In this document: piece after piece, positions 1-64,000 of the stretch
How the letters are laid out: every line of letters begins with the position of its first letter
How positions within the stretch are numbered: position 1 is the stretch's first letter
Virus record (IMG/VR): IMGVR_UViG_3300045974_000102
Location: 1 to 64,000 of that record
DNA length: 64,000 nucleotides
DNA from: a virus
Reading direction: 5' to 3' (one strand)
Program-made: the position numbers and the translations under genes
The notes under the pieces: generated by a model
Told to the model about the DNA's origin: nothing
What the model saw: the letters and a program-made list of their open reading frames with translations, nothing else
The model's database searches: none

Positions 1-280
1 TGTTAGTGGCGCTATGCTTGAACAAGGCATAACTATCTTTGATGGTGCATTAGAGTTTAGGATAGATGGATTCTATGGCACGAGACGTGCTGTTGATGCT
101 CCTAATCTACCTAAAAGTATATGTGACGCACTAAATGGTGTATTATATTATGATGATAGGCAAATTATTACTTGCATTACTACTAAGGATTATGATAAGC
201 TTAATCCTAGAATGGAACTGACGCTCAAGAGAGTGGCAGATACCCATCCTTTAGTTAATATAAAGAACTTAATAGGATGA
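1..280 (+). CDS. rusA: RusA-family Holliday junction resolvase (5' truncated)
   Basis: DAPNLPKSICDALNGVLYYDDRQI resembles the RusA D-x-D-N-x-x-K-x3-D-A-L...D-D-x-Q motif. The frame is open from position 2, so the real start probably lies upstream of the window. Confidence 0.8.
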   Translation, partial: VSGAMLEQGITIFDGALEFRIDGFYGTRRAVDAPNLPKSICDALNGVLYYDDRQIITCITTKDYDKLNPRMELTLKRVADTHPLVNIKNLIG

Positions 281-284
281 AGTA

Positions 285-1100
285 ATGAATTTAGAAAATC
301 TGTCTTATAATAAACGCAAGAGCAAGAAGCGAGAGTTTAATGAGTTTGGTAAAGTTACTACACTCATCAAGCAATATAAGATTTCTAATAAAGAAGTGGA
401 CTTGTTAGAAATCATACAAGCTCTTGAGGGCATTGTAAATACTTACACAATTATGCTAACCCCTGGTGATGTTAATCAACAGATTTATATCACGCCGTAT
501 ATGAAGAAGTTTCTTGGAATGTTTCTTACACCTGATGAGCGTTTAAATGCAAATATCGTTGCATATAATCAAGCCATTAGTCGTGTAAGATGGATTATGA
601 GACAGTATGAGTATGAGGATATTTACTCTCATATATTATGTATACTAATTCACACTATAAAGACAATGAAGATTGTTGGCACATGTGATTGTATATATTA
701 TATACAGTTGATTGTTAGATTTAAGTTGCATGATTTTGTAATAAAGAATGCTAAAGATGCTTGTGTAAATATTGCACAAATACCTACCAGTCATGAAGAG
801 GAAGAAGACCTTTCAGATGCAGCAGATAGAATAGCATGTTCAGCTGATATTGGTATTAATGAAAGAGAGCTTATTAATAGCTTTTATGATGAGCTTGATA
901 TATCTATTCTGGCAAGATATGATGATATATTTAAATGCTTAAGTAGATATGAGAAGTATCTTATCTATCTTAAAGATAGTATGCAACTAACAAATAGACA
1001 GATCATTACAATTCTTAGATTCGAAGACGATGAAGAACTAAGAGAAAGATTCGAGGACATAAGATTTAAGCTCGAACTAATCAATCAAGAGGGAGATTAA
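285..1100 (+). CDS. Putative phage sigma-70-like transcription factor
   Basis: Region-2-like YEDIYSHILCILIHTIK...YYIQLIVRFKLHDFVIK and region-4/HTH-like CLSRYEKYLIYLKDSMQLTNRQIITIL; 271 aa. Confidence 0.5.
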   Translation: MNLENLSYNKRKSKKREFNEFGKVTTLIKQYKISNKEVDLLEIIQALEGIVNTYTIMLTPGDVNQQIYITPYMKKFLGMFLTPDERLNANIVAYNQAISRVRWIMRQYEYEDIYSHILCILIHTIKTMKIVGTCDCIYYIQLIVRFKLHDFVIKNAKDACVNIAQIPTSHEEEEDLSDAADRIACSADIGINERELINSFYDELDISILARYDDIFKCLSRYEKYLIYLKDSMQLTNRQIITILRFEDDEELRERFEDIRFKLELINQEGD

Positions 1101-1103
1101 TAA

Positions 1104-1361
1104 ATGTCAGAAGATGTAATCACAGACGAAACTACTGAAGTAGCACCTGAGCAAGAAGAAGTTACACAGCTTGAGAAGTTTCAGGCTCTTGAACAGCAAT
1201 GTTATATCATGTATCTACAACTACATGCTCTAACAAAACTACTAACTGATAAGGAAGTCCTTACTCAGGATGAAATTTCAGAAGAGATGGAAGAGATGAA
1301 TAAGAACCTTGTTAATATGGTTACTGAAATTCTCGAAGAAGAAAAGAAAGCAAAAGTTTAA
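1104..1361 (+). CDS. Small acidic helical hypothetical protein
   Basis: 85 aa, Glu-rich ORF, with a GGAG RBS upstream and tight packing with neighbours. Confidence 0.7.
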   Translation: MSEDVITDETTEVAPEQEEVTQLEKFQALEQQCYIMYLQLHALTKLLTDKEVLTQDEISEEMEEMNKNLVNMVTEILEEEKKAKV

Positions 1362-1391
1362 TCTGTAATGATAATTTAATGTAATGGTATT

Positions 1392-1416
1392 GGGAGGTAG
1401 GTAACTGCCTCCCTTT
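1392..1416 (+). terminator. Hairpin / weak intrinsic terminator
   Basis: GGGAGGTAG-GTAA-CTGCCTCCC stem with a GNRA loop, followed by only TTT. Confidence 0.55.
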
Positions 1417-1435
1417 GCTGTCTCTGGAGTTTAGA

Positions 1436-1906
1436 ATGAATAAAGAAGTTGAGCAGGTTGAAGTGCCTGCTATGAAGTTTAGTAATAATGAGTTGCCAAG
1501 CTATGCACATGATTTTGATGCTGGATGTGACTGTAGAGCAAGTATTCGTGAGCCTGGTATAACTAGCATTGTTATTGGACCAGGAGAGATTAAGGTTGTG
1601 CCTCTAGGGTTTTCAGCTGCTATACCTGCTGGGTATATGGGCATGATTACACCGCGTAGTGGTCTTGCTGCTAAGTTTGGTATTGGTATATGTAATGCTC
1701 CTGGTATAATTGACACTGGATTTCGTGGAGAGTGGGGAGCTATTGTGATTAATCATAGTCGTAAGCCATTTGCTATTAATGATGGTGATAGAATATGCCA
1801 GCTTGTTATTGTGCCTTATGTTCAAGGTGTACTTAAAGAAGCTGATAGTCTTGAGCCTATGGATGAGCGTGGTAGAGATGGATTCGGAAGCACAGGGGTA
1901 AAATAA
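1436..1906 (+). CDS. dut: Trimeric dUTPase
   Basis: Motifs AGCDC, PRSGLA, GIIDTGFRGE, GDRICQL and RGRDGFGSTG. ATG at 1436 follows a GGAG RBS and is preferred over the TTG at 1415. Confidence 0.95.
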   Translation: MNKEVEQVEVPAMKFSNNELPSYAHDFDAGCDCRASIREPGITSIVIGPGEIKVVPLGFSAAIPAGYMGMITPRSGLAAKFGIGICNAPGIIDTGFRGEWGAIVINHSRKPFAINDGDRICQLVIVPYVQGVLKEADSLEPMDERGRDGFGSTGVK

Positions 1907-4143
1907 TGGAACTAACTGGAATTGCAAAACAGATTTATGAGTCTAAGTATAAAGGCACTGATGATAACAATGTAGTTGACACATGGAAGCGTGTAGCTTA
2001 TGCTATAGCTGGTGTTGAGAAGGACGGTAGCAGAGCTAAGTGGATGGCTGAGTTCTATGCTATGCTTAAAGACTTTAAAGTCCTTCCTGGTGGTAGAATA
2101 ACTGCAGGTGCAGGGACTAAGCACCCTTTCCTGCTTAACTGTGCCGTAGAGCCTATTACGGACTCAATAGAGGCTATATATGAAGCGATTAAACGATCTG
2201 CGATTCTTGCTAAGTCTAACTATGGTACTGGATTCAGTTTCAGTGCTCTTCGCCCTAAGAATGCTGGGCTTTCCGTCGGGGGTATTGCTTCTGGGCCTGT
2301 CTCCTTTATGCGGATCTTTGATACTAGTGGCAGCGTTATTGAAACTGGTGGTGGGCGTAGGGCTGCTAGTATGGGTGTACTCCGTGTAGATCATCCTGAT
2401 ATCTTTGAGTTCATTGATGCTAAAAGACAGGAGGGCATACTAACTCAGTTTAATATCTCTGTAGGTATTACAGATAAGTTTATGGATGCTGTGATGGAAG
2501 GTCTAGATTTCAACCTTGTCTTCAATGGTAAGATTTATCAGACAGTCAAGGCTGCTGATATTTGGAATAAGCTTGTGCATAGTGGCTATACTTATAATGA
2601 TCCTGGGCTTCTATTTATTGATGAGGTTAATAAGTATAACAATGGTCACTACATGTATGAGATTGAGGCTACTAATCCTTGCGGTGAGATACCTCTACCT
2701 CCACATGGTGTCTGTGATCTTGGGTCTATTAATCTAACTCAGTTTATTATGAGTCCTTTCAAAGAGATTTCTTCTATTGATACAGCAGGGCTTAAGAGAA
2801 CTATCCATACTCTTGTAAGGTTCTTGGATAATGTGCTTGATGTATCTAAGTATCCATTTGAAGAGAATAGACTTAGAGCTCAGGGTGATAGACGTCTTGG
2901 TCTATGTGGTATTGCCGGACTAGGGTCTGCTCTTGCTATGTTAGGCATGCCATATGATAGTGATGAAGCAAGAGAATTAGTTGGTGCGCTATGTAGACTT
3001 GTGCGTGATGAAGCATATAGAGCCTCTATTAATCTTGCTAAGGAGAAAGGTTCGTTTCCTAACTTTGATAAAGAGGAGTATCTTGAAGGGAACTTTATTC
3101 AAACTCTTCCTGAGGATATACAAGGGGACATAAGAAAATATGGGATACGCAATCTTGCTTTACTTACAGTGCCTCCTGTGGGCACAGGTAGTTTGCTTGC
3201 CGGTAATATATCTAATGGGCTTGAACCCATTTTCGCCTTGGAATATACTCGCAACGTTAGGAATCCAGATGGCACTAAGCGTGCTGAGCTTGTAGAGGAT
3301 TATGCTTGGGGACTGTATAAGAAAACTGGTGGCATTAATTATCTCGGTGCTGTATGTGATAAGATGCCTGCATTCTTTAAGACTGCTATGGAGATTGACC
3401 CTATTGACCATATCAAGATGCAAGCTGTAATCCAGAAGTATGTTGATGGGTCACTTAGTAAGACTGCTAATGTTCCTGCTTCATATACAAAGGAAGATTA
3501 TGAAAAACTATTATGGCTTGCTTATAGATCAGGACTTAAAGGCTTCACTACTTTCAGAGAAGGAAGCAGAGAAGCAGTCCTTGTTGCAACTCCAATACAA
3601 GCAGAACCAAGTGGGCAGGATATTAAAGTTGCAGCACCTAAAGAAGCAGTTACGAAATTTGCAAGACCTCGTGTCTTAGATGGTAAGACATACCAGATTA
3701 AAGAAGAAGGCAATCATCGGACTTATTGCACCATTAATTCTTATGAAGGTAAGCCATGGGAAATCTTCCTGTATAGCTCTTCAAGACATGGTGAGTGGTA
3801 TGCGGCTATCGGCAGATTAGCTTCACGTATCATGCGGAAGACTGGTGACTGGCAGGCTGTTATAGATGAGCTTAAAGAGATTGGTGGTGATAATGGATAT
3901 CTAACACCAGAGTATGGTTATATGCAAAGTAAGCCTCAGCATATAGCGCATATACTCGAGGAGTATGTAAGTGAGCTTAGCAAGGGATTACTCTGCTCGA
4001 GCGGAGAAGATGTGGGTTCAAAGCAAGATAGCAGGTGCAAACTCAGTGAAGGTCAGACGTGCCCGGAATGCGGCGAAAAAGAATTCCGCAAAGAAGGTGG
4101 CTGCAACAAGTGCTCTAGCTGTGGATACTCAACTTGTGGTTAA
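1906..4143 (+). CDS. nrdJ: Class II adenosylcobalamin-dependent ribonucleotide reductase with C-terminal TSCPD-like and Zn-ribbon domains
   Basis: PGGRI, LLNC, GGRRAASM, HPDIFEFI, ATNPCGEIPL and CDLGSINL motifs; C-terminal CPECG...EGGCNKCSSCGYSTC; no adjacent nrdB. Confidence 0.9.
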   Translation: MELTGIAKQIYESKYKGTDDNNVVDTWKRVAYAIAGVEKDGSRAKWMAEFYAMLKDFKVLPGGRITAGAGTKHPFLLNCAVEPITDSIEAIYEAIKRSAILAKSNYGTGFSFSALRPKNAGLSVGGIASGPVSFMRIFDTSGSVIETGGGRRAASMGVLRVDHPDIFEFIDAKRQEGILTQFNISVGITDKFMDAVMEGLDFNLVFNGKIYQTVKAADIWNKLVHSGYTYNDPGLLFIDEVNKYNNGHYMYEIEATNPCGEIPLPPHGVCDLGSINLTQFIMSPFKEISSIDTAGLKRTIHTLVRFLDNVLDVSKYPFEENRLRAQGDRRLGLCGIAGLGSALAMLGMPYDSDEARELVGALCRLVRDEAYRASINLAKEKGSFPNFDKEEYLEGNFIQTLPEDIQGDIRKYGIRNLALLTVPPVGTGSLLAGNISNGLEPIFALEYTRNVRNPDGTKRAELVEDYAWGLYKKTGGINYLGAVCDKMPAFFKTAMEIDPIDHIKMQAVIQKYVDGSLSKTANVPASYTKEDYEKLLWLAYRSGLKGFTTFREGSREAVLVATPIQAEPSGQDIKVAAPKEAVTKFARPRVLDGKTYQIKEEGNHRTYCTINSYEGKPWEIFLYSSSRHGEWYAAIGRLASRIMRKTGDWQAVIDELKEIGGDNGYLTPEYGYMQSKPQHIAHILEEYVSELSKGLLCSSGEDVGSKQDSRCKLSEGQTCPECGEKEFRKEGGCNKCSSCGYSTCG

Positions 4144-4159
4144 TAACACAGTAAATACT

Positions 4160-4184
4160 AAGAGCTCTGTTTAACAGAGCTCTT
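4160..4184. repeat. Perfect inverted repeat (12 bp arms), possible terminator or operator
   Basis: AAGAGCTCTGTT-T-AACAGAGCTCTT between nrdJ and the glycosyltransferase gene. Confidence 0.75.
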
Positions 4185-4211
4185 GGTCAACTTTAGTGGA
4201 GGTATGTTAAA

Positions 4212-5222
4212 TTGAAAACATTATTCGTATTAAAGAAGAGACCTATTAAGCCTAATTGCAACTATATAGGATCTTCTACTGGGCTTTATAACTCAGTAAG
4301 CTTTATCACTGGTCTTTTATCGTCATATAATATGGCCAATAAAATGGTTATTGTTAATGATAACAATGATATTGATAGAGAGGTAACATCGTATAAACCT
4401 GATACTGTTATTATTGAAGCTCTATGGGTTACTCCAGAAAAGTTTGGTGTCCTAACTAAGTTGCATCCTAATGTAAAATGGGTTGTTAGACTTCATAGTG
4501 AGATACCATTCTTGGCAATGGAAGGCATTTCAATCGAGTGGATTAAAAAGTATTATAAGTATACTAATGTGCATGTAGCATCTAATAGTTTAAGAGCATG
4601 TGCTGACCTTAGATGTTTAATAGGTGAAGAAGTATTCTATCTACCAAATTATTATCCAATTGATGATTCAGTAGTTAGACCTTTTAGGACAAATTTTACA
4701 GAGCATAATATTATTAATATATCTTGCTTTGGTGCTATTCGTCCATTTAAGAATCAAATCTCTCAAGCAATAGCAGCGATTAAAGTAGCAGAGAGACTTC
4801 ATAGAAAATTAAAGTTCCATATTAATGCTACACGCATTGAACAGAATGGTAATAGTATCTATAAGAATCTTGTTAGTCTATTTGCTGATAGTAAACATGA
4901 GCTTGTTGAGTGGGATTGGCTAAGGCATGAACTTTTCTTAAATGTTGTTAGGAATAATATTGATGTTGGCATGCAGGTCTCATTCTCTGAGACTTACAAT
5001 ATTGTAGCTGCAGACCATATTAATATGAATATACCTGTAGTATCTTCTGATGAAATTGGCTTTGTTAGTTCTATTTTCAAAGCTAATCCTACTGATCTCA
5101 AAGATATCGAAGATAAGCTTTATAGAACTGTATTGCTGATGGGAGATGAGATTAATAGCTGGAATAAAATATTGTTACAGAAGCAAAATGAAACATGTAT
5201 TGCAGCATGGGGTTGTATCTAA
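4212..5222 (+). CDS. GT-B fold glycosyltransferase (GT4-like)
   Basis: FGAIRPFKNQ and QVSFSETYNIVAAD...PVVSS resemble GT4 nucleotide-sugar-binding motifs; TTG start with GGAGGT RBS. Confidence 0.75.
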   Translation: MKTLFVLKKRPIKPNCNYIGSSTGLYNSVSFITGLLSSYNMANKMVIVNDNNDIDREVTSYKPDTVIIEALWVTPEKFGVLTKLHPNVKWVVRLHSEIPFLAMEGISIEWIKKYYKYTNVHVASNSLRACADLRCLIGEEVFYLPNYYPIDDSVVRPFRTNFTEHNIINISCFGAIRPFKNQISQAIAAIKVAERLHRKLKFHINATRIEQNGNSIYKNLVSLFADSKHELVEWDWLRHELFLNVVRNNIDVGMQVSFSETYNIVAADHINMNIPVVSSDEIGFVSSIFKANPTDLKDIEDKLYRTVLLMGDEINSWNKILLQKQNETCIAAWGCI

Positions 5223-5226
5223 GAGA

Positions 5227-5250
5227 AAAGGCCAGAGAGATCTGGCCTTT
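5227..5250. terminator. Bidirectional intrinsic terminator
   Basis: AAAGGCCAGA-GAGA-TCTGGCCTTT lies exactly between the convergent + and - gene blocks. Confidence 0.85.
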
Positions 5251-5253
5251 ATC

Positions 5254-5859
5254 TTATTCAAACTTATATGAGATGTCTATCATTGCTTTACCAACTGCAT
5301 TGTTGCTTGTTGTTCCTGTGCTAGCCGAGCCTTCTACATAAGCTCCTAAGTAAGTTTTGCCTGCTCTGACGAATTGCCACCTACCATAAATATCACCTGT
5401 AGTCCCATTGTTAGATACACCAGCTCTTATACCAATTTCTTTTTCATTTGGAAAGCCGAAGAATGGTCTTTCCTTTTCTTTAGCTATAATATTACCTACG
5501 CCAGTCTCTGTGTTTAAGGTGCCTACAACTGAGTATCCGCCCTTTGAAGGTTTTAGGTCAGCATTAGCTATGGCTTGTTCATTCTTATTTGTTGCAAACC
5601 ATTCTGGAAGCTTTAGTTTCTCTACTATAACTTTCTTTTCTATTGTTATAATTTCCTTAGGTCCAGGCACTGGAACTCTTACAATCTTTGTTACTAACTT
5701 TTCTTCTGGGACCTTAATGTATTCTTTAGTAGTAACTGGATTGACTGGCTTATACCAGTTGTAAACTGATGATCCAATAGCTAATGCAGCTATGATAATC
5801 AGTGCCACTTTAATCTTGTCCCAAGCATTAACCTTATCTCTGATATCCTGTAAGCCCAT
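5254..5859 (-). CDS. Membrane-anchored lysis protein, spanin candidate
   Basis: N-terminal TM (VALIIIAALAIGSSVY), an extended linker, and C-terminal amphipathic beta-strands ending DISYKFE; directly follows the endolysin. Confidence 0.5.
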   Translation of the reverse strand: MGLQDIRDKVNAWDKIKVALIIIAALAIGSSVYNWYKPVNPVTTKEYIKVPEEKLVTKIVRVPVPGPKEIITIEKKVIVEKLKLPEWFATNKNEQAIANADLKPSKGGYSVVGTLNTETGVGNIIAKEKERPFFGFPNEKEIGIRAGVSNNGTTGDIYGRWQFVRAGKTYLGAYVEGSASTGTTSNNAVGKAMIDISYKFE

Positions 5860-5862
5860 AGC

Positions 5863-6450
5863 TTACCTCACTCTAATAAACCCTAGCACTTTAAACTTTG
5901 CTAGGTCTATCTTTCTTGTTTTATAAGCAGTGCCATCACCATTAGCTTGGTTACCGCTATCACCTGCATATGTATTGCCTTCGAATGTTTTAAATGTGGA
6001 TTTGTTTAGTTGTGATACAAGTATCCCTGTGTGCCCAGAGAAGCTACCATCTTTTGAAATACCGCTATGGATCCATATCGGTGTATCTGCTGGCTCTAGT
6101 GATACTCCCATTAAAACTTGGCTCGGTTGTAATACTTTAAATGTTAACGGCCTCTTACTTGCATATCTATAGTATATAGAGCATCCACCTGTCTGTGGCA
6201 CTGGGTTTTGTATATGCAATCTTTGTGAAGAGTCTAACCATACATTATAAACTAATGCCATGCACCAGCTCTGACCTGGAGGCAATCCTGTCCTCTTAAG
6301 TATAGTCTCTACGGCCTCACCGCGATTATATCCTACCTCTTTAACTCCCTCATATTTCTTTAACTCCACTAATACTTGGTTGTGTATAGGAGCGGCATAG
6401 GCTATAGTTGTTAACAGTGTCAGCACTAAGAGCATAAGCAGTCGTTTCAT
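5863..6450 (-). CDS. CHAP-family endolysin with signal peptide
   Basis: Catalytic WCMALV, GHTGI and FEGNT motifs; N-terminal MKRLLMLLVLTLLTTIAYA signal peptide. Confidence 0.85.
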   Translation of the reverse strand: MKRLLMLLVLTLLTTIAYAAPIHNQVLVELKKYEGVKEVGYNRGEAVETILKRTGLPPGQSWCMALVYNVWLDSSQRLHIQNPVPQTGGCSIYYRYASKRPLTFKVLQPSQVLMGVSLEPADTPIWIHSGISKDGSFSGHTGILVSQLNKSTFKTFEGNTYAGDSGNQANGDGTAYKTRKIDLAKFKVLGFIRVR

Positions 6451-6463
6451 AATGCCTCCTTAT

Positions 6464-6796
6464 TTAAATGCCTCCACAAGCGAAGCCAAGGCCTATTAGA
6501 AAGCCTGCAATTAAAATAGCAAGCGCTAGGTTGTGTTCTTCTTTAACTTCCTTTACAACGTCAATTTGAGGGCCCATGAGTGCTTTTAGAAATACAACTG
6601 ATGATGCTACATATACCGATGACTTCATTAGCACGCCTGATACAATTTCAAATGGTATAAAGCCGAACTGAGTTGCTATAAGCGTTACTATACCAGTTAG
6701 AGCAATGTATCCAATGTTATAATGTGCCTCATTGAAGTTTCCGAACCATTTCATAATAATATTATTTAATAATAATGCTTTTATTTTTTCGAACAT
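6464..6796 (-). CDS. Holin-like multi-pass membrane protein (DUF350-like C-terminus)
   Basis: About 3 hydrophobic segments, including EEHNLALAILIAGFLIGLG; adjacent to the endolysin; ATG at 6796 has a GGGAG RBS. Confidence 0.55.
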   Translation of the reverse strand: MFEKIKALLLNNIIMKWFGNFNEAHYNIGYIALTGIVTLIATQFGFIPFEIVSGVLMKSSVYVASSVVFLKALMGPQIDVVKEVKEEHNLALAILIAGFLIGLGFACGGI

Positions 6797-7370
6797 GTTG
6801 ATCTCCCGAATAGTCTGCAAATGCTATTGGACTTAATATGCTATCAAGAATAGAGCTTCTCTTTTGTTTCTGGCCTTCTCTTTGCATGGTTGGTGTATCT
6901 ATAATTGGGTTGTTAGACTCTTGCGGTTGAATATGTATGGCGATCATGTAAAGCATATATAGGAGTAGCACTATAAACAGAGTCTTTCCTATCTCTACAC
7001 CAAAGCCCTCCATCTTGCCTTTAGATTTAGTAAGCTCTTCAAGCGAGCCTTCTATTCTTATAATTTTATTAGATATGTCTGTTAGCTGTGATAGTTCCAT
7101 TATTTTATTTTTTTGACATTGTTCATGACCATGTTCTAGCACGACAAATCTTCTATAAAGTTCATCATACTTATTCCATAGCTTATCCATTGAATCAAGA
7201 CGCGTATTAATTTCAGTTACTTTAAAGCCATCAGCAACTATCTTCTGTAGTAGTTGTTTTACTTCTACAAAGTCTTGACTAATAGAATTTACTGTTGAGT
7301 GCAAGGAAGCATAGTCTACTTCTACTTCTCTAATGCGACCCTCTAGGTGCTCATTCTCTTGTATTGACAT
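6762..7370 (-). CDS. Coiled-coil protein with single TM (holin/antiholin-like)
   Basis: Long heptad region followed by TLFIVLLLYMLYMIAI; located in the lysis cassette. Confidence 0.45.
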   Translation of the reverse strand: MSIQENEHLEGRIREVEVDYASLHSTVNSISQDFVEVKQLLQKIVADGFKVTEINTRLDSMDKLWNKYDELYRRFVVLEHGHEQCQKNKIMELSQLTDISNKIIRIEGSLEELTKSKGKMEGFGVEIGKTLFIVLLLYMLYMIAIHIQPQESNNPIIDTPTMQREGQKQKRSSILDSILSPIAFADYSGDQHVRKNKSIIIK

Positions 7371-7389
7371 TTAGACTACCGCCTTAAGC

Positions 7390-7689
7390 TTAATTTTCAT
7401 TGTATGCATAGCTGACACCTAGCTCAACAAATTTACTAAGAGCTTTCTTCTCTCTCTTTAAAGCAAATGTTAATTCAGTTTGCATTGCTAAAAGAACTTC
7501 ATTGGCTTCCATTATTTCTTTGCGCTGTGCTTCTATTTGTTCTTTGAGTGATTCGATAAGTCTGTCTTTGTCTTCACTCTGCTGTTTAATCTGGCCATGG
7601 AGCGTAAGTATCTCTTGATTTTTGCTGAATATTTGAGTAAGGTATTTCTGTTCTGATTCTACTGCTGTAATTGCTTCTAGTGTAACCAT
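7390..7689 (-). CDS. Small coiled-coil protein
   Basis: 99 aa heptad-rich ORF with AGGAG RBS. Confidence 0.65.
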   Translation of the reverse strand: MVTLEAITAVESEQKYLTQIFSKNQEILTLHGQIKQQSEDKDRLIESLKEQIEAQRKEIMEANEVLLAMQTELTFALKREKKALSKFVELGVSYAYNEN

Positions 7690-7734
7690 AGCTGTCTCCT
7701 GGCTAGTGTTTAATATATTGTTATTAACTTACTT

Positions 7735-8283
7735 TTACCATACTATTGCTTGAACTTCTTCTGTTGTTGTTGCAGCGTCTATTTGAGCATCTAAAGTTGT
7801 TTTCTTCTGATAAATGTATGCGCCATAAAGTTGTAGTTCAAGTATAAGCTGTCTTAAATCATTTGTTGTTAAATATGCTATCGAGTTATCAAAGCAAATA
7901 AATGGTATGCCAGAGGCTCCAGTAATTACCATGATGTCTAATAAATTTTTAGCATTATCAAGGTCTGTGCGTCTTGCATTTACTGTAATATTATTAGTGA
8001 GTCCTATTGTAGTGTAGTTAGCATTCTCTGAGATAAGTGCTATATCTCTTGCATATTTAATTTTACTATATTTCTTTTCTTTTTCTTCTTGTATATTAGG
8101 ACTTATTTCTATTATAATTGGTTCACCATCTACTACATGTGTAAAAGGATTATGGAAATCTGTATCAGGTATAGAAATATAATCTTGCCCATCTTGTAAA
8201 TTTAATATAACTGTGTCCTCTGATACTCCACTCATCTTTTTTTCTATAAAATTATTTATTGTATTGAATATTAAATATGTCAT
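7735..8283 (-). CDS. Tail fibre assembly protein, DUF4376-like
   Basis: KIKYARD...FICFDNSIAYLT...LRQL...IDAATTTEEVQAIVW pattern; directly after the fibre gene; ATG at 8283 has a GGAG RBS. Confidence 0.7.
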   Translation of the reverse strand: MTYLIFNTINNFIEKKMSGVSEDTVILNLQDGQDYISIPDTDFHNPFTHVVDGEPIIIEISPNIQEEKEKKYSKIKYARDIALISENANYTTIGLTNNITVNARRTDLDNAKNLLDIMVITGASGIPFICFDNSIAYLTTNDLRQLILELQLYGAYIYQKKTTLDAQIDAATTTEEVQAIVW

Positions 8284-8284
8284 C

Positions 8285-18554: not shown

Positions 18555-19634
18555 TTATCCTGTGCGCTGCCACATATATACTACGAGGTAGGGAGGCATA
18601 TTATCATGCGCTACGCCAGATCCGCAAGCCCCAGTTTGTGTTGGGACAGCTCCTGGGCTAGATACTGGGTCATTCCATGTTTGCCATGTAGGCCTTTTCT
18701 CATATGTTGGTGAATTATAAGTGTGAGTATGTGCAGGTAAGTTTGCTTCAGTAAGTGCAACGGTTGATGAGCCGCCAGGGAAGCCTACTGCCCAGGCACC
18801 TCCAGCTCCTAAAAGGAATCTTCCTGGAGCGAATGCTGTCCAAGCTCCTCCAATAGTAGTTGAAGGATCAGTATTGTTTACTGATAAGTAAATGGCACCT
18901 ATTGGCCACATAGCTCGGAGAAGGTCTGCTAGATGAGCGCCATCAAGCATATCAGCGTTTAGACTTGGAACTACTGCAGAGCTTCCTACTTCAAAAGAAG
19001 GACCACCGCTATAGCTGAATTGTGCTTTTTGTGCAACAGAGAATGCTCCACCTACTGTTAAGCTTCCCGTATTATTAGTGCCACCATTTAATGTAGCTCC
19101 GGCATTTACGATAAGACCTTGTGATGCTGTAAGGGCTCCAGCGATGTTAGTCGCACCAGCTACGCTTAGAGAAGAACTCATTGTTGTAGCGCCACCTACA
19201 TTTAATGTGTTGCTTAGAGTTGCAGCACCGTTAGCTGTTAAGGCTCCCTGCGTGCTAGCACCACCTATCATAACAAGTTTGCCTGCTATTTGTAAGTCAT
19301 TACCGAAGGTAGCTATTCCACTAACTGTAAGTTGTTTTTGGATTATCACATTATCTCTAAAAACTGTAGCCCCAGTAGTATCTAAGATCCCAAGCAATAC
19401 AGTGTTGCCTGATGCTGTTATGTTATTCTCTATGTTCAACGAACCAGATACATCCAGTTTGGTAGTAGGGACTTTACCTAAACCAATGTCACCATTCTGC
19501 ATTGCAGTAACTCTATATTCAAGATAGTTTAGTGCAAACCGAAGTTGGTTAATATGTAAATAACTTGGTTTAGAGATTGGAGCTATTAAGTCTGCTCCCC
19601 AAGCTGTTACCTGTGCCATTGTGCCTGCTGCCAT
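18555..19634 (-). CDS. Baseplate / short tail fibre protein (gp10-C-like / collar-like C-terminus)
   Basis: WPIGAIYLS...GRFLLG...LTEANLPAHTH...HDNMPPYLVVYMWQRT, preceded by beta-helix-like repeats. Confidence 0.8.
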   Translation of the reverse strand: MAAGTMAQVTAWGADLIAPISKPSYLHINQLRFALNYLEYRVTAMQNGDIGLGKVPTTKLDVSGSLNIENNITASGNTVLLGILDTTGATVFRDNVIIQKQLTVSGIATFGNDLQIAGKLVMIGGASTQGALTANGAATLSNTLNVGGATTMSSSLSVAGATNIAGALTASQGLIVNAGATLNGGTNNTGSLTVGGAFSVAQKAQFSYSGGPSFEVGSSAVVPSLNADMLDGAHLADLLRAMWPIGAIYLSVNNTDPSTTIGGAWTAFAPGRFLLGAGGAWAVGFPGGSSTVALTEANLPAHTHTYNSPTYEKRPTWQTWNDPVSSPGAVPTQTGACGSGVAHDNMPPYLVVYMWQRTG

Positions 19635-19661
19635 TTCAAACCTCCGTTAAGTAGCGATAAC

Positions 19662-21536
19662 TTATTTAAAGCGCACGTCTATTGTTTTGTCGTTGCTTAA
19701 GTTTGAGAAAGTATAAGAACTATTTGCAAACAACTCTTTAGTTCCGTCGATATAAACTTCTGCAATACTAAAGCCTTGTGCTGGTGTTATACTGAAATTC
19801 ACACTCTCATTGTCCTTAACCATTAGTTTTCCATAAGGACTTATGGTCCCACCGTCTCCACATATAGCTACAACCTCATAAATTTTATGTGTATCATAGT
19901 CAATTTGCAATATATGCTTTGTGGATACCTCAAGATTATTTTCTATAACATTATTTATATTGTCTAAAACAGTTTTAGTATATTCGTCTGGTGAATATGT
20001 TCCATCGAAAGCAATCTGTTTATTTCTAACTGGCATATCGGCATTTAGCACTGCAATGACTGAATCATTAGTAGGAATTTTTATTGCACCAGTTAGTATA
20101 TCTTCAGCTAAAATGCCGACAGAAGATTTACAGGCAATTTCCTTGTCTCTTAATACTCCACCAATCTGCCTAATGTCTACTGTCTTTACAATTTGAGATT
20201 CAGCATTTGCAGATATAGCTATTATGACTACAGACTTAAATCCACTTGCTGCACATGTAGCTTGATAACTAGCTAGGTTACTAAAAGAGTTTGGAGCAGT
20301 TAATGAGTTTTGTCCTATAGCTTCATCCATTCCTATCTTAGCATAGTAAACAGATCTTTCACCATCTTGCACGTCTGGCTTTATATATATAGCAAAGTAG
20401 CCACCAGCAGTAAGAGAGGCTTTACTTAAATCAAGAAGTTTAAATTCATAATAATCTTCTTTTATATAATGTGAAGCATATACTACATCTCTGTCCGATA
20501 ACTTAATTGGCAGATAAATAACTCCATCCGTATTAAAATCTAAGAGCTGTATATAATATACTGTGTCTTTATATTGTATTCCTGCTTTAAGCGCTAGGTT
20601 AGTAAAGGCATATTTAACTTGTCCAGTATAATAGTCTTTTACAATAACTTCTAGTTGCTGTGCCTCTGTGCCATCTGTTAGAATATTAAATTGACTTTGC
20701 ACTGTATCTTGACTTAGTATTTTACATTTTTTATTTTCTTTATATTTGAAATAACCTTTTCCTGCGAATTCTTGATTATAGTATTCTGGTATGCTGTAAG
20801 AATATGTATGTGAGTTTATGGTTTCTTTAAATGTTGTATTTAGTATGCTTATATACCATGGGTCTTCAATGTTGCACTTAGGCATTCTATATAATTTAGT
20901 ATCTGAAAGCGTTGACACATAAATATCACCGATATAGTTTCTTAACTGTATTACTCCTGATAGGTCTACAAAATACTTAAATCCAGAATAAGATCTACCT
21001 GCTACCTCTTCTATCGTCATTTCTGTAGCAACTGGCGTGAAGTTAACTAAGCGCTTAATTATTTTATTGCCTCTGGTATACTCAATGAACAATGGAGCTT
21101 CAGGTTTATTTAAATATACTATTGTATATGGTGCTGCATAGTTTTCAGAAACTAGATAATTATCCTTTGTAATTGTAGATCCAATAATATCTATGATTCT
21201 TATTTCGTTTTCTTTTACCATCTCTCCTAGTTCAAATTTATAGAAATAAGGTATATAGTCAGCTTTTGATGCTACATACTTAAACTGATTGGTAACTAAG
21301 ATTTTATCTGTGCCAATACTTTTAGACTCTAACAGTAGAAACTTTCTAAACTTATCTGTTATACTTCTTTCTGGAGTTACTGCTGGGTCTACCCCTATAA
21401 AGTCTTCTGGAAATTTATCTTTAGAGTCAACCGCAAAATAGTATAGAGGAACAAAGTCTCCTGGTATATCGGAGCCCTCTTCTACATAGGTAAGACTGAA
21501 GCTATCTAAAACTGGTATCTCTAAGTCAAAGCGCAT
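19662..21536 (-). CDS. Virion structural protein with C-terminal Ig-like (InlB-B/bacterial repeat-like) domain
   Basis: C-terminal GGTISP...FSITPAQGFSIAEVYIDG...YTFSNLSNDKTIDVRF; tail operon context. Confidence 0.6.
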   Translation of the reverse strand: MRFDLEIPVLDSFSLTYVEEGSDIPGDFVPLYYFAVDSKDKFPEDFIGVDPAVTPERSITDKFRKFLLLESKSIGTDKILVTNQFKYVASKADYIPYFYKFELGEMVKENEIRIIDIIGSTITKDNYLVSENYAAPYTIVYLNKPEAPLFIEYTRGNKIIKRLVNFTPVATEMTIEEVAGRSYSGFKYFVDLSGVIQLRNYIGDIYVSTLSDTKLYRMPKCNIEDPWYISILNTTFKETINSHTYSYSIPEYYNQEFAGKGYFKYKENKKCKILSQDTVQSQFNILTDGTEAQQLEVIVKDYYTGQVKYAFTNLALKAGIQYKDTVYYIQLLDFNTDGVIYLPIKLSDRDVVYASHYIKEDYYEFKLLDLSKASLTAGGYFAIYIKPDVQDGERSVYYAKIGMDEAIGQNSLTAPNSFSNLASYQATCAASGFKSVVIIAISANAESQIVKTVDIRQIGGVLRDKEIACKSSVGILAEDILTGAIKIPTNDSVIAVLNADMPVRNKQIAFDGTYSPDEYTKTVLDNINNVIENNLEVSTKHILQIDYDTHKIYEVVAICGDGGTISPYGKLMVKDNESVNFSITPAQGFSIAEVYIDGTKELFANSSYTFSNLSNDKTIDVRFK

Positions 21537-21547
21537 ATAAGACCTTC

Positions 21548-22738
21548 TTAGTTGGCTGAATAAACAGATTTATTACTTGTGACTTCTTTCTTGTATGAGC
21601 CCTTAATAATGCTTTGTAAAGACTCTGTAATGCTATAGTCTCCACCGATAACCATATATTGATTATCACCACCAGTTACCATATTAGATGTAATCCAATA
21701 AATGTCTGGTCTTTGCGTTGCAGTTATAAGTTGATTGACTTGTATTGCGTCATCTATATTCCCATTGTCATATACGAATATCTTATTAGGCTCAACTAAT
21801 CCAGCACCAGTATTGCATGGAGCATAAGGTCTATATCTAACAGCGTGTGGTAAGTCAACTGTTAACAAAGGACTTTGTAGTGTTCTAGCAAGAGATAGAC
21901 TGCCTGTAGGTTGTGCTACATATGAAAAGCCAGGGACACCAGTACAAGCTGGAAGGCCTGAAGTATAGTCATAAGTATTAGCAATGCAGTAATCATTTAC
22001 AGTCCTTCCTGTGCATCCAGACGCTGCAACAGCATATTTACATGGCACTCTTACGAACCACCATTTATTATTATCTAAAGGAAGACAAGGCCCTGAGTTA
22101 TAAGTTAATGTGAATGCATTATCTGTTATAGACATTGAATAGATCTTTAAAGAACTGTTAGCAGATACTAAGGTAATTAGTTCCACATTTACTGTCAGTA
22201 AAGCAGATGATATAGTTCTAGATGCTGTATTACTAAGTGTCCAAGATTGCTGGCTCGCACCTGCCGCAGTTACTATCCCTGAGCCAGAGTAGAGGAAAGA
22301 AATATACTGTCCAATCTTTGCATCTGCTGGTATATATGCTGTCCCTAATATATTGAGTGAGTTAGTAGTTGTTCCTGTGGTATATGACATGCCCGTAGCG
22401 GACACTGTTATCTGTGAGCCTTTGGCACCTGATGCAGAAAAGGTTTGTATGCTTGTAACGCTATACTTATCGCATATGTTCTGTAGTGTGTCTAACGAGT
22501 TTATGGCCTTATAGAGTTTACTTGAGCTACCAACCAAGCTAGTTATATTACCAATGAGTTTCTTATCTGGCATATTACTAATCTGGTAATCTTGGCCGTT
22601 ACCTAAGTATGCCTCAATCTTACTGAAAGCACCATTATACAAAGCAAATATTCCATTAAGTTTAGATGGTGCTGGAGATTCGCCACTAATGATCTTTATT
22701 TCTGTAAGTATTAATTTTCTAAAAGCTTGACTTGACAT
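21548..22738 (-). CDS. Putative baseplate/tail structural protein
   Basis: 396 aa, S/T-rich ORF in the tail operon. Confidence 0.55.
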   Translation of the reverse strand: MSSQAFRKLILTEIKIISGESPAPSKLNGIFALYNGAFSKIEAYLGNGQDYQISNMPDKKLIGNITSLVGSSSKLYKAINSLDTLQNICDKYSVTSIQTFSASGAKGSQITVSATGMSYTTGTTTNSLNILGTAYIPADAKIGQYISFLYSGSGIVTAAGASQQSWTLSNTASRTISSALLTVNVELITLVSANSSLKIYSMSITDNAFTLTYNSGPCLPLDNNKWWFVRVPCKYAVAASGCTGRTVNDYCIANTYDYTSGLPACTGVPGFSYVAQPTGSLSLARTLQSPLLTVDLPHAVRYRPYAPCNTGAGLVEPNKIFVYDNGNIDDAIQVNQLITATQRPDIYWITSNMVTGGDNQYMVIGGDYSITESLQSIIKGSYKKEVTSNKSVYSAN

Positions 22739-22747
22739 ATGTTTTCC

Positions 22748-25060
22748 TTATAAGAATGGATTAATTATTCGAATATTACTTTGCGTAGCCGCTATAGATA
22801 CGGCACAGTTAGCGTTGAAACATCCTACAGCATCACTCCTACCAACAATTGATGTATCTTTATAGTAAAGATCATCTCTACCAGATGCAGGATAATATTT
22901 GCCATATCCCATTTCACACTTATCATCTATAGCGTTGGTCCAGATGCAGTATGTAGATGTGCAGCTTATGCCTACGCGGTTCTTCATATATTCATTTATT
23001 GTGAAATAACCCATCGGACCTAGTTGTGGATTTATTAATGATGTAGCTGGCATTGGATAGCCCACTGGTATGAATTCAGACTCTGCTCCTAGCGTGCTCT
23101 TAATTGTGATTGTTATCTCGTTTGATTCTAATGATGCTTCATTGCTATTACAAAAAGCCTTAACTTTAATCGTTGCTGCTCTGTCTGTTACTAACCACAT
23201 ACCAATAACATTACTGCCGCTTGGAGGATAGCCAGCATATCTAAAATCAATAACTGATTGTATATCTCCACTTGGTGAAATAGGAACATTATAGAGCTTA
23301 ATCTTATCACTAGGATACATGCCACTAGCATACCCTCCAGTTGGATGTAGTGTTGGCACATAGCTTACAGCAATCCCAGTTACAGCTCTAGGCGAGTAAG
23401 TTTCTTGTAGATAGTAGCCGGTTGGTGGCAGTATATCTTTTACATAAGTGGCAGTTGGAAAATTGCTTATAATGGTTGGAGAAGATGTAGCTGGTGCCGT
23501 TACGTATAAGTCTCTAATGAGCATGTTACCGTATGTCCTGCCGGTAACTGAGATAGGCTTTTGATATGTGCTATAGAACCATCCGCTGGCGGCTGGCTTC
23601 CCTGGCACTCCTGTTGCTGATTTTACAAAAGCTATTCTTCTTCCAGTTAGTGAGTAGTCTGCTAATGAGTTAGAAATATAATACTCAGATATTGTTTTAT
23701 CTGCATTTACTGCACCAACTAATTTACCTAAAATTGGATCATCATCCAATACATAATACAGATATACATTTCCAGTCGTCGGGATTGGTTTTAAGTTTAC
23801 TGGTAAGGTTACTATTGTATCGCCACCAAAAGGTGTTATCCATTCTTTTTGTATAAAGTAACCTAGCTTTTGACTTCCTAATAGTGCTGTAGCTGTAGCT
23901 TCACCATTGGTTCCGGTAGCTATGGTAACAGTATTTGGGTTGTTTCCGTCTGTACTGTTAAGCCAATATGCTCCCGCGTTTTCTCCAGAGAGAACAAAAT
24001 CAATTTCTGCTCCTGCTATTACAGCATTAGAAGGATTGGTTAGTTTAGCTTTAATTGAAGCTGACGAAAGACTTGTTATAACTGTAGCATCAGCTTCTAT
24101 TGTTAAGGTAGCTGGAACTGCTGCACTGTTAATTCTTGTAGAAGCACAAAGTGCTCCGCTCTTAAAGTTTAATACACTCGGAGATATATTTATGTCTTTG
24201 AAAACAATATCTTCTATTGCACTTCTTGAACTTTGTTTATATGTAATAAGTGGCGCTATTTCGAATGTAGATGTTAAAGAATCTCTTCCCGGCTCTAGTC
24301 CAATAGTTTTGCTTATAATAAGTGTGCCTGATATAAGTCTGTAATTTGTTGTCCCTGTAAATTCTTCTAGTCTGAAGTTTGTAATAGGAAATTCTGGCAT
24401 TGTGAAAGCATTCTTTGTTGTGCCATCAGGATATCTTATTTTAAAAATGCACGAGTATTTTATTACACTGTCTATATAGGCTATATTATTTAATATTGTA
24501 TAGCTATTGTCGGAGTATCCTAAACTACCTGCTGACAAGAATGTTGATGCTAATGATATACCATCATATGGAACATAAGAATAAGATCTGTAGCGCTCAG
24601 TGCTAGCTAGTAAGGGGTTAAGCTTTAATGTATAAATATCTATTGTCGCTGGAATATAGTCTGAATCAAGAACACATTTATAGTATCCATAAACGGCATC
24701 ATAACTAAATTGCTTTGTTACATACTGAGCTGACCATAAAAATTTACTATTGTAAGAATAGACGCCACCACCATTGAATACTGGTGCTATTATATTGTCT
24801 CGGATAATCAATGAGTTTATCTTAACTGCATTTTCTGATACTATGCCTGAAAGAAAACCAGTAGTTGGAAGAGGAGAGCTGCCTTTTAGTTTCATCCAAT
24901 CAGTTCCGCCAGTATTAAGTGCCCAAACTGATTCAAGCTTTTTAGTATCCCACTTTATAGGATTTGCTATATTACTGTTACCATATGCTAACGATGCAAC
25001 ATAGTCAACTCGGTCTTGTGTTAGCTTGTCAACTACGTTAAGCTCTAAATCATATCTCAT
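22748..25060 (-). CDS. Putative structural protein with Big_1-like Ig domain and Cys-rich C-terminus
   Basis: ASIKAKLTNPSNAVIAGAEIDF...TGTNGEATAT resembles an invasin-type Ig domain. Confidence 0.55.
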   Translation of the reverse strand: MRYDLELNVVDKLTQDRVDYVASLAYGNSNIANPIKWDTKKLESVWALNTGGTDWMKLKGSSPLPTTGFLSGIVSENAVKINSLIIRDNIIAPVFNGGGVYSYNSKFLWSAQYVTKQFSYDAVYGYYKCVLDSDYIPATIDIYTLKLNPLLASTERYRSYSYVPYDGISLASTFLSAGSLGYSDNSYTILNNIAYIDSVIKYSCIFKIRYPDGTTKNAFTMPEFPITNFRLEEFTGTTNYRLISGTLIISKTIGLEPGRDSLTSTFEIAPLITYKQSSRSAIEDIVFKDINISPSVLNFKSGALCASTRINSAAVPATLTIEADATVITSLSSASIKAKLTNPSNAVIAGAEIDFVLSGENAGAYWLNSTDGNNPNTVTIATGTNGEATATALLGSQKLGYFIQKEWITPFGGDTIVTLPVNLKPIPTTGNVYLYYVLDDDPILGKLVGAVNADKTISEYYISNSLADYSLTGRRIAFVKSATGVPGKPAASGWFYSTYQKPISVTGRTYGNMLIRDLYVTAPATSSPTIISNFPTATYVKDILPPTGYYLQETYSPRAVTGIAVSYVPTLHPTGGYASGMYPSDKIKLYNVPISPSGDIQSVIDFRYAGYPPSGSNVIGMWLVTDRAATIKVKAFCNSNEASLESNEITITIKSTLGAESEFIPVGYPMPATSLINPQLGPMGYFTINEYMKNRVGISCTSTYCIWTNAIDDKCEMGYGKYYPASGRDDLYYKDTSIVGRSDAVGCFNANCAVSIAATQSNIRIINPFL

Positions 25061-25410
25061 GGCGTTACCCTTATTGCAGTATTGTTATATGCAAGCTTAA
25101 AAATTGTATTGTCTAGTTTATTCCCAAGCTGTTGTTTAATATGTGGTATTTGAAATGTAGTTATTGCGTAGGATGTGCCACTTACTGTAGCTGCTGCATA
25201 TATAGTAAAGTAAGATTCATCTCCCCATATAGTCATTGCAATAGGTGCACCAGTGCTTTGGTATTCAAATGTATTAACGTCTGATAATCTTGAATTTAAT
25301 GTAGCGCTTACTTTAGTTACTCCTGCCACACTTGGTGAAATAAGTGCTCCTATAAACTCACCATTAACTGCGTATAAGGGCTCGACATGCAAAGCCATAG
25401 ATGTATTCAT
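25057..25410 (-). CDS. Hypothetical structural protein
   Basis: 117 aa; start and stop overlap both neighbours. Confidence 0.6.
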   Translation of the reverse strand: MNTSMALHVEPLYAVNGEFIGALISPSVAGVTKVSATLNSRLSDVNTFEYQSTGAPIAMTIWGDESYFTIYAAATVSGTSYAITTFQIPHIKQQLGNKLDNTIFKLAYNNTAIRVTP

Positions 25411-26258
25411 TATTTGTCTCCACTACATACAATTTTATATCCACAGTATCTACATTCAAAGTCTCCAAATGGTGATCTATCATAGTCTTCTAATTGCTTC
25501 TTTGTTATGATACCAAGTTTATAATAAAGTGGCAATAGTTCTCTTGGATATATGTCAGTGAAATCTTTAGGTGGCGGAGACTCACTTAGTATATAGTCAT
25601 ACAGTAGAGAATATCTGTCTAAGATATTAGTTACCGTAAATCTCTTGTCTACTATTCCGTCTACAACTGGATATAGTATATCTCCGTCAGGAATTACTGA
25701 TACAACAAATTCTTTAATTTCACATGTATCTCTGCGTATATACATAAGAATAAACTCTTCTATAGTTTCTTTCATAGCATATGCGTAAACTAATGTTTGG
25801 AATAGATTCTGCCACTTAGGATAAGCAGCTCCCCAAGGCGAACCGTATATCATATTAGTAACCCATTTATTATTGCCACCAATACTTTTAATCTCAAGTC
25901 CTACTGGTCTGCCATTATATTCAATGATAGCATCTATCTTTCCACTTATATTATACTTCGCTATCTCAAATCTAACTTGGCTGTCCTTTAAGATGCCTTT
26001 GTCTTTTAGTAAGTCAAGCAGCATCTTTTCTGTGTAGTCACCAAGTTTAGCTGTAAGCTGTTGCCCTGTATTCCAGTCAGAGTCTTCTGTGCAGCCAAGG
26101 CAGCTATAGTAAGCAGCTCTTAAGCATTTGCCTTGCACTCTTTTATATTTTTTGTAATCTATTAGTGCTGAAGACTGGGTAGGATACATTCTGTCTTTAT
26201 GCTCATGTCCACTTCTGTTTGTTTCTATGAGCTGTGATTCTAATAATTCTTTAACCAT
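25410..26258 (-). CDS. Cas4-like PD-(D/E)XK exonuclease with Fe-S cluster cysteines
   Basis: KCLRAAYY, GKIDAII, LEIKS, QTLVY and C-terminal ECRYCGYKIVC. ATG at 26258 overlaps the upstream stop. Confidence 0.8.
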   Translation of the reverse strand: MVKELLESQLIETNRSGHEHKDRMYPTQSSALIDYKKYKRVQGKCLRAAYYSCLGCTEDSDWNTGQQLTAKLGDYTEKMLLDLLKDKGILKDSQVRFEIAKYNISGKIDAIIEYNGRPVGLEIKSIGGNNKWVTNMIYGSPWGAAYPKWQNLFQTLVYAYAMKETIEEFILMYIRRDTCEIKEFVVSVIPDGDILYPVVDGIVDKRFTVTNILDRYSLLYDYILSESPPPKDFTDIYPRELLPLYYKLGIITKKQLEDYDRSPFGDFECRYCGYKIVCSGDK

Positions 26259-26529
26259 TGAATTGCACCATCTTTTCAAGCGTATCTATCTCTTTGCTTA
26301 ATGTTAGAGTGAGTATTTTAAATGCAAATTTATACATTGATATATTGTATGCGTCATTAATTACTTGGTATAGTGTAGATATTGCATTAAGAATAATTTT
26401 ATCTTTTGTCTTTACCTTTAGTTCATCAAGTCTATATTTAAATGTGTTAAGCGACTGCACCTTAATGTGGTTAGGAACAAGCTCTTGCTCGCTGAGCATA
26501 ACCTCATCGGCATAAGTTTCGTATTTCAT
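26251..26529 (-). CDS. Small helical hypothetical protein
   Basis: 92 aa, abutting both neighbours. Confidence 0.6.
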   Translation of the reverse strand: MKYETYADEVMLSEQELVPNHIKVQSLNTFKYRLDELKVKTKDKIILNAISTLYQVINDAYNISMYKFAFKILTLTLSKEIDTLEKMVQFNG

Positions 26530-28629
26530 TTATACCACCGTGAGTGAAACTGCTGTTATTATTGGGGTTAAGTATTTATTGCTTGACTCTAGTATAAGTT
26601 TTGCAGATGCATATAAATTTTGGTGGGTAATATTATACATTATTTGAATGCTGTTAACTGGCACTTCTGGTATGGAAGGTAAGTAGATATATCTTTCTGT
26701 TGGGCTACCGTCAAATCCGAACAGAATATTGTCACCAAAGCCAGCACTTATAAGTGCATCAATTGGTGCAAATGTTAATAACCTATTAAATAGTATCCCA
26801 GCAGGTTTCTTGTTTAGCTTAGCTCTTTGATAGGAGATTGAAACTCCTACTCCACTACCACTCTGCGTAGATGGACAAACAAATATCTTGCCTCCATTTG
26901 GTTCAATAGAGTATGTAAAAGGCACGTTTGTTGAAGATGTTAACTGAAGTCTATAGTTTATAGCATTAGCATCTTGCACTGTTTCGCTAAATGGCATAAA
27001 TGATTCACCAAGATCTATAAGTGTTGGTCCATATAGAATCTTGGTAGTTGTTATCATATCAGATATAGGTCCGAGAACTTTATAGTCAGGCATGCCAGTA
27101 AATGAATACAATAGGTTATCTGGTTTAGCTATTGCCTGATAATAATCTAAGATTGCTGCACCAGATGGTAGCATCATATCTTTAGTATGTATCTCTATGA
27201 AAGATATGCCTTTTTTAAGTCTTATTTTCCCTGTTACTACTTGTCCGTCTACCTTACAGGACTGTGCACCTATATCAACAATTATGTTATCTTCAAAGTT
27301 TAGTAGAAATGTTTTATAGTAGTTATTATTTAATGTCCAGTTCTCATATCTAAATGGATCTGCAGAATTGCCTGATAAGAAATTTCTATTAAGGCCATAG
27401 AATATGATTGCTTTTTGATAGTTCATATTCCATTGATTATAAGCTACAGTTCCTTCTACTCCACCGAAAGGAATTATATATTTTAAGAATTCCTTTGTTA
27501 TCCCACTTGCATTCGCTGGGGCAGGAACAGATGATGCTGGAATAATAAAGTTTCCATATTTATATTTAAATAATGATATATCTGAATCTGTATCTGCCTC
27601 AACTTGGTTATATGAAATTGGAGTTCCAGTGGTTGAGTCTAAAGAAAGAAATTGTTTAATATTAGTGTTTAATATCGAGTTGGTATCTGTGTGAGCTAAT
27701 CTAGCTACAGACGAACCAATAAGTTCTCCTATGTCTATAGGTAAAGATTCATATGTGCCAGTTTTCGCAAATATAATTTCTTTGAAAATTTCTATTGCGC
27801 CTATTTGTATAGCTATAGGCTTATCGGTATTTACGTTAAGACTCTCAATCTGCAGTATGATAGAGTCTATTTCTAGTGGTTCAAAGTTAAGCAGGATCTC
27901 ATTAGTTGCCTGAATTGAAGTATAAATAGAAGAGCCTTGACTTTTAAGTATAACTTTTGTATTAATTACATCATTCAGCATTTTTATATAAAGCATATTA
28001 CAGAACGTTGTATTCACAGCAATGGTAAATATAGTATTTACTTTTTCTGCCTTGCTTGATACTTTAATTGAAGGCGAGTCTGCTAATGGCAACTCTGTTA
28101 TATCACTTAAATTTGAGAAGACTAATTCACCATCTGAGATAGCAGATATATTAATATAATCATTATACATTTGTGCATTATTTATAAAAAATGGTAAAGT
28201 AATACATGATCCTATCTTCCCTACATTAGAGCTACCTGTTTGAAATGAATAAGAAAGATCTATATTATTACAAGAATAATTAAGCAGAGCATTAATATCT
28301 CGTTTAAATGAAGTAAGCTCATAGTCAATTCTCTTGGAAAGATCTATGTATGAGTTAGATAAATACTGGTGCTCACTAATAATATCAGTAGTGCTATTTG
28401 TTATAGCATTGAATAGTCCTGTTATTCCACTTAACTTATTATTAAGGATGCTGGCGCTTGCAATATCTTTAAATCCTATACTTGGTATATTGCTTGGTAT
28501 AAATACTGCATCTACATCGCTAGTAGACTTCCCATAAATATCTGAGAACATTGGACAAATGCCAGTGTCTTTTATTGTAGCAATAATATTTGTTTCTATC
28601 ATTTTATTAACTATAAGATCTTTCAGCAT
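26530..28629 (-). CDS. Baseplate-associated structural protein (paralog 3)
   Basis: 699 aa; helical N-terminus then beta-rich; shares motifs with the two upstream genes. Confidence 0.6.
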   Translation of the reverse strand: MLKDLIVNKMIETNIIATIKDTGICPMFSDIYGKSTSDVDAVFIPSNIPSIGFKDIASASILNNKLSGITGLFNAITNSTTDIISEHQYLSNSYIDLSKRIDYELTSFKRDINALLNYSCNNIDLSYSFQTGSSNVGKIGSCITLPFFINNAQMYNDYINISAISDGELVFSNLSDITELPLADSPSIKVSSKAEKVNTIFTIAVNTTFCNMLYIKMLNDVINTKVILKSQGSSIYTSIQATNEILLNFEPLEIDSIILQIESLNVNTDKPIAIQIGAIEIFKEIIFAKTGTYESLPIDIGELIGSSVARLAHTDTNSILNTNIKQFLSLDSTTGTPISYNQVEADTDSDISLFKYKYGNFIIPASSVPAPANASGITKEFLKYIIPFGGVEGTVAYNQWNMNYQKAIIFYGLNRNFLSGNSADPFRYENWTLNNNYYKTFLLNFEDNIIVDIGAQSCKVDGQVVTGKIRLKKGISFIEIHTKDMMLPSGAAILDYYQAIAKPDNLLYSFTGMPDYKVLGPISDMITTTKILYGPTLIDLGESFMPFSETVQDANAINYRLQLTSSTNVPFTYSIEPNGGKIFVCPSTQSGSGVGVSISYQRAKLNKKPAGILFNRLLTFAPIDALISAGFGDNILFGFDGSPTERYIYLPSIPEVPVNSIQIMYNITHQNLYASAKLILESSNKYLTPIITAVSLTVV

Positions 28630-30497
28630 TATATTAACTCCAGTTTATACTCATTACAGATAGATGTGAAGTATGGTATTAAGCTTGTATCTTCTACTGT
28701 CTTACATGAGTATTCAACACATATCTGTGTGTTACTTGGCATCTTTGGTAAAGCTGCAATGGATACAGAATTGTTGGAAATTGTTAATTGCTCTCTTATC
28801 TTTACAATAGGAAGATATGAAATGCTATATTTGTTATACGGATTAAATGCATGTTCATTTATTCTTACTGTATCATATGCCTCACCAGTGTTAATAGTAA
28901 AGTCTGCTGGAGTTAGATTACCAACTACATTTCCGCTAACGTCTATAGCCTGTATGAACATGTCTTGTTGAGAGCTTGAGACTGTTTTCTGCGGTAGATG
29001 AAATAGATTTGCTTCTCCAGATGGCACACCGATATATGGTTTAAAGTAAATATGCATTATACCACCGGATATTCTTTTCTCTGCCGGTATAGAAATAATA
29101 CTATGCTCTGCTTTAGGGCTTTGTATAATTTCATATGAATCATTTTTTAAAATGCTGCCATTAACCTGAACAACTATATTGCCGCTAGGTGATATTACAC
29201 TCTCATATGGTATATAGTATAGTGGAACTCTTGTTGAGCTATCTGTATAGGATGTATTAGTCGAGCTATATGGAATTGTTGTAAAGTCTATTACATAAGG
29301 ATTATGTTCTCCATAAGATATATGGTTCCCTACGTATGCAGCTACGTCTATTGGCTTAGCCTTCAGATAATATGAGCCTTGAGTATTTGCTATAATATAT
29401 TCACGTCTTATTGTTTTATTGATTATATTAGCTTTATTAATTTCTATTTTAACCCTTACCTCTGAAGAGACTGCACCAGTGCTTATATCATTATCAACTG
29501 CGTCTAGTGAAATTGTTTCTTGTTTTGCTATTGGTTTCCATTTCGTGCCATTGTTGTTTGAGATAAAGTATTTTATATTTTCTGTGCCTATATCTTTTGC
29601 ATCAATATATGCTGAGCTAATTTGCTTACCACTATTAAATGCAACTGAGACGTATTCGCCTTTTGGCTCATACTCTGTTTGTCTTATTGTAATTTCTCTT
29701 ATGCCAATACTATATCTATACTTTGCACCAAAGCTTGTGCCTACTGTAATATATGAGTCTTGTATAATTTTTACTCTAGCATATCTAATTTTCATTGGTG
29801 TAAAGCGAATATAATAGTCAGCCTTGTTTACCTCTATTGGCTTTTGCACGTCAATCCAAGTAATGCCATCCTGAGAAACTGAGACGTTTTCTATTGTCGC
29901 AAATCTTGTATCATTGTCTGCATACAGCCTTATATAAATACCGTTAGCAATGGCCTCTTCTGCGAGCTTAGTGACCCCTATAAAGCACAAGTTAGATAAA
30001 GACAGGGCATTACATATCTTCTCATATCTAAACAGCGCAGAGGAGCTTGTAGTGAGAACTGAAGTTATGTCATCATTTATCTTTACTGTTGACAGAAGGT
30101 CTCCTGGCGAGCCATTGCTGCCAGATTCTATGATAATTGAATTAGCTTGTAGAGTTATAGTATTTTTTATTGGTAATACTAAATCTCCATTCTGCAGATC
30201 AATGTTTAATGCTTTGTCTATAGGAAAAGCTGTGTCAACATATTGTTGTGATAGAAAGGATTCAACAACAACATTCTTATTTACAAATTTATATGGAGAG
30301 ATAGATTTAGCTAGACTATATACAGACAAGAATCTGTTAAGCACAATGTCTTCTGCTATAGATGATTTGCCATATAGTGTGCCAATCTTTTCAGATGCAC
30401 TTATAATGTTAGAGTGCACATTATTGTCTGCTGTGCTCAATACCAGTGTCTCTGTAAATATTGAATCTTGTGTTGGTATAGTTAATTTAGTTAACAT
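28629..30497 (-). CDS. Baseplate-associated structural protein (paralog 2) with discoidin-like domain
   Basis: VSVSQDGITW...RFTPMKIRYARVKI...IGIREI resembles an F5/8-type jelly-roll. Confidence 0.6.
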   Translation of the reverse strand: MLTKLTIPTQDSIFTETLVLSTADNNVHSNIISASEKIGTLYGKSSIAEDIVLNRFLSVYSLAKSISPYKFVNKNVVVESFLSQQYVDTAFPIDKALNIDLQNGDLVLPIKNTITLQANSIIIESGSNGSPGDLLSTVKINDDITSVLTTSSSALFRYEKICNALSLSNLCFIGVTKLAEEAIANGIYIRLYADNDTRFATIENVSVSQDGITWIDVQKPIEVNKADYYIRFTPMKIRYARVKIIQDSYITVGTSFGAKYRYSIGIREITIRQTEYEPKGEYVSVAFNSGKQISSAYIDAKDIGTENIKYFISNNNGTKWKPIAKQETISLDAVDNDISTGAVSSEVRVKIEINKANIINKTIRREYIIANTQGSYYLKAKPIDVAAYVGNHISYGEHNPYVIDFTTIPYSSTNTSYTDSSTRVPLYYIPYESVISPSGNIVVQVNGSILKNDSYEIIQSPKAEHSIISIPAEKRISGGIMHIYFKPYIGVPSGEANLFHLPQKTVSSSQQDMFIQAIDVSGNVVGNLTPADFTINTGEAYDTVRINEHAFNPYNKYSISYLPIVKIREQLTISNNSVSIAALPKMPSNTQICVEYSCKTVEDTSLIPYFTSICNEYKLELI

Positions 30498-30506
30498 ACG
30501 GTATCC

Positions 30507-32474
30507 TTAGCTGCAAAGTAGCTTATATTCAAATACAGATGGTGAAATATATTCAGGCTCAGCAGATCTTATCTCTATTGCACCCTGCACTGTTCCATAG
30601 AAGGACGTAAGTCTTCCATTAGATATATTTCTTAGTGCTATTTTATAGTCTCCGTTCATATCTGTGAAATATGTATAGTAGATATTTCCACCTGGTGAGA
30701 CATTCCATATTTTATTAGAGTCTGGACCGAAAGCTTCTGGATCTGATTTGAATGTTTCATTGATGCTATAGAGCTTAGGTAGATATTCAGCTAAATAGAC
30801 ACATTTCGGACTATAGTTGTCAAAGCTAAATGTGCCACTAGCTGCAGCATATGTCCAGCCAGAAGCTGGCACAGTAGAATTCCAAACCTTAACGCTGGTA
30901 TCTACAGGCATGCGTGGCATGAATACTGCTCTGCCAGAGTTTATATTTATTGGCTGTATGTATTCCAACACAGTCATATTTGAAACTCTTATGGCTCTTT
31001 CTTGTGGCATAATTGGAAGAAATATTGAATCGCCATTTGAAGTAAGTTTTATGTTATATTCTATAAATGATTTTTGATTAATACTTCTATTTGGTATAAA
31101 GTGTGTTTCATCTATTATTACTGAGCTTACATCTGCTACGATCATTTCTGTAAATGATATTGCGCCATGCTGTGCATATCGTCTTGATATAGCCTTTATG
31201 TCACTTATTTTATAATCAAATGCATGCACTAACTTACCACCAAATGACTTTATATAGCTATTAGGTTGGGTTAAAACAACACTATAGTCATCTACTGGAC
31301 TATTAGCAATTACAATTGACTCCGGATTGCCATAGAATATGTATGGAGCAATGAAGGGTGTATCGAAACTCTTTGCCTTTATTAAGTGATTTTGTGTTGT
31401 TGTTCCAAGTAGTAGAGGTGCACTTTCATATACTGATGGATATGTGCTAAGATCTGTATATGAAATATAAGATATGGGTTCCAGTTGATTGAACCTTGTT
31501 TTAACTGATAGTCTTGGTGGTAAGACATCAAGCATTTTTATATTTAGTTTCCAACTGTCTCCGAGTTTTATATCGGCATTAAGAGGGAATATAATACCGA
31601 GCCCTATGTCTATATCTCTTTCTATAAGTAAGCTAGTTGTTTGACCAAATATTACATTTATACTAGAGGAAAAATCATAATCATTTGTTGAACAAACTAT
31701 CTGCGCACCACTTGGCATTGCGTCTACATTCGATATAATAATCTGAATTGAATCAGCATAGTAGCCGAATATTGTTCCAGTTACTGCTGGTGATACATTT
31801 ACGTTTTTATTTGTAGATGGTATTGTCAAATATGATAATGGATATCCAGTCTTATTGCTTTGGTATCTATTTATAAAGTATCTAATAGCAGAAGAGCTAG
31901 ACTCGTTATATGATGTGTGAGTCGCAGCATCATCGTCATAGCATTGCATTGACATTGGTGGGTGAATATTTTCTGTTATAATTGGAAGTGATAAAAATGG
32001 ATATGCATTTAATATGTCTGCTGATGTGCCGCTTCTTGTATTAATTGGTGAGGCTTTTATGTCGATGTTTTTTGGATATAGGAAGTTGTTATAAAATACA
32101 AAAGAGAAAAATCTATTGTATTTCTTTGCATTTAATATATTTGTTAGGTCTTTATGTAAGTTAGAAATATATGAATATTTGTTTTTTGATATATCTCTCA
32201 ACTGCAGAAAGGTTATATAGTTAGCATACATAATAGTATATGCGGCATAGAAGTCCATATATGCTAATAGTAATACTCCGCTTATTTGTGCAGATGAAAA
32301 TTCAGATGAGCTTATGCTAAATAAATTAAGTAATGGATTAAATATACCGCCCTTATTAATATAGTCATTAAGCTTATTTTGTAAGGAATATGAGTTAATA
32401 GATATACTTTGCAGTATTACAGATAGTGCTTTCCTCTTAAGTGTATCTAAAGATGTTCTTGTGTCAATAGACAT
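30507..32474 (-). CDS. Baseplate-associated structural protein (paralog 1)
   Basis: 655 aa; same overall layout as the two downstream genes. Confidence 0.55.
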   Translation of the reverse strand: MSIDTRTSLDTLKRKALSVILQSISINSYSLQNKLNDYINKGGIFNPLLNLFSISSSEFSSAQISGVLLLAYMDFYAAYTIMYANYITFLQLRDISKNKYSYISNLHKDLTNILNAKKYNRFFSFVFYNNFLYPKNIDIKASPINTRSGTSADILNAYPFLSLPIITENIHPPMSMQCYDDDAATHTSYNESSSSAIRYFINRYQSNKTGYPLSYLTIPSTNKNVNVSPAVTGTIFGYYADSIQIIISNVDAMPSGAQIVCSTNDYDFSSSINVIFGQTTSLLIERDIDIGLGIIFPLNADIKLGDSWKLNIKMLDVLPPRLSVKTRFNQLEPISYISYTDLSTYPSVYESAPLLLGTTTQNHLIKAKSFDTPFIAPYIFYGNPESIVIANSPVDDYSVVLTQPNSYIKSFGGKLVHAFDYKISDIKAISRRYAQHGAISFTEMIVADVSSVIIDETHFIPNRSINQKSFIEYNIKLTSNGDSIFLPIMPQERAIRVSNMTVLEYIQPININSGRAVFMPRMPVDTSVKVWNSTVPASGWTYAAASGTFSFDNYSPKCVYLAEYLPKLYSINETFKSDPEAFGPDSNKIWNVSPGGNIYYTYFTDMNGDYKIALRNISNGRLTSFYGTVQGAIEIRSAEPEYISPSVFEYKLLCS

Positions 32475-33244
32475 TATTTACCCCAAGTCTTCCCGTCAAG
32501 TAAATAAGGCATTATATCAATACCTTTATTCGTTATACCATATTTGAAAAGTAAGTTTACAGGCATTAAGTTAAGATCTGTAGACTCAACAACAAAAACA
32601 TCCTCTAAGTATTCATATGTTAAATAGAATGCAGTAAACTCAGATTCATATACCTCTAAGTATCCTGTCTTACTGTCTAGATAAAATTGTTTAGGCACTT
32701 TAAGATCTGCTAGTGAATATACTCTTTCAAGACAAAGTCTTTCTGAGCTCTTCACAACAAATGTATCTGTAATAATATTACTATTATTAAGCATGGTAGA
32801 CTTCTTTGTAATCTTATTCAAGCCTACCTTTACATTTGTATTTCTTATCAGGTTTTTGCATGCAGTGTTTCTATGTAAGCCATCATATAGTGAATAAGAA
32901 AATTCTATACTATGATCAAGTATATCTAAGATCTTCCCTATAGTGGCTTCATCGTTATTGACATATATTCTTATGATCTCAGAGCTGCCTTCAATTGTAA
33001 AATATTCCCAGTCGAGAGTGCATCTAAATATATTTCCTGTTGATGATGTAATATTAAAAAGGTTATAAGTATTAAGTCCTGCCTGTGCTGGTATTGTATG
33101 AACTTGAGTATAGTAGTCTGTCTTATATTTGTATCTTCCTATTCTTTTAAGTCTGTCGACTAGGCTCTCATCTTCTTCGCCTGGCAGTCTATTGGCTCCG
33201 AGATATAGTGCTACCTCGTCTAGGTTATTCCAAATGTTTATCAT
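32474..33244 (-). CDS. Putative baseplate protein
   Basis: N-terminal LDEVALYLGANRLPGEEDESLVDRL resembles the wedge-type LD...G..R..GE.D..LR.R motif. Confidence 0.55.
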   Translation of the reverse strand: MINIWNNLDEVALYLGANRLPGEEDESLVDRLKRIGRYKYKTDYYTQVHTIPAQAGLNTYNLFNITSSTGNIFRCTLDWEYFTIEGSSEIIRIYVNNDEATIGKILDILDHSIEFSYSLYDGLHRNTACKNLIRNTNVKVGLNKITKKSTMLNNSNIITDTFVVKSSERLCLERVYSLADLKVPKQFYLDSKTGYLEVYESEFTAFYLTYEYLEDVFVVESTDLNLMPVNLLFKYGITNKGIDIMPYLLDGKTWGK

Positions 33245-34881
33245 AGTGTAGCCTTCTTAAGTGCAGTTATAGTATCTGATGTAACTATCATTCTATAGAC
33301 ATCATTATAAAAGAAAGTATCAAATATGTTGTGCAGCTTTATACCGTTAAATAAAACATTTCCTATTGATGATAGCTTGAACAGATAGTGCCTATCGCCA
33401 TGAAGCTTTAATCTACATTGAGTATATTGCCCAAATGAATTAGTGTCTGAAGGGTAAGTCCATCCTGAAGGCACATTAGGTGCGAATCCTACTAATGAAC
33501 TAATGTCTTTGATGTAGAATGGCTTCAGTTTAGTTCTGTCTAATTCTATCATGTAGTCAGAATCTTTCTCTCCAGAGACAATAAACCTAACAGTAGCAGT
33601 ATCTCTTCCATCTCCAAACAGATCTTTAAATGGTATATTAATCCTATTAGTTTCTATATTTTCTTTATAAAGGTTAAGTAGAATATCTGTCATGTAAGGT
33701 GCGCTATGACCATCAAGGCCCACTTCATTTACAATGATTGTCATTGTATCTATATCGTTATGTCTTGAAGTAGGATATACCCAAATACTAAATCGTTCAT
33801 TTAAGCAGTCTTCTTCATAATCAACTCTGATAGCTTGGAAAGAAGATTTATTAATGTCTAGCTCTGCTGCATAAGTCTTTGGAATTATTAGTGGGAAGCA
33901 ATAAAGTTTAAGTGTATCTGTTGTTATGTAGGCAAGTTTGTTAGCAGTATCTATAAAGTAGTTAGTTATAGTTTCATTTGCTTGGAGTGCAAGGTCTACA
34001 GTCTTGTAAAGATCTAGTGTCGGTGGATAAGTAACAGCATTATTTGCACTGATACTGATCTGTAGTTGTTTATATACGGTGTCAATTGATGCGAATGATC
34101 TGTAAAAGTCGCCCTCTACTTTATCTACAACTAAGTATTCCCATTGACCAACTTCTCCATTGATGTAAGGATAAAGAATTATTGAACAGTTTAGGTCTGT
34201 TCCAATTGATAGAATAGATGATATATAAGAAAACTCTGTATCTGTTTGCACATCTGCTACATTTAGTATATCAATTCTTTCTTCAACTTTCTTGTTTGAT
34301 ACGTCAAGGCCTTCTATTACAAGTGTGATATTATTAAACCCTTCTGATAGTGCTGAGGCATAAAATCCACCAGCTAGCCTAATAGTTACTGCTGTATTAG
34401 GGACAGCAAGACTCATGTTAAACTTAACGCGTGGGTGCATTTCTAGTAATACAGATCCAGGCAGTGATGTAAATTCAGTTAAGAATGCGTCACATGGAAA
34501 TGAGTGTCTGAAAAATTCATCTGCGGACTCAACTTGCTTCATAAGGTATTGTTTATTTGTATATTTTGAGAAGCCACTTACAGGAGTAGCAAAGATAATA
34601 TCATCAACTCTAGACTGGATAATCTCTGGCATAGCTGAAATAGAAAAGCCATTCACTCTATTAACTGTTATGAACTCAAGATTATTGAGTTTAAAGTTTG
34701 GAGCATATGGTATATCTTCAAGTATCTCATCATTGGAATCAATAAGACAGCTTAGAAGTCTAATCGTAGCTGATGAGTCATTGTTATATTTTATCTTATT
34801 AACTGTAGCAGCTAAGTATAAACTATAGGTAAACTTGTTTATATTCTTAGCAGTAGTTGCCTTTAATGGATACTTAAGCAT
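33241..34881 (-). CDS. Putative baseplate wedge protein
   Basis: 546 aa; directly downstream of the baseplate J-like gene and translationally coupled to it. Confidence 0.55.
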   Translation of the reverse strand: MLKYPLKATTAKNINKFTYSLYLAATVNKIKYNNDSSATIRLLSCLIDSNDEILEDIPYAPNFKLNNLEFITVNRVNGFSISAMPEIIQSRVDDIIFATPVSGFSKYTNKQYLMKQVESADEFFRHSFPCDAFLTEFTSLPGSVLLEMHPRVKFNMSLAVPNTAVTIRLAGGFYASALSEGFNNITLVIEGLDVSNKKVEERIDILNVADVQTDTEFSYISSILSIGTDLNCSIILYPYINGEVGQWEYLVVDKVEGDFYRSFASIDTVYKQLQISISANNAVTYPPTLDLYKTVDLALQANETITNYFIDTANKLAYITTDTLKLYCFPLIIPKTYAAELDINKSSFQAIRVDYEEDCLNERFSIWVYPTSRHNDIDTMTIIVNEVGLDGHSAPYMTDILLNLYKENIETNRINIPFKDLFGDGRDTATVRFIVSGEKDSDYMIELDRTKLKPFYIKDISSLVGFAPNVPSGWTYPSDTNSFGQYTQCRLKLHGDRHYLFKLSSIGNVLFNGIKLHNIFDTFFYNDVYRMIVTSDTITALKKATL

Positions 34882-36086
34882 TATTGTGTCACCGTTATGA
34901 TAACAGAGCTTTCTTTAGGCTCTATGATAAGTTTCTCATTTTTAGATAAATAGATTTTTTCATCAATCGTTGTTACACTATAAGGAACCTTACCTCTAAA
35001 ATCCATTGGGCCAACATACCCATTCACTAATGTCAAGTCGCATGATACTATGTCATAACTAGCGCTAGTAATATATTTAGCTATATCCTGTATATAAAAT
35101 TCTGTGCCAAAATAGTTATTTATATATGTAGATAACCTATCTGTAAGAAGAGTAGTTATTGTTGTAGACTGTTGCACATCATATGTCTGTCTTGTCTTAA
35201 CAGCAGCAACAATTTCTAGTCCTATATAATTAGGCTTTGTTACTGTATAGTTGACCCACGGTGGTATAACTGAATCGAGAACTGTTTGAGCTGCTGATAT
35301 TGTTGCGTCTGATGTTATAGGTGATATCCCTTGCACATAGAAGGTGCATGTGCCTCCACCATTTGAAGCATGATCTATATAGACTTCAGATATACCTGGT
35401 ATACTTGTGAGCATATCATAAAGTCCAAAATAGTTAGTCTTTGGAAATGCTTTTAAAGAATTAGAAATTCTGTATCTATAGTTCTCGTCTGTCTCGTCTG
35501 AGCGACCAGTTCCAATTACTGAAACGTTCGTAACTAATAATGAGTTAGATGCTGCTCCAACATATTCAGTAAAATTATGTGAAGTTAATGTATTCGCCTG
35601 GATGATTTCATTTGGACCAGATAGTAACTCTGCACCTATAAAGCATTCTGCGGCAGTAGTTAATAGTGTTACTTGTGCCTTTAATCTAAACCTAAATGTA
35701 TTAGTGCCACTTCCACCAGAGATAATTGTTCCCTCAGGAATAACTATATTATTTGGTGTTGAGCCTATTGTATTTATATCACCAAACTTACCATACTTTA
35801 CATAAAATTTTAATGTCTTCATGTCTTCTGTAATGAATGGGGTTACAGACTTTCTTCTTTTTGTGCCAAAGAAGTTTTCTCCTATGTAATTCAAATCTTT
35901 GCCTTGAGAGCTAATAATACTATTGCGCTTAGAGTAAAGATCAAGCTGGTTCTCAAGTTGCATCTGTTCGTATGCACATGACTGTGCAATCTGATATGCT
36001 TTAGATCCTGGCACTAAATTATAAAGTCCAGTTCTATCCTGCATTCTTGATACTATTCGACTAAGCTTATCATCTATTGTAGCCAT
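34881..36086 (-). CDS. Baseplate J-like wedge protein
   Basis: GKDLNYIGENFFGTKR, IVIPEGTII, GRSDETDENYRYRI and SIPGISEVYI are typical Baseplate_J motifs. Confidence 0.85.
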   Translation of the reverse strand: MATIDDKLSRIVSRMQDRTGLYNLVPGSKAYQIAQSCAYEQMQLENQLDLYSKRNSIISSQGKDLNYIGENFFGTKRRKSVTPFITEDMKTLKFYVKYGKFGDINTIGSTPNNIVIPEGTIISGGSGTNTFRFRLKAQVTLLTTAAECFIGAELLSGPNEIIQANTLTSHNFTEYVGAASNSLLVTNVSVIGTGRSDETDENYRYRISNSLKAFPKTNYFGLYDMLTSIPGISEVYIDHASNGGGTCTFYVQGISPITSDATISAAQTVLDSVIPPWVNYTVTKPNYIGLEIVAAVKTRQTYDVQQSTTITTLLTDRLSTYINNYFGTEFYIQDIAKYITSASYDIVSCDLTLVNGYVGPMDFRGKVPYSVTTIDEKIYLSKNEKLIIEPKESSVIITVTQ

Positions 36087-36092
36087 GTATAA

Positions 36093-36488
36093 TTACCTAT
36101 AAGATTGTTGGTTTTCGAGGTTGACAATTATTTGGAAGGTATCGCTTGTATCAATCTGATTTGTTTTAAATCGTAGTCCAACAAATAGTTTACCATTTGT
36201 TATAGAGCTCATTTTTATATCATAGTCTTGATTTGCGAAGAGATTGTTCAGTGTTAAAACTTTACGGATTTCGTATTCTACAGATGTGCGTGAGAATGCG
36301 CCTTGGCCCTGGATAAATCTTTCAATACCAGCAGCACAGTCATCTAGTAAGAAGTCGTCATATCTGCCAGATATGCGTCTCTCTGCTGTTTTCATTGTAG
36401 ACAATGAGTAAGACCTTTCAACTTCTATATCGCTACCAATAATGATATCGTCTGCATCGTCTGTTTTAAAGTCAGTTATTTGTAGCAT
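36093..36488 (-). CDS. gp25/gpW-like baseplate wedge (sheath initiator) candidate
   Basis: 131 aa immediately upstream of baseplate J; size and position fit. Confidence 0.5.
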   Translation of the reverse strand: MLQITDFKTDDADDIIIGSDIEVERSYSLSTMKTAERRISGRYDDFLLDDCAAGIERFIQGQGAFSRTSVEYEIRKVLTLNNLFANQDYDIKMSSITNGKLFVGLRFKTNQIDTSDTFQIIVNLENQQSYR

Positions 36489-36521
36489 ATTACAAGCTCC
36501 TTAAACAATTGTTAATAACTA

Positions 36522-36926
36522 TCATCCAAGTATAGCCTTTATCATTTTAGCTAGCCCAGATAAATGCTTAGCGAATGGTGGGTCACTATAGACCAAAACT
36601 GGTAGTGGCGTATAGACAGTTGATGGCAACCCAGTTAGTAGCTCATCATTAAATGTCCAGAAGGACGCGAACCTTGTATCTGATGGATAGTTAGTTATAT
36701 GCGTTTTACCATTTATAACCGTGCCTCTGTCATTGATAGAAAGTCCATTTGAGCCATTAGTAATTCCAACTTTATTTGGCGTAGTAAATACCTGTGCTAT
36801 GCCATCTCTACTCTTTAGTATCTTTTCGTCAACACTAAATCTTAAATGTTCACAGTCATAAGAGAATGCTGTAGCATCTAAAATATTTCCACTATTATCT
36901 GTAAGTTCTACATTTTCTATTCCCAT
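36522..36926 (-). CDS. Putative baseplate spike-associated protein
   Basis: 134 aa with short beta-repeats (VGITNGSNGLSINDRGTVING); position after the hub. Confidence 0.4.
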   Translation of the reverse strand: MGIENVELTDNSGNILDATAFSYDCEHLRFSVDEKILKSRDGIAQVFTTPNKVGITNGSNGLSINDRGTVINGKTHITNYPSDTRFASFWTFNDELLTGLPSTVYTPLPVLVYSDPPFAKHLSGLAKMIKAILG

Positions 36927-37300
36927 TATTGATCAAAGACCCCGCCTATATAGAAGTGATTAAGCGCATACATTTTTGGTGTTACTCCCATGTCATTAAC
37001 CTTTCCCATAATCTTAGCATTAAATCTTCCACCTGTATGCTGGACATATACTAGTTCACCAGCTTCATATTTATTGCCTGCCATATAGTCATGTTGTGAG
37101 CACGATATGATAGCCTCAACTGCTGGATTAAAAGTGCCTTCTCTTTCTAGCACAACAGTAAAAACACCATGACCATCATCTATACTTTTTATTATACCTC
37201 TACACTGCTGAGGAGTATTGGTTGTATCTGTTGTGCGATTAAGCATGTCAATGCCTAACTCACTTACATCATTAAATAATCCTGCTATATTACCAGACAT
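36926..37300 (-). CDS. Putative spike OB-fold protein (gp5/gpV N-terminal-like)
   Basis: RGIIKSIDD...YEAGELVYVQHTGG...KIMGKV resembles a spike OB-fold; follows the hub gene. Confidence 0.45.
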   Translation of the reverse strand: MSGNIAGLFNDVSELGIDMLNRTTDTTNTPQQCRGIIKSIDDGHGVFTVVLEREGTFNPAVEAIISCSQHDYMAGNKYEAGELVYVQHTGGRFNAKIMGKVNDMGVTPKMYALNHFYIGGVFDQ

Positions 37301-40300
37301 TATGCTTTCTCCTTACACCACTTAATTACAGCGTATCTCTTTTCTGCATAATTCTTCTCAACATCATAATTATGCTTTAGCTGCTTAGAGCTTTCGCCTT
37401 TAGGTATCGGATTGTTATCTGCATCAAAGCCTCTGCATTGCATACCATTATATCTCCAATAGCTTAGCTTATGGATAACCTCTCTCTTAGCCCAAGGATC
37501 TGTGCCTTTATATTCGCCCATATATCTTGTTTCTGCATCTATAGCTCTTTCTGCTATATGTTTTACACCAGCAAATATAACCCATTTTGCATACTTCACA
37601 TGATTATCACTTAAGTCTTCCCAGCTTCTTGGAAACGCAGGAGTCTTTGTTTTAATCCAATCTGCATCCTGAGCCATTTCACGAATAATCTTATCGACCC
37701 ACTCTTTACCATGAGAGCCATCTTGTCCAGCAGATAGTTGCATTAAGCCAATGTCGCTTGACTTAGCGTGTGCATTAAATGAACTTTCACACTCTATTGT
37801 TGTAGCTATCATTAATGGGTCTAGAAGTGGAGTTGTATTTTTATACTTATTAAAAGCTCCTAATACCCAACTGAACAATACTTCTGGTGTTGCTATATCT
37901 TGGTTCTTCTTGTTCATTTGCTCAAGCTTCCATTTAATATATTCAATCCCTTTACCTGGTGGCACAGCCTGTAGGTCAGCTAGTGATAGAGGTGTTCCAG
38001 GATATGCCTTTTTGAATTCTGATGGGCTCATGTCTGCCATAGCGCCTGGTAGTGGATTAACTACATTTCTATTTGGATTCTCAAGCTTAGATATTCCTGT
38101 CCAGTTGACTGAGGTGTAGTCACCTATCTGACGTAGTGTATTGTCAATTGTTTTCTTGTAGTCTGCTATAATTCCTTTACCAAACATGAATGCATCATTA
38201 TTTTTATAGCCTTCCATACCTTGCATTAGTAGTGAATTACGATACCATATAGGATGCACTATTATTGCATTATTCTTTGTGATAGACTTAATAGCCATGC
38301 TCTCAAACAACTGCGGTATCATCTCTATACAAGTAAGTAGTAAATATGCTATACCAGCTTTCATAGGAGCTGCATGGATGATTGTGCCAAATGGACTAAG
38401 GGCTAATCTTTCTCCAAAGCTTCTCTTCGCCATTGCAGTTATAGTTGCTCCAGCCTCAGCTTCTACAGCTGCGGCTACTGGTTTTGTGGTAAGCGCCTTA
38501 GCTAGGTCTGACATAAGATTTTTCTTCTTTAATAGATTACGCGCAACTGTTGATTCAGCCCCTGCTCCGAATGTTGCTTCTTCGAGAGCTTTCGCTATTT
38601 CTATTTCTGACATACCAAGTATTTCAGCACTTTCTTTCTTAAGTATCGTAGCTATCTGATCTATTAAACTCTTTCTGCTATGGGCTGCCCATTTCTCAGC
38701 GAGTGTAGTAGCAAAGCCTTTTACATTAGTTAGTATCTCTCTAGCCCTAAACTTAGCTCTTGCTGCGTTTCTGCTTAATACTCTTTGCTCAGCACTATAC
38801 ATCCTCTCTGACATTATAAATTCATCTGCACCTCTAAGCCAGTGCATTAGCCCGCCAAAGAAATAGCCAAACTCTCCAGCAGACACCATAGCATTAAAGC
38901 CCATTGCTTCTTTAGCTAACATAGGCACATATTCGTATTCACGTCTTTCCATAGCTGCAGTATCTGGATTTGCTTTTCTATTCTTTGCTTCATCACTACC
39001 TATGACCTGACTGATAAGAAATGCCCCACCTGCTATAAAGGCAAGTGCAGCTAATACCCAGACACCCATTGATCCTAGTGCGTATCCTCCTATTGCTTGT
39101 AGGACTCCTCCTACACCAATCGTGCCTATGTGTTCAAACATAATTCGTTTGAATACTTGTGCTGTGCTTAAATACGAGTCATGGTTGACTGAACATACTA
39201 GGTTAGGCACTATATGAGTTGTATAGCCCATCTCTGAGTCGAACTTATGTATAACAGTTTCTACTTCAACCCAGCCATACATCTTGTTTACTTTGTCAGC
39301 AATGTATATCTTATCATAAGGCTCTATTTTAGAATTGCCTCTAATAATAAGTGTGCCACCATATAATCTTTCAGCACCTTCTTTAAGTCTGCCAATAGCA
39401 TATTGATTAGCCACGTCTTCATTGTCTGTCCAGTTTATAGATTCGAACTTTTTAATTAGATATGTTGGATCTATATCTGCATCAATACAGAACTCAGTTA
39501 CCTTGTCTGAGTCTTCTACGTCCTTCTGGTTCTTAGCATACTGAACAGTTATATGATTCCACCCTCTGTCAGGTGTAGCCTTTATGCCATTGTGTATAAT
39601 ATCTTTAAATGACGATACCATATGGTGTTTCTGAAATGGAATAAATGGTGCTACTGCATTGAAGAATTTGGTGCCTTCAGCAAATTCACCATATCTATTA
39701 AGCTTTGGCCCTAAGTTCTTAATTGCTTCTCTAATGCCTTCAGCATACATATCTGTGCTTAGTAGTGACATTGAGGTTAAGGATGGAGCCATTGCTTGAA
39801 TAGGGTCATCTGTTCGGAAATAATTCCATTCTGCTGGACCTAAAAATAGAGTTGAGCGGTTTCCATAAGGTCTTACATCTAGTGCATAGTTAGGATAAAG
39901 GCGCTTAATGTTTTGTAACACATCCCATATAGTAGTCTTATTATTAATATTAAAGTTAACGCCATGCCATAACTTATTCCAAATGTCAGGAGCATAGATA
40001 TTGTCATCTATTGGATTGTTACCAGACTGGAATATCTTATAGAAGTGCTGTCCTATTTCAAGACTTGCCTTCTCATTATTATATAGGGCTCCAGCGAATG
40101 AGCATCCTATCTCACGGATACGTCCTGCAAGAACGCTTAGATAACCATGCTCACCTTGCTTGCCCCACCATTTATGCATAACTTCTTCTGTCCAGATGTC
40201 TGGCACATGTGTTAGTGGTTTATATAATGTTGCTATAGATGCACCTGCAGCAGTTAGAGCCATATATCTAAATAGTTGCTTAGGTCCGAGAAAGGCCGCT

Positions 40301-43300
40301 GTAGCTGAGATGCCTGCACCAGCACCAAATATAAGTCCTGACTTCCAGCTATCTTTAAACATTGCCATTACAGAGATATGACTGCGACCAAATCTTTCTA
40401 TGAAGCTTCCATATATCTGTCCGAAGTGTGCGACTTGTGGATTACTTCTTAATATCTTACTTATAATGTCTGCATAGTTATTGCCACTTATATTTTCTGC
40501 TCTTGATGATGGCGCAGAAATAAGTTCTCTTCCGTCACCATGAGCTTCTATCTCATAAATGTAAGTATCTTTGTTTCCACTTAACGATGTAATAGTGCCA
40601 ATAAATACTGTATCTAGCATTCTAGGATCTGTTGAATATCCAAGTCGAAGTGCTATTCTCATTCCAGTGCGCAAAGGAACTACAGATGCTCCATAAATAC
40701 CAGCTGAGCCGTCTGAGAAAATACGAGTGTCTTCTTCTGTGTCCTTGATATTCTGTGGTGAGTATGGGCTAGATCCTTCAAATACATTTCTAGATGTGAT
40801 CTGATTAGGTCTTATTTCTGTAGAAATATACTTAGGGTCTATAACAATCCTGCATCTTAATAAGTGAACAGGGTTGTTCTTATCTCTAATAACCATTAAG
40901 TCTTGGACGAGTCTAAAGTCATAATAGTCATCAAGTGAATAGTATTTATAATCAGAAGTATCTGATTTAATTACATAAAGCTTATATGTAGGGAATGCAT
41001 TCTCTAGGCCATCTGTAGGCATCATGCTTTTTAGGATGTTCTCAGCACTCTGATTAGCTGCTGACTTCATATCTGCATTAGTAACTTCACCACCAGTCCA
41101 TGGCTTATCATTACTCATACTATATGCGGCAGCTTGTTCAGTTAGGTTTGTTGTATCTTTTTTGTAGTAGTTATATATAGCCTTATCTACTGCATTAGTA
41201 GGCGTTGCAGAGGCATCAGATCCATAACCTGTAGAAGTAATCTGAGTTGCATCTATCATTGGTCTCCATGTGTTAGATTCAAACTCTGCTATGCTGCTCC
41301 CTTGGTAGCCTGGCATGCCATCTATCGTGTCTTTCCATAAGCCATTTAAATTACTTGGATCACTAGAGCCAGCTTTAGTAAATGTATTTATCCATACATC
41401 ACCTGATGGAGCCAGTGTGTCACTTGGAGAGAGCGTGAACTTAGTGCTATTGAAATCTCTAATCGGACCTTCGGCATTGAAAACATATTCTGAGACTGCA
41501 CCTATACTATCTGTGTAGCCCATAGAAGATAAATAGTATGCCGCTGGACATCTACTTAAAAGTCCAAGCTGTCCTTGGAGTTCCATTAGTGTTCCATATC
41601 TAGGCATTGGAGCGCCAAGCTTCGTGTTATCTTTTATAATTGGATGACAGTCAGATACTAGAGTTGAGCTTACAGGTCCTACTGTTCTGCCATCGGCTCT
41701 CTTAATAGCAATCCCTCTGCTATTTCCATCTGCTACATTTACAATATCGCCTTGCTCCTGCTTTTTATCATTATTATAAAGTCTGGCAGAGTAAGTAGAT
41801 GTAATAAATCCTTCTGCTTCTTTTCTAAGTGCATTCATCCTGCCATATGCACAGTCTGTAAGCATGCTTGTGCTAGTCAGACTTGTTGGTGGTCTATCTC
41901 TACCTTCTACTATAGATCTAGCCCATCCTGCCCATCCTATAGTTTTAGGATCCATCATAGCCTTGGTAAGTGATGATTCTTTTCTTTCATCGTCTCTAAC
42001 TACTTTGCCATCTTTGACATAATTAACATTCATATCTTTAAGTCTTGTTGGCATTGTGTTTGCTATAATAGGACTAAGTGGAGAGTCTTTATCTATAAGG
42101 TCTTTAAAGGTTGCACCTTCTTCGGCACTAAAGGATTCTCTTGCATAAACATTCTTCCATACTGTTGTGTTCATAGATGGAGAAACAAAGTCTACAACGT
42201 CTGTCTTAATTTTGTCAAGGAACTCATATAAGTTAGTTACTTTATAGTTAACATACCAATCGCCCATAGTGGCTGAGTCAAGCATAGATGCTGCTACAAA
42301 ATTATCAATCCATGGGAAATATCTATGGCCGCCCCATGGCTTAATTTTCATAAGTTCAGGTTCAAGGATTACTTCTCCTTCTGGAACTTCTTCTTCGGAT
42401 TGGTTTTCTACAGACTCGCCGTATGTTCCAGTGCCTTCAACTACGCCTCTTATTAGTAGAACATAAAGTGCTACCCAGCGCCTTACGCTGCTGTTAGTTG
42501 AGATGTCTCTTTCGCTCTTAATATCAACTTCTAGGATCCAGTTGCCGCTTACTCCATCTTCGCCTTCTGTTGCAAGATATTCTTTGCACTGGGTAGTCAT
42601 CTTACCATAATTACGCAAGATCGCGTGCTCTCTGTAGTCACCTTCGAAGTAAAAATATAGGGCTCTGCCATCATTTGCAAAAGCTTGTTTCTGGTTCCAT
42701 GTTTCTTCGAATGCATCTTTAAACAAAGCCATAAGTAATACTTTGGCATTCATTCTCTGTTCAGCAGTGGCGGTTTTATCAAGCATTGCTAACAGTTGGC
42801 CTTTAGTTATCGTGTTTAGGCCTGATGTTATATTCTTAGTAAAGTAACTTGATGAATATTCTGGTAGCTCAGCAAACTCCTCATCTGCAAAGCGAGACAT
42901 TTTATTTATTTGCCAATTCTCTAATGATTTAATTACGCCTACATTTGATTCTGGTAAAAGCAGTTTATCTTCATATATACCACCAGCTAAAGCTTCAGCA
43001 AAGGTTATGTTACCTCCACCCCACTCTGGATTTGTGCTTCTTATAAAGAACTTCCAATTATTAAATATCTTTGATTCGTTCCATCCGGCTTTACGACTTA
43101 CTACGTCAGTTACTAAAGCAAGGAGTTGGGCTATTTGCTTATATTTAGTTCTAGCTCTATTGTCTGTTACAGTGCTATAGAGCTGTGCTCTGCTATCTAT
43201 AAGGCCCATGATGCCAGTCTTTGGGTCGTCTGCTATAAGAAAGTAAGATGAAAGTATAGCCCTGGTAGCTTTCTTAAATACTGACAAGTCTGGTGGTATG

Positions 43301-45525
43301 CCATTGAATGAGTTCTTAGCCATCTTATCTAGAATATCATTCTCACCATCAGCTAATGAATTAGTCTTTTCTCTTTCAATAATTTTCCCAACTCTTGCCT
43401 TAACTGCTTCATCTGATTGGGCGATAGCTACTACTCTACTAAGCCCCCAATAGGAGTCTTGCTGAGCTGCTTTATTAATATAGCGAGCATTGTAAATATA
43501 AGACTCTTTTGTTAAAGAAAGATTTACATCACTTAAACCTGGGTGTCCATCAAGTGAGGTAATAATAGAACTCTGCAGTGTAAGAACTTCTGTCAAGCAT
43601 AGTTTGGTGACACCATTTGCTATTATGTATCTGCCATCATAAGTTCCATAGTTTGGACCTCTATCATATTCTGGTCTATAGGTCTTTAATACTTTACTAA
43701 TAGTTTCTGAGTTAGTTGTCTTGAAGTTAATATCTACGTTAGTTTCGCCTGGTCCAACATACTGAGCTGTTGGAATAGACATGCCAATGATAGGTATCCA
43801 TGCAAAGTTGTTTTGATATGTTACAGCAAGACTATGTGCTTCTTCTTCAATAGTCGAGTCTACAATTAAATTTAATCTTCTGGACATTTCTTCAGCTTGT
43901 CCATTGCTAGCTTCAACTGCCTGATGAAACTTCTCTCTATCTATTTTATGGATTAGTAGAGATGAGTCTTCTGCGAACCATACGCGGTCTGGGTCATTAA
44001 GAATTTCTTCAACGAATAAGTTGTATGGGTGTATCGCATCTTCTAGGACAAGTGTCTTAGGAATAGTTGCATCTTTTTCGTCTTTAATAGTTGTCTTTAG
44101 AGACAAGTCTTTTAACTGTGATATTGTTCTTGCATTCTTATCATACTTATAATATTCAAGTCTTTCAAATGTATCACCGTTGAAATATGAGTTATAATTA
44201 AATAGTGAGAACTGGAATGTTGCGCCTAGTGAGCCTGGGTGTCCATCTAATGTGTAGACAGTATAAGAGTCCATTGTAACAGGAATATAGTCTGTGCCAG
44301 CATATGGACTTAGTATTACATGTCCTTCTCCTATCAACTTTCCAACTAAGTCAACTGATCTAATAAGATTAAATGGACAGTATGTATACTGCACAATAAT
44401 TCTCTTTAGTTCATTGTTGATAGCCTCTTCTCCACTGAATATTACGTTCATCTTTATTGCAAGTCTATTCGTAGAGTTAGAAATTGGCTTAGACTCTCTG
44501 CCTAATATAGGGACGCTATATGTTGTGCGCATTTGAGCAATAGTCACGTGTGTAGGAGGAACCTTAAGCCACACGTCGCCTATCTTAATTATTTCAGTTT
44601 CACTATCACATTTAGATAAGATCTCTTGTCTTCTAAGATCATCCGTGCCATAGAGTTTATTAAAGTCTCTTCTGGCTGTATCTCTCATTGCAATAACAGA
44701 CTGATTCTGTGGAGTTGTAGGCAGAGCTGCTGCATTTGCTACATCTGGATTTAGCTTTAGGAATGCTGCAAATCTTTGATTTAGGTATTGTGGAGTAATA
44801 CTATTTACTGCATCTGCCCATGCTGGATCTTTTGATGGAAGCAATGGTATAGCTTTGCCTATATCAACAAGCATAACATTTAACTCTCCTCGTTGATCTG
44901 TAGCTATACCATAATCGTTTACGAATGGGAGACCTGTTATTGCTGTTTGATCTTCAAATGCTACCTGAGCAGGAGTTATGGCTCCAGTGCCAAGACTGTC
45001 AGTTCTTAGCTTCTGGATATCTAATACCATATTAGGATTTTTAAAACCTTCTTGTAAAGTTTCATGTAGAAGTATAGTGCCTTCTACAGCTTTACCAACT
45101 TCTGGAACAGCATTACCTTTTGCATCTACACCAGCAAGGTTGCTATTAGTGGTTATATGGGCAAGAGCAACTTGTTCGCTGCTGCCATCTGTATAAACAA
45201 GTTCAAGTTGAGTGGGTCCAGTTGCTTTAACAAAAGATACTATCTTGCCAGGCTCAACACCTTTTACTTGTTTGCTGTTAACCATTACAGTAGGATATGT
45301 ATTTATATCTCCAGAGCGATAAGCTTGATATGTTGGTGTGTCGACCTTATATGCAGCATGCTGAGCTATTGTTGCCATTGATGCTTTTAAATTTTGCGCA
45401 GTTGTCCCATTACCTGACCAAGCTGATGTTGAGAACTTCTTTTTATTTTCATCTAAAAGGTTGTAATTCCACACATTAGCTGCTACGGAACTTACACCAT
45501 CATACGAACTTTTTAAAATTGCCAT
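37300..45525 (-). CDS. Giant baseplate hub / tail lysin with C-terminal lytic transglycosylase
   Basis: Hub-like LRTGMRIALRLGY...VFIGTI and GTLIIRGNSKIEPYD; C-terminal IECESSFN...IGLMQL...RYNG (SLT motifs); internal hydrophobic segments. Confidence 0.75.
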   Translation of the reverse strand: MAILKSSYDGVSSVAANVWNYNLLDENKKKFSTSAWSGNGTTAQNLKASMATIAQHAAYKVDTPTYQAYRSGDINTYPTVMVNSKQVKGVEPGKIVSFVKATGPTQLELVYTDGSSEQVALAHITTNSNLAGVDAKGNAVPEVGKAVEGTILLHETLQEGFKNPNMVLDIQKLRTDSLGTGAITPAQVAFEDQTAITGLPFVNDYGIATDQRGELNVMLVDIGKAIPLLPSKDPAWADAVNSITPQYLNQRFAAFLKLNPDVANAAALPTTPQNQSVIAMRDTARRDFNKLYGTDDLRRQEILSKCDSETEIIKIGDVWLKVPPTHVTIAQMRTTYSVPILGRESKPISNSTNRLAIKMNVIFSGEEAINNELKRIIVQYTYCPFNLIRSVDLVGKLIGEGHVILSPYAGTDYIPVTMDSYTVYTLDGHPGSLGATFQFSLFNYNSYFNGDTFERLEYYKYDKNARTISQLKDLSLKTTIKDEKDATIPKTLVLEDAIHPYNLFVEEILNDPDRVWFAEDSSLLIHKIDREKFHQAVEASNGQAEEMSRRLNLIVDSTIEEEAHSLAVTYQNNFAWIPIIGMSIPTAQYVGPGETNVDINFKTTNSETISKVLKTYRPEYDRGPNYGTYDGRYIIANGVTKLCLTEVLTLQSSIITSLDGHPGLSDVNLSLTKESYIYNARYINKAAQQDSYWGLSRVVAIAQSDEAVKARVGKIIEREKTNSLADGENDILDKMAKNSFNGIPPDLSVFKKATRAILSSYFLIADDPKTGIMGLIDSRAQLYSTVTDNRARTKYKQIAQLLALVTDVVSRKAGWNESKIFNNWKFFIRSTNPEWGGGNITFAEALAGGIYEDKLLLPESNVGVIKSLENWQINKMSRFADEEFAELPEYSSSYFTKNITSGLNTITKGQLLAMLDKTATAEQRMNAKVLLMALFKDAFEETWNQKQAFANDGRALYFYFEGDYREHAILRNYGKMTTQCKEYLATEGEDGVSGNWILEVDIKSERDISTNSSVRRWVALYVLLIRGVVEGTGTYGESVENQSEEEVPEGEVILEPELMKIKPWGGHRYFPWIDNFVAASMLDSATMGDWYVNYKVTNLYEFLDKIKTDVVDFVSPSMNTTVWKNVYARESFSAEEGATFKDLIDKDSPLSPIIANTMPTRLKDMNVNYVKDGKVVRDDERKESSLTKAMMDPKTIGWAGWARSIVEGRDRPPTSLTSTSMLTDCAYGRMNALRKEAEGFITSTYSARLYNNDKKQEQGDIVNVADGNSRGIAIKRADGRTVGPVSSTLVSDCHPIIKDNTKLGAPMPRYGTLMELQGQLGLLSRCPAAYYLSSMGYTDSIGAVSEYVFNAEGPIRDFNSTKFTLSPSDTLAPSGDVWINTFTKAGSSDPSNLNGLWKDTIDGMPGYQGSSIAEFESNTWRPMIDATQITSTGYGSDASATPTNAVDKAIYNYYKKDTTNLTEQAAAYSMSNDKPWTGGEVTNADMKSAANQSAENILKSMMPTDGLENAFPTYKLYVIKSDTSDYKYYSLDDYYDFRLVQDLMVIRDKNNPVHLLRCRIVIDPKYISTEIRPNQITSRNVFEGSSPYSPQNIKDTEEDTRIFSDGSAGIYGASVVPLRTGMRIALRLGYSTDPRMLDTVFIGTITSLSGNKDTYIYEIEAHGDGRELISAPSSRAENISGNNYADIISKILRSNPQVAHFGQIYGSFIERFGRSHISVMAMFKDSWKSGLIFGAGAGISATAAFLGPKQLFRYMALTAAGASIATLYKPLTHVPDIWTEEVMHKWWGKQGEHGYLSVLAGRIREIGCSFAGALYNNEKASLEIGQHFYKIFQSGNNPIDDNIYAPDIWNKLWHGVNFNINNKTTIWDVLQNIKRLYPNYALDVRPYGNRSTLFLGPAEWNYFRTDDPIQAMAPSLTSMSLLSTDMYAEGIREAIKNLGPKLNRYGEFAEGTKFFNAVAPFIPFQKHHMVSSFKDIIHNGIKATPDRGWNHITVQYAKNQKDVEDSDKVTEFCIDADIDPTYLIKKFESINWTDNEDVANQYAIGRLKEGAERLYGGTLIIRGNSKIEPYDKIYIADKVNKMYGWVEVETVIHKFDSEMGYTTHIVPNLVCSVNHDSYLSTAQVFKRIMFEHIGTIGVGGVLQAIGGYALGSMGVWVLAALAFIAGGAFLISQVIGSDEAKNRKANPDTAAMERREYEYVPMLAKEAMGFNAMVSAGEFGYFFGGLMHWLRGADEFIMSERMYSAEQRVLSRNAARAKFRAREILTNVKGFATTLAEKWAAHSRKSLIDQIATILKKESAEILGMSEIEIAKALEEATFGAGAESTVARNLLKKKNLMSDLAKALTTKPVAAAVEAEAGATITAMAKRSFGERLALSPFGTIIHAAPMKAGIAYLLLTCIEMIPQLFESMAIKSITKNNAIIVHPIWYRNSLLMQGMEGYKNNDAFMFGKGIIADYKKTIDNTLRQIGDYTSVNWTGISKLENPNRNVVNPLPGAMADMSPSEFKKAYPGTPLSLADLQAVPPGKGIEYIKWKLEQMNKKNQDIATPEVLFSWVLGAFNKYKNTTPLLDPLMIATTIECESSFNAHAKSSDIGLMQLSAGQDGSHGKEWVDKIIREMAQDADWIKTKTPAFPRSWEDLSDNHVKYAKWVIFAGVKHIAERAIDAETRYMGEYKGTDPWAKREVIHKLSYWRYNGMQCRGFDADNNPIPKGESSKQLKHNYDVEKNYAEKRYAVIKWCKEKA

Positions 45526-45537
45526 TATAACCTCTTG

Positions 45538-48500
45538 TTAGGAGTATCTATACATATCTTCTTTATAAGGATTTGAACCATCTTGGCGGGTATGAACTGT
45601 ATTATATCCTCTGGAGGATACAATGTTTCCTATTGTTGACATCGCTTCTCTGCTGTCTGTTAATAAGTTCATGCTCGTATTATAATTTGCTTTGGTCTGT
45701 AAAGTTCTCTGTGAACCCATTTGAGAGCGTGGTGCTTGGAACGCTGGATTGTTTACTGATGGTAAATCATTTGGATCTTCAATAGCTCCATCGTCTGTTG
45801 CTAAATTCCACATAGCTAAGCCTGCTAGTGCTGCAGCACCTGCCCCTATCATTCTTGGTAGTGTGACATGATCCTCAATAAACTTCCAAGCCTTATCAAC
45901 TCCAGCGAATTTCCTTGACGGTGGCACATAAGATCTTCTGAGCGTCTCAGCTACAGTCATTTCAATATTAGCATCTATAAGTTTAGACCTGTGCATGTGA
46001 TCCATTATAATTTTAGGTATATCTTCTTTATTAGTTTTACCAGTTTCAACTCTCTTAGCTAGCGAGTTAAGCATGCCGCCTATACTGTCAGATGTTCCAG
46101 CCCCAGCTCCTTCGTCAATACCCTTAGAGAGCATGTTAAGGAAGCCACCATTGAAACCAAGTGCTTCTGCTTCGTCTTTGCTAAACTGTGATGCTATAGT
46201 TGGTGTATTTTTGATTGCTCTCTGATACTCTGCGAATGCATCTTCTACCTTAGTTGTGGCACCTGAATATCTGTGAGCTACACCATACTCGTCGAAATTA
46301 AGCTCTCTGATATTATATGTTAGGTCAGCTAAGTGATTAGAGGCATTCCACATTTCTGTGCCTCTAACTGCATTTTCTGCCATCCATGATGTTCCACTCT
46401 TTCTTGCTGCTATAGCTGCATGAGCTAAGATGGGGCTCATCTCACCGCCAGAGTTTCTAAGTAGATTTACATAGCCTTCATCTGTAATATTGCCCATAGC
46501 TTTAAGCACATTATCCATAGTAGCCTCGACTCCATTGGGGCCAAGGATAGACTGTATATGCTTTGAACTAATAATGCTCTGCTCCCAGAACTTAGGGACA
46601 AATGTATGAATGAATGTTCTATATTTTGAGAATGTGTCTTCAGCTATTCTGCCATCTACAAGTCCTTCAAGGCCACCTTTCATCTGGAATGTCTGCGCAG
46701 AGAATGCACCTGTTAGGCCTTTAGTAAGCCATGCTGCTATACCAGTATTAACCTCAAGATGGGAGGCAGATTCGAACATTGCCTCAACTTCTTTATCTCC
46801 CATTTTTGCAAATGATTGGAATCTCATATCTGGGAATAGAGTGCCAATTGCACTTCTGTTTCCTGCTGCGTTCATAAAGTTAAAGACAGTCTTCTGGTTA
46901 CCATTAATTTCAGCAAGTCTTTCTGCTTTAGCTTTGCTGCCAAACAGTGTGAGTAATTGTATTTTATCACCGTCATGGTCAGCGTTCATAAGTAGTCTTT
47001 GTGCATGACCTAGTGCTAAGCTCTTGCCTTGTATCGGATTCTTTTGATCCCAGTCTGGGAAGATATTAGCTAGTGCCATACTCTTGGCGTAGATAGCAGG
47101 GTAACGTGTGACCATGCCAGTTAAGCCTTCTTTATCAATTATATTCATTGCCTCTTTGGAATAAAATCCACCACCACCATCTAAAAATTTATTTATATAC
47201 CATTCTAATTCTTTACCTTTAGCAATTTTAGCTTCTGCCATCATACTGCCTACTGTATGTAGTGTATCATTTTGCCAAGCAAATAGACTCTCTCTTGATT
47301 CTATTCCCGCCACATCTAAGTTCTGCTCAAAGAAGTTTCCTTCACCAAACCAGTCTCTAAGAACATCTTTTACTTCTACATTATTGCTTTCAGCTGCAGA
47401 CATTGCTTCAGATAACATTTCATCTATTGAAGCCGCATATGTTTCTTTTGAAACTTTAGTTACATTACCTATTGCGTAATGTAGGTCTTGAGCTTCTTGC
47501 CAATAGGATGCCTTATCTTCTACCATCTTTTCAAGCTTAGTTAATGGTGATGACTTCTCTGATAAGAAGTTTACATCTGGAGTATTCATACTATAATAAG
47601 CCCCAGGGACGTGTAGTGATGCTTCACGTAGGATGCCGCCCTTAGTTGAATGTCCATGAATATCTACAGCATATGCTAAAGCCTCTAGTCCACTTTTGCT
47701 TAATTCTCCTTGTGGTGAGTTAACTACATCATTAAGTAGCTCATGCACTTTCCATGAGAAGTCGCTCAATGCTACCTTATCTTCTTCAGGCATATAGTAG
47801 CCGCCTTTGAAGTAGTCATTGCCTGGTATAAAGACTTGTCTGTCATGTGCCTGTAGTAAGAAGCCGTTTGGATTATTGTTTGAAGATAAGAATGAATCCA
47901 AGAAATGTAGTGGATCCTGAATGTTTCTTCTGGCTTTATCGCCATATCCATAAGGTCCCATTATTTTCTTTAGCTCTTCAACATCAACTAACTTGGCATC
48001 TGTAAACGCAGATACATCTTCACCTGCAATAGACATCTCCATTAGGCGCTGTTGCTCCATAAGCCTTGGTGTGTCTATTATACTTCTTAGAGACAGTTCT
48101 TCCATGACACCAGGAGTGTCTCTTAGATACTGCATATCTCTAAATCCTATACGCATTGTGTTACTGCCTATGCCTTGCGCAAGAGATTCAGTCTCTTGTG
48201 GCGAGAAGCCAGTCGCAAGCCAGAAGTTTGTATCTAGACCCTCTAGCGCATGGTAATCATGCCCAAATTTACGTTCATAATTTAAAAAGCCTCTCTGGCG
48301 CATCTTATTATAGTTACGAGGACCTAGTCTATTTGTGGCATATTCTAGTCCTTCGAAAACTAACCTTTCAGTATTCCTGTGCGCTAGTATCTTAGCCTTT
48401 CCAGTTGTATTAAGCGCATTTAAGTCTTCAACAACTTTTTCTCCCATATAACCTAGGTCATCAAGTGACCCTATTGATGTATCCATTCCAGCATGCCTTT

Positions 48501-50883
48501 GCAAGCCAACTAGGTTTTGCACATCAAGAAATTGCTGCACAGGGTTATCGCTTATCTGAAACTGTAGTCCCTCAGTCTTTGCAATCTCACTGAGGTTAAG
48601 ATCGCCTGTGCGGTTGCCAGTAAGGTATTGTGAGAAGCGTGACGCTGCATCGCCTGTAAGAGTTAAATTATTGTCTAGAGCAAGTAAGTGTCCTCTTAGA
48701 GCATCTTGCATAAATGGTAGAGCTGCTCCTACATTCTTTCCAATAACTTCTGATGTCGGACCAGTACCGCCTTTCGGGCCATGAATAGCAAGTAATGCTT
48801 TCTCGTAATAGTTAAGAGACATTCTAAATTCATCTTTCCCAGGTGAGTACATCCTAGTGACAGCAGCACGCGTTGACTGGCCATGAGCTAAAAGCTTAGT
48901 TGTGTCTTCTATATATTTGCCGTGCAAGATCCAGCCATCATAGCCAAGCTCTTGGCGTAAAGCTCTAGACTCAAGAGTCCGTAAGATATCTTCTTCGTCT
49001 TGCTCAAACATTGCTTCTGCTCTCACTAAAGATTCTCTGCCTACAATTTCTTCGTCTTTAGCTATATCACCTGTGAGCTGTCTACCTACTCTATTGACTC
49101 CAATATGTGTGCCTTTTTTCATTGTTAACTTCTGAACATCTATGTCTCCAGCAGCTATCTTCTTATATACACTACCTATCGAGCCAACACGTCTTTCGCC
49201 AGATTTAGTTATATAGTTGACTTCAGCTTCCTCAGCATAGAAGTTTTCAAACTTTACTTTTTTATATGTACCATCTTCCTGCATTTCTTCTCTATATTCT
49301 AATTTTGGCACAGTAAGTCTCTTAATGAAATCATCTACATATATATTCTTTCCTCTCTTAACTGACAAATCTACCCATCTAGATACTTCAATAGCCTGGT
49401 CTGTTGTAGGGTCTAGTGTGCCTAATAGATTAAGATTTCCACCTAGTCTCATATGCTGTAGGTGTGGACTTTCCATGTAGTTATTTGTAAACATGCCTGG
49501 GTTATATCTTGCTTGTGTCGTGCCGAAGTAAGACGGCTTGTTACGGTTAGCGAATGATATTCCTTTAAATGCCTTATCGCCTTCTGCTTGGTAGATGCCA
49601 TATAGGTTTTCTCTAGCATTTGCCGATAAGTCTGCTACCTGCTTCTGCGGACCTACAAATCCGAAGTGTTTCTGTAGAAATGATTTAGTCTTTTGGAAGT
49701 TAGGGTTTACTGCCTTTGCTCCCATGGTCTTTGTTTTGAAGGTCATTAGGTCTGGGTTGCCACGGATACCTTCACCCATCCCATACAATAGTCTTTGGAT
49801 ATCAGGATTGAAAGCATCTTCCCCAGGACGGAATGAATGCAATTGCGATGTGCCCATAGCTACTGAGTCAATGCCTTTTAGATGTGCCTTATCGCTTAGC
49901 TTTAGTCTACCAAAGAATGTTGCTTCGAGCTCTGAGCCTGCTAGTGCTTCTGCTGCGGGATTAACACCTTGGATGTTCTGAGCTGTTTCAGTTGCGCCCT
50001 TTAATACTTTAGCAAGCATCCTTGCTAGATTGGTTTGAGAGCCAACAAGACCAGCCTGCTCTCCTATAGTAACGGCCATCATTTTCTCAATATCGCTCTT
50101 AGTAACGCCTTTGCCTTCTAGGCTCTTGTAATAGTCACGTGCCATGTCAAAGTCTAAGCTTCCAACAATACCACGCTTCTTTATATCCCTAAGTGACTCA
50201 AGGATATGAGTGTTAGGATCCATTACCTCAGCACCAAGACCTTTGGGTGTGTCTACTATATCGTATTTCCTTGAGTGCACCCATCTTGAATGTGTGCCTT
50301 CTTGTATCCTTGTCTCTACCCACGCTTTAGAGCTCTCATCGTATTTCGAGAAGGGCACATTAAGTTTATATCCGCCTACGTCTACGATAGCATTGGTGCC
50401 TTGGAAGCCTTCAAATCTTCCCTTGATACCTATACTCTCAAGTATACCCATAAGCTCCTGACCGATAGGGCTGCCCTCTTCATCAACTACCTCTTCTAGC
50501 TTATTGAAATACTGCTTACCAGCTCTTCCTTTAGATGCGCTTAGCTGTGCAGCATCAAGGTCATGTCTAATAAGTTCATACTTCTCAGCATTTTTACCAG
50601 CTAAGTCTTCTCTGAACTTATTTAGGATCTTGTTCCTTGGGTTAGCTTTCGCAGAGCCAGTAGACATTGCCTCATACATTCTATCAGCTACCTTAGCTGA
50701 TGTGCTTTTCTCAGCAGCAACTTTAGGATATATAAAGTTGACAGCCTTTGTGCCTACTTCCATAAACTTCTTTTTATCGTAAGCATAGAACCCAAGTGCT
50801 GCTGCACCTGTGCCTAGAATGCCAGCAGTCATTAGTGAGCCAAGAGTGCCTGAGTCTTCTTCATATGGGCTGTTCGGGGTCAT
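45538..50883 (-). CDS. Putative virion-packaged two-barrel RNA polymerase-like protein
   Basis: MVTRYPAIY...LMNADHDGDKIQL matches the beta-prime-type RxP...NADFDGD active-site motif; located in the tail module; Ala/Gly-rich hydrophobic segments at both termini. Confidence 0.65.
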   Translation of the reverse strand: MTPNSPYEEDSGTLGSLMTAGILGTGAAALGFYAYDKKKFMEVGTKAVNFIYPKVAAEKSTSAKVADRMYEAMSTGSAKANPRNKILNKFREDLAGKNAEKYELIRHDLDAAQLSASKGRAGKQYFNKLEEVVDEEGSPIGQELMGILESIGIKGRFEGFQGTNAIVDVGGYKLNVPFSKYDESSKAWVETRIQEGTHSRWVHSRKYDIVDTPKGLGAEVMDPNTHILESLRDIKKRGIVGSLDFDMARDYYKSLEGKGVTKSDIEKMMAVTIGEQAGLVGSQTNLARMLAKVLKGATETAQNIQGVNPAAEALAGSELEATFFGRLKLSDKAHLKGIDSVAMGTSQLHSFRPGEDAFNPDIQRLLYGMGEGIRGNPDLMTFKTKTMGAKAVNPNFQKTKSFLQKHFGFVGPQKQVADLSANARENLYGIYQAEGDKAFKGISFANRNKPSYFGTTQARYNPGMFTNNYMESPHLQHMRLGGNLNLLGTLDPTTDQAIEVSRWVDLSVKRGKNIYVDDFIKRLTVPKLEYREEMQEDGTYKKVKFENFYAEEAEVNYITKSGERRVGSIGSVYKKIAAGDIDVQKLTMKKGTHIGVNRVGRQLTGDIAKDEEIVGRESLVRAEAMFEQDEEDILRTLESRALRQELGYDGWILHGKYIEDTTKLLAHGQSTRAAVTRMYSPGKDEFRMSLNYYEKALLAIHGPKGGTGPTSEVIGKNVGAALPFMQDALRGHLLALDNNLTLTGDAASRFSQYLTGNRTGDLNLSEIAKTEGLQFQISDNPVQQFLDVQNLVGLQRHAGMDTSIGSLDDLGYMGEKVVEDLNALNTTGKAKILAHRNTERLVFEGLEYATNRLGPRNYNKMRQRGFLNYERKFGHDYHALEGLDTNFWLATGFSPQETESLAQGIGSNTMRIGFRDMQYLRDTPGVMEELSLRSIIDTPRLMEQQRLMEMSIAGEDVSAFTDAKLVDVEELKKIMGPYGYGDKARRNIQDPLHFLDSFLSSNNNPNGFLLQAHDRQVFIPGNDYFKGGYYMPEEDKVALSDFSWKVHELLNDVVNSPQGELSKSGLEALAYAVDIHGHSTKGGILREASLHVPGAYYSMNTPDVNFLSEKSSPLTKLEKMVEDKASYWQEAQDLHYAIGNVTKVSKETYAASIDEMLSEAMSAAESNNVEVKDVLRDWFGEGNFFEQNLDVAGIESRESLFAWQNDTLHTVGSMMAEAKIAKGKELEWYINKFLDGGGGFYSKEAMNIIDKEGLTGMVTRYPAIYAKSMALANIFPDWDQKNPIQGKSLALGHAQRLLMNADHDGDKIQLLTLFGSKAKAERLAEINGNQKTVFNFMNAAGNRSAIGTLFPDMRFQSFAKMGDKEVEAMFESASHLEVNTGIAAWLTKGLTGAFSAQTFQMKGGLEGLVDGRIAEDTFSKYRTFIHTFVPKFWEQSIISSKHIQSILGPNGVEATMDNVLKAMGNITDEGYVNLLRNSGGEMSPILAHAAIAARKSGTSWMAENAVRGTEMWNASNHLADLTYNIRELNFDEYGVAHRYSGATTKVEDAFAEYQRAIKNTPTIASQFSKDEAEALGFNGGFLNMLSKGIDEGAGAGTSDSIGGMLNSLAKRVETGKTNKEDIPKIIMDHMHRSKLIDANIEMTVAETLRRSYVPPSRKFAGVDKAWKFIEDHVTLPRMIGAGAAALAGLAMWNLATDDGAIEDPNDLPSVNNPAFQAPRSQMGSQRTLQTKANYNTSMNLLTDSREAMSTIGNIVSSRGYNTVHTRQDGSNPYKEDMYRYS

Positions 50884-50892
50884 AATATATCC

Positions 50893-53800
50893 TTAATATA
50901 AATACTGGAACTGTGATAGTAGAATACCACCATACTTATCGTATCTCTTTCTGACACGATGATCTTCTTCGTCTGTTGTCTCTTCTAAGTGCATCATAGC
51001 ATTAGGTGATGTTACTGGTGCGCCGTGTGATGATTGTATAACGTCATTCTGTGCTATATATGGCAGTATCTCTCCCGTCATGGTAGCACTTGTATTATGG
51101 ATAGAGTTTATGTCAATAGCTGATTGATAAGCTCCTGGGCTATAAACTGCTCTTACTAAGTGGTCATCGAAGAAGCCATAGTCTTCTATTTGTTCGCCCT
51201 GGTCTTTAAGTGCCAACACTTCTACTTTTTCAATGTCAACGTCAGGTGACCAGCCAAGCCAATCAGTCCCTGGAAGAGCATGACTATTAGAATACTGCTG
51301 AATAATCTTTGAGCGTGCCCAGTCGCCTCTTGTAATGCCAGTGCCATCAGTCTCGTGCATATACTGACGAATATCACTATCAGATAGATCGAAGGCTTCG
51401 TTTGCTTGTATCTCTGCAAATTCTTCTCTATCTCTTTCAGAACCTGCCTCTGCTAATCTCTTTGCCCATAGACCCTTATAAAGACGCTTAGATGCTTCTG
51501 GTAAGAACTTAAATATTTTGCCACGCTTCTCTGGACTGCTTTCATTTGCAAAGAAGTCAAAGTATGCTCTTTCGTTCTGTGGCAATGCTGTTAATTCATC
51601 ACGTAAGCTGTTATCTGTTGGATCTGCACCTATCATAGTAGAGCGCCACTTAGCATGGTAGAACTCTGCTTCTTGATAGTCGCCAGCGTCAGAAGATTGG
51701 TTAGCTAGCATCTTATATTTTAGATATTTGATTATATCCCAATACTGCTGCTTCTCTCTTCTTTCTGCTGTAAAGCTTGGTATAGTATCAATACCGAATA
51801 CGCGGTGTCCTATATTTGCTATCATAGGCTTTAATAGATGTTCGATAGGGTGCTGCCAAAGTCTTACTTCTTTACCAAATACTTGATAGTCTAAATAGTT
51901 AGTGAGATAGTCTCTATTAGGGATAAGTTTTCTATCCCAGAAGGTAGACTTATCTGTCATATTTTCCCAGTAGCCAGCGAGAAAAGTATTATAAGAGCCT
52001 ATCTTATCTTGCGCTAAGTTGTGCGAAGCTAGATTACCTGTATCTGCGAAAGGAGATCCTTCGTCCCACATATCTTCTTGCATGCCGCTCACATAAGCCT
52101 CAAGCCCTTTAGACATGTCTGGCATTGACTCTGGAGCAGCAACTTGCATATCTATTCTTTTGCCGGGCGATAGATGAGAAGCCATTGCGCTCATAGAAGA
52201 CTTCTGTATTTCTAAGGCGTCATTTGCTAATTGGCTTGTGTCATCATATCTAAACTTCTGAAGCAGTCTTGCTCTAATGTCCTGCACTCTATTGGATACG
52301 CCAGCCGCTCTATATGTAGTCTCATCTCCTTCAAGGCCAAACTCACCAGTTTCTAGGTCTGCCCAGTCTACTACACCTGAGCGATCTTCTGTCGCTATGC
52401 TCTGAGTATATTCTTGAGAATGTGCAAAGATCTGCTTCTTTAACTCACCAACTTGAGTTAATGTATCATAGTATCTCTGTTCTTCTGCAGGAGAAAGGTT
52501 GTTCCCTATTGCTAGCTGCAAAACGCTAGCTGATGTATTTCTAAATTCTGACGAGTATGGAGCTATCTGCTGTAAGATTTCAAGTCTAACTGGATCTGGA
52601 TACTCTTCTAAGTCCATTCCTTTAACTTCAGGAAACAAGAACTCCCAGCCTTTACGTGATGTCATTAACCAGCCCTGTGGAGCCTTATCAAATGTGGTGC
52701 CATGCGTATAGTCAATGCTTTGTTTGCTTCGCTCTGAGTTCCATATATCTTCTTCTCTTTGAGGTATCCAGTTAACACCAAATAGCTCATTTGGAAGATC
52801 GTTGATTGTCCACTTAGATCTCGGATTAGTAAACACACGACGTAAGAACTCGCCACCTATACCTGTAATATCTCCAGCTCTCCATCCCCACATGATCTGT
52901 GCTGGATCATACATTGCTGAAGCATCTGCTTTTCTTGGGACATAAGAATCAATACCCTTCTTCCCTGCAGCAAACTGATATAGAGAGCGGAACATGAAAC
53001 CTTTGAAACCAGAGTATTCAGTTCCTTGATCCCACATCTTAATCATATTCTGTCCGAATAGATTATCAGATCTCTTCATAGCCTCATAGAGCTGCGGTGT
53101 AGAGTCTATAGCAGAGTTGTTATGTTGAATATCTACAGCTAGCCTTAAGTTCTTAGCTACTGCTCTTTCATAGTATTGGTCGGCCTTATCATCTGGGATG
53201 CCTCCACCACCAAAGAAGTTAGGCTTTATGCCACGAGAGTCTAACTCATCAAATACTCTCTGCATTTCCGCAGATGGGTCATTGAAGTAGTTATCGGACC
53301 TTACGCGCAAGAAAGACCAGCCCTCTTGTTCAAGTTCCCTTTGTCTCTTAGCATCCTTAATCTTCTTCTTGCCACTATGGAAAGATACACCGTCAGCTTC
53401 AAGGGCAGCATATTTACTGCCATCTCTAATAACCATATCTATATAATAATTACCTTCATTTATCTGCGGGTAAACATCATAGCCCTGAGCCTTAAGTGAT
53501 TGATAAATCCCTCTTTCAAAAGGATTGCCTAATTCGCCTTCGCCTGGCTTATGGTATTCTTTCTGAGGTTTGATTACTCTACCTATTGTTGCAGCGATGA
53601 GTGGCCCGAGCAAAGGTATGTTCTGTCCATATTGGGATGATTTATATACCGGTTGTGATTCAGCGTGGTAGTCCTCTAGCATGTATCTATCGAATAGGCC
53701 GAACGTAAATGAGTTGAGTAGTCTATGTCCATAGCTCGGATAGATAACTCCCTTGTTTTGCCAGTCAGACTGTATAAGATTTAATGCCTCTCTTCTGTAT

Positions 53801-56800
53801 TGGATTACTTTGCCACCCTGATATGGCGTTGGCGATAAAATCCATCCTCTATTTTTTCTTACTTCAATATCTCTATTGCCATTAATAATAGCCTTACGTT
53901 CTTCATAAGTTTTATTAGAGCCTAAGAAGCCAGGTAGAAATGGGATCATAGGGGCCATTAAGAGGCCAAATGCTGCAGTCTTTGGGTTTTGTATTAGCCA
54001 ATTGAATGCTCTTTGAGAGCCAGTCTTAGTAACAGCGCCTACAAACTTCTCTGGCCTTAGAGCTTGTCTAAGCCATGGAGCAACTTGTATATTAGATTTA
54101 AGTAGATCTCTACCTACTTTATCAAAAGATCTTCTAATATAAGATGGGCCTGTCTTATATAAGTGTTGAGCAAATAAAACTGTAGTAGCTGCACTAATAG
54201 CTGGAGCTAAAACACCTAGACCTGTAGATCCTGGAGCAGCTTGCTCTTGACGCTTTGCCATCCTCGTTAAGCCAAGAATATCTGATATCTTAGAATATGC
54301 TAGCTGAGCTTTGTGATAAGCAGCTATAGGAAGCCCTGTAAGCGGTCCTGAGCCTTTATCAAACGTTAAGGCACCTAACATATGGTTTGCTAAATCAAAT
54401 GCCTTGTAGGCCGCATATGCTGGCAGAATACGCTTAATGCCAATGTCCATGAAGTAGCGAGGAATGCCACCCTTCATATCATATACAGGTAGGCCTAAGT
54501 GTGGCGCATTGATAAATTCAAGAGCACGACCAGCCATAGTGTAGATTGGGTTATGAGACTTAGTGAGCTTGTCTATTGTCTTGCCCATGAATTTGTTGTC
54601 AACAAATAGAACCTCGAATGGAGTTTCAAGGAACTGGTTCATAGGGTTAATAGTTATTTCTCTAAAAGCCTTGCCCCAGTGGCGAGCCATTTGATGGATG
54701 CCTTCTTTGCTCCATCTCTTTGCGCCACGGTAGCTCTGAACAAGAAGTGCTGTGTCTGCATCTCTTGTCATTTTGCCCATGTTCTTATAGAGTAAGTTAG
54801 TGCCGCCACCAATGCCTTTAGGTAGCATGTCAAGGTGCCATTTAACTGTCTCAATTGCTTTCCATATAGGTTGGAAAGTTGGGTTGCGTTTCATGAAGTC
54901 AGATTTTCTTGCTGTCTTTAAATACTCATCTAGTGGTATCTTATAGGATGCTCCTGATCTGACCAAAGATTCTTGAACTCTACCAAATACAATTGGGTTA
55001 ACTTGTCTAGTAAACTCTCCAGTTGCTCTATTAAAACTATTAACATTCTTGGCGCTAGCTGTTCTTAATTTAGATATATTAAGGTTTACATCAAGGACAA
55101 ACTTGCGTCCCATTCTATCACCATTAAGACTTTGATTTATAGCGTTAGATGCTTCGTCAAATTCTTGATACCATATTACTGCTGCACCATTAGGTTGTGT
55201 GCTTATCTTAATTATGTTCTTCTTAACCTTATCTGGTATTCTAGTAGGCTTAAGTATTTCAGATATTTCATCAAAGACTTCTGGGTTAGTATCTTGTATA
55301 GAGGCTAGTAGGTCATCAACAGCAATGCCATGATCATGTAAGCCTCTGATCCTCCCGCCGTTGATAGTAGAAAATCTTTTCCATTTACCACTAAGTTGTC
55401 CAGTTGCTTCATCAACATCACCTATAAATCTCTGTGACCCTCTACCCATATATTCGTGCATAGATGAAACGCGAAAGAGTCTGAATGTTGGCACAGCAGC
55501 TTCTATTTTTCTTGCGCCATAAAGCATAGTGCGGCCAAGCATTGTCATTGCTTCGCCAAGATTTGTTGGTATAACTTTAGACTTATGTGCCCCAAGTAAG
55601 TTTGGGTCATGTAACATTGCCGAGAAACCTACTGACCATAATGATAAGCCTGCTGTGAAGCCAAGTGCGCCAAGTCTGCCTACCATAGTAAGTGCACTAG
55701 CGCCGTCTGCTTCATTACCAGATGAATAAGTTTTATATTCATTAGATATACCAGTCTTGTTAAAGCTCATACTACTGCTTGAAAGCTTTTGTTTCTTATC
55801 TCCACCACCAAAATAAGTAGCTGCACCAAGTAATGCAAAGACACCAGCTAAGCTTGAATATTGAGCTATCTTAGTTGCAGCTCTATTGTGCTCCATGAAG
55901 TTCATGGCGTTGTGAAAAAATCCACCGCCTCCACCTCCTGCACCTCCACCTCCACCAAACATGGAAGGTGTAAAGCCACCTGACTTAGATGCATATATAG
56001 AAGAGAACCCTTTCTTTATACTGCTTGTTCTTTTGTCTATTAGACCTAGCATTTGTTGAGTAAGCTCTGAGACACTATAGCCTTGCTTCTGAGTTTCACG
56101 CTCCATAACATTTTGGAAAGCCTGATGTAAGAACTGGCCACCAATATCAGATCGTAATACCTTATCTATACCATGTTTTAATTCGTCTCCATGATTGCCT
56201 TTTGTGAGCGAGTTCTTAAACTCATCCATAACATCACCAAAGGCAGCTTTTAGTGCAACCTCAAGGCGTGTATCAGCACCAGCTACGTGTAATTCTTTTC
56301 CATTAAAAAATGGCTTAACTTTACTATGCCAGGAGAATAGATTTGCTACATCTTCAACCTTCCAAAATATAGCGTGTTGGAATTCTTCAAAAGTATTAGG
56401 CGCTCGCGCTATTCTGCCTGCAGTCTCTTTAAAGGCGATTGGGTTAATATTAATTGTTAACCGCTCCATGATATTTCTATCTTCTTTAGCAAGTCTGAAA
56501 GCTAATAGTTGCCAATCATGTTCAGCACCTATAAAATTAATTTTCCCTGCTTCATATAAACCTTTAAATCTTTCATAAGCTTTTTTATCTCGCTTAGCAA
56601 GCTGAACAAGCATTGCTGGAATATCGAAGTCTGTATTCCAGGTCATTATATTTTTAACCTTGCCAGCGGTAGCATCATTCATTAGATTATCTAAAACATT
56701 AAACAAGCCTTGCTTCTCTGCTTTATTATAAAAAGCTTCTTGTGTCATAGATTTCATTTCAATGTTGCCGTTCAATCCTTCAAGAAGGGCTTGAACCTGG

Positions 56801-57348
56801 GCATCTGTTTGATTAAATATACCAAGTGACATGTCTGATATATTTAAGTATTTATCACCTACAGGTATTACGTTGTTAGTTATTAGGGCTCTGTTAATCT
56901 CTCTGGGACCAAGCACTTCCATAGCATAGTGCACTTGTCTATCACTTAACCCCTTCCCTGCTATATCCTTTTTAGTTAGATAATTATAAAGGCCTTCATG
57001 TGTTTGCGTCTGTATTCTTGACTTTTTAACATTAGTGCGTTGGCCGCGTATCATCTTGAATTCTTCTACGTGGCCTTGACTGTGGACATTTAGATCTCTT
57101 ATTGAGTGAGGATTGGTTACTTGGATATGATGGATAGTGTCGCTTAAACCTGGTTCCATATAAGCCATTTGCAATAGCTCCATATGTCCATGTGAAAGCA
57201 AAATTTCATCTGCTGATGGCAATGCCCTTCTACCATCTTGCATCTTCGATAAATTATAGAAGAAGAAATTTAAATGATTAGTTTCGATATCTATAAACAT
57301 CGAGATGTCTTTTAGATATTTAGTGTAATCATTATTAGAAGCTGCCAT
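50893..57348 (-). CDS. Tape-measure-position giant protein with N-terminal DEDDh-like exonuclease and internal Vsr/DUF559-like endonuclease
   Basis: Follows two chaperones; motifs FIDIET, WNTDFD and HVAGAD; internal PFERGIYQSL...YYIDMVI...ALEADGVSFH...DAKRQRELEQEGWSFLRV; several TM-like segments. Confidence 0.7.
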   Translation of the reverse strand: MAASNNDYTKYLKDISMFIDIETNHLNFFFYNLSKMQDGRRALPSADEILLSHGHMELLQMAYMEPGLSDTIHHIQVTNPHSIRDLNVHSQGHVEEFKMIRGQRTNVKKSRIQTQTHEGLYNYLTKKDIAGKGLSDRQVHYAMEVLGPREINRALITNNVIPVGDKYLNISDMSLGIFNQTDAQVQALLEGLNGNIEMKSMTQEAFYNKAEKQGLFNVLDNLMNDATAGKVKNIMTWNTDFDIPAMLVQLAKRDKKAYERFKGLYEAGKINFIGAEHDWQLLAFRLAKEDRNIMERLTININPIAFKETAGRIARAPNTFEEFQHAIFWKVEDVANLFSWHSKVKPFFNGKELHVAGADTRLEVALKAAFGDVMDEFKNSLTKGNHGDELKHGIDKVLRSDIGGQFLHQAFQNVMERETQKQGYSVSELTQQMLGLIDKRTSSIKKGFSSIYASKSGGFTPSMFGGGGGAGGGGGGFFHNAMNFMEHNRAATKIAQYSSLAGVFALLGAATYFGGGDKKQKLSSSSMSFNKTGISNEYKTYSSGNEADGASALTMVGRLGALGFTAGLSLWSVGFSAMLHDPNLLGAHKSKVIPTNLGEAMTMLGRTMLYGARKIEAAVPTFRLFRVSSMHEYMGRGSQRFIGDVDEATGQLSGKWKRFSTINGGRIRGLHDHGIAVDDLLASIQDTNPEVFDEISEILKPTRIPDKVKKNIIKISTQPNGAAVIWYQEFDEASNAINQSLNGDRMGRKFVLDVNLNISKLRTASAKNVNSFNRATGEFTRQVNPIVFGRVQESLVRSGASYKIPLDEYLKTARKSDFMKRNPTFQPIWKAIETVKWHLDMLPKGIGGGTNLLYKNMGKMTRDADTALLVQSYRGAKRWSKEGIHQMARHWGKAFREITINPMNQFLETPFEVLFVDNKFMGKTIDKLTKSHNPIYTMAGRALEFINAPHLGLPVYDMKGGIPRYFMDIGIKRILPAYAAYKAFDLANHMLGALTFDKGSGPLTGLPIAAYHKAQLAYSKISDILGLTRMAKRQEQAAPGSTGLGVLAPAISAATTVLFAQHLYKTGPSYIRRSFDKVGRDLLKSNIQVAPWLRQALRPEKFVGAVTKTGSQRAFNWLIQNPKTAAFGLLMAPMIPFLPGFLGSNKTYEERKAIINGNRDIEVRKNRGWILSPTPYQGGKVIQYRREALNLIQSDWQNKGVIYPSYGHRLLNSFTFGLFDRYMLEDYHAESQPVYKSSQYGQNIPLLGPLIAATIGRVIKPQKEYHKPGEGELGNPFERGIYQSLKAQGYDVYPQINEGNYYIDMVIRDGSKYAALEADGVSFHSGKKKIKDAKRQRELEQEGWSFLRVRSDNYFNDPSAEMQRVFDELDSRGIKPNFFGGGGIPDDKADQYYERAVAKNLRLAVDIQHNNSAIDSTPQLYEAMKRSDNLFGQNMIKMWDQGTEYSGFKGFMFRSLYQFAAGKKGIDSYVPRKADASAMYDPAQIMWGWRAGDITGIGGEFLRRVFTNPRSKWTINDLPNELFGVNWIPQREEDIWNSERSKQSIDYTHGTTFDKAPQGWLMTSRKGWEFLFPEVKGMDLEEYPDPVRLEILQQIAPYSSEFRNTSASVLQLAIGNNLSPAEEQRYYDTLTQVGELKKQIFAHSQEYTQSIATEDRSGVVDWADLETGEFGLEGDETTYRAAGVSNRVQDIRARLLQKFRYDDTSQLANDALEIQKSSMSAMASHLSPGKRIDMQVAAPESMPDMSKGLEAYVSGMQEDMWDEGSPFADTGNLASHNLAQDKIGSYNTFLAGYWENMTDKSTFWDRKLIPNRDYLTNYLDYQVFGKEVRLWQHPIEHLLKPMIANIGHRVFGIDTIPSFTAERREKQQYWDIIKYLKYKMLANQSSDAGDYQEAEFYHAKWRSTMIGADPTDNSLRDELTALPQNERAYFDFFANESSPEKRGKIFKFLPEASKRLYKGLWAKRLAEAGSERDREEFAEIQANEAFDLSDSDIRQYMHETDGTGITRGDWARSKIIQQYSNSHALPGTDWLGWSPDVDIEKVEVLALKDQGEQIEDYGFFDDHLVRAVYSPGAYQSAIDINSIHNTSATMTGEILPYIAQNDVIQSSHGAPVTSPNAMMHLEETTDEEDHRVRKRYDKYGGILLSQFQYLY

Positions 57349-57910
57349 CTACAAACTCCCCATTTGGTCCCATATCGTTAAAGTAATTTGCAACAGCTTT
57401 AAGTTCCTCAGGCGTTACTGACTTAATACCCTTTTTAGGCTTAGAGCCACCTTTCTCTGCAGAGAAACTCTCACGCATCTTATTGGTATCTATGGCTGGT
57501 TTGCCTAATACAGCCTCACTAAAAGCAAGCTCTTCCATAAGTTCATTAAGTGTCATCTGTTTTAAGTCTTTAAGTGTATATGTAGGCTGTGCTTGTATGA
57601 TAGCTCTGTAGAACATAAAATATAAGCTGTTTTCTACATTTGCACGTGCCTTCTCAATTAGCACTGGCACATCAGTAAGCTTCATTATGAAGCCCGATAG
57701 TTTCATTGCGCAGCCTACTACTGCAAGGATAGCACCTGCTTCCAGCTCTTTAGCATTATATTTATGGTCTGTTATTTCGTTAAAGATAAATTCTTCAGTA
57801 TTAGGATTTTCTTTAAGTAGAGCAGCACTGAACCTATCTGCTTCGTCAGCAGTTAGTGTTCTGAATATAATGTCTGTAGAGTCTGCCAGAGGAAGTTTAT
57901 ACTTCTTCAT
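57335..57910 (-). CDS. Tail assembly chaperone candidate
   Basis: IIFRTLT...YTLKDLKQMTLNELMEEL; immediately upstream of the tape-measure-position gene. Confidence 0.6.
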   Translation of the reverse strand: MKKYKLPLADSTDIIFRTLTADEADRFSAALLKENPNTEEFIFNEITDHKYNAKELEAGAILAVVGCAMKLSGFIMKLTDVPVLIEKARANVENSLYFMFYRAIIQAQPTYTLKDLKQMTLNELMEELAFSEAVLGKPAIDTNKMRESFSAEKGGSKPKKGIKSVTPEELKAVANYFNDMGPNGEFVDGSF

Positions 57911-57921
57911 GAAAGCTCCAA

Positions 57922-58329
57922 TTATGTTTCTAAGATTAGTTCAAGAGCCTTGTTAGGATCTTTAAGGAAGTTGCTTACTGCTAGGATTTGATAGACCAGT
58001 GTGAGGACTAGTCCTGCTTCTAAGGACTGTATGAGCACAGCTTCTGGCTTTGGATGGATTAGTGAAGCTTTAAGGATAGCTTCATGTGTAGACATCTTAT
58101 CTAGGTTTGCTCTCCTGATATCAGCGAACTCTGCCCATGGTAGATATTTATACATAAAGAATTGTAGTTGATCTGCCGGACCTAAGAATGTGCAGTAGAC
58201 ACGCTTATTAAAAGCCTTAGCTCTTTCAAACTCAGGCTTGGTCATTTTGTAATAAGCAATTTTGTCCCAGTTAATTTCATCGTAAAGTGATTGTTTAACA
58301 TCTTTTACTTCTTCTAGCTCTTCACTCAT
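57922..58329 (-). CDS. Tail assembly chaperone candidate
   Basis: FMYKYLPWAEF...ILKASLIHP...LEAGLVLTLVYQILAVSNF; position between tube genes and the tape-measure-position gene; shares LEAG with the next gene. Confidence 0.6.
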   Translation of the reverse strand: MSEELEEVKDVKQSLYDEINWDKIAYYKMTKPEFERAKAFNKRVYCTFLGPADQLQFFMYKYLPWAEFADIRRANLDKMSTHEAILKASLIHPKPEAVLIQSLEAGLVLTLVYQILAVSNFLKDPNKALELILET

Positions 58330-58360
58330 AAAAACTCCTTGGTTGTTTGATACGTGTTAA

Positions 58361-59926
58361 TTACTTGATTGTGCGGGCAATAAAAGTATAATATTCTTGC
58401 ACAGGCTGTCCTTGCTGTCCTAACATGTGTCCATGTCCTGTAAGTGTGCATCCGTCTATAATTTTATGAACATAACCATTGTATTCAATAGCTAGTGTAA
58501 ACTCTGCTGTGTCCTCTGCTCTGCGGAGAGATGGAACTGTTTTTTCTGGTGCATCAAAGAACTTCTCTGAAGCTGATATAACCTTAGCGGCCTTGACTTT
58601 CTCAAGCTGTGCACTTATATCATTTTTCTTTTGAGCAATACTGTCTATAATATTTTTTAATTTCTTCTCTGCATTATCTCTGTTTAGTAGAGTAATCTTT
58701 GTAGTCGCTCCGGTGTTTTCTTTAACTGCGTCTGCATTTAAAGATGCATCAGCGTAACTTTGCTCTAAATTAAAGGCACCAGATACTGCTGGCTTTGCTG
58801 CTATTAAAGCCTTTATCTCGCTCTTCTTAGCAGCTAGTTGTTGAGGATATGCATCTATATAGTTATTATATTCAGCGGTTATCTTGTCTAGATCTTTTTG
58901 TGTTGTCAGTATGCTCGACTGAGCTATAGTATATTGATTTTCATAAGTTGTTATTGTATCAACTGGTGTAGTAGGATCTGCTCTTAAGCCTGGAAGTCTT
59001 GCCGCTATTCCATCTGCTGTGCTTCTAAGTGCGACCAGCCTAGCATTAAGAGCCATAATTTGTCCTGCAGCTCCATCCATATAAGTCTTTGCTCCTTGTT
59101 CAAAGTTAGCAAGACTACCTGTTGCTGATGGATTGTTTACTTTTGTCCAAAGAGTATTATAGTCTGCAGCAAATCCAGATGGCTGTGCATCCATATAAGC
59201 ATCTCTGGTCTTCATGGCCTTGCTAAGTAACTCATTTGCTATGCCTGTCAAAGCGCTTGTAGCATCATTAGATACAATTGATGCTGCATCTGCTACTGAT
59301 AAAGCTTGCTGTGCAGCAGCCTGATCTCTTATAAGCTTATTGATTTCGTCTTGTATAGCCTTATACTTATTAAGCTCTTTAGAATAGTTAATTGCTTTTT
59401 GTTTTTCATCATATATTTCACTAACAATATCATCACTAGTAACTGAATAATCAAGGCCATCAACTTTATCAAGAACTCCTAATAGATAGCCATCGAACTT
59501 ATAGTTAATAGTAAATGTTCCGTGGACAATTATCTGGCCTCTAGCAATAGTAGTAAACTTCTGAGAGTTATAACCATAGATTGGTTCTTTTGTTTCTCTA
59601 TACTGATAACTAATATCATAAGCATCATCTATATGTATTCCGCCAATATAAATCTTTGCTTGAGATGCGGTAACATAATCTGCCTTTTCAGGAGTAGCTT
59701 TTTCTTTTAAGAAACCAATAAGGTTATTAGTTGAATTAAGAGCTTGTTGTCTAGCTGTTGCAAGTTCTTGAGGAGTAGGAGGAGAATATGGAGTAGGAGC
59801 TGTGTTAGCATTAGGGTCATAAATAACAGAACTGTTATCAAGTAGTGTATATCCAGCACTTGTTTTACCTTGTTGCGGCACTATAGCATTAGCACCTGGA
59901 ACTGTTGAAAGAAGCGAGTATCCCAT
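58361..59926 (-). CDS. Tail-tube-fold protein with long coiled-coil insertion
   Basis: ISYQYRETKEPIYGY...ARGQIIVHGTF and C-terminal IDGCTL...YTFIAR match the tube protein; Ala-rich helical middle. Confidence 0.7.
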   Translation of the reverse strand: MGYSLLSTVPGANAIVPQQGKTSAGYTLLDNSSVIYDPNANTAPTPYSPPTPQELATARQQALNSTNNLIGFLKEKATPEKADYVTASQAKIYIGGIHIDDAYDISYQYRETKEPIYGYNSQKFTTIARGQIIVHGTFTINYKFDGYLLGVLDKVDGLDYSVTSDDIVSEIYDEKQKAINYSKELNKYKAIQDEINKLIRDQAAAQQALSVADAASIVSNDATSALTGIANELLSKAMKTRDAYMDAQPSGFAADYNTLWTKVNNPSATGSLANFEQGAKTYMDGAAGQIMALNARLVALRSTADGIAARLPGLRADPTTPVDTITTYENQYTIAQSSILTTQKDLDKITAEYNNYIDAYPQQLAAKKSEIKALIAAKPAVSGAFNLEQSYADASLNADAVKENTGATTKITLLNRDNAEKKLKNIIDSIAQKKNDISAQLEKVKAAKVISASEKFFDAPEKTVPSLRRAEDTAEFTLAIEYNGYVHKIIDGCTLTGHGHMLGQQGQPVQEYYTFIARTIK

Positions 59927-59929
59927 ATA

Positions 59930-61261
59930 TTATCTCCTAACGTCCTGCTTAACACTGTTCATAACTTCTGTAGCAGTTAACTCTTTGTTGAAGCTAGGCG
60001 TGCCACTGAATGTTCCATTAACAAAGCTTTCTGTAATGCTATTAAGTGATGAGATAGATACAAATTTTTCATTGCCATTATATCTAACCATTGGAAGTAT
60101 ATCTGATGCGACATAAGATACTTTGTTTGTAATGTTAGGCATTGCCATACCTTGATACTGGTTCTCATCTATTATCTGCACATTCTTAAGCATAAACTTG
60201 CTGAAGATACCACGCTCATTGCAACCCATAACTAATATATGGAATGGTGCTAAGGAGTCTAATAGTTGCACTTCATACATGCCTTGTATTTTCCTAAAAA
60301 TATCTGAGCGCTGGTAAGCATCAGATTCATATGCAAATCGTTCACGCTTTCTTGTCCAGTCTTGTGAAGAGGATTGTGTTTGCGGTTGGAAGTTATCAAA
60401 CTTAGAGCTTATAGTCTCTAGCTCTCTTGTTATTCTTGAGCGAAGTCTTCCAAGAATATCCTCAGTAAAAATAGCAAACGCAATTGATCCGGCAATTGTT
60501 CTAAGGCCTGATGTATATTTAACTGGGTTAGACTGCCCAAGCTGCCTTACTGGATATCTTTCTCTTATGGTCGAGTAGGAGATTGACATAACATTATCCA
60601 TCTCAAACATAATAAGCTCTTTTTGCTGAGCTGCTTCTGGAACATCATTCATAAGGTCTGCTATAGATGGGACCTCTGATATGTAGAAACATACTAGGTC
60701 AGCACCGCCTATTGTATTCTGTAGTATACTATTGTTATCTGCGTTGCCTGATTTCCAGACTTCTTTATAAGGATTTACTACATCACCTGTAAAGGTCTGT
60801 TTGGTGTATTTAGAACTGCCATCCGAAGCATTAGATACTTTTAGAGATGCTGTTTGTGGTGGGTATGATGCTGTGGTTTTAGCTAAATCCAAAAGATAGT
60901 TAGCTGAAGCATTTTGTTCTAATTGTGTTTTTGTTGTGCCTATAGGTGTCTGAGAAGTCATTATACCATCTGGCCCAACAACAAGAGTTCCTATATTCTT
61001 TATCTCTCTTTCATCTCTGGCGCACAACAAAGCACTTACTATTGTATTATTAAACTCATAAGTGTTAAGGGCAGATTTAGGATTTTCTTGTCTATAATCA
61101 TTCGTAGCCTTGGCTACAATTTCTTTGGCACCGTCTGGATACTGTTGGTCAACAAGCACAGAAGGCACAGTAACCTTCATGTCAGGATTTACAGCGCTAG
61201 TAACAACTAGAGCATCCTGTCCAAGGATGTCAAATGTGATATTGCTAGAATTTATTCCCAT
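59930..61261 (-). CDS. Tail-tube-fold baseplate/tube initiator protein
   Basis: GGADL, ISYSTIRERYPVRQLG...GLRTIAGSIAF and DSLAPFHILVMGCNERG match the tube protein. Confidence 0.7.
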   Translation of the reverse strand: MGINSSNITFDILGQDALVVTSAVNPDMKVTVPSVLVDQQYPDGAKEIVAKATNDYRQENPKSALNTYEFNNTIVSALLCARDEREIKNIGTLVVGPDGIMTSQTPIGTTKTQLEQNASANYLLDLAKTTASYPPQTASLKVSNASDGSSKYTKQTFTGDVVNPYKEVWKSGNADNNSILQNTIGGADLVCFYISEVPSIADLMNDVPEAAQQKELIMFEMDNVMSISYSTIRERYPVRQLGQSNPVKYTSGLRTIAGSIAFAIFTEDILGRLRSRITRELETISSKFDNFQPQTQSSSQDWTRKRERFAYESDAYQRSDIFRKIQGMYEVQLLDSLAPFHILVMGCNERGIFSKFMLKNVQIIDENQYQGMAMPNITNKVSYVASDILPMVRYNGNEKFVSISSLNSITESFVNGTFSGTPSFNKELTATEVMNSVKQDVRR

Positions 61262-61283
61262 GCTGCACCTCGTAAATTTTTAT

Positions 61284-61323
61284 AAAAAAGGCCCGAAAGC
61301 CATATGGATGACAAGTCGGGCCT
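61284..61323 (-). terminator. Intrinsic terminator after the tail tube gene
   Basis: Minus strand AGGCCCGA...TCGGGCCT followed by a T-tract. Confidence 0.8.
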
Positions 61324-61348
61324 CAGTTTTCTGCCTTCAATAAAGAGT

Positions 61349-61993
61349 TTATTGATCTAGGCGTCTCATTGGAGACATCGAGTTGGCAATGAAAGTATAT
61401 TTCTTTTCAATATTAAGTTCATCAATAGAGATAGCAACACCTTCATTAATAACTGTGCATCCAAAGATACGGAACGCCATCTTGTCGCCCTGTTCGTTTA
61501 CACCAACAACAGTGATATTGAACGGTGGGATTTGGTCAGCATAGAATGGGTCTACTTCTGTCCAAAGATCTGACTTAGCAAGAGCTCCTCCTGCTGGCAC
61601 GTTAACTGTTGCACCGGCAGAAGTAGTAGCAGGATTCAGTGCAAGATTTTTGTCTGAATAGCCCTTTGCTTGTAGATCAGACTCATCTTGTCTAATCCAC
61701 ACTTTAGGTGCAGATGAGCTCTGGCTAAAGATTTTGCTTACATAAGAAATAAGCGCATCATAGCCAAGTTGCGCAAGGATGAAAGAACCACCGATGCCAC
61801 GCTTTCCTTTAGGGATTGCGATTGGGCTTTTACGTCCCATGACGTAAAGTGGACCTGATTCTCTATTTACTCCAACTGTAAACGACATGCATTCGCCAAC
61901 GTATTCGTCGCCAAAAATTACAACCGTATCAGCTCCAGAGAAAACAGAGGCAAGGCCTGTCTTGTTTGAGTTGAACATATCACCAGTACTCAT
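61349..61993 (-). CDS. Major tail tube protein
   Basis: 214 aa directly after the sheath; FSGAD, RESGPLYVMG...KGKRGIGGS, ADQIPPFNITV; strong GGAGG RBS and its own terminator. Confidence 0.8.
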   Translation of the reverse strand: MSTGDMFNSNKTGLASVFSGADTVVIFGDEYVGECMSFTVGVNRESGPLYVMGRKSPIAIPKGKRGIGGSFILAQLGYDALISYVSKIFSQSSSAPKVWIRQDESDLQAKGYSDKNLALNPATTSAGATVNVPAGGALAKSDLWTEVDPFYADQIPPFNITVVGVNEQGDKMAFRIFGCTVINEGVAISIDELNIEKKYTFIANSMSPMRRLDQ

Positions 61994-62017
61994 AATTGTC
62001 TAAACCTCCGTAATGAT

Positions 62018-62040
62018 GGGGCAGGCTATTAACCTGCCCC
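62018..62040. other. GC-rich intergenic hairpin between sheath and tube genes
   Basis: GGGGCAGG-CTATTAA-CCTGCCCC; a T-rich tail is present only on the + strand. Confidence 0.7.
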
Positions 62041-62049
62041 TTTATTCTA

Positions 62050-64000
62050 TTAGGCCCCAGCGGTCACATTTCTGTCGATTACAGCCTCAATGTCTACTTG
62101 TGTCAATTCTTCCGGTGGGTTAAGCGATGTTTTTAGGAAGAACTTACCAATAGCTTTTTGAGATTCGATAATCTGCAGATCGAATGTGTAGCCGTTTAGA
62201 AGGCCTTTATTTACATCAAGGCCGAAGCTTTCAGCTAGTTTTGTTTTAGCAGCTTCGTAGTAGTATCTGTTAACAGCCTTACCAATGAAGCCAGCGAGAA
62301 GAGCGCGTTTGCCCTCGATTACAGTCTTGATAATTCTTGTAGTAGAGATTAGGTAGTAAGCTGACTGATCTCTTGCTACAGAGTTACCATTGTTAATTAC
62401 CCAGCCAAGACCGTGCTCACGAGTAACTACAATGTAGCCCTTAGCTGCTAGGTCCGAATACCACTTGCGATTGACAATAACGCTAACAGTAACATTAGAA
62501 TTAACACCAATCTTGCTGAATGAGATACCTTCATTCTTAGGCTTGCCAGCTAGCATACCAAGAGCATAAATACCACATGCATCAATGTATGATTTACCAG
62601 AAGCTCTATTAGTGAAGGTAAGTAGACCAGCACCAACAAGAAGGAATTTGCCAAGGTCTACAGTATTATTGTAGGTATCATAGATGACATCGCCATCAAT
62701 GAAGCCTTGGTCAGTCATTAGAAGTCCCCATGCAGGATCAGAGTAAGAGCCATTTATTGGATCACTCATACCACAGCGGTTGAATGCTGTAGAGCCAGAC
62801 AGTGAAGGTTCACCAAGTAATCCTGTTCCATCGCTTGCAAGAGATAGAATTGTATTGTCAAGTCCTGCCACATACACAGGTGTAGGAGCTTTACCAATCC
62901 AGTTTACAATGCCTGATCTTGTGAACCCAGCTGCTGTAACTGTGTCGATATCTGCATTCATGCCACAAAGTGGAGTGTTATAACCAATTGTTGCTTGATT
63001 GCAGAAGTTAGCGAACATATAGCCAAAGTGTGCAAGATAGTATCCTGGCAGTTTGACATCAGACCATGCACTGAATTCAATATGGTCACCCATATCATAT
63101 TCTTTGATGTATCCAAGGCCAAGTTGGAATGGCTGTGTGCCGGTAAATGTAGTCGAGACAGTTGTCCCGATGAAAGCACCACCAATAACTTTAGTAGCCA
63201 CTACAGCGGCACCAGAAGTAAATGGTGCACCAGATGCCATGTAGTATGAGAATGGCACGCCTACTGAACTATTTAGCGGACTAACAATATTAACTACATT
63301 GCCAGTTGCATCAACTGCTTTATACTTGATGGTATAGCCAGAGACTGATAGATAGCCTTCTGCCTTGATATCCGCCTGTGTAAAGCCGCCAGATGCAGTA
63401 AGTGTAAGCTGAGTAATACCAGAGGCACTGATAGGAGTTGTGAATACTGGCTTCTTAACGGTAAGTTGATAATCAGCAACTTGGTATACAGTCTTAGAAG
63501 TATAAGAGTGCACGTCGTTACCAGCAGTTGTCATTATAGAGACTGTGCCTGCAGCGGGCCAATCATCAGCAGCGTCTACGTTAAGTATAGAGGCTGATGT
63601 GGTATCACTTACAAGTGTAGTTGCTCTTGTGGTATTGCCAGTATAGCTATATGTTTCGTTATAAGCGACACCAGCCGGAATGATATAGTCAGGTGTATAT
63701 TGTTCAAGATCTGCTAGAGCATTACGGAAATACTTGTAATAGGCTCTATAGTCTGCCGATGATGGTGTTGAGCCGACTGCACATTCACTATCAGAAGCAG
63801 TTACAGATAGACCGAATGCGCTCTGTGAGTATGCTGTTAGTGTTGTTAGTGTTGTTGCAAGTGGATCACTATCAAGATCTATACCGGTGATTGTGCCAGT
63901 GCCAGCTAGTGTTGCAGTTACAGTGAAGTAACCACCATCTATACCTCTTAGTGAGTCGTAAACTTTCTGCTTGTTCTTATCCCAGATTTTAACGCCTCTG
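62050..64000 (-). CDS. Tail sheath protein (5' end beyond window)
   Basis: C-terminal YYLISTTRII...FIGK...LNPPEELTQVDI is a sheath-like end. The frame has no stop codon from 63534 to the window edge. Confidence 0.85.
   Translation of the reverse strand, partial: RGVKIWDKNKQKVYDSLRGIDGGYFTVTATLAGTGTITGIDLDSDPLATTLTTLTAYSQSAFGLSVTASDSECAVGSTPSSADYRAYYKYFRNALADLEQYTPDYIIPAGVAYNETYSYTGNTTRATTLVSDTTSASILNVDAADDWPAAGTVSIMTTAGNDVHSYTSKTVYQVADYQLTVKKPVFTTPISASGITQLTLTASGGFTQADIKAEGYLSVSGYTIKYKAVDATGNVVNIVSPLNSSVGVPFSYYMASGAPFTSGAAVVATKVIGGAFIGTTVSTTFTGTQPFQLGLGYIKEYDMGDHIEFSAWSDVKLPGYYLAHFGYMFANFCNQATIGYNTPLCGMNADIDTVTAAGFTRSGIVNWIGKAPTPVYVAGLDNTILSLASDGTGLLGEPSLSGSTAFNRCGMSDPINGSYSDPAWGLLMTDQGFIDGDVIYDTYNNTVDLGKFLLVGAGLLTFTNRASGKSYIDACGIYALGMLAGKPKNEGISFSKIGVNSNVTVSVIVNRKWYSDLAAKGYIVVTREHGLGWVINNGNSVARDQSAYYLISTTRIIKTVIEGKRALLAGFIGKAVNRYYYEAAKTKLAESFGLDVNKGLLNGYTFDLQIIESQKAIGKFFLKTSLNPPEELTQVDIEAVIDRNVTAGA

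What the first reader, a model, noticed from the sequence alone, without database searches (positions are those of the whole stretch)
37300..57348. Twenty-kb trio of giant tail proteins that may form an injected multi-enzyme payload
Seen: three consecutive giant ORFs sit where a tape measure and hub are expected. Together they show motifs for a DEDDh exonuclease, a Vsr/DUF559-like endonuclease, an RNA polymerase active site, degenerate SNase-like folds, a hub and a lytic transglycosylase, interspersed with membrane-like segments. Inference: the tail lumen/hub may act as a delivery system that breaches the wall, forms a channel, starts transcription and processes nucleic acids (host DNA attack, counter-defence or genome-end processing) before phage gene expression. 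I do not know of a characterised system with this combination.
Basis: partly seen in the sequence, partly recalled or inferred. Interest (0 to 1): 0.85.

Follow-up and report, generated by a model that had tools for sequence, protein, structure and literature searches.

The report
Giant tail proteins carrying an RNA polymerase
A 116-kb contractile-tailed phage encodes, where the tape measure and baseplate hub genes normally sit, three giant proteins that carry a complete RNA polymerase, a proofreading-type exonuclease, an inserted endonuclease and a cell-wall-cutting hub, so its tail probably delivers enzymes as well as DNA.

Summary
Three back-to-back minus-strand ORFs of 2151, 1781 and 2741 aa lie between the sheath, tube and chaperone genes and the baseplate wedge. 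This matches gp145, gp146 (named tape measure) and gp147 (hub) of Bacillus phage 0305phi8-36 and gp035-037 of Acinetobacter phage ME3.

The middle protein is a single-chain two-barrel RNA polymerase. RxP, NADHDGD and three basic residues are invariant in 25 homologues that share about 20% identity. Its AlphaFold model matches RNA polymerase largest subunits only at the top of the lists (Foldseek E 3e-5, Z up to 9.6).

The first protein starts with a DEDDh exonuclease: all six catalytic residues are invariant in 9 relatives, and the fold reaches Z 10.7 to Pol III epsilon. It also carries an MTES_1575 nuclease (Pfam 3e-22), an insertion absent from five relatives.

The third protein is the gp27-type hub with a C-terminal lytic transglycosylase. 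Its N-terminus shows no SNase signal, although relatives carry a true SNase there.

Virion membership is inferred, not measured. Injection is untested. The closest precedent is the tape-measure-fused virion polymerase of Thermus phage P23-45; exchangeable hub domains were described in 2007. I rate this a new variant of a known kind. First-stage notes on this same genome had flagged the same stretch.

The parts
50893..57348 (-). Giant protein 1 (2151 aa), homologue of 0305phi8-36 gp145 and ME3 gp035
   Evidence: ORF. blastp to gp145 and gp035 over aa 1032-2060, E 1e-12 to 3e-15. gp145 is marked as a virion protein by mass spectrometry in its record.
56149..57312 (-). DEDDh 3'-5' exonuclease domain (aa 13-400) with large insertions
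   Evidence: D20, E22, N238, D242, H354 and D359 are invariant in 9 relatives. Model pLDDT 77. All 50 best VIA matches are DEDD exonucleases; the best is Pol III epsilon at Z 10.7 with 169 of 174 residues aligned.
55612..55869 (-). Gly-rich linker and hydrophobic Gly/Ala-rich segments (aa 494-579)
   Evidence: Kyte-Doolittle scan. The segments are aligned in relatives.
53920..54225 (-). Two conserved hydrophobic segments (aa 1042-1143)
   Evidence: Hydropathy peaks of 1.62 and 1.65, in a block with many invariant residues.
53242..53520 (-). MTES_1575 / DUF559 (Vsr-like PD-(D/E)xK) nuclease domain, aa 1277-1369, inside an insertion of about 130-180 aa (about aa 1268-1445)
   Evidence: Pfam PF18741 E 3e-22, 78.9 bits against a cut-off of 38.2; PF04480 at 20.6 bits. 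The region is a gap in all five aligned relatives, and Pfam found no family in the three relatives scanned. It resembles the C-terminal nuclease of the anti-phage proteins Hhe and ProA, E about 3e-11.
45538..50883 (-). Giant protein 2 (1781 aa): single-chain two-barrel RNA polymerase in the tape-measure slot
   Evidence: ORF. No Pfam, PHROG, NCBIfam or PDB sequence hit. 43 representatives among 1.84 billion proteins, mostly 1650-1900 aa.
48724..49137 (-). Beta-strand-rich region with invariant K663, R672, K716 (aa 583-720): candidate beta-like barrel
   Evidence: Invariant columns. Strands in the model. The QDE-1, ZmRDR2 and P74 gp62 alignments start at model residues 42-77 and run to about 1058-1183, so they span both barrels.
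45958..48021 (-). Beta-prime-like region (aa 955-1642), including the catalytic barrel
   Evidence: VIA alignments to RNA polymerase largest subunits cover model residues 371-1060. Isolated double-psi beta-barrel domains match model 510-750.
46966..46986 (-). NADHDGD metal-binding motif (aa 1300-1306)
   Evidence: D1302, D1304, G1305 and D1306 are invariant in 25 homologues; R1260 and P1262 are invariant 42 residues upstream. A profile aligns this segment to phiKZ gp55 and bacterial beta-prime.
50788..50844 (-). N-terminal hydrophobic helix of protein 2 (aa 14-32)
   Evidence: Hydropathy. A comparable helix is at the N-terminus of ME3 gp036.
45541..45867 (-). C-terminal hydrophobic helix (aa 1673-1691) and highly conserved C-terminal tail
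   Evidence: Hydropathy. The consensus DPNDLPSVNNPSF...LLTD...PYKxDMxxY is conserved in the family. gp146 and ME3 gp036 also have a hydrophobic helix about 110 aa from the C-terminus.
37300..45525 (-). Giant protein 3 (2741 aa): hyperplastic baseplate hub
   Evidence: ORF. Homology to gp147 and ME3 gp037.
44596..45525 (-). Variable N-terminal region (aa 1-310), the place where relatives carry an SNase domain
   Evidence: Relatives L005-L007 have Pfam SNase, E 7e-9 to 1e-4. This protein has none, no hit from the relatives' HMM and no Atlas hit.
39160..41016 (-). Hub-homology region (aa 1504-2122)
   Evidence: blastp to ME3 gp037 (1e-11 and 1e-15) and gp147 (8e-8 and 2e-9). PHROG 20474 at 3e-35 and PHROG 8809 at 5e-21. 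tblastn hits are annotated baseplate hub. gp147 was assigned to the T4 gp27 / P2 gpD family in PMC2147016.
39013..39144 (-). Strongest predicted membrane helix (aa 2128-2171)
   Evidence: Hydropathy 2.27.
37426..37833 (-). C-terminal lytic transglycosylase (SLT) domain (about aa 2565-2700)
   Evidence: Pfam SLT E 0.025, below the cut-off. The ES...GLMQ motif aligns to the SLT of L003 (pairwise E 5e-5), which itself scores 3.5e-20.
57335..58329 (-). Two small ORFs (191 and 135 aa) at the position of the two-gene tail chaperone
   Evidence: By position only, against 0305phi8-36 gp143 and gp144. There are no family hits, and no paralogy between the two was detected.

Best explanation
The three ORFs are the tail-lumen and baseplate-hub proteins of a 0305phi8-36-like myovirus. 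Each has a conserved structural core to which enzyme domains have been added.

- Protein 3 is the gp27-type hub. It carries a lytic transglycosylase that cuts peptidoglycan when the sheath contracts.
- Protein 2 sits in the tape-measure slot, between an N-terminal and a C-terminal hydrophobic helix. It contains a complete, probably active single-chain two-barrel RNA polymerase that is closer in fold to beta-prime of multisubunit enzymes than to the YonO/QDE-1 group.
- Protein 1 carries a DEDDh 3'-5' exonuclease. In this phage only, it also carries an inserted Vsr-like endonuclease.

The most likely mechanism is as follows. Proteins 1 and 2 are expelled ahead of the DNA. Their hydrophobic segments insert into the membrane. 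The polymerase then transcribes the first genes to enter without needing the host enzyme, probably including the RdRP-family polymerase gene at genome position 104979-108044. The nucleases act on host or incoming nucleic acid.

Shown here: domain identities, conservation of catalytic residues, gene order, and conservation of the cassette. Inferred: packaging in the virion, ejection, catalytic activity and substrates.
For: - Gene order matches 0305phi8-36 and ME3.
- The cassette, with sizes of about 1950 / 1750 / 2450-2620 aa, is complete in five uncultured viral contigs; partial copies turn up in four further loci.
- Polymerase: R1260, P1262, D1302, D1304, G1305, D1306, K663, R672 and K716 are invariant in 25 homologues. 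The model has pLDDT 73 and pTM 0.72. All 50 listed Foldseek PDB hits are RNA polymerase beta-prime-type chains, E from 3e-5. In the search without Foldseek, the top 13 are RNA polymerase largest subunits or QDE-1, Z 7.7-9.0. The second look gives Z up to 9.6.
- Among viral models, the second-best match is an 802-residue piece of an ME3 protein, most likely gp036 (E 6.7e-6). gp036 has SREP...GGDHDQD at the same spacing as this protein's TRYP...NADHDGD, and the same terminal helices.
- Exonuclease.
- Endonuclease.
- Hub and SLT.
- gp145 and gp146 are virion proteins by mass spectrometry according to their record.
- Candidate second polymerase: GDEDGD and RNP motifs; its nearest Atlas clusters are phage PF05183 RdRP proteins, score 0.96.
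- Precedent for a tape-measure-fused virion polymerase that transcribes a non-virion polymerase gene: PMC10770324.
Against: - No proteomic, expression or activity data exist for this phage.
- The middle protein has no significant sequence similarity to gp146 or ME3 gp036, and gp146 has no DxDxD motif. Its virion status therefore rests on position and topology.
- A folded polymerase of over 100 kDa cannot sit folded inside a tail tube. How it would be stored is unknown, as it is for P23-45.
- Fold Z-scores of 9-10 on a 1199-residue model are moderate.
- Which of the three proteins measures tail length is unresolved.
- The first 582 residues of protein 2, and most of proteins 1 and 3, were not folded.
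Confidence: 0.6

Rival explanations
1. The enzymes work in the producing cell, not in the next host. The genes lie in the late tail operon, but the polymerase and nucleases act late in infection, for example in late transcription or host DNA breakdown. They are not packaged, or only their structural parts are packaged after proteolytic removal of the enzyme domains.
For: No virion data exist for this phage. The polymerase family has no sequence link to the mass-spectrometry-verified gp146. Large globular domains are hard to fit in a tail lumen.
Against: The enzyme domains are in the same polypeptides as conserved structural cores and terminal hydrophobic helices. The cassette order is fixed in all relatives. 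A separate RdRP-family polymerase candidate already exists for intracellular transcription. P23-45 shows that such a fusion can be virion-borne (PMC10770324).
Confidence: 0.15
2. Protein 2 is a structural tape measure whose polymerase fold is a catalytically dead relic, kept for length or for lumen filling.
For: The positional counterpart gp146 in 0305phi8-36 lacks any DxDxD motif and was assigned as the tape measure from tail length (PMC2147016). Family members are narrowly distributed in length, mostly 1650-1900 aa.
Against: The Asp triad, the RxP motif and three basic residues are invariant across 25 sequences that share only about 20% identity. That pattern is the signature of selection on catalysis. 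ME3 gp036 also keeps DHDQD.
Confidence: 0.1
3. The proteins are virion-borne and ejected, but they are carried in the capsid, like the internal or ejection proteins of T7, N4 or phiKZ, rather than in the tail lumen. The nucleases serve mainly as counter-defence and not for host DNA degradation.
For: All well-studied virion polymerases except that of P23-45 are carried in the head (own knowledge; N4, phiKZ and crAss-like phages are discussed in PMC10770324 and PMC7824862). The inserted nuclease resembles nucleases of the anti-phage proteins Hhe and ProA.
Against: The genes lie between the tail chaperone position and the hub, not in the head module. Protein 3 is the hub itself.
Confidence: 0.1

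Closest known systems
Thermus phage P23-45 gp96, a tape-measure protein whose N-terminal part is a two-barrel virion RNA polymerase (PMC10770324)
   Same: A two-barrel polymerase with a DxDGD motif is encoded at the tape-measure locus. It shares a polypeptide with membrane segments. The genome also holds a second, non-virion two-barrel polymerase candidate.
   Different: P23-45 is a siphovirus and this phage has a contractile tail. gp96 is one 5002-aa protein that includes the ruler and a metallopeptidase; here the polymerase protein is 1781 aa and stands between two other giant proteins. gp96 is described as flat and without a clamp. This model aligns best to beta-prime of multisubunit enzymes, starting near their N-terminus. 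gp96 did not appear in the fold lists, so no closer relation is shown.
Bacillus phage 0305phi8-36 gp145, gp146 and gp147, and the BtI1 prophage-like element (PMC2147016)
   Same: The gene order is the same. gp145 and gp147 are sequence homologues of proteins 1 and 3. The hub is 'hyperplastic' with exchangeable N- and C-terminal enzyme domains, and the BtI1 hub carries a staphylococcal nuclease. A YonO/RdRP-type non-virion polymerase (orf99) is also present.
   Different: gp146 has no DxDxD motif and no detectable similarity to protein 2. gp145 lacks the DEDDh domain. The genome is 219 kb against 116 kb here.
Acinetobacter phage vB_AbaM_ME3 gp035, gp036 and gp037
   Same: The three-gene cassette is the same. 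gp036 most likely matches the polymerase model at fold level (E 6.7e-6). It has RxP...DHDQD at the same spacing and the same terminal helices. The gp037 hub carries SNase and M23 domains.
   Different: There is no significant sequence similarity to protein 2. gp035 has no DEDDh domain. gp036 is annotated as hypothetical and, in the papers I could search, has not been described as a polymerase.
Virion RNA polymerases of crAss-like phages (gp66 of phi14:2), phiKZ-like jumbo phages and N4
   Same: These are phage-encoded polymerases delivered with the DNA to start transcription. The crAss-like and phiKZ-like enzymes are two-barrel enzymes.
   Different: Those enzymes are carried in the capsid of podoviruses or jumbo phages (own knowledge). 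N4's enzyme is T7-like, and phiKZ's is multisubunit. Here one chain holds both barrels and is encoded in the tail module.

Membership tests
Two-barrel (double-psi beta-barrel) RNA polymerase superfamily | DxDGD metal-binding loop in the beta-prime-type barrel, preceded by RxP | tested here: met
   NADHDGD at aa 1300-1306 and R1260/P1262 are invariant in 25 homologues. A profile aligns this stretch to phiKZ gp55 and bacterial beta-prime, weakly (E 0.09 and 1.2).
Two-barrel (double-psi beta-barrel) RNA polymerase superfamily | Second barrel that supplies conserved basic residues | tested here: inconclusive
   K663, R672 and K716 are invariant in a beta-rich region. The QDE-1, RDR2 and P74 gp62 alignments span from there to the catalytic barrel. 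This barrel was not folded and searched on its own.
Two-barrel (double-psi beta-barrel) RNA polymerase superfamily | Overall fold similar to the RNA polymerase largest subunit | tested here: met
   All 50 listed Foldseek PDB hits are beta-prime-type chains, E from 3e-5. VIA gives Z 7.7-9.0 for the top 13 and up to 9.6 in the second look, with 180-430 residues aligned.
Two-barrel (double-psi beta-barrel) RNA polymerase superfamily | Template-dependent RNA synthesis | not testable with these tools
   Needs biochemistry.
Tape-measure-fused virion RNA polymerase (P23-45 gp96 type) | The polymerase and the length-determining tape measure are in one polypeptide, present in the virion | tested here: inconclusive
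   The gene occupies the slot of gp146, the assigned tape measure, and shares its terminal helices. Ruler function and virion presence are not shown. aa 583-1670 model as a globular enzyme.
DEDDh (DnaQ-like) 3'-5' exonucleases | ExoI DxE, ExoII NxxxD and ExoIII HxxxxD, in that order | tested here: met
   D20/E22, N238/D242 and H354/D359 are invariant in 9 relatives.
DEDDh (DnaQ-like) 3'-5' exonucleases | RNase H-like exonuclease fold | tested here: met
   All 50 best VIA hits are DEDD exonucleases. Pol III epsilon scores Z 10.7, rmsd 3.2, 169 of 174 residues aligned. Foldseek alone is weak (E 0.02, family-B polymerase exonuclease domains). No Pfam model matched.
MTES_1575 / DUF559 (Vsr-like PD-(D/E)xK nucleases) | Match to the family model above the curated threshold | tested here: met
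   PF18741 scores 78.9 bits against a cut-off of 38.2 and covers 96 of 96 profile positions. PF04480 scores 20.6 against 20.6. The Asp, Glu, Asp and His in IDMV...LEADG..H are visible in the sequence; that these are the catalytic positions is from my own knowledge of the family.
T4 gp27 / P2 gpD baseplate hub | Homology to hub domains 1 and 3 | tested here: inconclusive
   Homology to gp147 and ME3 gp037 is significant. gp147 was assigned to the gp27/gpD family by profile comparison in PMC2147016. No direct match to a gp27 or gpD model was obtained here.
Lytic transglycosylase SLT (GH23) | Family model match and the catalytic Glu-Ser plus GLMQ motifs | tested here: inconclusive
   Pfam gives 14.6 bits, below the 21.3 cut-off. 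ECES and GLMQ are present and align to a relative's SLT, which scores 3.5e-20.
Staphylococcal nuclease (SNase) fold in protein 3 | Family model match and the catalytic Asp, Arg and Glu residues | tested here: not met
   No Pfam hit in aa 1-300, while relatives score 7e-9 to 1e-4. The relatives' HMM finds nothing, though it also held an unrelated sequence by mistake. In the alignment the DGDT, R..G.DT.E and YGR positions are not kept. The fold itself was not predicted.

The most novel reading that the evidence does not exclude
A clade of 0305phi8-36-like myoviruses has turned the tape-measure-slot protein into a beta-prime-like single-chain RNA polymerase that is shot through a contractile tail. 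It travels with a DnaQ-type exonuclease on the neighbouring lumen protein. Together with a second, RdRP-family polymerase encoded in the early region, this would make infection independent of host RNA polymerase from the first second. If so, it would be the first virion polymerase delivered by a contractile tail. ME3 gp036 would be a second, cultured example. The exonuclease would be a new kind of injected tail cargo.
Probability: 0.45. Interest if true: 0.8.

Novelty: new variant of a known kind. Interest (0 to 1): 0.72.

Why it matters
Virion RNA polymerases explain how some phages start transcription without the host enzyme and escape host control. Only one case is known where such an enzyme is part of a tail tape measure: P23-45, a siphovirus.

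This cassette would extend the idea to contractile tails. It defines an undescribed polymerase family: it has no Pfam, PHROG or NCBIfam model, and only 43 representatives among 1.84 billion proteins. Fold similarity links it to the cultured Acinetobacter phage ME3, where the idea could be tested at the bench.

It also shows that the giant lumen and hub proteins of this old lineage act as scaffolds on which nucleic-acid enzymes are swapped. The DEDDh exonuclease, the Vsr-like nuclease, SNase, SLT and M23 domains all come and go between relatives. That raises a concrete question: what do injected nucleases do in the first moments of infection?

Tried and rejected
Searches that found nothing:
- tblastn of protein 2 against 50,697 phage records gave no match. 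ME3 gp036 likewise matched only itself.
- phmmer of proteins 2 and 1 against PDB sequences gave nothing. Protein 3 gave only chance-level hits.
- The search for homologous proteins timed out for protein 2 and returned only the query for protein 1 aa 1-470.
- The profile of the polymerase family against gp146, ME3 gp036 and the 1021-aa ORF gave no significant score. For the 1021-aa ORF, however, the alignment fell exactly on RxP...DxDGD.
- The SNase HMM from relatives and the Atlas search on protein 3 aa 1-310 found nothing. That HMM by mistake included one unrelated sequence from L018.
- The scan of prokaryote genome contigs found no relative of protein 1, so there is no host clue and no prophage copy.
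- P23-45 gp96 did not appear in the fold lists. No conclusion is drawn from that.
- The two small upstream ORFs show no detectable paralogy of the kind reported for gp143 and gp144.
- A k-mer search for an early promoter motif in intergenic regions gave only one motif, which lies upstream of minus-strand genes. It is listed under Noticed in passing.
- Papers: no description of this polymerase family or of ME3 gp036 as a polymerase was found.

No environmental or expression data could therefore be obtained.

Full report
**What is there.** The window is the first 64 kb of a single 115,882-bp contig with 39.6% G+C and no terminal repeat. Three ORFs lie on the minus strand: 50893-57348 (2151 aa, protein 1), 45538-50883 (1781 aa, protein 2) and 37300-45525 (2741 aa, protein 3). 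They are separated by only 9 and 12 nt, and the ORF upstream overlaps the start of protein 1.

Upstream lie a tail sheath (PHROG 16991), two paralogous tube proteins, a 521-aa protein and two small ORFs. The tube proteins match a PHROG that is misnamed 'major head protein'; the 0305phi8-36 record labels the same family as tail tube. Downstream lie three small ORFs and a gpJ-type baseplate wedge (PHROG 6, 2.7e-23), followed by fibre-like proteins.

**Relatives and synteny.** tblastn of proteins 1 and 3 finds jumbo myoviruses of the 0305phi8-36 lineage: Bacillus phages 0305phi8-36, WH1, Edson and KLEB27-3, a Moorella phage, and Acinetobacter phage ME3.
- In 0305phi8-36 the order is sheath, tube, tube paralogue, structural protein, two 'tail chaperonins', gp145 (1930 aa), gp146 (2537 aa, 'hypothetical tape measure'), gp147 (1903 aa, hub/endolysin), a gpV-like protein, two small proteins, and a gpJ-like protein.
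- ME3 has the same order, with gp035 (1263 aa), gp036 (1603 aa) and gp037 (2329 aa).
- Protein 1 matches gp145 and gp035 (E 1e-12 to 3e-15). Protein 3 matches gp147 and gp037 (E 2e-9 to 1e-15). Protein 2 matches neither middle protein, nor does a profile of its family.
- The 0305phi8-36 record marks gp145 and gp146 as virion proteins by mass spectrometry.
- Hardies et al. assigned gp147 to the T4 gp27 / P2 gpD hub family. They described it as hyperplastic, with exchangeable N- and C-terminal enzyme domains, and noted that the BtI1 homologue carries a staphylococcal nuclease (PMC2147016).

**The cassette is conserved.** A full HMMER scan of 1.84 billion representatives with protein 2 aa 583-1781 found only 43 proteins, most of them 1650-1900 aa long. 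Five uncultured viral contigs hold a homologue, and all show the same three-gene order with sizes of 1948-1992, 1659-1829 and 2452-2623 aa. A few further metagenome pieces agree. No copy was found in 185,579 prokaryote species genomes.

**Protein 2 is a two-barrel RNA polymerase.** It has no Pfam, PHROG, NCBIfam or PDB sequence hit.
- Conservation: in an alignment of 25 full-length homologues at about 20% identity, the invariant residues include R1260, P1262, D1302, D1304, G1305 and D1306 (TRYP...42 residues...NADHDGD), and K663, R672 and K716 further upstream. The best PDB match of the family profile, though weak (E 0.09), is phiKZ gp55 beta-prime, aligned exactly over RxP...NADFDGD.
- Model: an AlphaFold model of aa 583-1781 built on 37 sequences has pLDDT 73 and pTM 0.72.
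- Foldseek against the PDB: all 50 listed hits are beta-prime-type chains, led by the phage AR9 non-virion enzyme (E 3.4e-5, probability 1.0).
- Search without Foldseek: the 13 best of 48,161 chains are largest subunits of ASFV, mycobacterial, Pol I, II, III and IV, vaccinia, archaeal, plastid, AR9 and phiKZ polymerases, plus QDE-1 (Z 7.7-9.0, 180-400 residues aligned). P74 gp62, the P23-45-type non-virion enzyme, scores Z 7.2. Isolated double-psi barrels match model residues 510-750, which include the Asp triad.
- Second look: Z reaches 9.6, with alignments running from the N-terminus of beta-prime to beyond residue 1350.
- The alignments to single-chain enzymes (QDE-1, RDR2, P74 gp62) begin in the upstream beta-rich region that holds the invariant Lys and Arg. 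This fits two barrels in one chain. That barrel was not tested on its own.

I conclude that protein 2 is a polymerase of this superfamily, closer in shape to beta-prime than to YonO/QDE-1. The conservation pattern argues that it is catalytically active.

**Link to cultured phages.** Among predicted viral structures, the second-best match (E 6.7e-6, TM 0.40 on the target) is an 802-residue piece of an uncharacterised ME3 protein. The size fits half of gp036 (1603 aa). gp036 has SREP...43 residues...GGDHDQD, an N-terminal Gly/Ala-rich hydrophobic stretch, and a hydrophobic helix about 110 residues from the C-terminus, just like protein 2. gp146 has the C-terminal helix but no DxDxD motif. Other matches are a Microcystis phage MaMV-DC protein and a 'minor tail protein' of an uncultured siphovirus. 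Polymerase-like proteins in tail modules may therefore be wider spread than this clade.

**Protein 1.**
- The N-terminus carries DxE (D20, E22), NxxxD (N238, D242) and HxxxxD (H354, D359), invariant in nine relatives.
- The model of aa 1-470 (pLDDT 77, pTM 0.81) matches only DEDD exonucleases among its 50 best hits. These include Pol III epsilon (Z 10.7, rmsd 3.2, 169 of 174 residues), DinG, exonuclease I, RNase T, TREX1, Cap18 and family-B polymerase proofreading domains. Foldseek alone was weak.
- This domain is absent from gp145 and ME3 gp035.
- At aa 1277-1369 there is an MTES_1575 / DUF559 nuclease (Pfam 3e-22), similar to the nuclease end of the anti-phage proteins Hhe and ProA. It lies in an insertion that is a gap in all five aligned relatives.
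- Hydrophobic Gly/Ala-rich segments lie at aa 494-579 and 1042-1143.

**Protein 3.**
- aa 1504-2122 hold the hub homology.
- A strong membrane helix lies at aa 2153-2171.
- The C-terminus has ECES...GLMQ. Pfam SLT is sub-threshold (0.025), but the segment aligns to a relative's SLT that scores 3.5e-20. Relatives L005-L007 lack this C-terminal block: they have no residues there in the alignment, and L005 gave no Pfam hit.
- At the N-terminus, three of four relatives tested carry a Pfam SNase (E 7e-9 to 1e-4), and ME3 gp037 has SNase plus M23. This phage's N-terminus shows no SNase signal and does not keep the catalytic positions.

The broader point, that enzyme domains are swapped between relatives, is well supported.

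**A second polymerase.** Outside the window, a 1021-aa plus-strand ORF (genome 104979-108044) has RNP...GDEDGD. Its nearest Atlas clusters are phage proteins of Pfam RdRP PF05183 (score 0.96; 24 of 30 hits). That is the family of 0305phi8-36 orf99 (PMC2147016). It lies in a plus-strand block that diverges from the long minus-strand structural block at about 102 kb. This mirrors P23-45, where the tape-measure-fused virion enzyme transcribes the gene of a non-virion polymerase (PMC10770324).

**Mechanism and its limits.** The best reading is a tail-delivered enzyme set. The hub cuts the wall. The two lumen proteins leave first and anchor in the membrane. The polymerase starts transcription, and the nucleases act on nucleic acid. 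Only domain identity, conservation and gene order are shown. Packaging, ejection, activity and substrates are inferred. It is also unclear how such large domains would be stored, and which protein measures the tail.

**Novelty.** The kind is known: P23-45 for the tape-measure-fused polymerase, and exchangeable hub domains since 2007. The family itself, its setting in a contractile tail, its beta-prime-like build and the conserved DnaQ-type exonuclease next to it were not found in the papers I could search. First-stage notes on this same genome had flagged the same stretch and the same motifs. They are not independent evidence.

Noticed in passing
genome G000 104979-108044 (+), outside the window; locus L010:4979-8041: A 1021-aa ORF with RNP...GDEDGD motifs. 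Its nearest Atlas clusters are phage RdRP-family (PF05183) proteins, score 0.96. It is a candidate non-virion two-barrel RNA polymerase like 0305phi8-36 orf99. It has no Pfam, PHROG, PDB-sequence or phage tblastn hit.
   Followed up: partly
window 7718 and 4149; genome 80198, 82855, 84848, 98677: A recurring motif reads GTTAATAACA-NN-TATAAATA on the minus strand. It lies in four intergenic regions, three of them upstream of minus-strand genes, and inside two ORFs. It resembles a T4-type late promoter box (own knowledge) and was found by a k-mer count only.
   Followed up: partly
window 59930-61993 (-): Two paralogous proteins (443 and 214 aa) match PHROG 9206, named 'major head protein'. The family name appears to be a propagated misannotation.
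   Followed up: partly
L001 (Acinetobacter phage ME3) 18000-24986: The ME3 gp037 hub protein carries Pfam SNase (4.7e-14) and Peptidase_M23 (4.5e-22) in its middle. A nuclease on the hub therefore recurs across this lineage (BtI1, ME3 and the uncultured relatives).
   Followed up: partly
genome G000 74367-76145 (-), locus L008:10367-12145: A 592-aa protein with collagen triple-helix repeats (Pfam 2.6e-49) lies in the structural block. It is probably a fibre.
   Followed up: no
window 1906-4143 (+): A ribonucleotide reductase large subunit (PHROG 84, 6e-143) lies in the plus-strand block. That block would be continuous with the 102-116 kb block if the genome is circularly permuted.
   Followed up: no
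window 13699-18534 and 8285-12040 (-): Two further very large proteins (1611 and 1251 aa) have tail-fibre or central-fibre PHROG matches. The structural module is unusually rich in giant proteins.
   Followed up: no

Follow-up and report, generated by a model that had tools for sequence, protein, structure and literature searches.

The protein P0001, encoded in a 64,000-nucleotide stretch of viral DNA (the window; positions 1 to 64,000 of IMG/VR record IMGVR_UViG_3300045974_000102), is best explained as a single-chain, two-barrel DNA-dependent RNA polymerase (RNAP) that is catalytically competent, is built into the tail or virion and is injected for the first transcription. We assign this reading a probability of about 0.65; activity, packaging and injection are inferred. 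The reading rests on a catalytic motif, the invariance of that motif, the fold, the position of the gene and a conserved three-gene block, all of which were observed.

P0001 is a protein of 1,781 amino acids (aa) with an ATG start, and its open reading frame (ORF) occupies 45538-50883 on the minus strand, as do all features of this gene and of the surrounding operon given below. R-Y-P was located at aa 1260-1262 (47098-47106) and NADHDGD at aa 1300-1306 (46966-46986); 37 residues separate P1262 from N1300, in agreement with the spacing given in the preliminary description of this DNA. When ORFs of 300 aa or longer in the 115,882-bp record were screened, R-x-P followed 20 to 80 residues on by DxDxD was present in only two, both of them polymerase candidates, and the motif thus exceeds chance. 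The histidine within NADHDGD had been regarded as an unusual replacement of phenylalanine; it turned out to be an ordinary variant, since family members have H, L, N, T, Q, F, W or Y at this site.

A full HMMER scan of 1.84 billion representatives yielded 28 relatives of P0001, mostly 1,650 to 1,900 aa in length, and the family, comprising about 28 clusters, is unannotated. R1260, P1262, D1302, D1304, G1305 and D1306 were invariant in 20 to 24 homologues (about 20% identity), and K663, R672 and K716 were invariant as well (20 family members, about 20% identity). Lack of conservation of DxDGD had been named beforehand as an observation that would refute a polymerase, and the motif was invariant even among distant homologues. 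Pattern scans of IMG/VR and metagenomes gave four loci when the 20-sequence alignment was used and no P0001 match with a two-sequence alignment. The best PDB sequence matches of the family profile were beta-prime (E = 0.059) and phiKZ gp55 (E = 0.19), both exactly on R-x-P...NADxDGD. With hhalign, the family matched Escherichia coli beta-prime over 54 columns of the motif only (beta-prime 420-473), which is marginal, and nothing meaningful was obtained against E. coli beta. No match to P0001 was found in Pfam, PHROGs or PDB sequences, no Pfam domain was detected in P0001 or in any of 20 family members, tblastn against 50,697 phage records found none, and the ESM Atlas contained no usable match. 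A word-indexed search of 5.8 billion proteins returned a single relative and no longer fused forms of P0001, the latter being weak evidence. We found no paper describing the family.

The fold was assessed with a predicted model of P0001. In the fold search, proteins consisting only of a double-psi beta-barrel (DPBB), together with beta-prime subunits, aligned to aa 1094-1330 (46894-47604), identifying this segment as a beta-prime-type DPBB; the absence of such a fold around the motif was another outcome that would have refuted the original proposal. The beta-prime alignments reached aa 1599, delimiting a beta-prime-like module at aa 953-1599 (46087-48027), and the top 15 matches were RNA polymerase subunits only, for both halves of the protein. 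One criterion for membership of the two-barrel superfamily, a beta-prime-type DPBB bearing the DxDxD triad, was satisfied by D1302, D1304 and D1306. These lie in the R-Y-P...NADHDGD Mg-binding loop (aa 1260-1306; 46966-47106), where R, P, D, D, G and D are invariant and model confidence is high (pLDDT, 83 to 93). Past the barrel, a long helix at aa 1376-1409 (46657-46758), with T1387 and G1392 invariant and K1388 and T1391 near-invariant, is a candidate bridge helix, its likeness to the bridge helix motif of beta-prime being inferred. Similarly, EQxxISSKH at aa 1434-1442 (46558-46584), in which Q1435, S1439 and K1441 are invariant, is inferred to be a candidate start of the trigger loop.

A beta-type half with invariant basic residues was found upstream in the same chain, as expected for the single-chain RNAP that had been proposed. 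It consists of a region resembling the N-terminal half of a beta-type subunit, the lobe/protrusion part (aa 134-433; 49585-50484), and a module like the C-terminal half of the beta subunit that includes the beta-type barrel (aa 405-903; 48175-49671). Two weak beta-type motifs had been suggested here from sequence. TKLLAHGQSTR (aa 662-672; 48868-48900) held, with K663 and R672 invariant, and TTDQAIEVSRW (aa 493-503; 49375-49407) mostly did not, with only an acidic residue at 495/496 and I498 kept. K663 and R672 (48868-48897; compare beta K-x7-K, GDKxxxRHGxKG) form a hairpin in the model (strand aa 651-666, turn, strand aa 672-678; pLDDT, 82 to 90) and are inferred to be the active-site basic pair; the invariant K716 is encoded at 48736-48738.

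The hydrophobic termini noticed earlier proved to be real. The first 35 residues (50779-50883) carry a conserved N-terminal motif, in which N4 is invariant and Y7 almost invariant, and then a hydrophobic helix (aa 12-35), which exceeds the hydropathy threshold in roughly half the family. One long predicted helix, coiled-coil-like and of low model confidence, follows at aa 61-105 (50569-50703). At the other end, an Ala/Gly-rich hydrophobic helix at aa 1673-1696 (45796-45867) was present in 20 of 20 family members and precedes a strongly conserved C-terminal tail (aa 1698-1781; 45541-45792; DPNDLPSVNNP...LLTD...DGxNPYKxDMxxY) with invariant D1706, N1735, L1740, T1742, D1768, P1772 and Y1773. Simple helices were confined in the model to aa 14-105 and the C-terminal helix.

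Homology bore out the placement of the gene in the tail module. The gene order is sheath (62050 to past the window end), tube (61349-61993), tube paralogue (59930-61261), an ORF142-like gene (58361-59926), two chaperone-like genes (57922-58329 and 57335-57910), gpA, the polymerase gene and the hub, with the upstream tail genes spanning 57335-64000; each neighbour is homologous to its counterpart in Bacillus phage 0305phi8-36 or Acinetobacter phage ME3, including sheath, tube, chaperone, ORF145 and hub. A tape-measure gene is expected between the tail chaperone genes and the baseplate hub, and the gene for P0001 fulfils this criterion. Immediately upstream lies a giant gene of 2,151 aa (50893-57348), a homologue of the 0305phi8-36 virion protein ORF145 and of ME3_35 (E = 1e-36 and 6e-38), with a REase_MTES_1575 endonuclease domain at aa 1277-1369. 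The downstream giant of 2,741 aa (37300-45525) is a homologue of the baseplate hub ORF147/ME3_37 (E = 5e-19 and 2e-32), with a staphylococcal-nuclease domain at its N-terminus and a lytic transglycosylase at its C-terminus. The polymerase gene is the middle gene of this three-giant block, separated from its neighbours by 9 and 12 nt; the block is kept in five genomes (this one and four further IMG/VR genomes) and is syntenic with ORF145 to ORF147 of 0305phi8-36, whose annotation records ORF145 and ORF146 as virion proteins detected by mass spectrometry. It is from gene position and relatives that virion packaging and injection of P0001 are inferred.

The second ORF with the motif pair, at 104979-108044 of this genome (G000), encodes 1,021 aa with RNP...FGDEDGD and lies among non-structural genes. 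In the ESM Atlas, the clusters nearest to it carry PF05183 (score, 0.96), and it recurs in G001, a relative that is 100% complete, and on the 401-kb contig of P0002. The criterion that a second means of transcription be available for later genes was met by this PF05183-like protein, as a candidate only and without a structure model. Profile searches found neither PF00623 nor PF00562 in the genome (controls matched 14 of 14), and PF00623, PF00562 and sigma70_r2 were all missing from G000, G001 and G004. T7-type RNAP was not seen in these three genomes either, but its control matched nowhere and the result is uninformative. No convincing shared early-promoter motif was obtained from k-mers of the genome and intergenic regions.

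Fold and catalytic residues are uninformative on location and the family is without proteomics, so that P0001 could be an active two-barrel RNAP that is not a virion component, a late-operon gene product acting in the cell, for example as a late-gene polymerase. We consider this unlikely: the gene is closely flanked on both sides by genes whose homologues encode virion proteins, an arrangement kept in five genomes, terminal hydrophobic helices and a highly conserved C-terminal tail would be unexpected in a soluble cytoplasmic enzyme, and a separate PF05183-like polymerase is already present among the non-structural genes. Lower still do we rate the view that P0001 is chiefly a tape measure or ejection conduit whose polymerase pulls or ratchets the 200-kb DNA into the cell or is vestigial. 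In its favour, the slot is that of ORF146, to which Hardies et al. gave the tape-measure role (PMC2147016); P0001 also has terminal hydrophobic helices and, as in the ORF146 lineage, an extreme C-terminus that is conserved. However, a mostly extended helical or coiled-coil chain, of the kind whose length sets that of the tail, was not predicted, the model showing a globular polymerase fold of mixed alpha/beta type for aa 130-1600. The catalytic residues are strictly invariant, which speaks against a vestigial site, and entry driven by transcription has been argued to be too slow for genomes this large (PMC2147016).

That the two-barrel enzyme has another specificity, as an RNA-dependent RNA polymerase or a primase-like or PolD-like DNA polymerase, appears more improbable again. 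Least credible, and largely refuted already, is a fortuitous motif in a structural protein without polymerase fold or function; the missing Pfam, PHROG, PDB sequence and usable ESM Atlas matches would suit it, but it is contradicted by the invariance across the family and by an independent fold search whose top 15 matches, for both halves, were all RNAP subunits.

Under the preferred reading, a virion-borne RNAP, the beta-like half (aa ~130-900) would supply the basic residues K663, R672 and K716, and the beta-prime-like half (aa ~950-1600) would supply the Mg-binding D1302, D1304 and D1306 together with the bridge-helix-like helix and the trigger-loop-like segment; this polymerase core would be flanked by the N- and C-terminal hydrophobic helices and the conserved C-terminal tail. 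The gene fills the tape-measure slot in the tail operon of a jumbo myovirus of the 0305phi8-36/ME3 type, and P0001 would be a late product, assembled into the tail or virion together with the two giant proteins encoded beside it, of which the hub carries muralytic and nuclease domains. Sheath contraction would then expel P0001, which its hydrophobic helices might anchor in the membrane, and the enzyme could transcribe the first phage genes without the host enzyme, including that for the PF05183-like second polymerase. The latter may then take over, as in the relay of virion (vRNAP) and non-virion (nvRNAP) enzymes of phage P23-45. Once folded, the core of about 1,500 aa is too big for the lumen of the tail tube, so the protein would need to be in an extended or unfolded state while inside it, or be kept somewhere else. 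Against this reading stands that there is no direct evidence of the virion location, injection or activity of P0001; the lack of a shared early-promoter motif and of a polymerase motif in the slot protein ORF146 of 0305phi8-36 also count against it. A more speculative proposal, to which we give less than even odds, is that in a whole jumbo myovirus lineage related to 0305phi8-36 and ME3 the ruler slot holds a complete fused beta/beta-prime RNAP of multisubunit-type origin, independent of YonO, crAss gp66 and P23-45 gp96, which is extended in the tail, refolds with its two terminal helices as membrane anchors, couples entry of the 200-kb genome to first transcription and hands over to the unrelated PF05183-type enzyme, in a relay of two polymerase lineages.

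To our knowledge, virion-delivered two-barrel RNAPs have been shown by experiment in only a few phages, namely phiKZ/AR9-type jumbo phages, crAss-like phi14:2 and Thermus phage P23-45. If our reading is correct, the P0001 family adds a large unannotated clade of contractile-tailed jumbo phages with a virion RNAP, a second, independent polymerase linked to the place of the tape measure, and a compact enzyme of one chain whose structure is closer to cellular beta/beta-prime than that of the known single-chain forms. Such an enzyme would bear on the simplification or assembly of multisubunit polymerases, and its size sharpens the problem of how such a polymerase is stored in, and passes through, a tail. 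Host-independent early transcription would influence phage escape from host defences and from rifampicin-type inhibition. A testable reading is also offered for giant 'hypothetical' genes of cultured phages, such as ME3_36 of Acinetobacter phage ME3.

Compared with known systems, the kinship with single-chain RNAPs proposed in the preliminary description holds for the two-barrel fold but not for a particular likeness to YonO, crAss or P23-45 enzymes; judged by the predicted model, the fold is nearer multisubunit beta/beta-prime. The YonO of SPbeta and other PF05183 (QDE-1-type) RNAPs, such as orf99 of 0305phi8-36, are single-chain two-barrel phage enzymes like P0001, yet PF05183 matches the second candidate and neither P0001 nor its family, and the criterion for this group was unmet, with no PF05183 match and no closest structural similarity to QDE-1-type enzymes. 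Multisubunit RNAPs, including the jumbo-phage enzymes of phiKZ and AR9 with their split beta/beta-prime, comprise two to five polypeptides, whereas P0001 is one chain, much smaller than beta plus beta-prime; it further differs from them in having no detectable Pfam RNAP domain, in its terminal hydrophobic helices and in its place in a tail operon. The giant single-chain two-barrel RNAP gp66 of crAss-like phi14:2 is packaged in the virion, and its gene adjoins those of two further giant virion proteins (bioRxiv 10.1101/2020.03.07.982082). This block (gp66, PDB 6VR4) matches the three-gene logic of P0001, one neighbour having a wall- or protein-degrading domain, but phi14:2 is a podovirus and gp66 has the motif DFDID and belongs to a QDE-1-like clade. 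No sequence match between gp66 and P0001 was found and 6VR4 was not among the top 50 structural matches, which is not evidence against kinship.

In 0305phi8-36 and ME3 the slot of P0001, between the ORF145-like and hub genes, is held by ORF146 ('hypothetical tape measure protein') and gp36 ('hypothetical protein'), respectively. Neither is annotated or described as a polymerase, and neither shows detectable sequence similarity to the P0001 family; a family profile search of phages ME3 and MaMV-DC gave no match. ORF146, unlike P0001, is without DxDxD, and the tape-measure slot is thus not always a polymerase. A weak BLAST alignment of P0001 with ORF146 (E = 0.062) was rejected, no catalytic motif being aligned. 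ME3_36 contains R-E-P...GGDHDQDQ and hydrophobic helices at places matching those of P0001, including the C-terminal segment. The BFVD model of an ME3 protein matched the P0001 model at 1e-5; we take this protein to be ME3_36 without having checked the accession. An ME3 protein of 798 aa had no match in the genomes searched.

The closest parallel in organization is Thermus phage P23-45, in which gp96 is a tape-measure-fused virion two-barrel RNAP (PDB 8h2m/8h2n) and gp64 is the non-virion RNAP (PMC10770324). Neither homology of P0001 to gp96 nor fusion to a long tape-measure body was found. P0001 and gp96 are nevertheless alike in being single-chain two-barrel RNAPs with DxDGD, a tape-measure position and membrane segments, and their phages are alike in encoding, at a separate locus, another two-barrel RNAP of non-virion type (a candidate in the phage of P0001) and in an early-transcription relay, which for the phage of P0001 is proposed.

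The P0001 gene (45538-50883, minus strand), encoding a candidate single-chain two-barrel RNA polymerase (RNAP) of 1,781 aa, lies in a linear IMG/VR virus record (G000) of 115,882 bp that is 56% complete according to CheckV and of which the window is the initial 64 kb. The R-Y-P and NADHDGD motifs that the preliminary description had reported in this open reading frame were found exactly where it placed them, at aa 1260-1262 and aa 1300-1306, respectively, and the Ala/Gly-rich hydrophobic termini that it had claimed were recovered as segments at aa 12-35 and aa 1673-1696. Two weaker motifs are located at aa 493-503 and aa 662-672. P0001 had no match in Pfam, PHROGs, or all PDB sequences (phmmer), and a word-indexed search returned one relative only (P0002; 1,766 aa, 42% identity), on a contig of 401,713 bp. 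A full HMMER pass with aa 400-1599 as the query against 1.84 billion representatives yielded 28 proteins, mostly of 1,650 to 1,900 aa, 13 of them at <1e-30. Judged by sequence, P0001 is a member of a real family despite the lack of a database label.

In an alignment of 20 full-length family members (~20% identity to P0001), the invariant columns are few and telling: K663, R672, K716, E897, and G904; R1260, P1262, D1302, D1304, G1305, and D1306 in the motif loop; T1387, G1392, Q1435, S1439, and K1441 past the motif; and a block at the extreme C terminus. At aa 662-672, likened to KxxxRHGxK, the two basic end residues, K663 and R672, do not vary among the 20 members. At aa 493-503, likened to EDxIxxS, conservation is limited to I498 and an acidic residue at 495/496. 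The His in NADHDGD, said to be unusual, is ordinary variation, because the family has H, L, N, T, Q, F, W, or Y between the first two Asp. None of the 20 members matched Pfam RNAP models, and one matched the PHROG "RNA polymerase beta subunit" family (E = 0.0019).

When the family profile was searched against PDB sequences, the top match was the beta-prime chain 8x6f_D (E = 0.059), followed by gp55 of the phiKZ non-virion RNAP (nvRNAP; E = 0.19), with both alignments on R-x-P...NADxDGD. E. coli beta-prime residues 420-473, the loop carrying this motif, were picked by hhalign, which found nothing in beta by sequence. An AlphaFold2 model of aa 400-1599, built from a 24-sequence alignment, had a pTM of 0.77 and a mean pLDDT of 78 (83-93 around the motifs). 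The best 50 Foldseek matches of this model in the PDB were all beta-prime chains, the best being chain d of the phage AR9 nvRNAP (4e-5), and proteins consisting only of a double-psi beta-barrel (designed msDPBB, CDC48-N, and VAT-N) aligned to aa 1094-1330, the barrel around the motif. The order from N to C terminus is thus an anchor helix, the N and C parts of a beta-like half, a beta-prime-like part, a second anchor helix, and the conserved tail. The aspartates would face K663 and R672, an inference without distances that rests on the topology of the modelled hairpin (strands aa 651-666 and aa 672-678) and on what has been established for beta K1065/K1073. The signature and fold of a two-barrel polymerase are intact.

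PHROGs matches flank the P0001 gene with a sheath on one side (62050 onward) and a baseplate wedge protein on the other (34881-36086). The terminase most resembled its counterparts in Moorella phage MTATph1, Acinetobacter phage ME3, and Bacillus jumbo phages. The tail operon common to ME3 and Bacillus phage 0305phi8-36 comprises sheath, tube, tube paralogue, ORF142, two chaperone genes, and three giant genes, and tail genes of the window were paired singly with their ME3/0305phi8-36 counterparts by BLASTP. The two genes at 59930-61993 (minus strand) both match phrog_9206 "major head protein," a label that looks wrong, since by BLASTP they are homologous to ORF140 (tail tube; 1.8e-24) and ORF141 (tube paralogue) in 0305phi8-36. 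A Cas4-like/PD-(D/E)XK exonuclease gene (25410-26279, minus strand; phrog_1706, 3e-18) lies between tail-fibre-like genes. By local hmmsearch, the upstream giant (50893-57348, minus strand; 2,151 aa) matched ORF145 (1e-36) and ME3_35 (6e-38), and the downstream, hub-like giant (37300-45525, minus strand; 2,741 aa) matched the hub ORF147 (5e-19) and ME3_37 (2e-32). The P0001 gene occupies the slot of ORF146, which was assigned as the tape measure by length and of which the last ~60 residues alone are conserved in relatives (Hardies et al., PMC2147016). GenBank annotates ORF145 and ORF146 as "identified as virion protein by mass spectrometry." The upstream giant carries a REase_MTES_1575/DUF559-type endonuclease domain (aa 1277-1369), and the hub-like giant carries a staphylococcal-nuclease domain at its N terminus (profile E = 4.5e-8) and a lytic transglycosylase at its C terminus; these domains suit entry. 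Hydrophobic segments of the hub-like giant lie at aa 2133-2178 and aa 2379-2408. The trio was present, one copy per genome, in four further IMG/VR genomes (~1,950-2,150 aa, a DxDGD protein of 1,660-1,830 aa, and 2,470-2,740 aa); one trio-bearing genome, of 206,638 bp, is rated 100% complete. The trio, with its entry-type enzymes, is conserved.

In the cultured Acinetobacter phage vB_AbaM_ME3, the same slot holds ME3_36 (L025:13173-17984), a 1,603-aa "hypothetical protein" without sequence similarity to the P0001 family and without BLAST relatives among 50,697 phage records. It carries R-E-P...GGDHDQDQ, and its terminal hydrophobic helices match those of P0001. The BFVD model A0A172Q021_2, presumably ME3_36 (accession unchecked), matched the P0001 model (Foldseek, 1.3e-5), as did that of a second ME3 protein (A0A172Q0S6; 798 aa). 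A DxDxD motif is missing from 0305phi8-36 ORF146, and the slot is therefore not always filled by a recognisable polymerase.

A motif scan of all open reading frames of G000 found only one other R-x-P...DxDGD protein, a second candidate single-chain two-barrel RNAP of 1,021 aa encoded outside the window among non-structural genes (G000:104979-108044, plus strand; L004:6979-10044), with RNP...FGDEDGD at aa 478-526. It had no Pfam, PHROG, or PDB sequence match; homologues were found in the complete related genome G001 (17155-20247; E = 5.6e-20) and, as P0031, on the 401-kb contig that carries P0002. In the ESM Atlas, it lies nearest to viral "RNA-dependent RNA polymerase" clusters (score, 0.96), in which 57 to 91% of members carry PF05183, the family of YonO and 0305phi8-36 orf99 (PMC7824862; PMC2147016). 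This product is likely a non-virion polymerase. Genes for a host-type sigma or a canonical RNAP were not detected. Also outside the window, three genes at G000:102570-104985 (plus strand) have a common start context, (G)GAGATATAGTCATG or GGTATATAGTCATG, which looks like a conserved ribosome-binding/start arrangement, not a promoter. Intergenic stretches at G000 ~99200-100750 look, by eye, markedly richer in G+C than the genome (~38%) and may be a foreign insert.

We infer that P0001 would be assembled into the tail or virion, leave the particle together with the DNA, stay anchored at the membrane through its terminal helices, and transcribe the first phage genes, after which the second polymerase would continue transcription. 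The main difficulties of this injection model are how large the folded core is compared with the tube lumen, the absence of proteomic or biochemical data, and the lack of a common promoter motif in our searches.

P0001 fails sequence tests for membership in Pfam beta/beta-prime and PF05183 and has no sequence homology to gp96, the tape-measure-fused virion RNAP of Thermus phage P23-45, or to gp66, the virion RNAP of the crAss-like phage phi14:2. A 2021 survey of jumbo phages credits this lineage with only a YonO-like enzyme (PMC7824862), a 2026 review does not mention a family of this type, and we found no paper describing it; a tape-measure-slot RNAP of this kind is apparently unpublished. 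The nearest folds are those of multisubunit beta/beta-prime and the split jumbo-phage versions, and the trio recalls the three-giant-gene logic of crAss-like phages. The nearest working analogue is gp96, and having one polymerase encoded in the tail operon and a second among early or middle genes is consistent with the virion/non-virion relay shown for P23-45 (PMC10770324).

Follow-up and report, generated by a model that had tools for sequence, protein, structure and literature searches.

A predicted MTES_1575-family nuclease domain inserted in a gp145-type tail-module protein of a 0305phi8-36-like jumbo myophage

A 2151-residue tail-module protein of an uncultured phage carries, in the middle of its chain, an endonuclease domain of the MTES_1575 family. 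The domain is present in only two of 42 homologs, P0001 (the protein described here) and P0002, and absent from the other 40. P0001 is encoded in a window of 64,000 nucleotides (positions 1 to 64,000 of IMG/VR record IMGVR_UViG_3300045974_000102), and the source phage is, on sequence grounds, an uncultured 0305phi8-36-like jumbo myophage. The explanation that we favor, with moderate confidence, is that the phage has retained the domain as a nuclease module within a polyvalent, and probably injected, tail-module protein. The positions of the domain, its predicted active site, and the surrounding parts of P0001 are collected in Table 1.

Table 1. Features of the P0001 gene in window coordinates
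Feature	Position	Strand	Basis
P0001, 2151-aa gp145-type tail-module virion protein hosting the nuclease domain	50893..57348	(-)	single ORF without internal stops
N-terminal region with DEDDh exonuclease motifs (D20, E22; N238, D242; H354, D359)	56263..57300	(-)	motif conservation
Two membrane-helix-like hydrophobic segments upstream of the insertion (aa 1041-1061 and 1124-1144)	53917..54228	(-)	Kyte-Doolittle scan
Upstream conserved block of the host protein (aa 1145-1266; C-terminal end ...IGRVIKPQKEYH)	53551..53916	(-)	42 homologs, gp145, ME3 gp35
Upstream Gly/Glu linker PGEGELG (aa 1268-1274)	53527..53547	(-)	regional alignment
MTES_1575/Vsr-like (EDxHD-type PD-(D/E)xK) nuclease domain (aa 1277-1369)	53242..53520	(-)	PF18741, AF2 fold, VIA-align
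Predicted active-site span: E1278 (53515-53517), D1304 (53437-53439), E1317 (53398-53400), D1319 (53392-53394), H1324 (53377-53379), D1332 (53353-53355)	53353..53517	(-)	alignment, codons checked
Downstream Gly linker FFGGGG (aa 1378-1383) and ~50-aa tail	53059..53226	(-)	regional alignment, phmmer
Downstream conserved block of the host protein (aa 1441-1700; N-terminal end ...GFKGF)	52249..53028	(-)	alignment

The domain matches PF18741 (MTES_1575) over the entire profile (positions 1-96 of 96; E = 3e-22, 78.9 bits), well over the curated gathering threshold of 38.2 bits, and PF04480 (DUF559) matches P0001 with an E value of 4e-4 and 20.6 bits; PF03852 (Vsr) is absent from the Pfam matches of P0001 at E <= 1. 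When the complete 115.9-kb record is searched in six frames, a single MTES_1575 copy emerges, with exactly the extent given in Table 1 (E = 2.9e-25, 85.1 bits). The folded unit is slightly larger, at about residues 1275-1374 (53227-53526). Input of one sequence alone did not produce a usable model (pLDDT 50), and a 45-sequence alignment was used instead, yielding an AF2 model with a pLDDT of 88 and a pTM of 0.80. Its predicted topology, alpha-beta-beta-beta-alpha-beta-alpha, is that of the MTES_1575 family, and among solved structures it matches the homing endonuclease I-Bth0305I (PDB 3R3P; VIA-align Z of 12.7, rmsd of 2.1 A over 95 residues), the DUF559 protein 3HRL (Z of 11.9), and Escherichia coli Vsr (PDB 1CW0 and 1VSR; Z of 10.4 and 9.8). 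The sequence-only reading of this DNA had described a compact Vsr-like or MTES_1575-type nuclease with intact catalytic residues, set between the linkers PGEGELG and FFGGGG, and had proposed a profile search against DUF559 and MTES_1575 as a check; the profile and fold matches bear out the assignment, and both linkers are present where described.

The six predicted active-site residues are present in both P0001 and P0002, as the sequence-only reading held for the copy it saw, and occupy columns whose conservation across 45 family members is complete or at least 98%. In the order of Table 1 they align with E170, D196, E206, N208, H213, and D222 of I-Bth0305I, a homing endonuclease for which the roles of the active-site residues have been described (PMC3239194). 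Neither carrier has lost any of the 13 family-invariant columns, and 30 (P0001) and 26 (P0002) of the 37 columns conserved at 80% or more in the family are retained as well. Three positions with a conservation of 91% or more in the helicase-fused family are substituted in both phage copies (R1302Y, C1318A, and R1341Q/A, with Q in P0001); C1318 is the cysteine of the ExD motif, and the other two are arginines. These replacements could weaken or alter substrate binding. Judged by its residues, the domain is complete and apparently catalytically intact, and it may be capable of metal-dependent strand cleavage. Pfam searches of P0001 at E <= 1 recognize no DNA-binding or helicase partner in cis (NUMOD, HTH, AAA_11, or AAA_12).

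The domain is a true insertion. It lies in a hypervariable linker between two conserved blocks of P0001, and this linker is 180 and 178 residues long in the two carriers versus 53-85 residues (median 65.5) in the 40 other homologs, in agreement with the mid-protein insertion that the sequence-only reading had postulated; the insertion is about 115 residues in size. Because insertion-free homologs have PGE or GEG at the same place, the upstream linker is partly host-derived. By its matches, the downstream linker with its tail is a piece either of the insertion or of a lineage-specific linker; when residues 1370-1445 are compared by phmmer with 199 collected proteins, only P0002 is a convincing match (1.2e-11), with a weak one to P0132 (1.5e-3). 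Flanking repeats or target-site duplications at the insertion are limited to 10- to 11-nt chance matches, and the composition of the insert is not anomalous (GC of 0.42-0.44 versus ~0.41 in the flanks). The linker hosting the domain is probably surface-tolerant. Other lineage-specific insertions in the family lie elsewhere, one in P0034 after approximately residue 654-668 and an intein in the distant homolog P0042 at residues 1497/1498, within the AGDITxxGGEFLRR motif of the downstream host block. Searches of 16 related loci and of five related records, two of which are 98-100% complete, uncovered no further copy of the domain; among 50,697 GenBank phage records, a tblastn query with it matches nothing at E <= 1e-3, and a scan of JGI metagenomes reveals no close relatives of the insertion region.

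Because P0001 and P0002 fall in one clade (SH-aLRT 96), the domain was gained once, and because 40 relatives do without it, it is dispensable for the core role of P0001. The two carriers have diverged by ~0.6 substitutions per site, and their identity is 59% in the domain, 36.5% in the adjacent tail, 39% at the N terminus, and 64-65% in the conserved core. These values, a measure of conservation at the level of proteins only, suggest that the domain is kept under purifying selection, its predicted metal-binding and general-base residues included.

The relatives of the domain point to its origin. PF18741 describes the C-terminal nuclease of large Upf1/DNA2-like SF1 helicase-nucleases, with which the P0001 domain shares the full-length profile match, the invariant residues, and the topology, and the next-best matches of the domain among 1.84 billion representatives are domains in the C-terminal part of AAA_11/AAA_12 helicases of 1400-1900 residues, at ~45% identity. 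The sequence-only reading had described such nucleases as often fused to helicases, and helicase fusion is typical of this family. These helicases match the PADLOC models PDC-S37 and Hhe, and the P0001 domain aligns only with the nuclease part of these models (positions 1232-1339 of 1550 and 1683-1776 of 1911, respectively). Whereas Hhe and PDC-S37 proteins combine an SF1 helicase core with a C-terminal nuclease, P0001 has no helicase, its domain sits mid-chain in a tail-module protein, and it differs at the three near-invariant residues noted above; in the 116 kb of genome available there is also no AAA_12 domain that could mark a donor helicase. By these relationships, the source of the domain is probably a helicase-nuclease gene of the candidate-defense type and not a homing endonuclease.

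The protein that received the domain is homologous to gp35 of phage ME3 and to gp145 of 0305phi8-36 (BLASTP E = 2e-16 and 2e-12, respectively), and the position of its gene is conserved relative to 0305phi8-36-like jumbo myophages, in synteny with the sheath, tube, and hub genes. The local order is sheath, tube, tube paralog, two small genes in the position of tail chaperonins, the P0001 gene, a gene for a 1781-residue protein, and hub. Both gp145 and ME3 gp35 are virion proteins whose genes lie between those for the tail chaperonins and the one assigned as tape measure; according to its GenBank note, gp145 of 0305phi8-36 was detected in virions by mass spectrometry, and by analogy P0001 would be a virion protein in the present phage too. 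The sequence-only reading had called the host protein tape-measure-like; this holds for position, its gene coming after two chaperonin-position genes as tape measure genes do, but not for homology, which is to gp145 and not to gp146, the product of the following gene, to which the tape measure role in 0305phi8-36 is assigned on grounds of tail length. With gp146 in that role, a location of gp145-type proteins in the tail lumen is itself putative, which weighs against delivery through the tail. Neither P0001 nor five of six neighbors tested has a PHROGs match, eight neighboring proteins give no match in Pfam, and a profile of whole P0001 gives none among PDB sequences. A Kyte-Doolittle scan (19-residue window, mean above 1.4) identifies, besides the two hydrophobic segments upstream of the insertion, a third at residues 561-579. 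In the gene after that for P0001 there is a conserved RYP...NADxDGD motif that is RNA-polymerase-like.

P0001 may contain a second nuclease, a DEDDh 3'-5' exonuclease at its N terminus, recognized at the level of motifs. The motif residues are invariant in seven homologs and at least 90% conserved across the 42; Pfam searches with seven N termini, a PDB profile search, and the ESM Atlas return no match for this region.

Several known systems resemble P0001 in part. I-Bth0305I, the prototype of the EDxHD homing endonucleases, is encoded in a group I intron of recA in phage 0305phi8-36. The phage that encodes it and the present phage share a broad lineage, and the E/D/H/D set is common to both proteins; in contrast to I-Bth0305I, the P0001 domain is in frame within a 2151-residue ORF, with no intron, intein, NUMOD, or HTH, and the two are only 18-22% identical. 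The Vsr residues E25, D51, H69, and D97 likewise have equivalents in the P0001 domain, although the zinc site and intercalating tryptophans of Vsr were not identified in it and its setting is unrelated to Dcm mismatch repair. A possible parallel in architecture is offered by the polyvalent proteins of phages and conjugative elements, which are multi-enzyme proteins predicted to be injected with DNA (Iyer, Burroughs, Anand, de Souza, Aravind 2017, PMC5512222). P0001 is similarly giant, combines a Vsr-like endonuclease with DEDDh exonuclease motifs, and is placed by synteny among virion genes, and the RNA-polymerase-like protein encoded next to it recalls the N4-type virion RNA polymerase polyvalent proteins. 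It differs from polyvalent proteins in being encoded in a tail module, between the chaperonin and hub genes, with no MuF or portal link, and the text of PMC5512222 does not mention Vsr, REase, or DEDD. An ESM-Atlas feature search gave a score of 0.96 for LPD38 (PF18857), a language-model lead; the LPD38 HMM has no match at E <= 1 in the present record or in five related records, but it is silent in the control genomes as well, so that this negative carries little weight.

Tape measure proteins of T5, TP901-1, and mycobacteriophages contain muralytic or peptidase domains. P0001 resembles them as a large tail-module protein that has hydrophobic segments and contains an enzyme domain within its chain; however, it is gp145-type by homology, and its enzymes are predicted to act on nucleic acid rather than on peptidoglycan. 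The architecture is not described in the MTES_1575 literature consulted, including a Geobacillus phage paper. PMC6965579, consulted for nuclease domains in connection with tape measure proteins, proved unrelated.

An alternative account of the domain is that it is selfish, a remnant either of a degenerate intein or of a homing endonuclease gene of the Vsr-like (EDxHD) type, which became fused in frame and persists because it formerly drove its own spread; the sequence-only reading had proposed a homing-type insertion as one of two possibilities, the other being swappable cargo. The best structural match is to a homing endonuclease, the distribution is sporadic, Vsr/DUF559-type nucleases reside inside inteins of Mu-F-like phage structural proteins (loci L042 and L044), and P0042 illustrates that the gp145-type family can host inteins. 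We nevertheless regard a homing origin as the least probable of the readings considered here. Homing elements target conserved sequence, and the P0042 intein lies in the conserved GDITxxGGEF motif, beginning with Cys and ending with HN followed by Ser, whereas the present site is hypervariable. The eight residues between the conserved host block and the domain leave no room for N-terminal splicing blocks, the junction residues (G/N N-terminally, GGGGIP C-terminally) are neither the Cys, Ser, or Thr with which an intein opens nor the His-Asn followed by Cys, Ser, or Thr at its other end, and, consistent with the failure of the sequence-only reading to recognize splice motifs, Hint and intein families are undetected at E <= 1. 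There is no NUMOD or HTH DNA-binding module, the domain belongs by sequence to the MTES_1575 subfamily rather than to DUF559, with its helicase-fused relatives far closer in identity than I-Bth0305I, and it is restricted to one clade rather than patchy, with the same GC as its flanks. The intein reading of the domain is thus rejected, and the proposal of swappable cargo fares no better, none of the 40 insertion-free homologs having another domain at the site.

The domain could instead be a noncatalytic passenger tolerated in a floppy linker, or a module that binds nucleic acid without cutting it, for example by holding the genome's leading end within the tail. Its location in the linker that varies most along the protein, the 40 relatives that function without it, the replacement of two family-conserved arginines and the ExD-motif cysteine in both carriers, and the lack of an evident partner DNA-binding domain are all compatible with this; but all of the acidic and histidine active-site residues and every invariant position have been kept in spite of the divergence between the carriers, and the domain is about as conserved as the core and far more so than the neighboring linker. 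The passenger reading, which we consider rather unlikely, is weakened because a neutral passenger should have decayed. A third option accepts an active nuclease and has it work in the producing cell, degrading host DNA late in infection or processing phage DNA while the protein is not yet fixed in the tail. In favor of this, the catalytic residues are preserved, and a gene in the late structural operon would yield abundant protein late in infection; an unspecific nuclease made during replication and packaging of phage DNA would, however, endanger the phage itself, phage genes for host-DNA degradation are usually early and free-standing, and this nuclease is embedded mid-chain in a protein encoded beside the tail chaperonins. 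We judge such a role decidedly improbable.

On the favored reading, that of a retained module in an injected protein, the common ancestor of the present phage and one known relative would have acquired the domain once from a helicase-nuclease gene matching candidate defense models, with illegitimate recombination as the probable route, and the domain would have landed in the linker of a gp145-type protein where it now resides. P0001 would be assembled in the tail beside the tape-measure and hub proteins and then be ejected into the host with the DNA, where the endonuclease may nick or cut host nucleic acid, probably DNA and possibly RNA; these cuts may supply ends for the putative N-terminal exonuclease. 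The detection of gp145 in virions, the conserved order of the tail-module genes, the hydrophobic segments, the DEDDh motifs, and the polymerase-like motif of the next gene give this reading its virion context. Against it stand the absence of a recognizable DNA-binding or helicase partner in cis, the three replaced residues, and the 40 relatives that lack the domain. A tentative elaboration, which we would not expect to hold in full, is that a module of an antiphage helicase-nuclease (Hhe/PDC-S37-like) has been built into a tail-delivered protein that already had a 3'-5' exonuclease, giving an injected machine that on entry nicks and then resects the nucleic acid of the host or of competitors, beside a codelivered RNA-polymerase-like protein; a weapon of defense would thereby have been turned to attack.

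Phage tail-internal and tape-measure-region proteins are known carriers of cell-wall-degrading domains, and nucleic-acid enzymes in tail-internal proteins are, to our knowledge, rarely described. The present case suggests that a phage can equip a protein, one that probably accompanies the DNA into the cell, with an endonuclease, and it offers a natural comparison, with 40 relatives lacking the domain and two having it, a single gain, and a conserved active site. If the domain is active after ejection, the idea of polyvalent injected proteins would extend to the tail module of jumbo myophages, and, if the proposed origin is true, the case would illustrate an exchange of nuclease modules between candidate-defense helicase-nucleases of hosts and virion proteins of phages. 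As a domain of ~100 residues free of a helicase, it would also be a simple system for asking what MTES_1575 nucleases cut.

Midway in the 2151-aa protein P0001, which the sequence-only reading had described as tape-measure-like, a nuclease domain is present as claimed, on the minus strand. Pfam family PF18741 (REase_MTES_1575) matches P0001 residues 1277-1369 over profile positions 1-96 of 96 (E 3e-22; 78.9 bits, with the curated cut-off at 38.2), and the match is real and well past chance level. PF04480 (DUF559) also matches, but far more weakly (E 4e-4, 20.6 bits). The peptide from which the domain was recognized starts at residue 1275, and the FFGGGG linker starts at residue 1378. The source record, a virus contig from IMG/VR, is 115,882 bp long and has an estimated completeness of ~56%.

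Features of the P0001 gene and its neighbourhood, in minus-strand order
Feature	Window positions	Strand	Basis or remark
Sheath homolog	62050-63534	minus	synteny
Tube	61349-61993	minus	synteny
Tube paralog	59930-61261	minus	synteny
521-aa gene	between tube paralog and chaperonin-position genes	minus	gene order
Two small chaperonin-position genes (135 and 191 aa)	57335-58329	minus	gene order
P0001 ORF	50893-57348	minus	uninterrupted, 2151 aa
DEDDh exonuclease motifs (P0001 aa 17-362)	56263-57300	minus	motif conservation
12-residue Gly/Ala run (aa ~465-476)	55918-55956	minus	P0001 sequence
REase_MTES_1575 (PF18741) domain	53242-53520	minus	six-frame scan of whole record, E 2.9e-25, single copy
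Conserved core (aa 1440-1720)	52189-53031	minus	ESM Atlas feature search
AGDITxxGGEFLRR motif region (aa 1492-1504)	~52837-52875	minus	equivalent of P0042 intein site
1781-aa gene	45538-50883	minus	after P0001 gene, before hub
RYP...NADHDGD motif (aa ~1260-1306 of 1781-aa protein)	46966-47106	minus	homolog comparison
Hub homolog, 2741 aa	after 1781-aa gene	minus	synteny

That the domain is an insertion is strongly supported by comparison with homologs. When P0001 residues 1030-1700 were searched against 5.8 billion protein clusters, 41 homologs were recovered. They are 1183-2275 aa long, almost all of them 1940-2090 aa, with 36-61% identity in their best local matches; PF18741 occurs only in P0001 itself and in one of these homologs, P0002 (2114 aa). 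The domain lies between two conserved blocks, the upstream one ending ...IGRVIKPQKEYH (residue 1266) and the downstream one starting ...GFKGF (residue 1447), and apart from the domain the stretch between them is hypervariable. In the two carriers this stretch is 180 and 178 residues long, versus 53-85 (median 65.5) in the other 40 homologs, a net insertion of ~115 residues. No copy of the domain was found in 16 related DNA loci (tblastn) or in five related virus records, including two that are 98-100% complete (HMM). In a quick-search tree of the conserved parts of the protein, with the insert excluded, P0001 and P0002 are sisters (SH-aLRT 96) diverged by ~0.6 substitutions per site; the simplest history is a single gain in their common ancestor. 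The conservation of the domain resembles that of the protein's essential parts and not that of the surrounding linker: it is 59% identical between the two carriers, compared with 64-65% for the flanking conserved cores and 36.5% for the tail after the domain; the N-terminal 460 residues are 39% identical. GC content does not differ between insert and flanks and no repeats remain flanking the insert, which fits an old event.

Single-sequence folding of the domain was unusable (pLDDT 50), whereas AlphaFold2 with a 45-member family alignment gave a model with pLDDT 88 and pTM 0.80 and an alpha-beta-beta-beta-alpha-beta-alpha topology. Its top Foldseek match is the catalytic domain of the homing endonuclease I-Bth0305I (3R3P; VIA-align Z 12.7, rmsd 2.1 A over 95 residues), and it also aligns with the DUF559 protein 3HRL (Z 11.9), E. 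coli Vsr (Z 10.4 for 1CW0, 9.8 for 1VSR) and RNA-acting RAP/FASTKD domains (Z 9-10). Together with the PF18741 match, the similarities to 3R3P, 3HRL and Vsr support the Vsr-like/MTES_1575 assignment. The I-Bth0305I active site residues E170, D196, N208, H213 and D222 correspond to Vsr E25, D51, H64, H69 and D97, and an additional conserved acidic residue has been named (PMC3239194). In our alignments all have P0001 counterparts (E1278, D1304, D1319, H1324 and D1332; the additional acidic residue is E1317), in agreement with the proposal of an intact active site. All 13 columns that are invariant among the 45 family members are kept, as are 30 of the 37 conserved at ≥80% (26 of 37 in P0002). 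P0001 and P0002 nonetheless share three replacements at positions that hardly vary in the family (R1302Y, C1318A and R1341Q/A), and the chief caveat to calling the domain catalytically intact is that the predicted metal- and base-forming residues are retained but two conserved arginines are lost.

Two origins had been proposed for the insert, swappable nuclease cargo and a homing-type insertion, and neither is supported. No other homolog has any domain at this site, and the few other lineage-specific insertions are located elsewhere in the protein, which argues against exchangeable cargo. A homing or intein origin is similarly disfavored: at E <= 1 Pfam detects neither a Hint or intein family nor a NUMOD or HTH family in P0001, the domain follows the conserved host block after a linker of just eight residues, the junctions do not have the residues of an intein (the sequence-only reading had likewise recognized no splice motifs at the borders), the site is hypervariable, and the closest relatives of the domain are fused to helicases. 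A real LAGLIDADG intein does occur in P0042, a distant 2504-aa homolog lacking the domain (residues 1356-1800, starting with Cys and finishing with His-Asn, then Ser). It interrupts the near-invariant motif AGDITxxGGEFLRR at the equivalent of P0001 residues 1497/1498, ~120 residues downstream of the nuclease insert; this is the expected kind of site for a homing element, unlike that of the nuclease insert. Because the intein sits exactly in this motif, its placement suggests that AGDITxxGGEFLRR is critical for function, and possibly a catalytic site, in the conserved core.

The relatives of the domain point elsewhere for its source. An exhaustive HMMER scan against 1.84 billion representatives gave 5,831 matches, with only P0002 below 1e-30. 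Next come domains of ~45% identity, most of them located at residue ~1350-1500 in proteins of 1400-1900 aa; those proteins that were scanned carry an SF1 helicase core (AAA_11/AAA_12) with MTES_1575 after it. These helicase-nucleases match the PADLOC models PDC-S37 and Hhe, with the helicase part also matching Mokosh components; the domain alone matches PDC-S37 (2.3e-18) and Hhe (5.3e-10). Thirty IMG/VR contigs encode relatives of the domain, mostly in ORFs of 1540-1810 aa that have it near residue 1400 and a few in small ORFs, and none in a tail protein; there is no match in 50,697 GenBank phage records. Two kinds in the IMG/VR set are Mu-F-like head-morphogenesis proteins with an EDxHD-type (DUF559/Vsr-like) endonuclease within an intein (L042:4333-6570; L044:4150-6339 and L046). 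The intein-borne copies score about equally on MTES_1575 and DUF559, as compared with 78.9 and 20.6 bits for the phage copy. From this scoring and the ~45% identical helicase-fused relatives, the donor was most likely a helicase-nuclease of the type matching candidate defence models, rather than a homing endonuclease. The available 116 kb of the genome contains no AAA_12 helicase. We note that one contig ORF (L029:1840-6651) encodes a 1604-aa protein in which an SF1 helicase and an MTES_1575 nuclease are joined, at the C-terminus, by a GreA/GreB C-terminal domain (PF01272, E 1.2e-9), hinting that such a protein may dock on RNA polymerase; ORFs of the same size are present on L032-L035.

P0001 has only distant relatives in GenBank phages (tblastn), including the "virion structural protein" ME3_35 of Acinetobacter phage ME3 (BLASTP E 2e-16), gp145 of Bacillus phage 0305phi8-36 (2e-12) and proteins of related Bacillus jumbo phages. 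In these genomes the sheath, the tube and the two tail chaperonin genes come first, then the P0001 homolog, then another giant gene and the baseplate hub, and the minus strand of the window has the same order. The two chaperonin-position genes are separate and non-overlapping, matching the two-gene, frameshift-free arrangement described for 0305phi8-36. The description of P0001 as tape-measure-like holds for its position but not by homology, because P0001 is of the gp145 type and the 0305phi8-36 comparative paper gives the tape-measure role to the adjacent orf146, whose slot is occupied here by the 1781-aa gene. According to its GenBank note, gp145 was detected in virions by mass spectrometry. 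P0001 has three strongly hydrophobic, helix-length segments (aa 561-579, 1041-1061 and 1124-1144), which with the Gly/Ala run would be compatible with membrane insertion after ejection. No Pfam domain is found in gp145, ME3 gp35 or the domain-less homologs P0015, P0024, P0034 and P0045.

Other putative enzymatic signatures accompany the nuclease. The P0001 N-terminus has three DEDDh 3'-5' exonuclease motifs (D20-x-E22, N238-x3-D242 and H354-x4-D359), invariant in 7 homologs and ≥90% conserved in 42, with ~215 residues inserted between Exo I and Exo II; the domain is not recognized by Pfam, PDB profile search or ESM Atlas. In the neighboring 1781-aa protein, RYP is followed after 37 residues by NADHDGD at residue 1300, kept as RYP...N(A/S/G)DxDGD in four homologs (L005, L006, L007 and L009), and this motif resembles the Mg-binding catalytic loop of two-barrel RNA polymerases. 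In an ESM Atlas feature search the conserved core of P0001 falls beside a viral cluster in which 66% of members have LPD38 (PF18857), a domain whose reported occurrence is limited to phage polyvalent proteins; LPD38 is not detected by HMM at E <= 1 in the source record or five related records, nor did the control genomes give a hit.

The published concept of polyvalent proteins (PMC5512222) covers giant proteins that combine several enzymes, whose genes lie among virion genes and which are predicted to enter the cell by injection along with the DNA; the nuclease domain, the putative DEDDh motifs and the RNA-polymerase-like motif next door would fit this concept. We infer the delivery, activity and substrate of the P0001 nuclease, and favor a reading in which the gp145-type protein acts as a delivered effector that, in one lineage, gained an endonuclease able to open intact nucleic acid, its cuts perhaps supplying ends to the same protein's own exonuclease. 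RNA is a conceivable substrate besides DNA, because the fold relatives include RNA-acting RAP/FASTKD domains and the usual helicase partners are Upf1-type. As a case of an enzyme domain added to a presumably virion-delivered polyvalent protein, it is unusual in its use of an MTES_1575 nuclease and in its encoding in a tail-module gene.

Follow-up and report, generated by a model that had tools for sequence, protein, structure and literature searches.

The locus and its genes

The window, i.e., the whole stretch of DNA analysed here, covers positions 1 to 64,000 of the IMG/VR virus record IMGVR_UViG_3300045974_000102, and its source is an uncultured large contractile-tailed phage. According to the ORF list and its translation, a minus-strand open reading frame in the tail region (50893-57348) encodes a protein of 2,151 aa, referred to here as P0001. 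The ATG at 57348 is a plausible start codon, with GGGGAG located 8-13 nt upstream. The features of P0001 and of its downstream neighbour are as follows.

50893..57348, minus strand: whole P0001 gene, comprising the predicted exonuclease domain, linker, hydrophobic segments and gp145-family body (ORF list and translation)
56149..57348, minus strand: predicted DEDDh (DnaQ-like) 3'-5' exonuclease domain, aa 1 to ~400 (AlphaFold2 model and VIA matches)
57280..57297, minus strand: ExoI motif FIDIET (D20, E22), aa 18-23, on the first beta-strand (strand 17-23)
56620..56643, minus strand: ExoII motif TWNTDFDI (N238, D242), aa 236-243, at the start of helix 239-253
56269..56292, minus strand: ExoIII motif LHVAGADT (H354, D359), aa 353-360, at the start of helix 356-383
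55921..55956, minus strand: Gly-rich linker, aa 465-476, joining the exonuclease module to the rest of P0001
55612..55869, minus strand: two moderately hydrophobic segments, aa 494-512 and 550-579 (Kyte-Doolittle scan)
51139..54591, minus strand: conserved body, aa ~920-2070, homologous to 0305phi8-36 gp145, ME3 gp35 and KLEB27-3 gp031 and gp033 (tblastn, BLASTP)
53920..54225, minus strand: two stronger hydrophobic segments inside the conserved body, aa 1042-1060 and 1125-1143
53227..53535, minus strand: inserted Vsr-like (MTES_1575/DUF559) endonuclease, aa 1272-1374 (Pfam PF18741, E 3e-22)
51997..52395, minus strand: staphylococcal-nuclease/Tudor-SN-like OB-fold domain, aa ~1652-1784 (VIA)
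45538..50883, minus strand: 1,781-aa downstream neighbour in the tape-measure slot, with an RNA-polymerase-like RxP...DxDGD loop
46966-47106, minus strand: the RxP...DxDGD loop, aa 1260-1306 of the neighbour, conserved in its orthologues

A further 41 homologues of P0001 were found, with lengths of ~1,940-2,275 aa, and the full-length relatives sit on contigs of up to ~400 kb. Six further IMG/VR loci share the P0001-type gene order, in which the sheath gene is followed by chaperone-sized genes, the P0001-type gene, a giant gene and the hub.

Motifs and predicted fold of the N-terminal domain

The original prediction assigned the N-terminus of this protein to the DnaQ/RNase T-type DEDDh exonucleases, with FIDIET, TWNTDFDI and LHVAGADT in the right order and long insertions between them. 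All three are present, in frame and ordered inside ORF 50893-57348, only 3-6 bases from the positions first given, and they supply the catalytic pattern DxE (aa 20-22), NxxFD (238-242) and HxAxxD (354-359). The spacings are indeed long, i.e., 222 aa from ExoI to ExoII and 112-117 aa from ExoII to ExoIII, the corresponding distances in E. coli epsilon being ~91 and 59-64. When the 464-aa N-terminus was shuffled 20,000 times, an ordered triad arose in 58 cases (0.3%), and 3,000 shufflings of full-length P0001 yielded it 48 times, which makes chance alone an unlikely origin.

The catalytic positions read D-E-D-H-D in 37 of the 42 full-length members and D-E-E-H-D in the other five, the difference being Asp or Glu at the position of D242. 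D20, E22, H354 and D359 are the same in every member (42/42), and the position of N238 is Asn in 41/42, so the acidic residues are conserved as the prediction required. A His rather than a Tyr in ExoIII defines the "h" subclass of the DEDD exonucleases, and His is what all members carry. This conservation is seen at an overall identity of ~20-45% across the domain; some members spell ExoI as D[FLI]ETTGL, the classical DnaQ wording, and one extra residue, E276, is near-invariant.

An AlphaFold2 model of aa 1-464 has a pLDDT of 87.1 and a pTM of 0.88, with pLDDT falling below 50 from aa 453 onward. In a VIA structural comparison of this model, all 50 best matches are DEDD exonucleases, led by the E. 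coli Pol III epsilon subunit (1j53_A; Z 11.1, rmsd 2.9 Å, 167 of 174 residues aligned) and including the DinG exonuclease (Z 11.0), ExoI (10.9), RNase T (10.8), TREX1 (10.4) and Cap18 (10.4). The predicted core is thus RNase H-like, and on this point too the DEDDh assignment stands. The alignment runs from model residues 15..372 against epsilon 7..180, and its ends and register place D20/E22/H354/D359 on epsilon D12/E14/H162/D167. Judging from register and secondary-structure position, D20, E22, D242, D359 and H354 may cluster at one site. The insertions within the domain lie at approximately aa 24-57, 78-214 and 297-350, the largest (~137 aa) running from strand 3 to helix A.

Compared with the DnaQ-like DEDDh enzymes epsilon (1j53), RNase T (3ngy), ExoI (1fxx), TREX1 (5yws), CBASS Cap18 (7t2s) and Cas2-DEDDh (8fyc), the domain shares the predicted RNase H-like core (Z 9.7-11.1 over ~160-200 aligned residues) and presents ExoI DxE, ExoII NxxFD and ExoIII Hx4D at the canonical structural places. 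In contrast to these enzymes, it has the three insertions and the extra E276, is fused to ~1,700 more residues of a phage tail-module protein and is missed by HMMs and profiles. A Pfam scan of the domain gave no match at E ≤ 1, and a search of the record with PF00929 (RNase_T) returned nothing at E ≤ 10, while giving matches in the control genomes. NCBIfam and PHROGs did not recognise the domain, nor did phmmer and profile searches against PDB sequences or hhalign against E. coli DnaQ; Foldseek with the AlphaFold2 model returned weak matches only (E > 0.05). The PF00929 miss is attributed to sequence divergence and does not contradict the fold. The modelling thus supports a genuine but very diverged DEDDh exonuclease fold, which, judging from its catalytic residues, is probably active as an enzyme and which belongs to a DEDDh family wholly missed by current annotation libraries.

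The carrier protein and its polymerase-like neighbour

The exonuclease had been placed on the tape-measure-position protein. Its predicted fold, conserved residues and insertions support the exonuclease half of this claim, but the carrier is not the tape-measure-slot gene: the assignment was one gene off, and by body homology and synteny P0001 corresponds to 0305phi8-36 ORF145/ME3 gp35. In BLASTP, the body matches Bacillus phage 0305phi8-36 gp145 (E 4e-12, 5e-8 and 5e-6), Acinetobacter phage ME3 gp35 (E 1e-15, 7e-13 and 2e-10) and Bacillus phage KLEB27-3 gp031 (E 2e-9) and gp033 (E 2e-12). The gp145 and gp35 genes follow the tail chaperones and precede the assigned tape measure (gp146, i.e., ORF146). 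P0001 occupies the same slot as these relatives, downstream of the tail chaperones, with the tape-measure-slot gene and then the gp27-like hub following it. The 1,781-aa ORF (45538-50883) separates the P0001 gene from this hub and is the tape-measure slot here; P0001 was rejected for that slot and matches no Pfam or PHROG tape-measure family. By body homology and gene neighbourhood, P0001 is accordingly classed in the 0305phi8-36 gp145 family.

The relatives gp145, gp35, gp031 and gp033 are annotated as virion or structural proteins, and the annotation of gp145 states that it was found in 0305phi8-36 virions by mass spectrometry. Since the body of P0001 falls in the family of this proven virion protein, the exonuclease is most likely built into the particle of its own clade; the argument runs through body homology because the exonuclease-bearing clade has no cultured member. 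The N-termini of the four relatives are unrelated to that of P0001 and show neither DEDDh motifs nor the Vsr-like insert, and the first ~900 residues are the variable part of the family.

Beyond the linker, aa 494-512 and 550-579 are candidate membrane-inserting helices, and T511 and Y512 are invariant. The body is mostly helical with hydrophobic segments, and invariant APGSTG and PFLPG motifs flank those at aa 1042-1060 and 1125-1143. The Vsr-like insert resembles 3hrl_A (VIA Z 11.4), the homing endonuclease I-Bth0305I (Z 10.9) and Vsr (Z 8.7), and Pfam finds PF18741 in only two of the 42 members, P0001 and P0002. The OB-fold domain matches 2wac_B (Z 8.5), 3bdl_A (Z 8.1) and 1sta_A (Z 7.2), although the SNase catalytic pattern is kept only in part in the alignment; the SNase-like motif also occurs in gp145 and KLEB27-3 gp033, whereas ME3 gp35 lacks this domain. 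The exonuclease, as a folded domain of ~45 kDa, would not fit a tail-tube lumen, which counts against the role preferred below.

The 1,781-aa neighbour itself carries no exonuclease triad. R1260, P1262, D1302, D1304, G1305 and D1306 of its loop are invariant in 6/6 orthologues at ~23% identity, and a non-significant profile match to a phage RNAP beta' chain (E 0.6) falls at this loop; DxDGD was absent from ORF146 and ME3 gp36. A comparable pairing was seen at the motif level in KLEB27-3 gp034, which also occupies a tape-measure slot. Like the present locus, it combines a 3'-5' exonuclease triad with a two-barrel-type DxDGD loop in the tail-lumen gene block of a large myovirus. In gp034, however, DTE, NFD and HFGLSD are followed by RYP...DYDGD on one chain (with a sub-threshold PF00623 match), whereas here the exonuclease lies on the preceding gp145-family protein. 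The two exonuclease modules have no detectable sequence similarity, and the P0001-family exonuclease profile did not detect the gp034 N-terminus, suggesting that they may be independent acquisitions.

Thermus phage P23-45 offers a further parallel, in which a giant tail-module protein carries a nucleic-acid enzyme: gp96 combines a tape measure with a functional virion RNA polymerase, and it is believed to leave by way of the tail when infection begins (Chaban et al. 2024, PMC10770324). The counterpart of that polymerase here would be the DxDGD-bearing giant protein immediately next to P0001. P23-45 differs in being a siphovirus and in carrying an RNA polymerase rather than an exonuclease, no nuclease being mentioned in that study (PMC10770324); its activity and delivery were demonstrated, whereas both are proposed for P0001.

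Possible roles at infection

The reading that we favour, with moderate confidence, is that P0001 bears a real, probably active virion-borne DEDDh exonuclease, which is delivered at infection and works at genome entry with its polymerase-like neighbour. The phage particle would then probably carry a nucleic-acid-trimming enzyme encoded beside an RNA-polymerase-like giant protein. D20, E22, D242 and D359 would bind two metal ions, with H354 serving as the general base in the removal of nucleotides from a free 3' end. Built into the particle, the exonuclease would reach the host envelope or cytoplasm at infection; injection into the host is plausible, as is a partnership with the adjacent protein. 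At genome entry the two would act together, the exonuclease trimming the incoming DNA, or RNA, at its 3' ends. The activity, the presence in the virion of this phage, the entry into the cell, the link to the polymerase-like protein and the substrate are all steps that we infer.

A stronger version, which we regard as tentative and rather unlikely, makes the exonuclease an obligate partner of a tail-delivered RNA polymerase, with genome-end or RNA 3'-end processing at entry. The gp145-like and polymerase-like tape-measure-slot proteins would exit the tail together, and at the entry pore the exonuclease would resect the 3' strand of the incoming genome end, exposing template, or alternatively would edit nascent RNA 3' ends, so that the phage could start transcription without any host enzyme. 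Because only co-delivery would matter, the exonuclease could have shifted between adjacent carrier genes in different lineages.

Comparably doubtful is an injected anti-host weapon, which would break down the DNA or RNA of the host, serving shut-off, the supply of nucleotides or counter-defence, with no need of the polymerase-like neighbour, helped in this phage and its closest relative by the Vsr-like endonuclease in the manner of a "polyvalent" effector. The catalytic site is conserved across the full-length members, and in P0001 and P0002 a second, intact-looking nuclease (PF18741, E 3e-22; 3hrl, Z 11.4) lies on the same chain, an endonuclease and a 3'-5' exonuclease being a sensible DNA-destroying pair. 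However, an endonuclease present in only 2/42 members cannot account for the conserved exonuclease. DEDDh enzymes require a free 3' end, which cyclic signalling nucleotides lack, so that degradation of cyclic signalling oligonucleotides is an unlikely weapon function. Moreover, the triad adjoins an RNAP-like motif here and shares a chain with one in KLEB27-3 gp034, suggesting a more specialised task. Injected effectors that combine several domains and whose genes lie among those of the virion have been described, which favours the weapon, and P0001 resembles these polyvalent proteins in being one very long chain among virion genes with several enzyme-like modules, i.e., three nuclease-like folds (DEDDh, Vsr-like and SNase-like) (Iyer et al. 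2017, PMC5512222). Yet one of these folds occurs in 2/42 members, another lacks the full catalytic pattern, and the chain is mostly structural body; the survey names neither DEDD or DnaQ domains nor tape-measure contexts, its phage examples being head/portal (MuF)-linked (PMC5512222).

Somewhat less probable still is a genome-end pilot, in which the domain would hold or trim the phage genome at its 3' end during exit from the tail, either shielding the end from host nucleases or exposing terminal-repeat single strands for annealing and circularisation, and would thus resemble Mu N or 80alpha gp44 in role but not in fold. The gene lies in the tail module, the conserved SNase/OB-like domain of the body could bind nucleic acid, and genomes of the 0305phi8-36 type presumably have long terminal repeats, all of which would suit such a pilot. 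As a precedent, the ejection protein gp44 of 80alpha is reported to bind the ends of the genome (PMC7290940). Five invariant catalytic residues would, however, be superfluous in a binder that only protects, and the cultured relatives do without an exonuclease domain on gp145.

It is very improbable that the domain serves structure or assembly without catalysis, or that the protein forms no part of the particle in this clade: the failure of sequence methods to recognise the domain and the variability of the first ~900 residues would fit, but D-E-(D/E)-H-D in 42/42 members at low identity is typical of active enzymes, AlphaFold2 and VIA predict the fold confidently, and the gene holds a fixed place among the tail genes.

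Enzymes inside phage particles decide the first seconds of infection. To our knowledge few of them have been recognised, among them the virion RNA polymerases of N4 and crAss-like phages and T4 Alt. The tape-measure-fused polymerase of P23-45 has been known since 2024 (PMC10770324). If the favoured reading is true, this conserved exonuclease would represent a new class of delivered enzyme, built into a virion protein of the tail module, present in all 42 full-length members found so far and encoded next to, or on one chain with, a polymerase-like protein. The giant tail proteins of the gp145 type, long unexplained, would gain a testable function, and the finding suggests that large contractile-tailed phages bring with them a small nucleic-acid-processing kit.

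The predicted DEDDh fold and its active site

The protein under study, P0001, is encoded by a 6,456-nt minus-strand ORF whose start ATG (57348) is preceded by GGGGAG, with the exonuclease located at the 5′ end of the gene. Translation places the three DEDDh motifs, ExoI (DxE), ExoII (NxxFD) and ExoIII (HxAxxD), where the original prediction had located them, to within a few bases.

50893-57348, minus strand: P0001 gene, 2,151 aa
aa 18-23 of P0001, minus strand: FIDIET (ExoI)
aa 236-243 of P0001, minus strand: TWNTDFDI (ExoII)
aa 353-360 of P0001, minus strand: LHVAGADT (ExoIII)

Such an ordered triad arises by chance in 0.3% of shuffles of the N-terminal 464 residues, a frequency which, taken alone, is suggestive and not decisive. 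Pfam, PHROGs and NCBIfam recognised nothing at the P0001 N-terminus, and PF00929 was not found in the virus record. Neither phmmer nor the family profile matched the N-terminal domain to any PDB sequence, and E. coli DnaQ was not matched either when hhalign compared it with that profile. An AlphaFold2 model of aa 1-464, built with a 20-sequence alignment, reached a mean pLDDT of 87.1 and a pTM of 0.88. When this model was aligned exhaustively against 48,161 PDB representatives, the best 50 rows were exclusively DEDD exonucleases, so that the fold first proposed from the motifs is borne out by a confident model.

Structural matches of the aa 1-464 model
Pol III epsilon: Z 11.1, rmsd 2.9 Å, 167/174 residues
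DinG exonuclease: Z 11.0
ExoI: Z 10.9
RNase T: Z 10.8
TREX1: Z 10.4
Cap18: Z 10.4
RB69 polymerase exonuclease: Z 10.4
Cas2-DEDDh: Z 9.7

The alignment with epsilon (structure 1j53) spans residues 15-372 of the model and 7-180 of the chain, and its register places D20/E22 on epsilon D12/E14 and H354/D359 on H162/D167 (E. coli sequence taken from the genome). In the predicted model, all three motifs occupy the structural elements where they would be expected: ExoI is on the first strand, ExoII opens the helix after strand 232-236, and ExoIII opens the last long helix. Compared with epsilon, the P0001 domain contains three insertions, at approximately aa 24-57, aa 78-214, which forms hairpins and helices, and aa 297-350. 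Foldseek searches against PDB and BFVD returned weak rows only, enriched in exonuclease domains, and the ESM Atlas yielded only weak LPD38/LPD39 leads and unnamed clusters. By its predicted fold and active-site pattern, the N-terminal domain is a DEDDh exonuclease, unannotated and very diverged.

An exhaustive phmmer search with aa 1-464 against 1.84 billion representatives identified 19 proteins, nearly all of about 1,950-2,100 aa and aligned from their own N-termini. When the C-terminal part of P0001 was used in a word-based search, 42 clusters were recovered, with identical architecture down to 36% identity, and six full-length genes were added from IMG/VR contigs using the full-length alignment. 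The alignment comprised 44 proteins, and 42 full-length members remained once a 1,183-aa fragment (P0032) and a distant 1,321-aa protein (P0045) had been excluded. None of the 42 departs from D20, E22, H354 or D359, and position 242 carries Asp in 37 members and Glu in the other 5, i.e., every full-length member retains the D-E-(D/E)-H-D set, in agreement with the expectation that the catalytic residues would be conserved in homologues. N238 is nearly invariant among the aligned homologues, and ExoI in several members reads D[FLI]ETTGL, the classical DnaQ wording. As a whole, the domain is only about 20-45% identical among members, far below the conservation of the rest of the protein. A further acidic position, E276 (56519-56521), opens the helix after the fifth core strand and lies outside the five canonical DEDDh residues; it is Glu in 40/44 aligned sequences, Asp in 3/44 and Ala in 1/44. 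On the basis of the model and the conserved catalytic residues, the domain would very probably act as an active two-metal 3′-5′ exonuclease.

A search of 185,579 prokaryote genomes found no relative and so offers no clue to a prophage or a host. Nor did the N-terminus give a tblastn match in 50,697 phage records.

The carrier protein and its place in the tail gene cluster

The IMG/VR virus record behind the window is 115,882 bp long, with a CheckV completeness of about 56%, and encodes a contractile tail.

62050-63534: sheath-like gene
34881-36086: Baseplate_J
37300-45525: 2,741-aa protein with endolysin/SLT-like matches

Among PHROGs, the 2,741-aa protein matches endolysin-like families (phrog_20474, E 3e-35); it also has a weak SLT match and occupies the position of the gp27-like hub with wall-degrading domains, i.e., gp147 in Bacillus phage 0305phi8-36 and gp37 in Acinetobacter phage ME3.

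In P0001, the exonuclease is followed by a helical stretch, a Gly-rich linker (aa 465-476) and two moderately hydrophobic segments, and then by a long, strongly conserved body with two further hydrophobic segments and many invariant residues. Among cultured phages, tblastn with the C-terminal part matched ME3 gp35 ("virion structural protein"), gp031 and gp033 of Bacillus phage KLEB27-3, two other Bacillus jumbo phages and one Moorella phage, and direct BLASTP comparison links P0001 to gp145 of 0305phi8-36, a protein whose annotation states that mass spectrometry identified it in virions. This homology suggests that the exonuclease, a folded domain of 45 kDa, would probably be built into the particle through its gp145-type body.

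The cultured relatives share a gene order of sheath, tube, two tail chaperones, gp145-type gene, giant gene and gp27-like hub with wall-degrading domains, which is repeated in the window and in six related loci. The tape measure of 0305phi8-36 was assigned to the giant gene ORF146, not ORF145 (Hardies et al., PMC2147016). Given this assignment and the common order, the exonuclease is carried one gene ahead of the tape-measure slot. The reading of P0001 as the tape measure was rejected on its synteny with 0305phi8-36 and ME3, and the original prediction, which had put the exonuclease on the protein in the tape-measure position, was off by one gene.

Homology of the cultured relatives to P0001 is limited to aa ~920-2070; their N-terminal regions are unrelated to it and lack the exonuclease motifs, and an HMM of the exonuclease domain found no match in gp145, gp146, ME3 gp35/gp36 or KLEB27-3 gp031-gp034. 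This makes the exonuclease a module particular to an uncultured clade, carried by a scaffold that varies in its N-terminal region from lineage to lineage.

The model of aa 880-2079 (pLDDT 71.5) is mostly helical, with two recognisable small domains.

aa 1272-1374 (53227-53535), minus strand: Vsr-like/MTES_1575 endonuclease domain (Pfam PF18741, E 3e-22)
aa ~1652-1784 (51997-52395), minus strand: staphylococcal-nuclease/Tudor-SN-like OB-fold domain (Z 8.5, 8.1, 7.2)

The SNase-like domain is conserved across the P0001 family and in gp145 and KLEB27-3 gp033, and is absent from ME3 gp35. Its pattern, V..vD..TG.F...(R/K)LAGVS, resembles that of SNase, with Ser in place of a calcium-binding Asp. 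The Vsr-like domain aligns with 3hrl (Z 11.4), the homing endonuclease I-Bth0305I (Z 10.9) and Vsr (Z 8.7). It is inserted in frame, with Gly-containing linkers on both sides, and gives the impression of a domain, possibly mobile, that entered this structural gene recently.

A Vsr-like insert would fit a host-directed nuclease or counter-defence effector; however, Pfam finds it in only two members, P0001 and its closest relative P0002 (55% identical), and we regard this reading as unlikely. A role as genome-end pilot or processor appears slightly less likely still. A non-catalytic or non-virion role is very improbable, as the invariant active site argues against it. Cyclic signalling nucleotides were discounted as a substrate, since DEDDh exonucleases require a free 3′ end.

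The polymerase-like neighbour and a possible joint role

The adjacent ORF in the tape-measure slot (45538-50883, minus strand, 1,781 aa) contains R1260-x-P1262 and, 37 aa further on, D1302-x-D1304-G-D1306 (46966-47106), residues that do not vary among six orthologues sharing about 23% identity and whose pattern resembles the magnesium loop of two-barrel RNA polymerases. A phage RNAP beta-prime chain in the PDB was matched by the family profile exactly at this motif, but not significantly (E 0.6). The neighbour is best conserved in its C-terminal ~100 residues, as expected of a tape-measure end.

Cultured KLEB27-3 (216 kb, OM634661.1) encodes body homologues without the exonuclease, and its tape-measure-slot protein gp034 (17103-24407) is annotated only as "structural protein". 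By eye, gp034 contains DTE (96-98), NFD (~270), HFGLSD (351-356) and then RYP...DYDGD (~1933), with a sub-threshold PF00623 match (E 0.015); at the motif level, this single chain combines an exonuclease-like triad with a polymerase-like loop. The exonuclease profile of the P0001 clade neither detects gp034 nor aligns to its N-terminus. Neither DxDGD nor the exonuclease triad was found in 0305phi8-36 ORF146 or ME3 gp36, showing that the content of the tape-measure slot differs between lineages sharing the gp145-type neighbour. A YonO-like RNA polymerase has been reported for 0305phi8-36 (ABS83659.1; PMC7824862), but it is not the tape-measure gene, as the accession offset gives ORF101, not ORF146.

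In phage P23-45, the tape measure doubles as a virion RNA polymerase and transcribes the pre-early genes (PMC10770324). This published case sets a precedent for tail-lumen proteins that carry an enzyme acting on nucleic acids; the paper mentions no nuclease. The adjacency in the window, the single-chain arrangement seen at the level of motifs in KLEB27-3 and this precedent lead us to propose, tentatively and at somewhat less than even chances, that the exonuclease would work at genome entry together with the polymerase-like neighbour.

The fold and chemistry of the domain are already known, and enzyme-bearing tail-lumen proteins have this one precedent. The literature searched contained nothing relevant on a virion or tape-measure exonuclease, nor any description of a tail-region virion protein with a DEDDh exonuclease among its conserved modules, and a survey of polyvalent proteins lists no DEDDh exonuclease domain.
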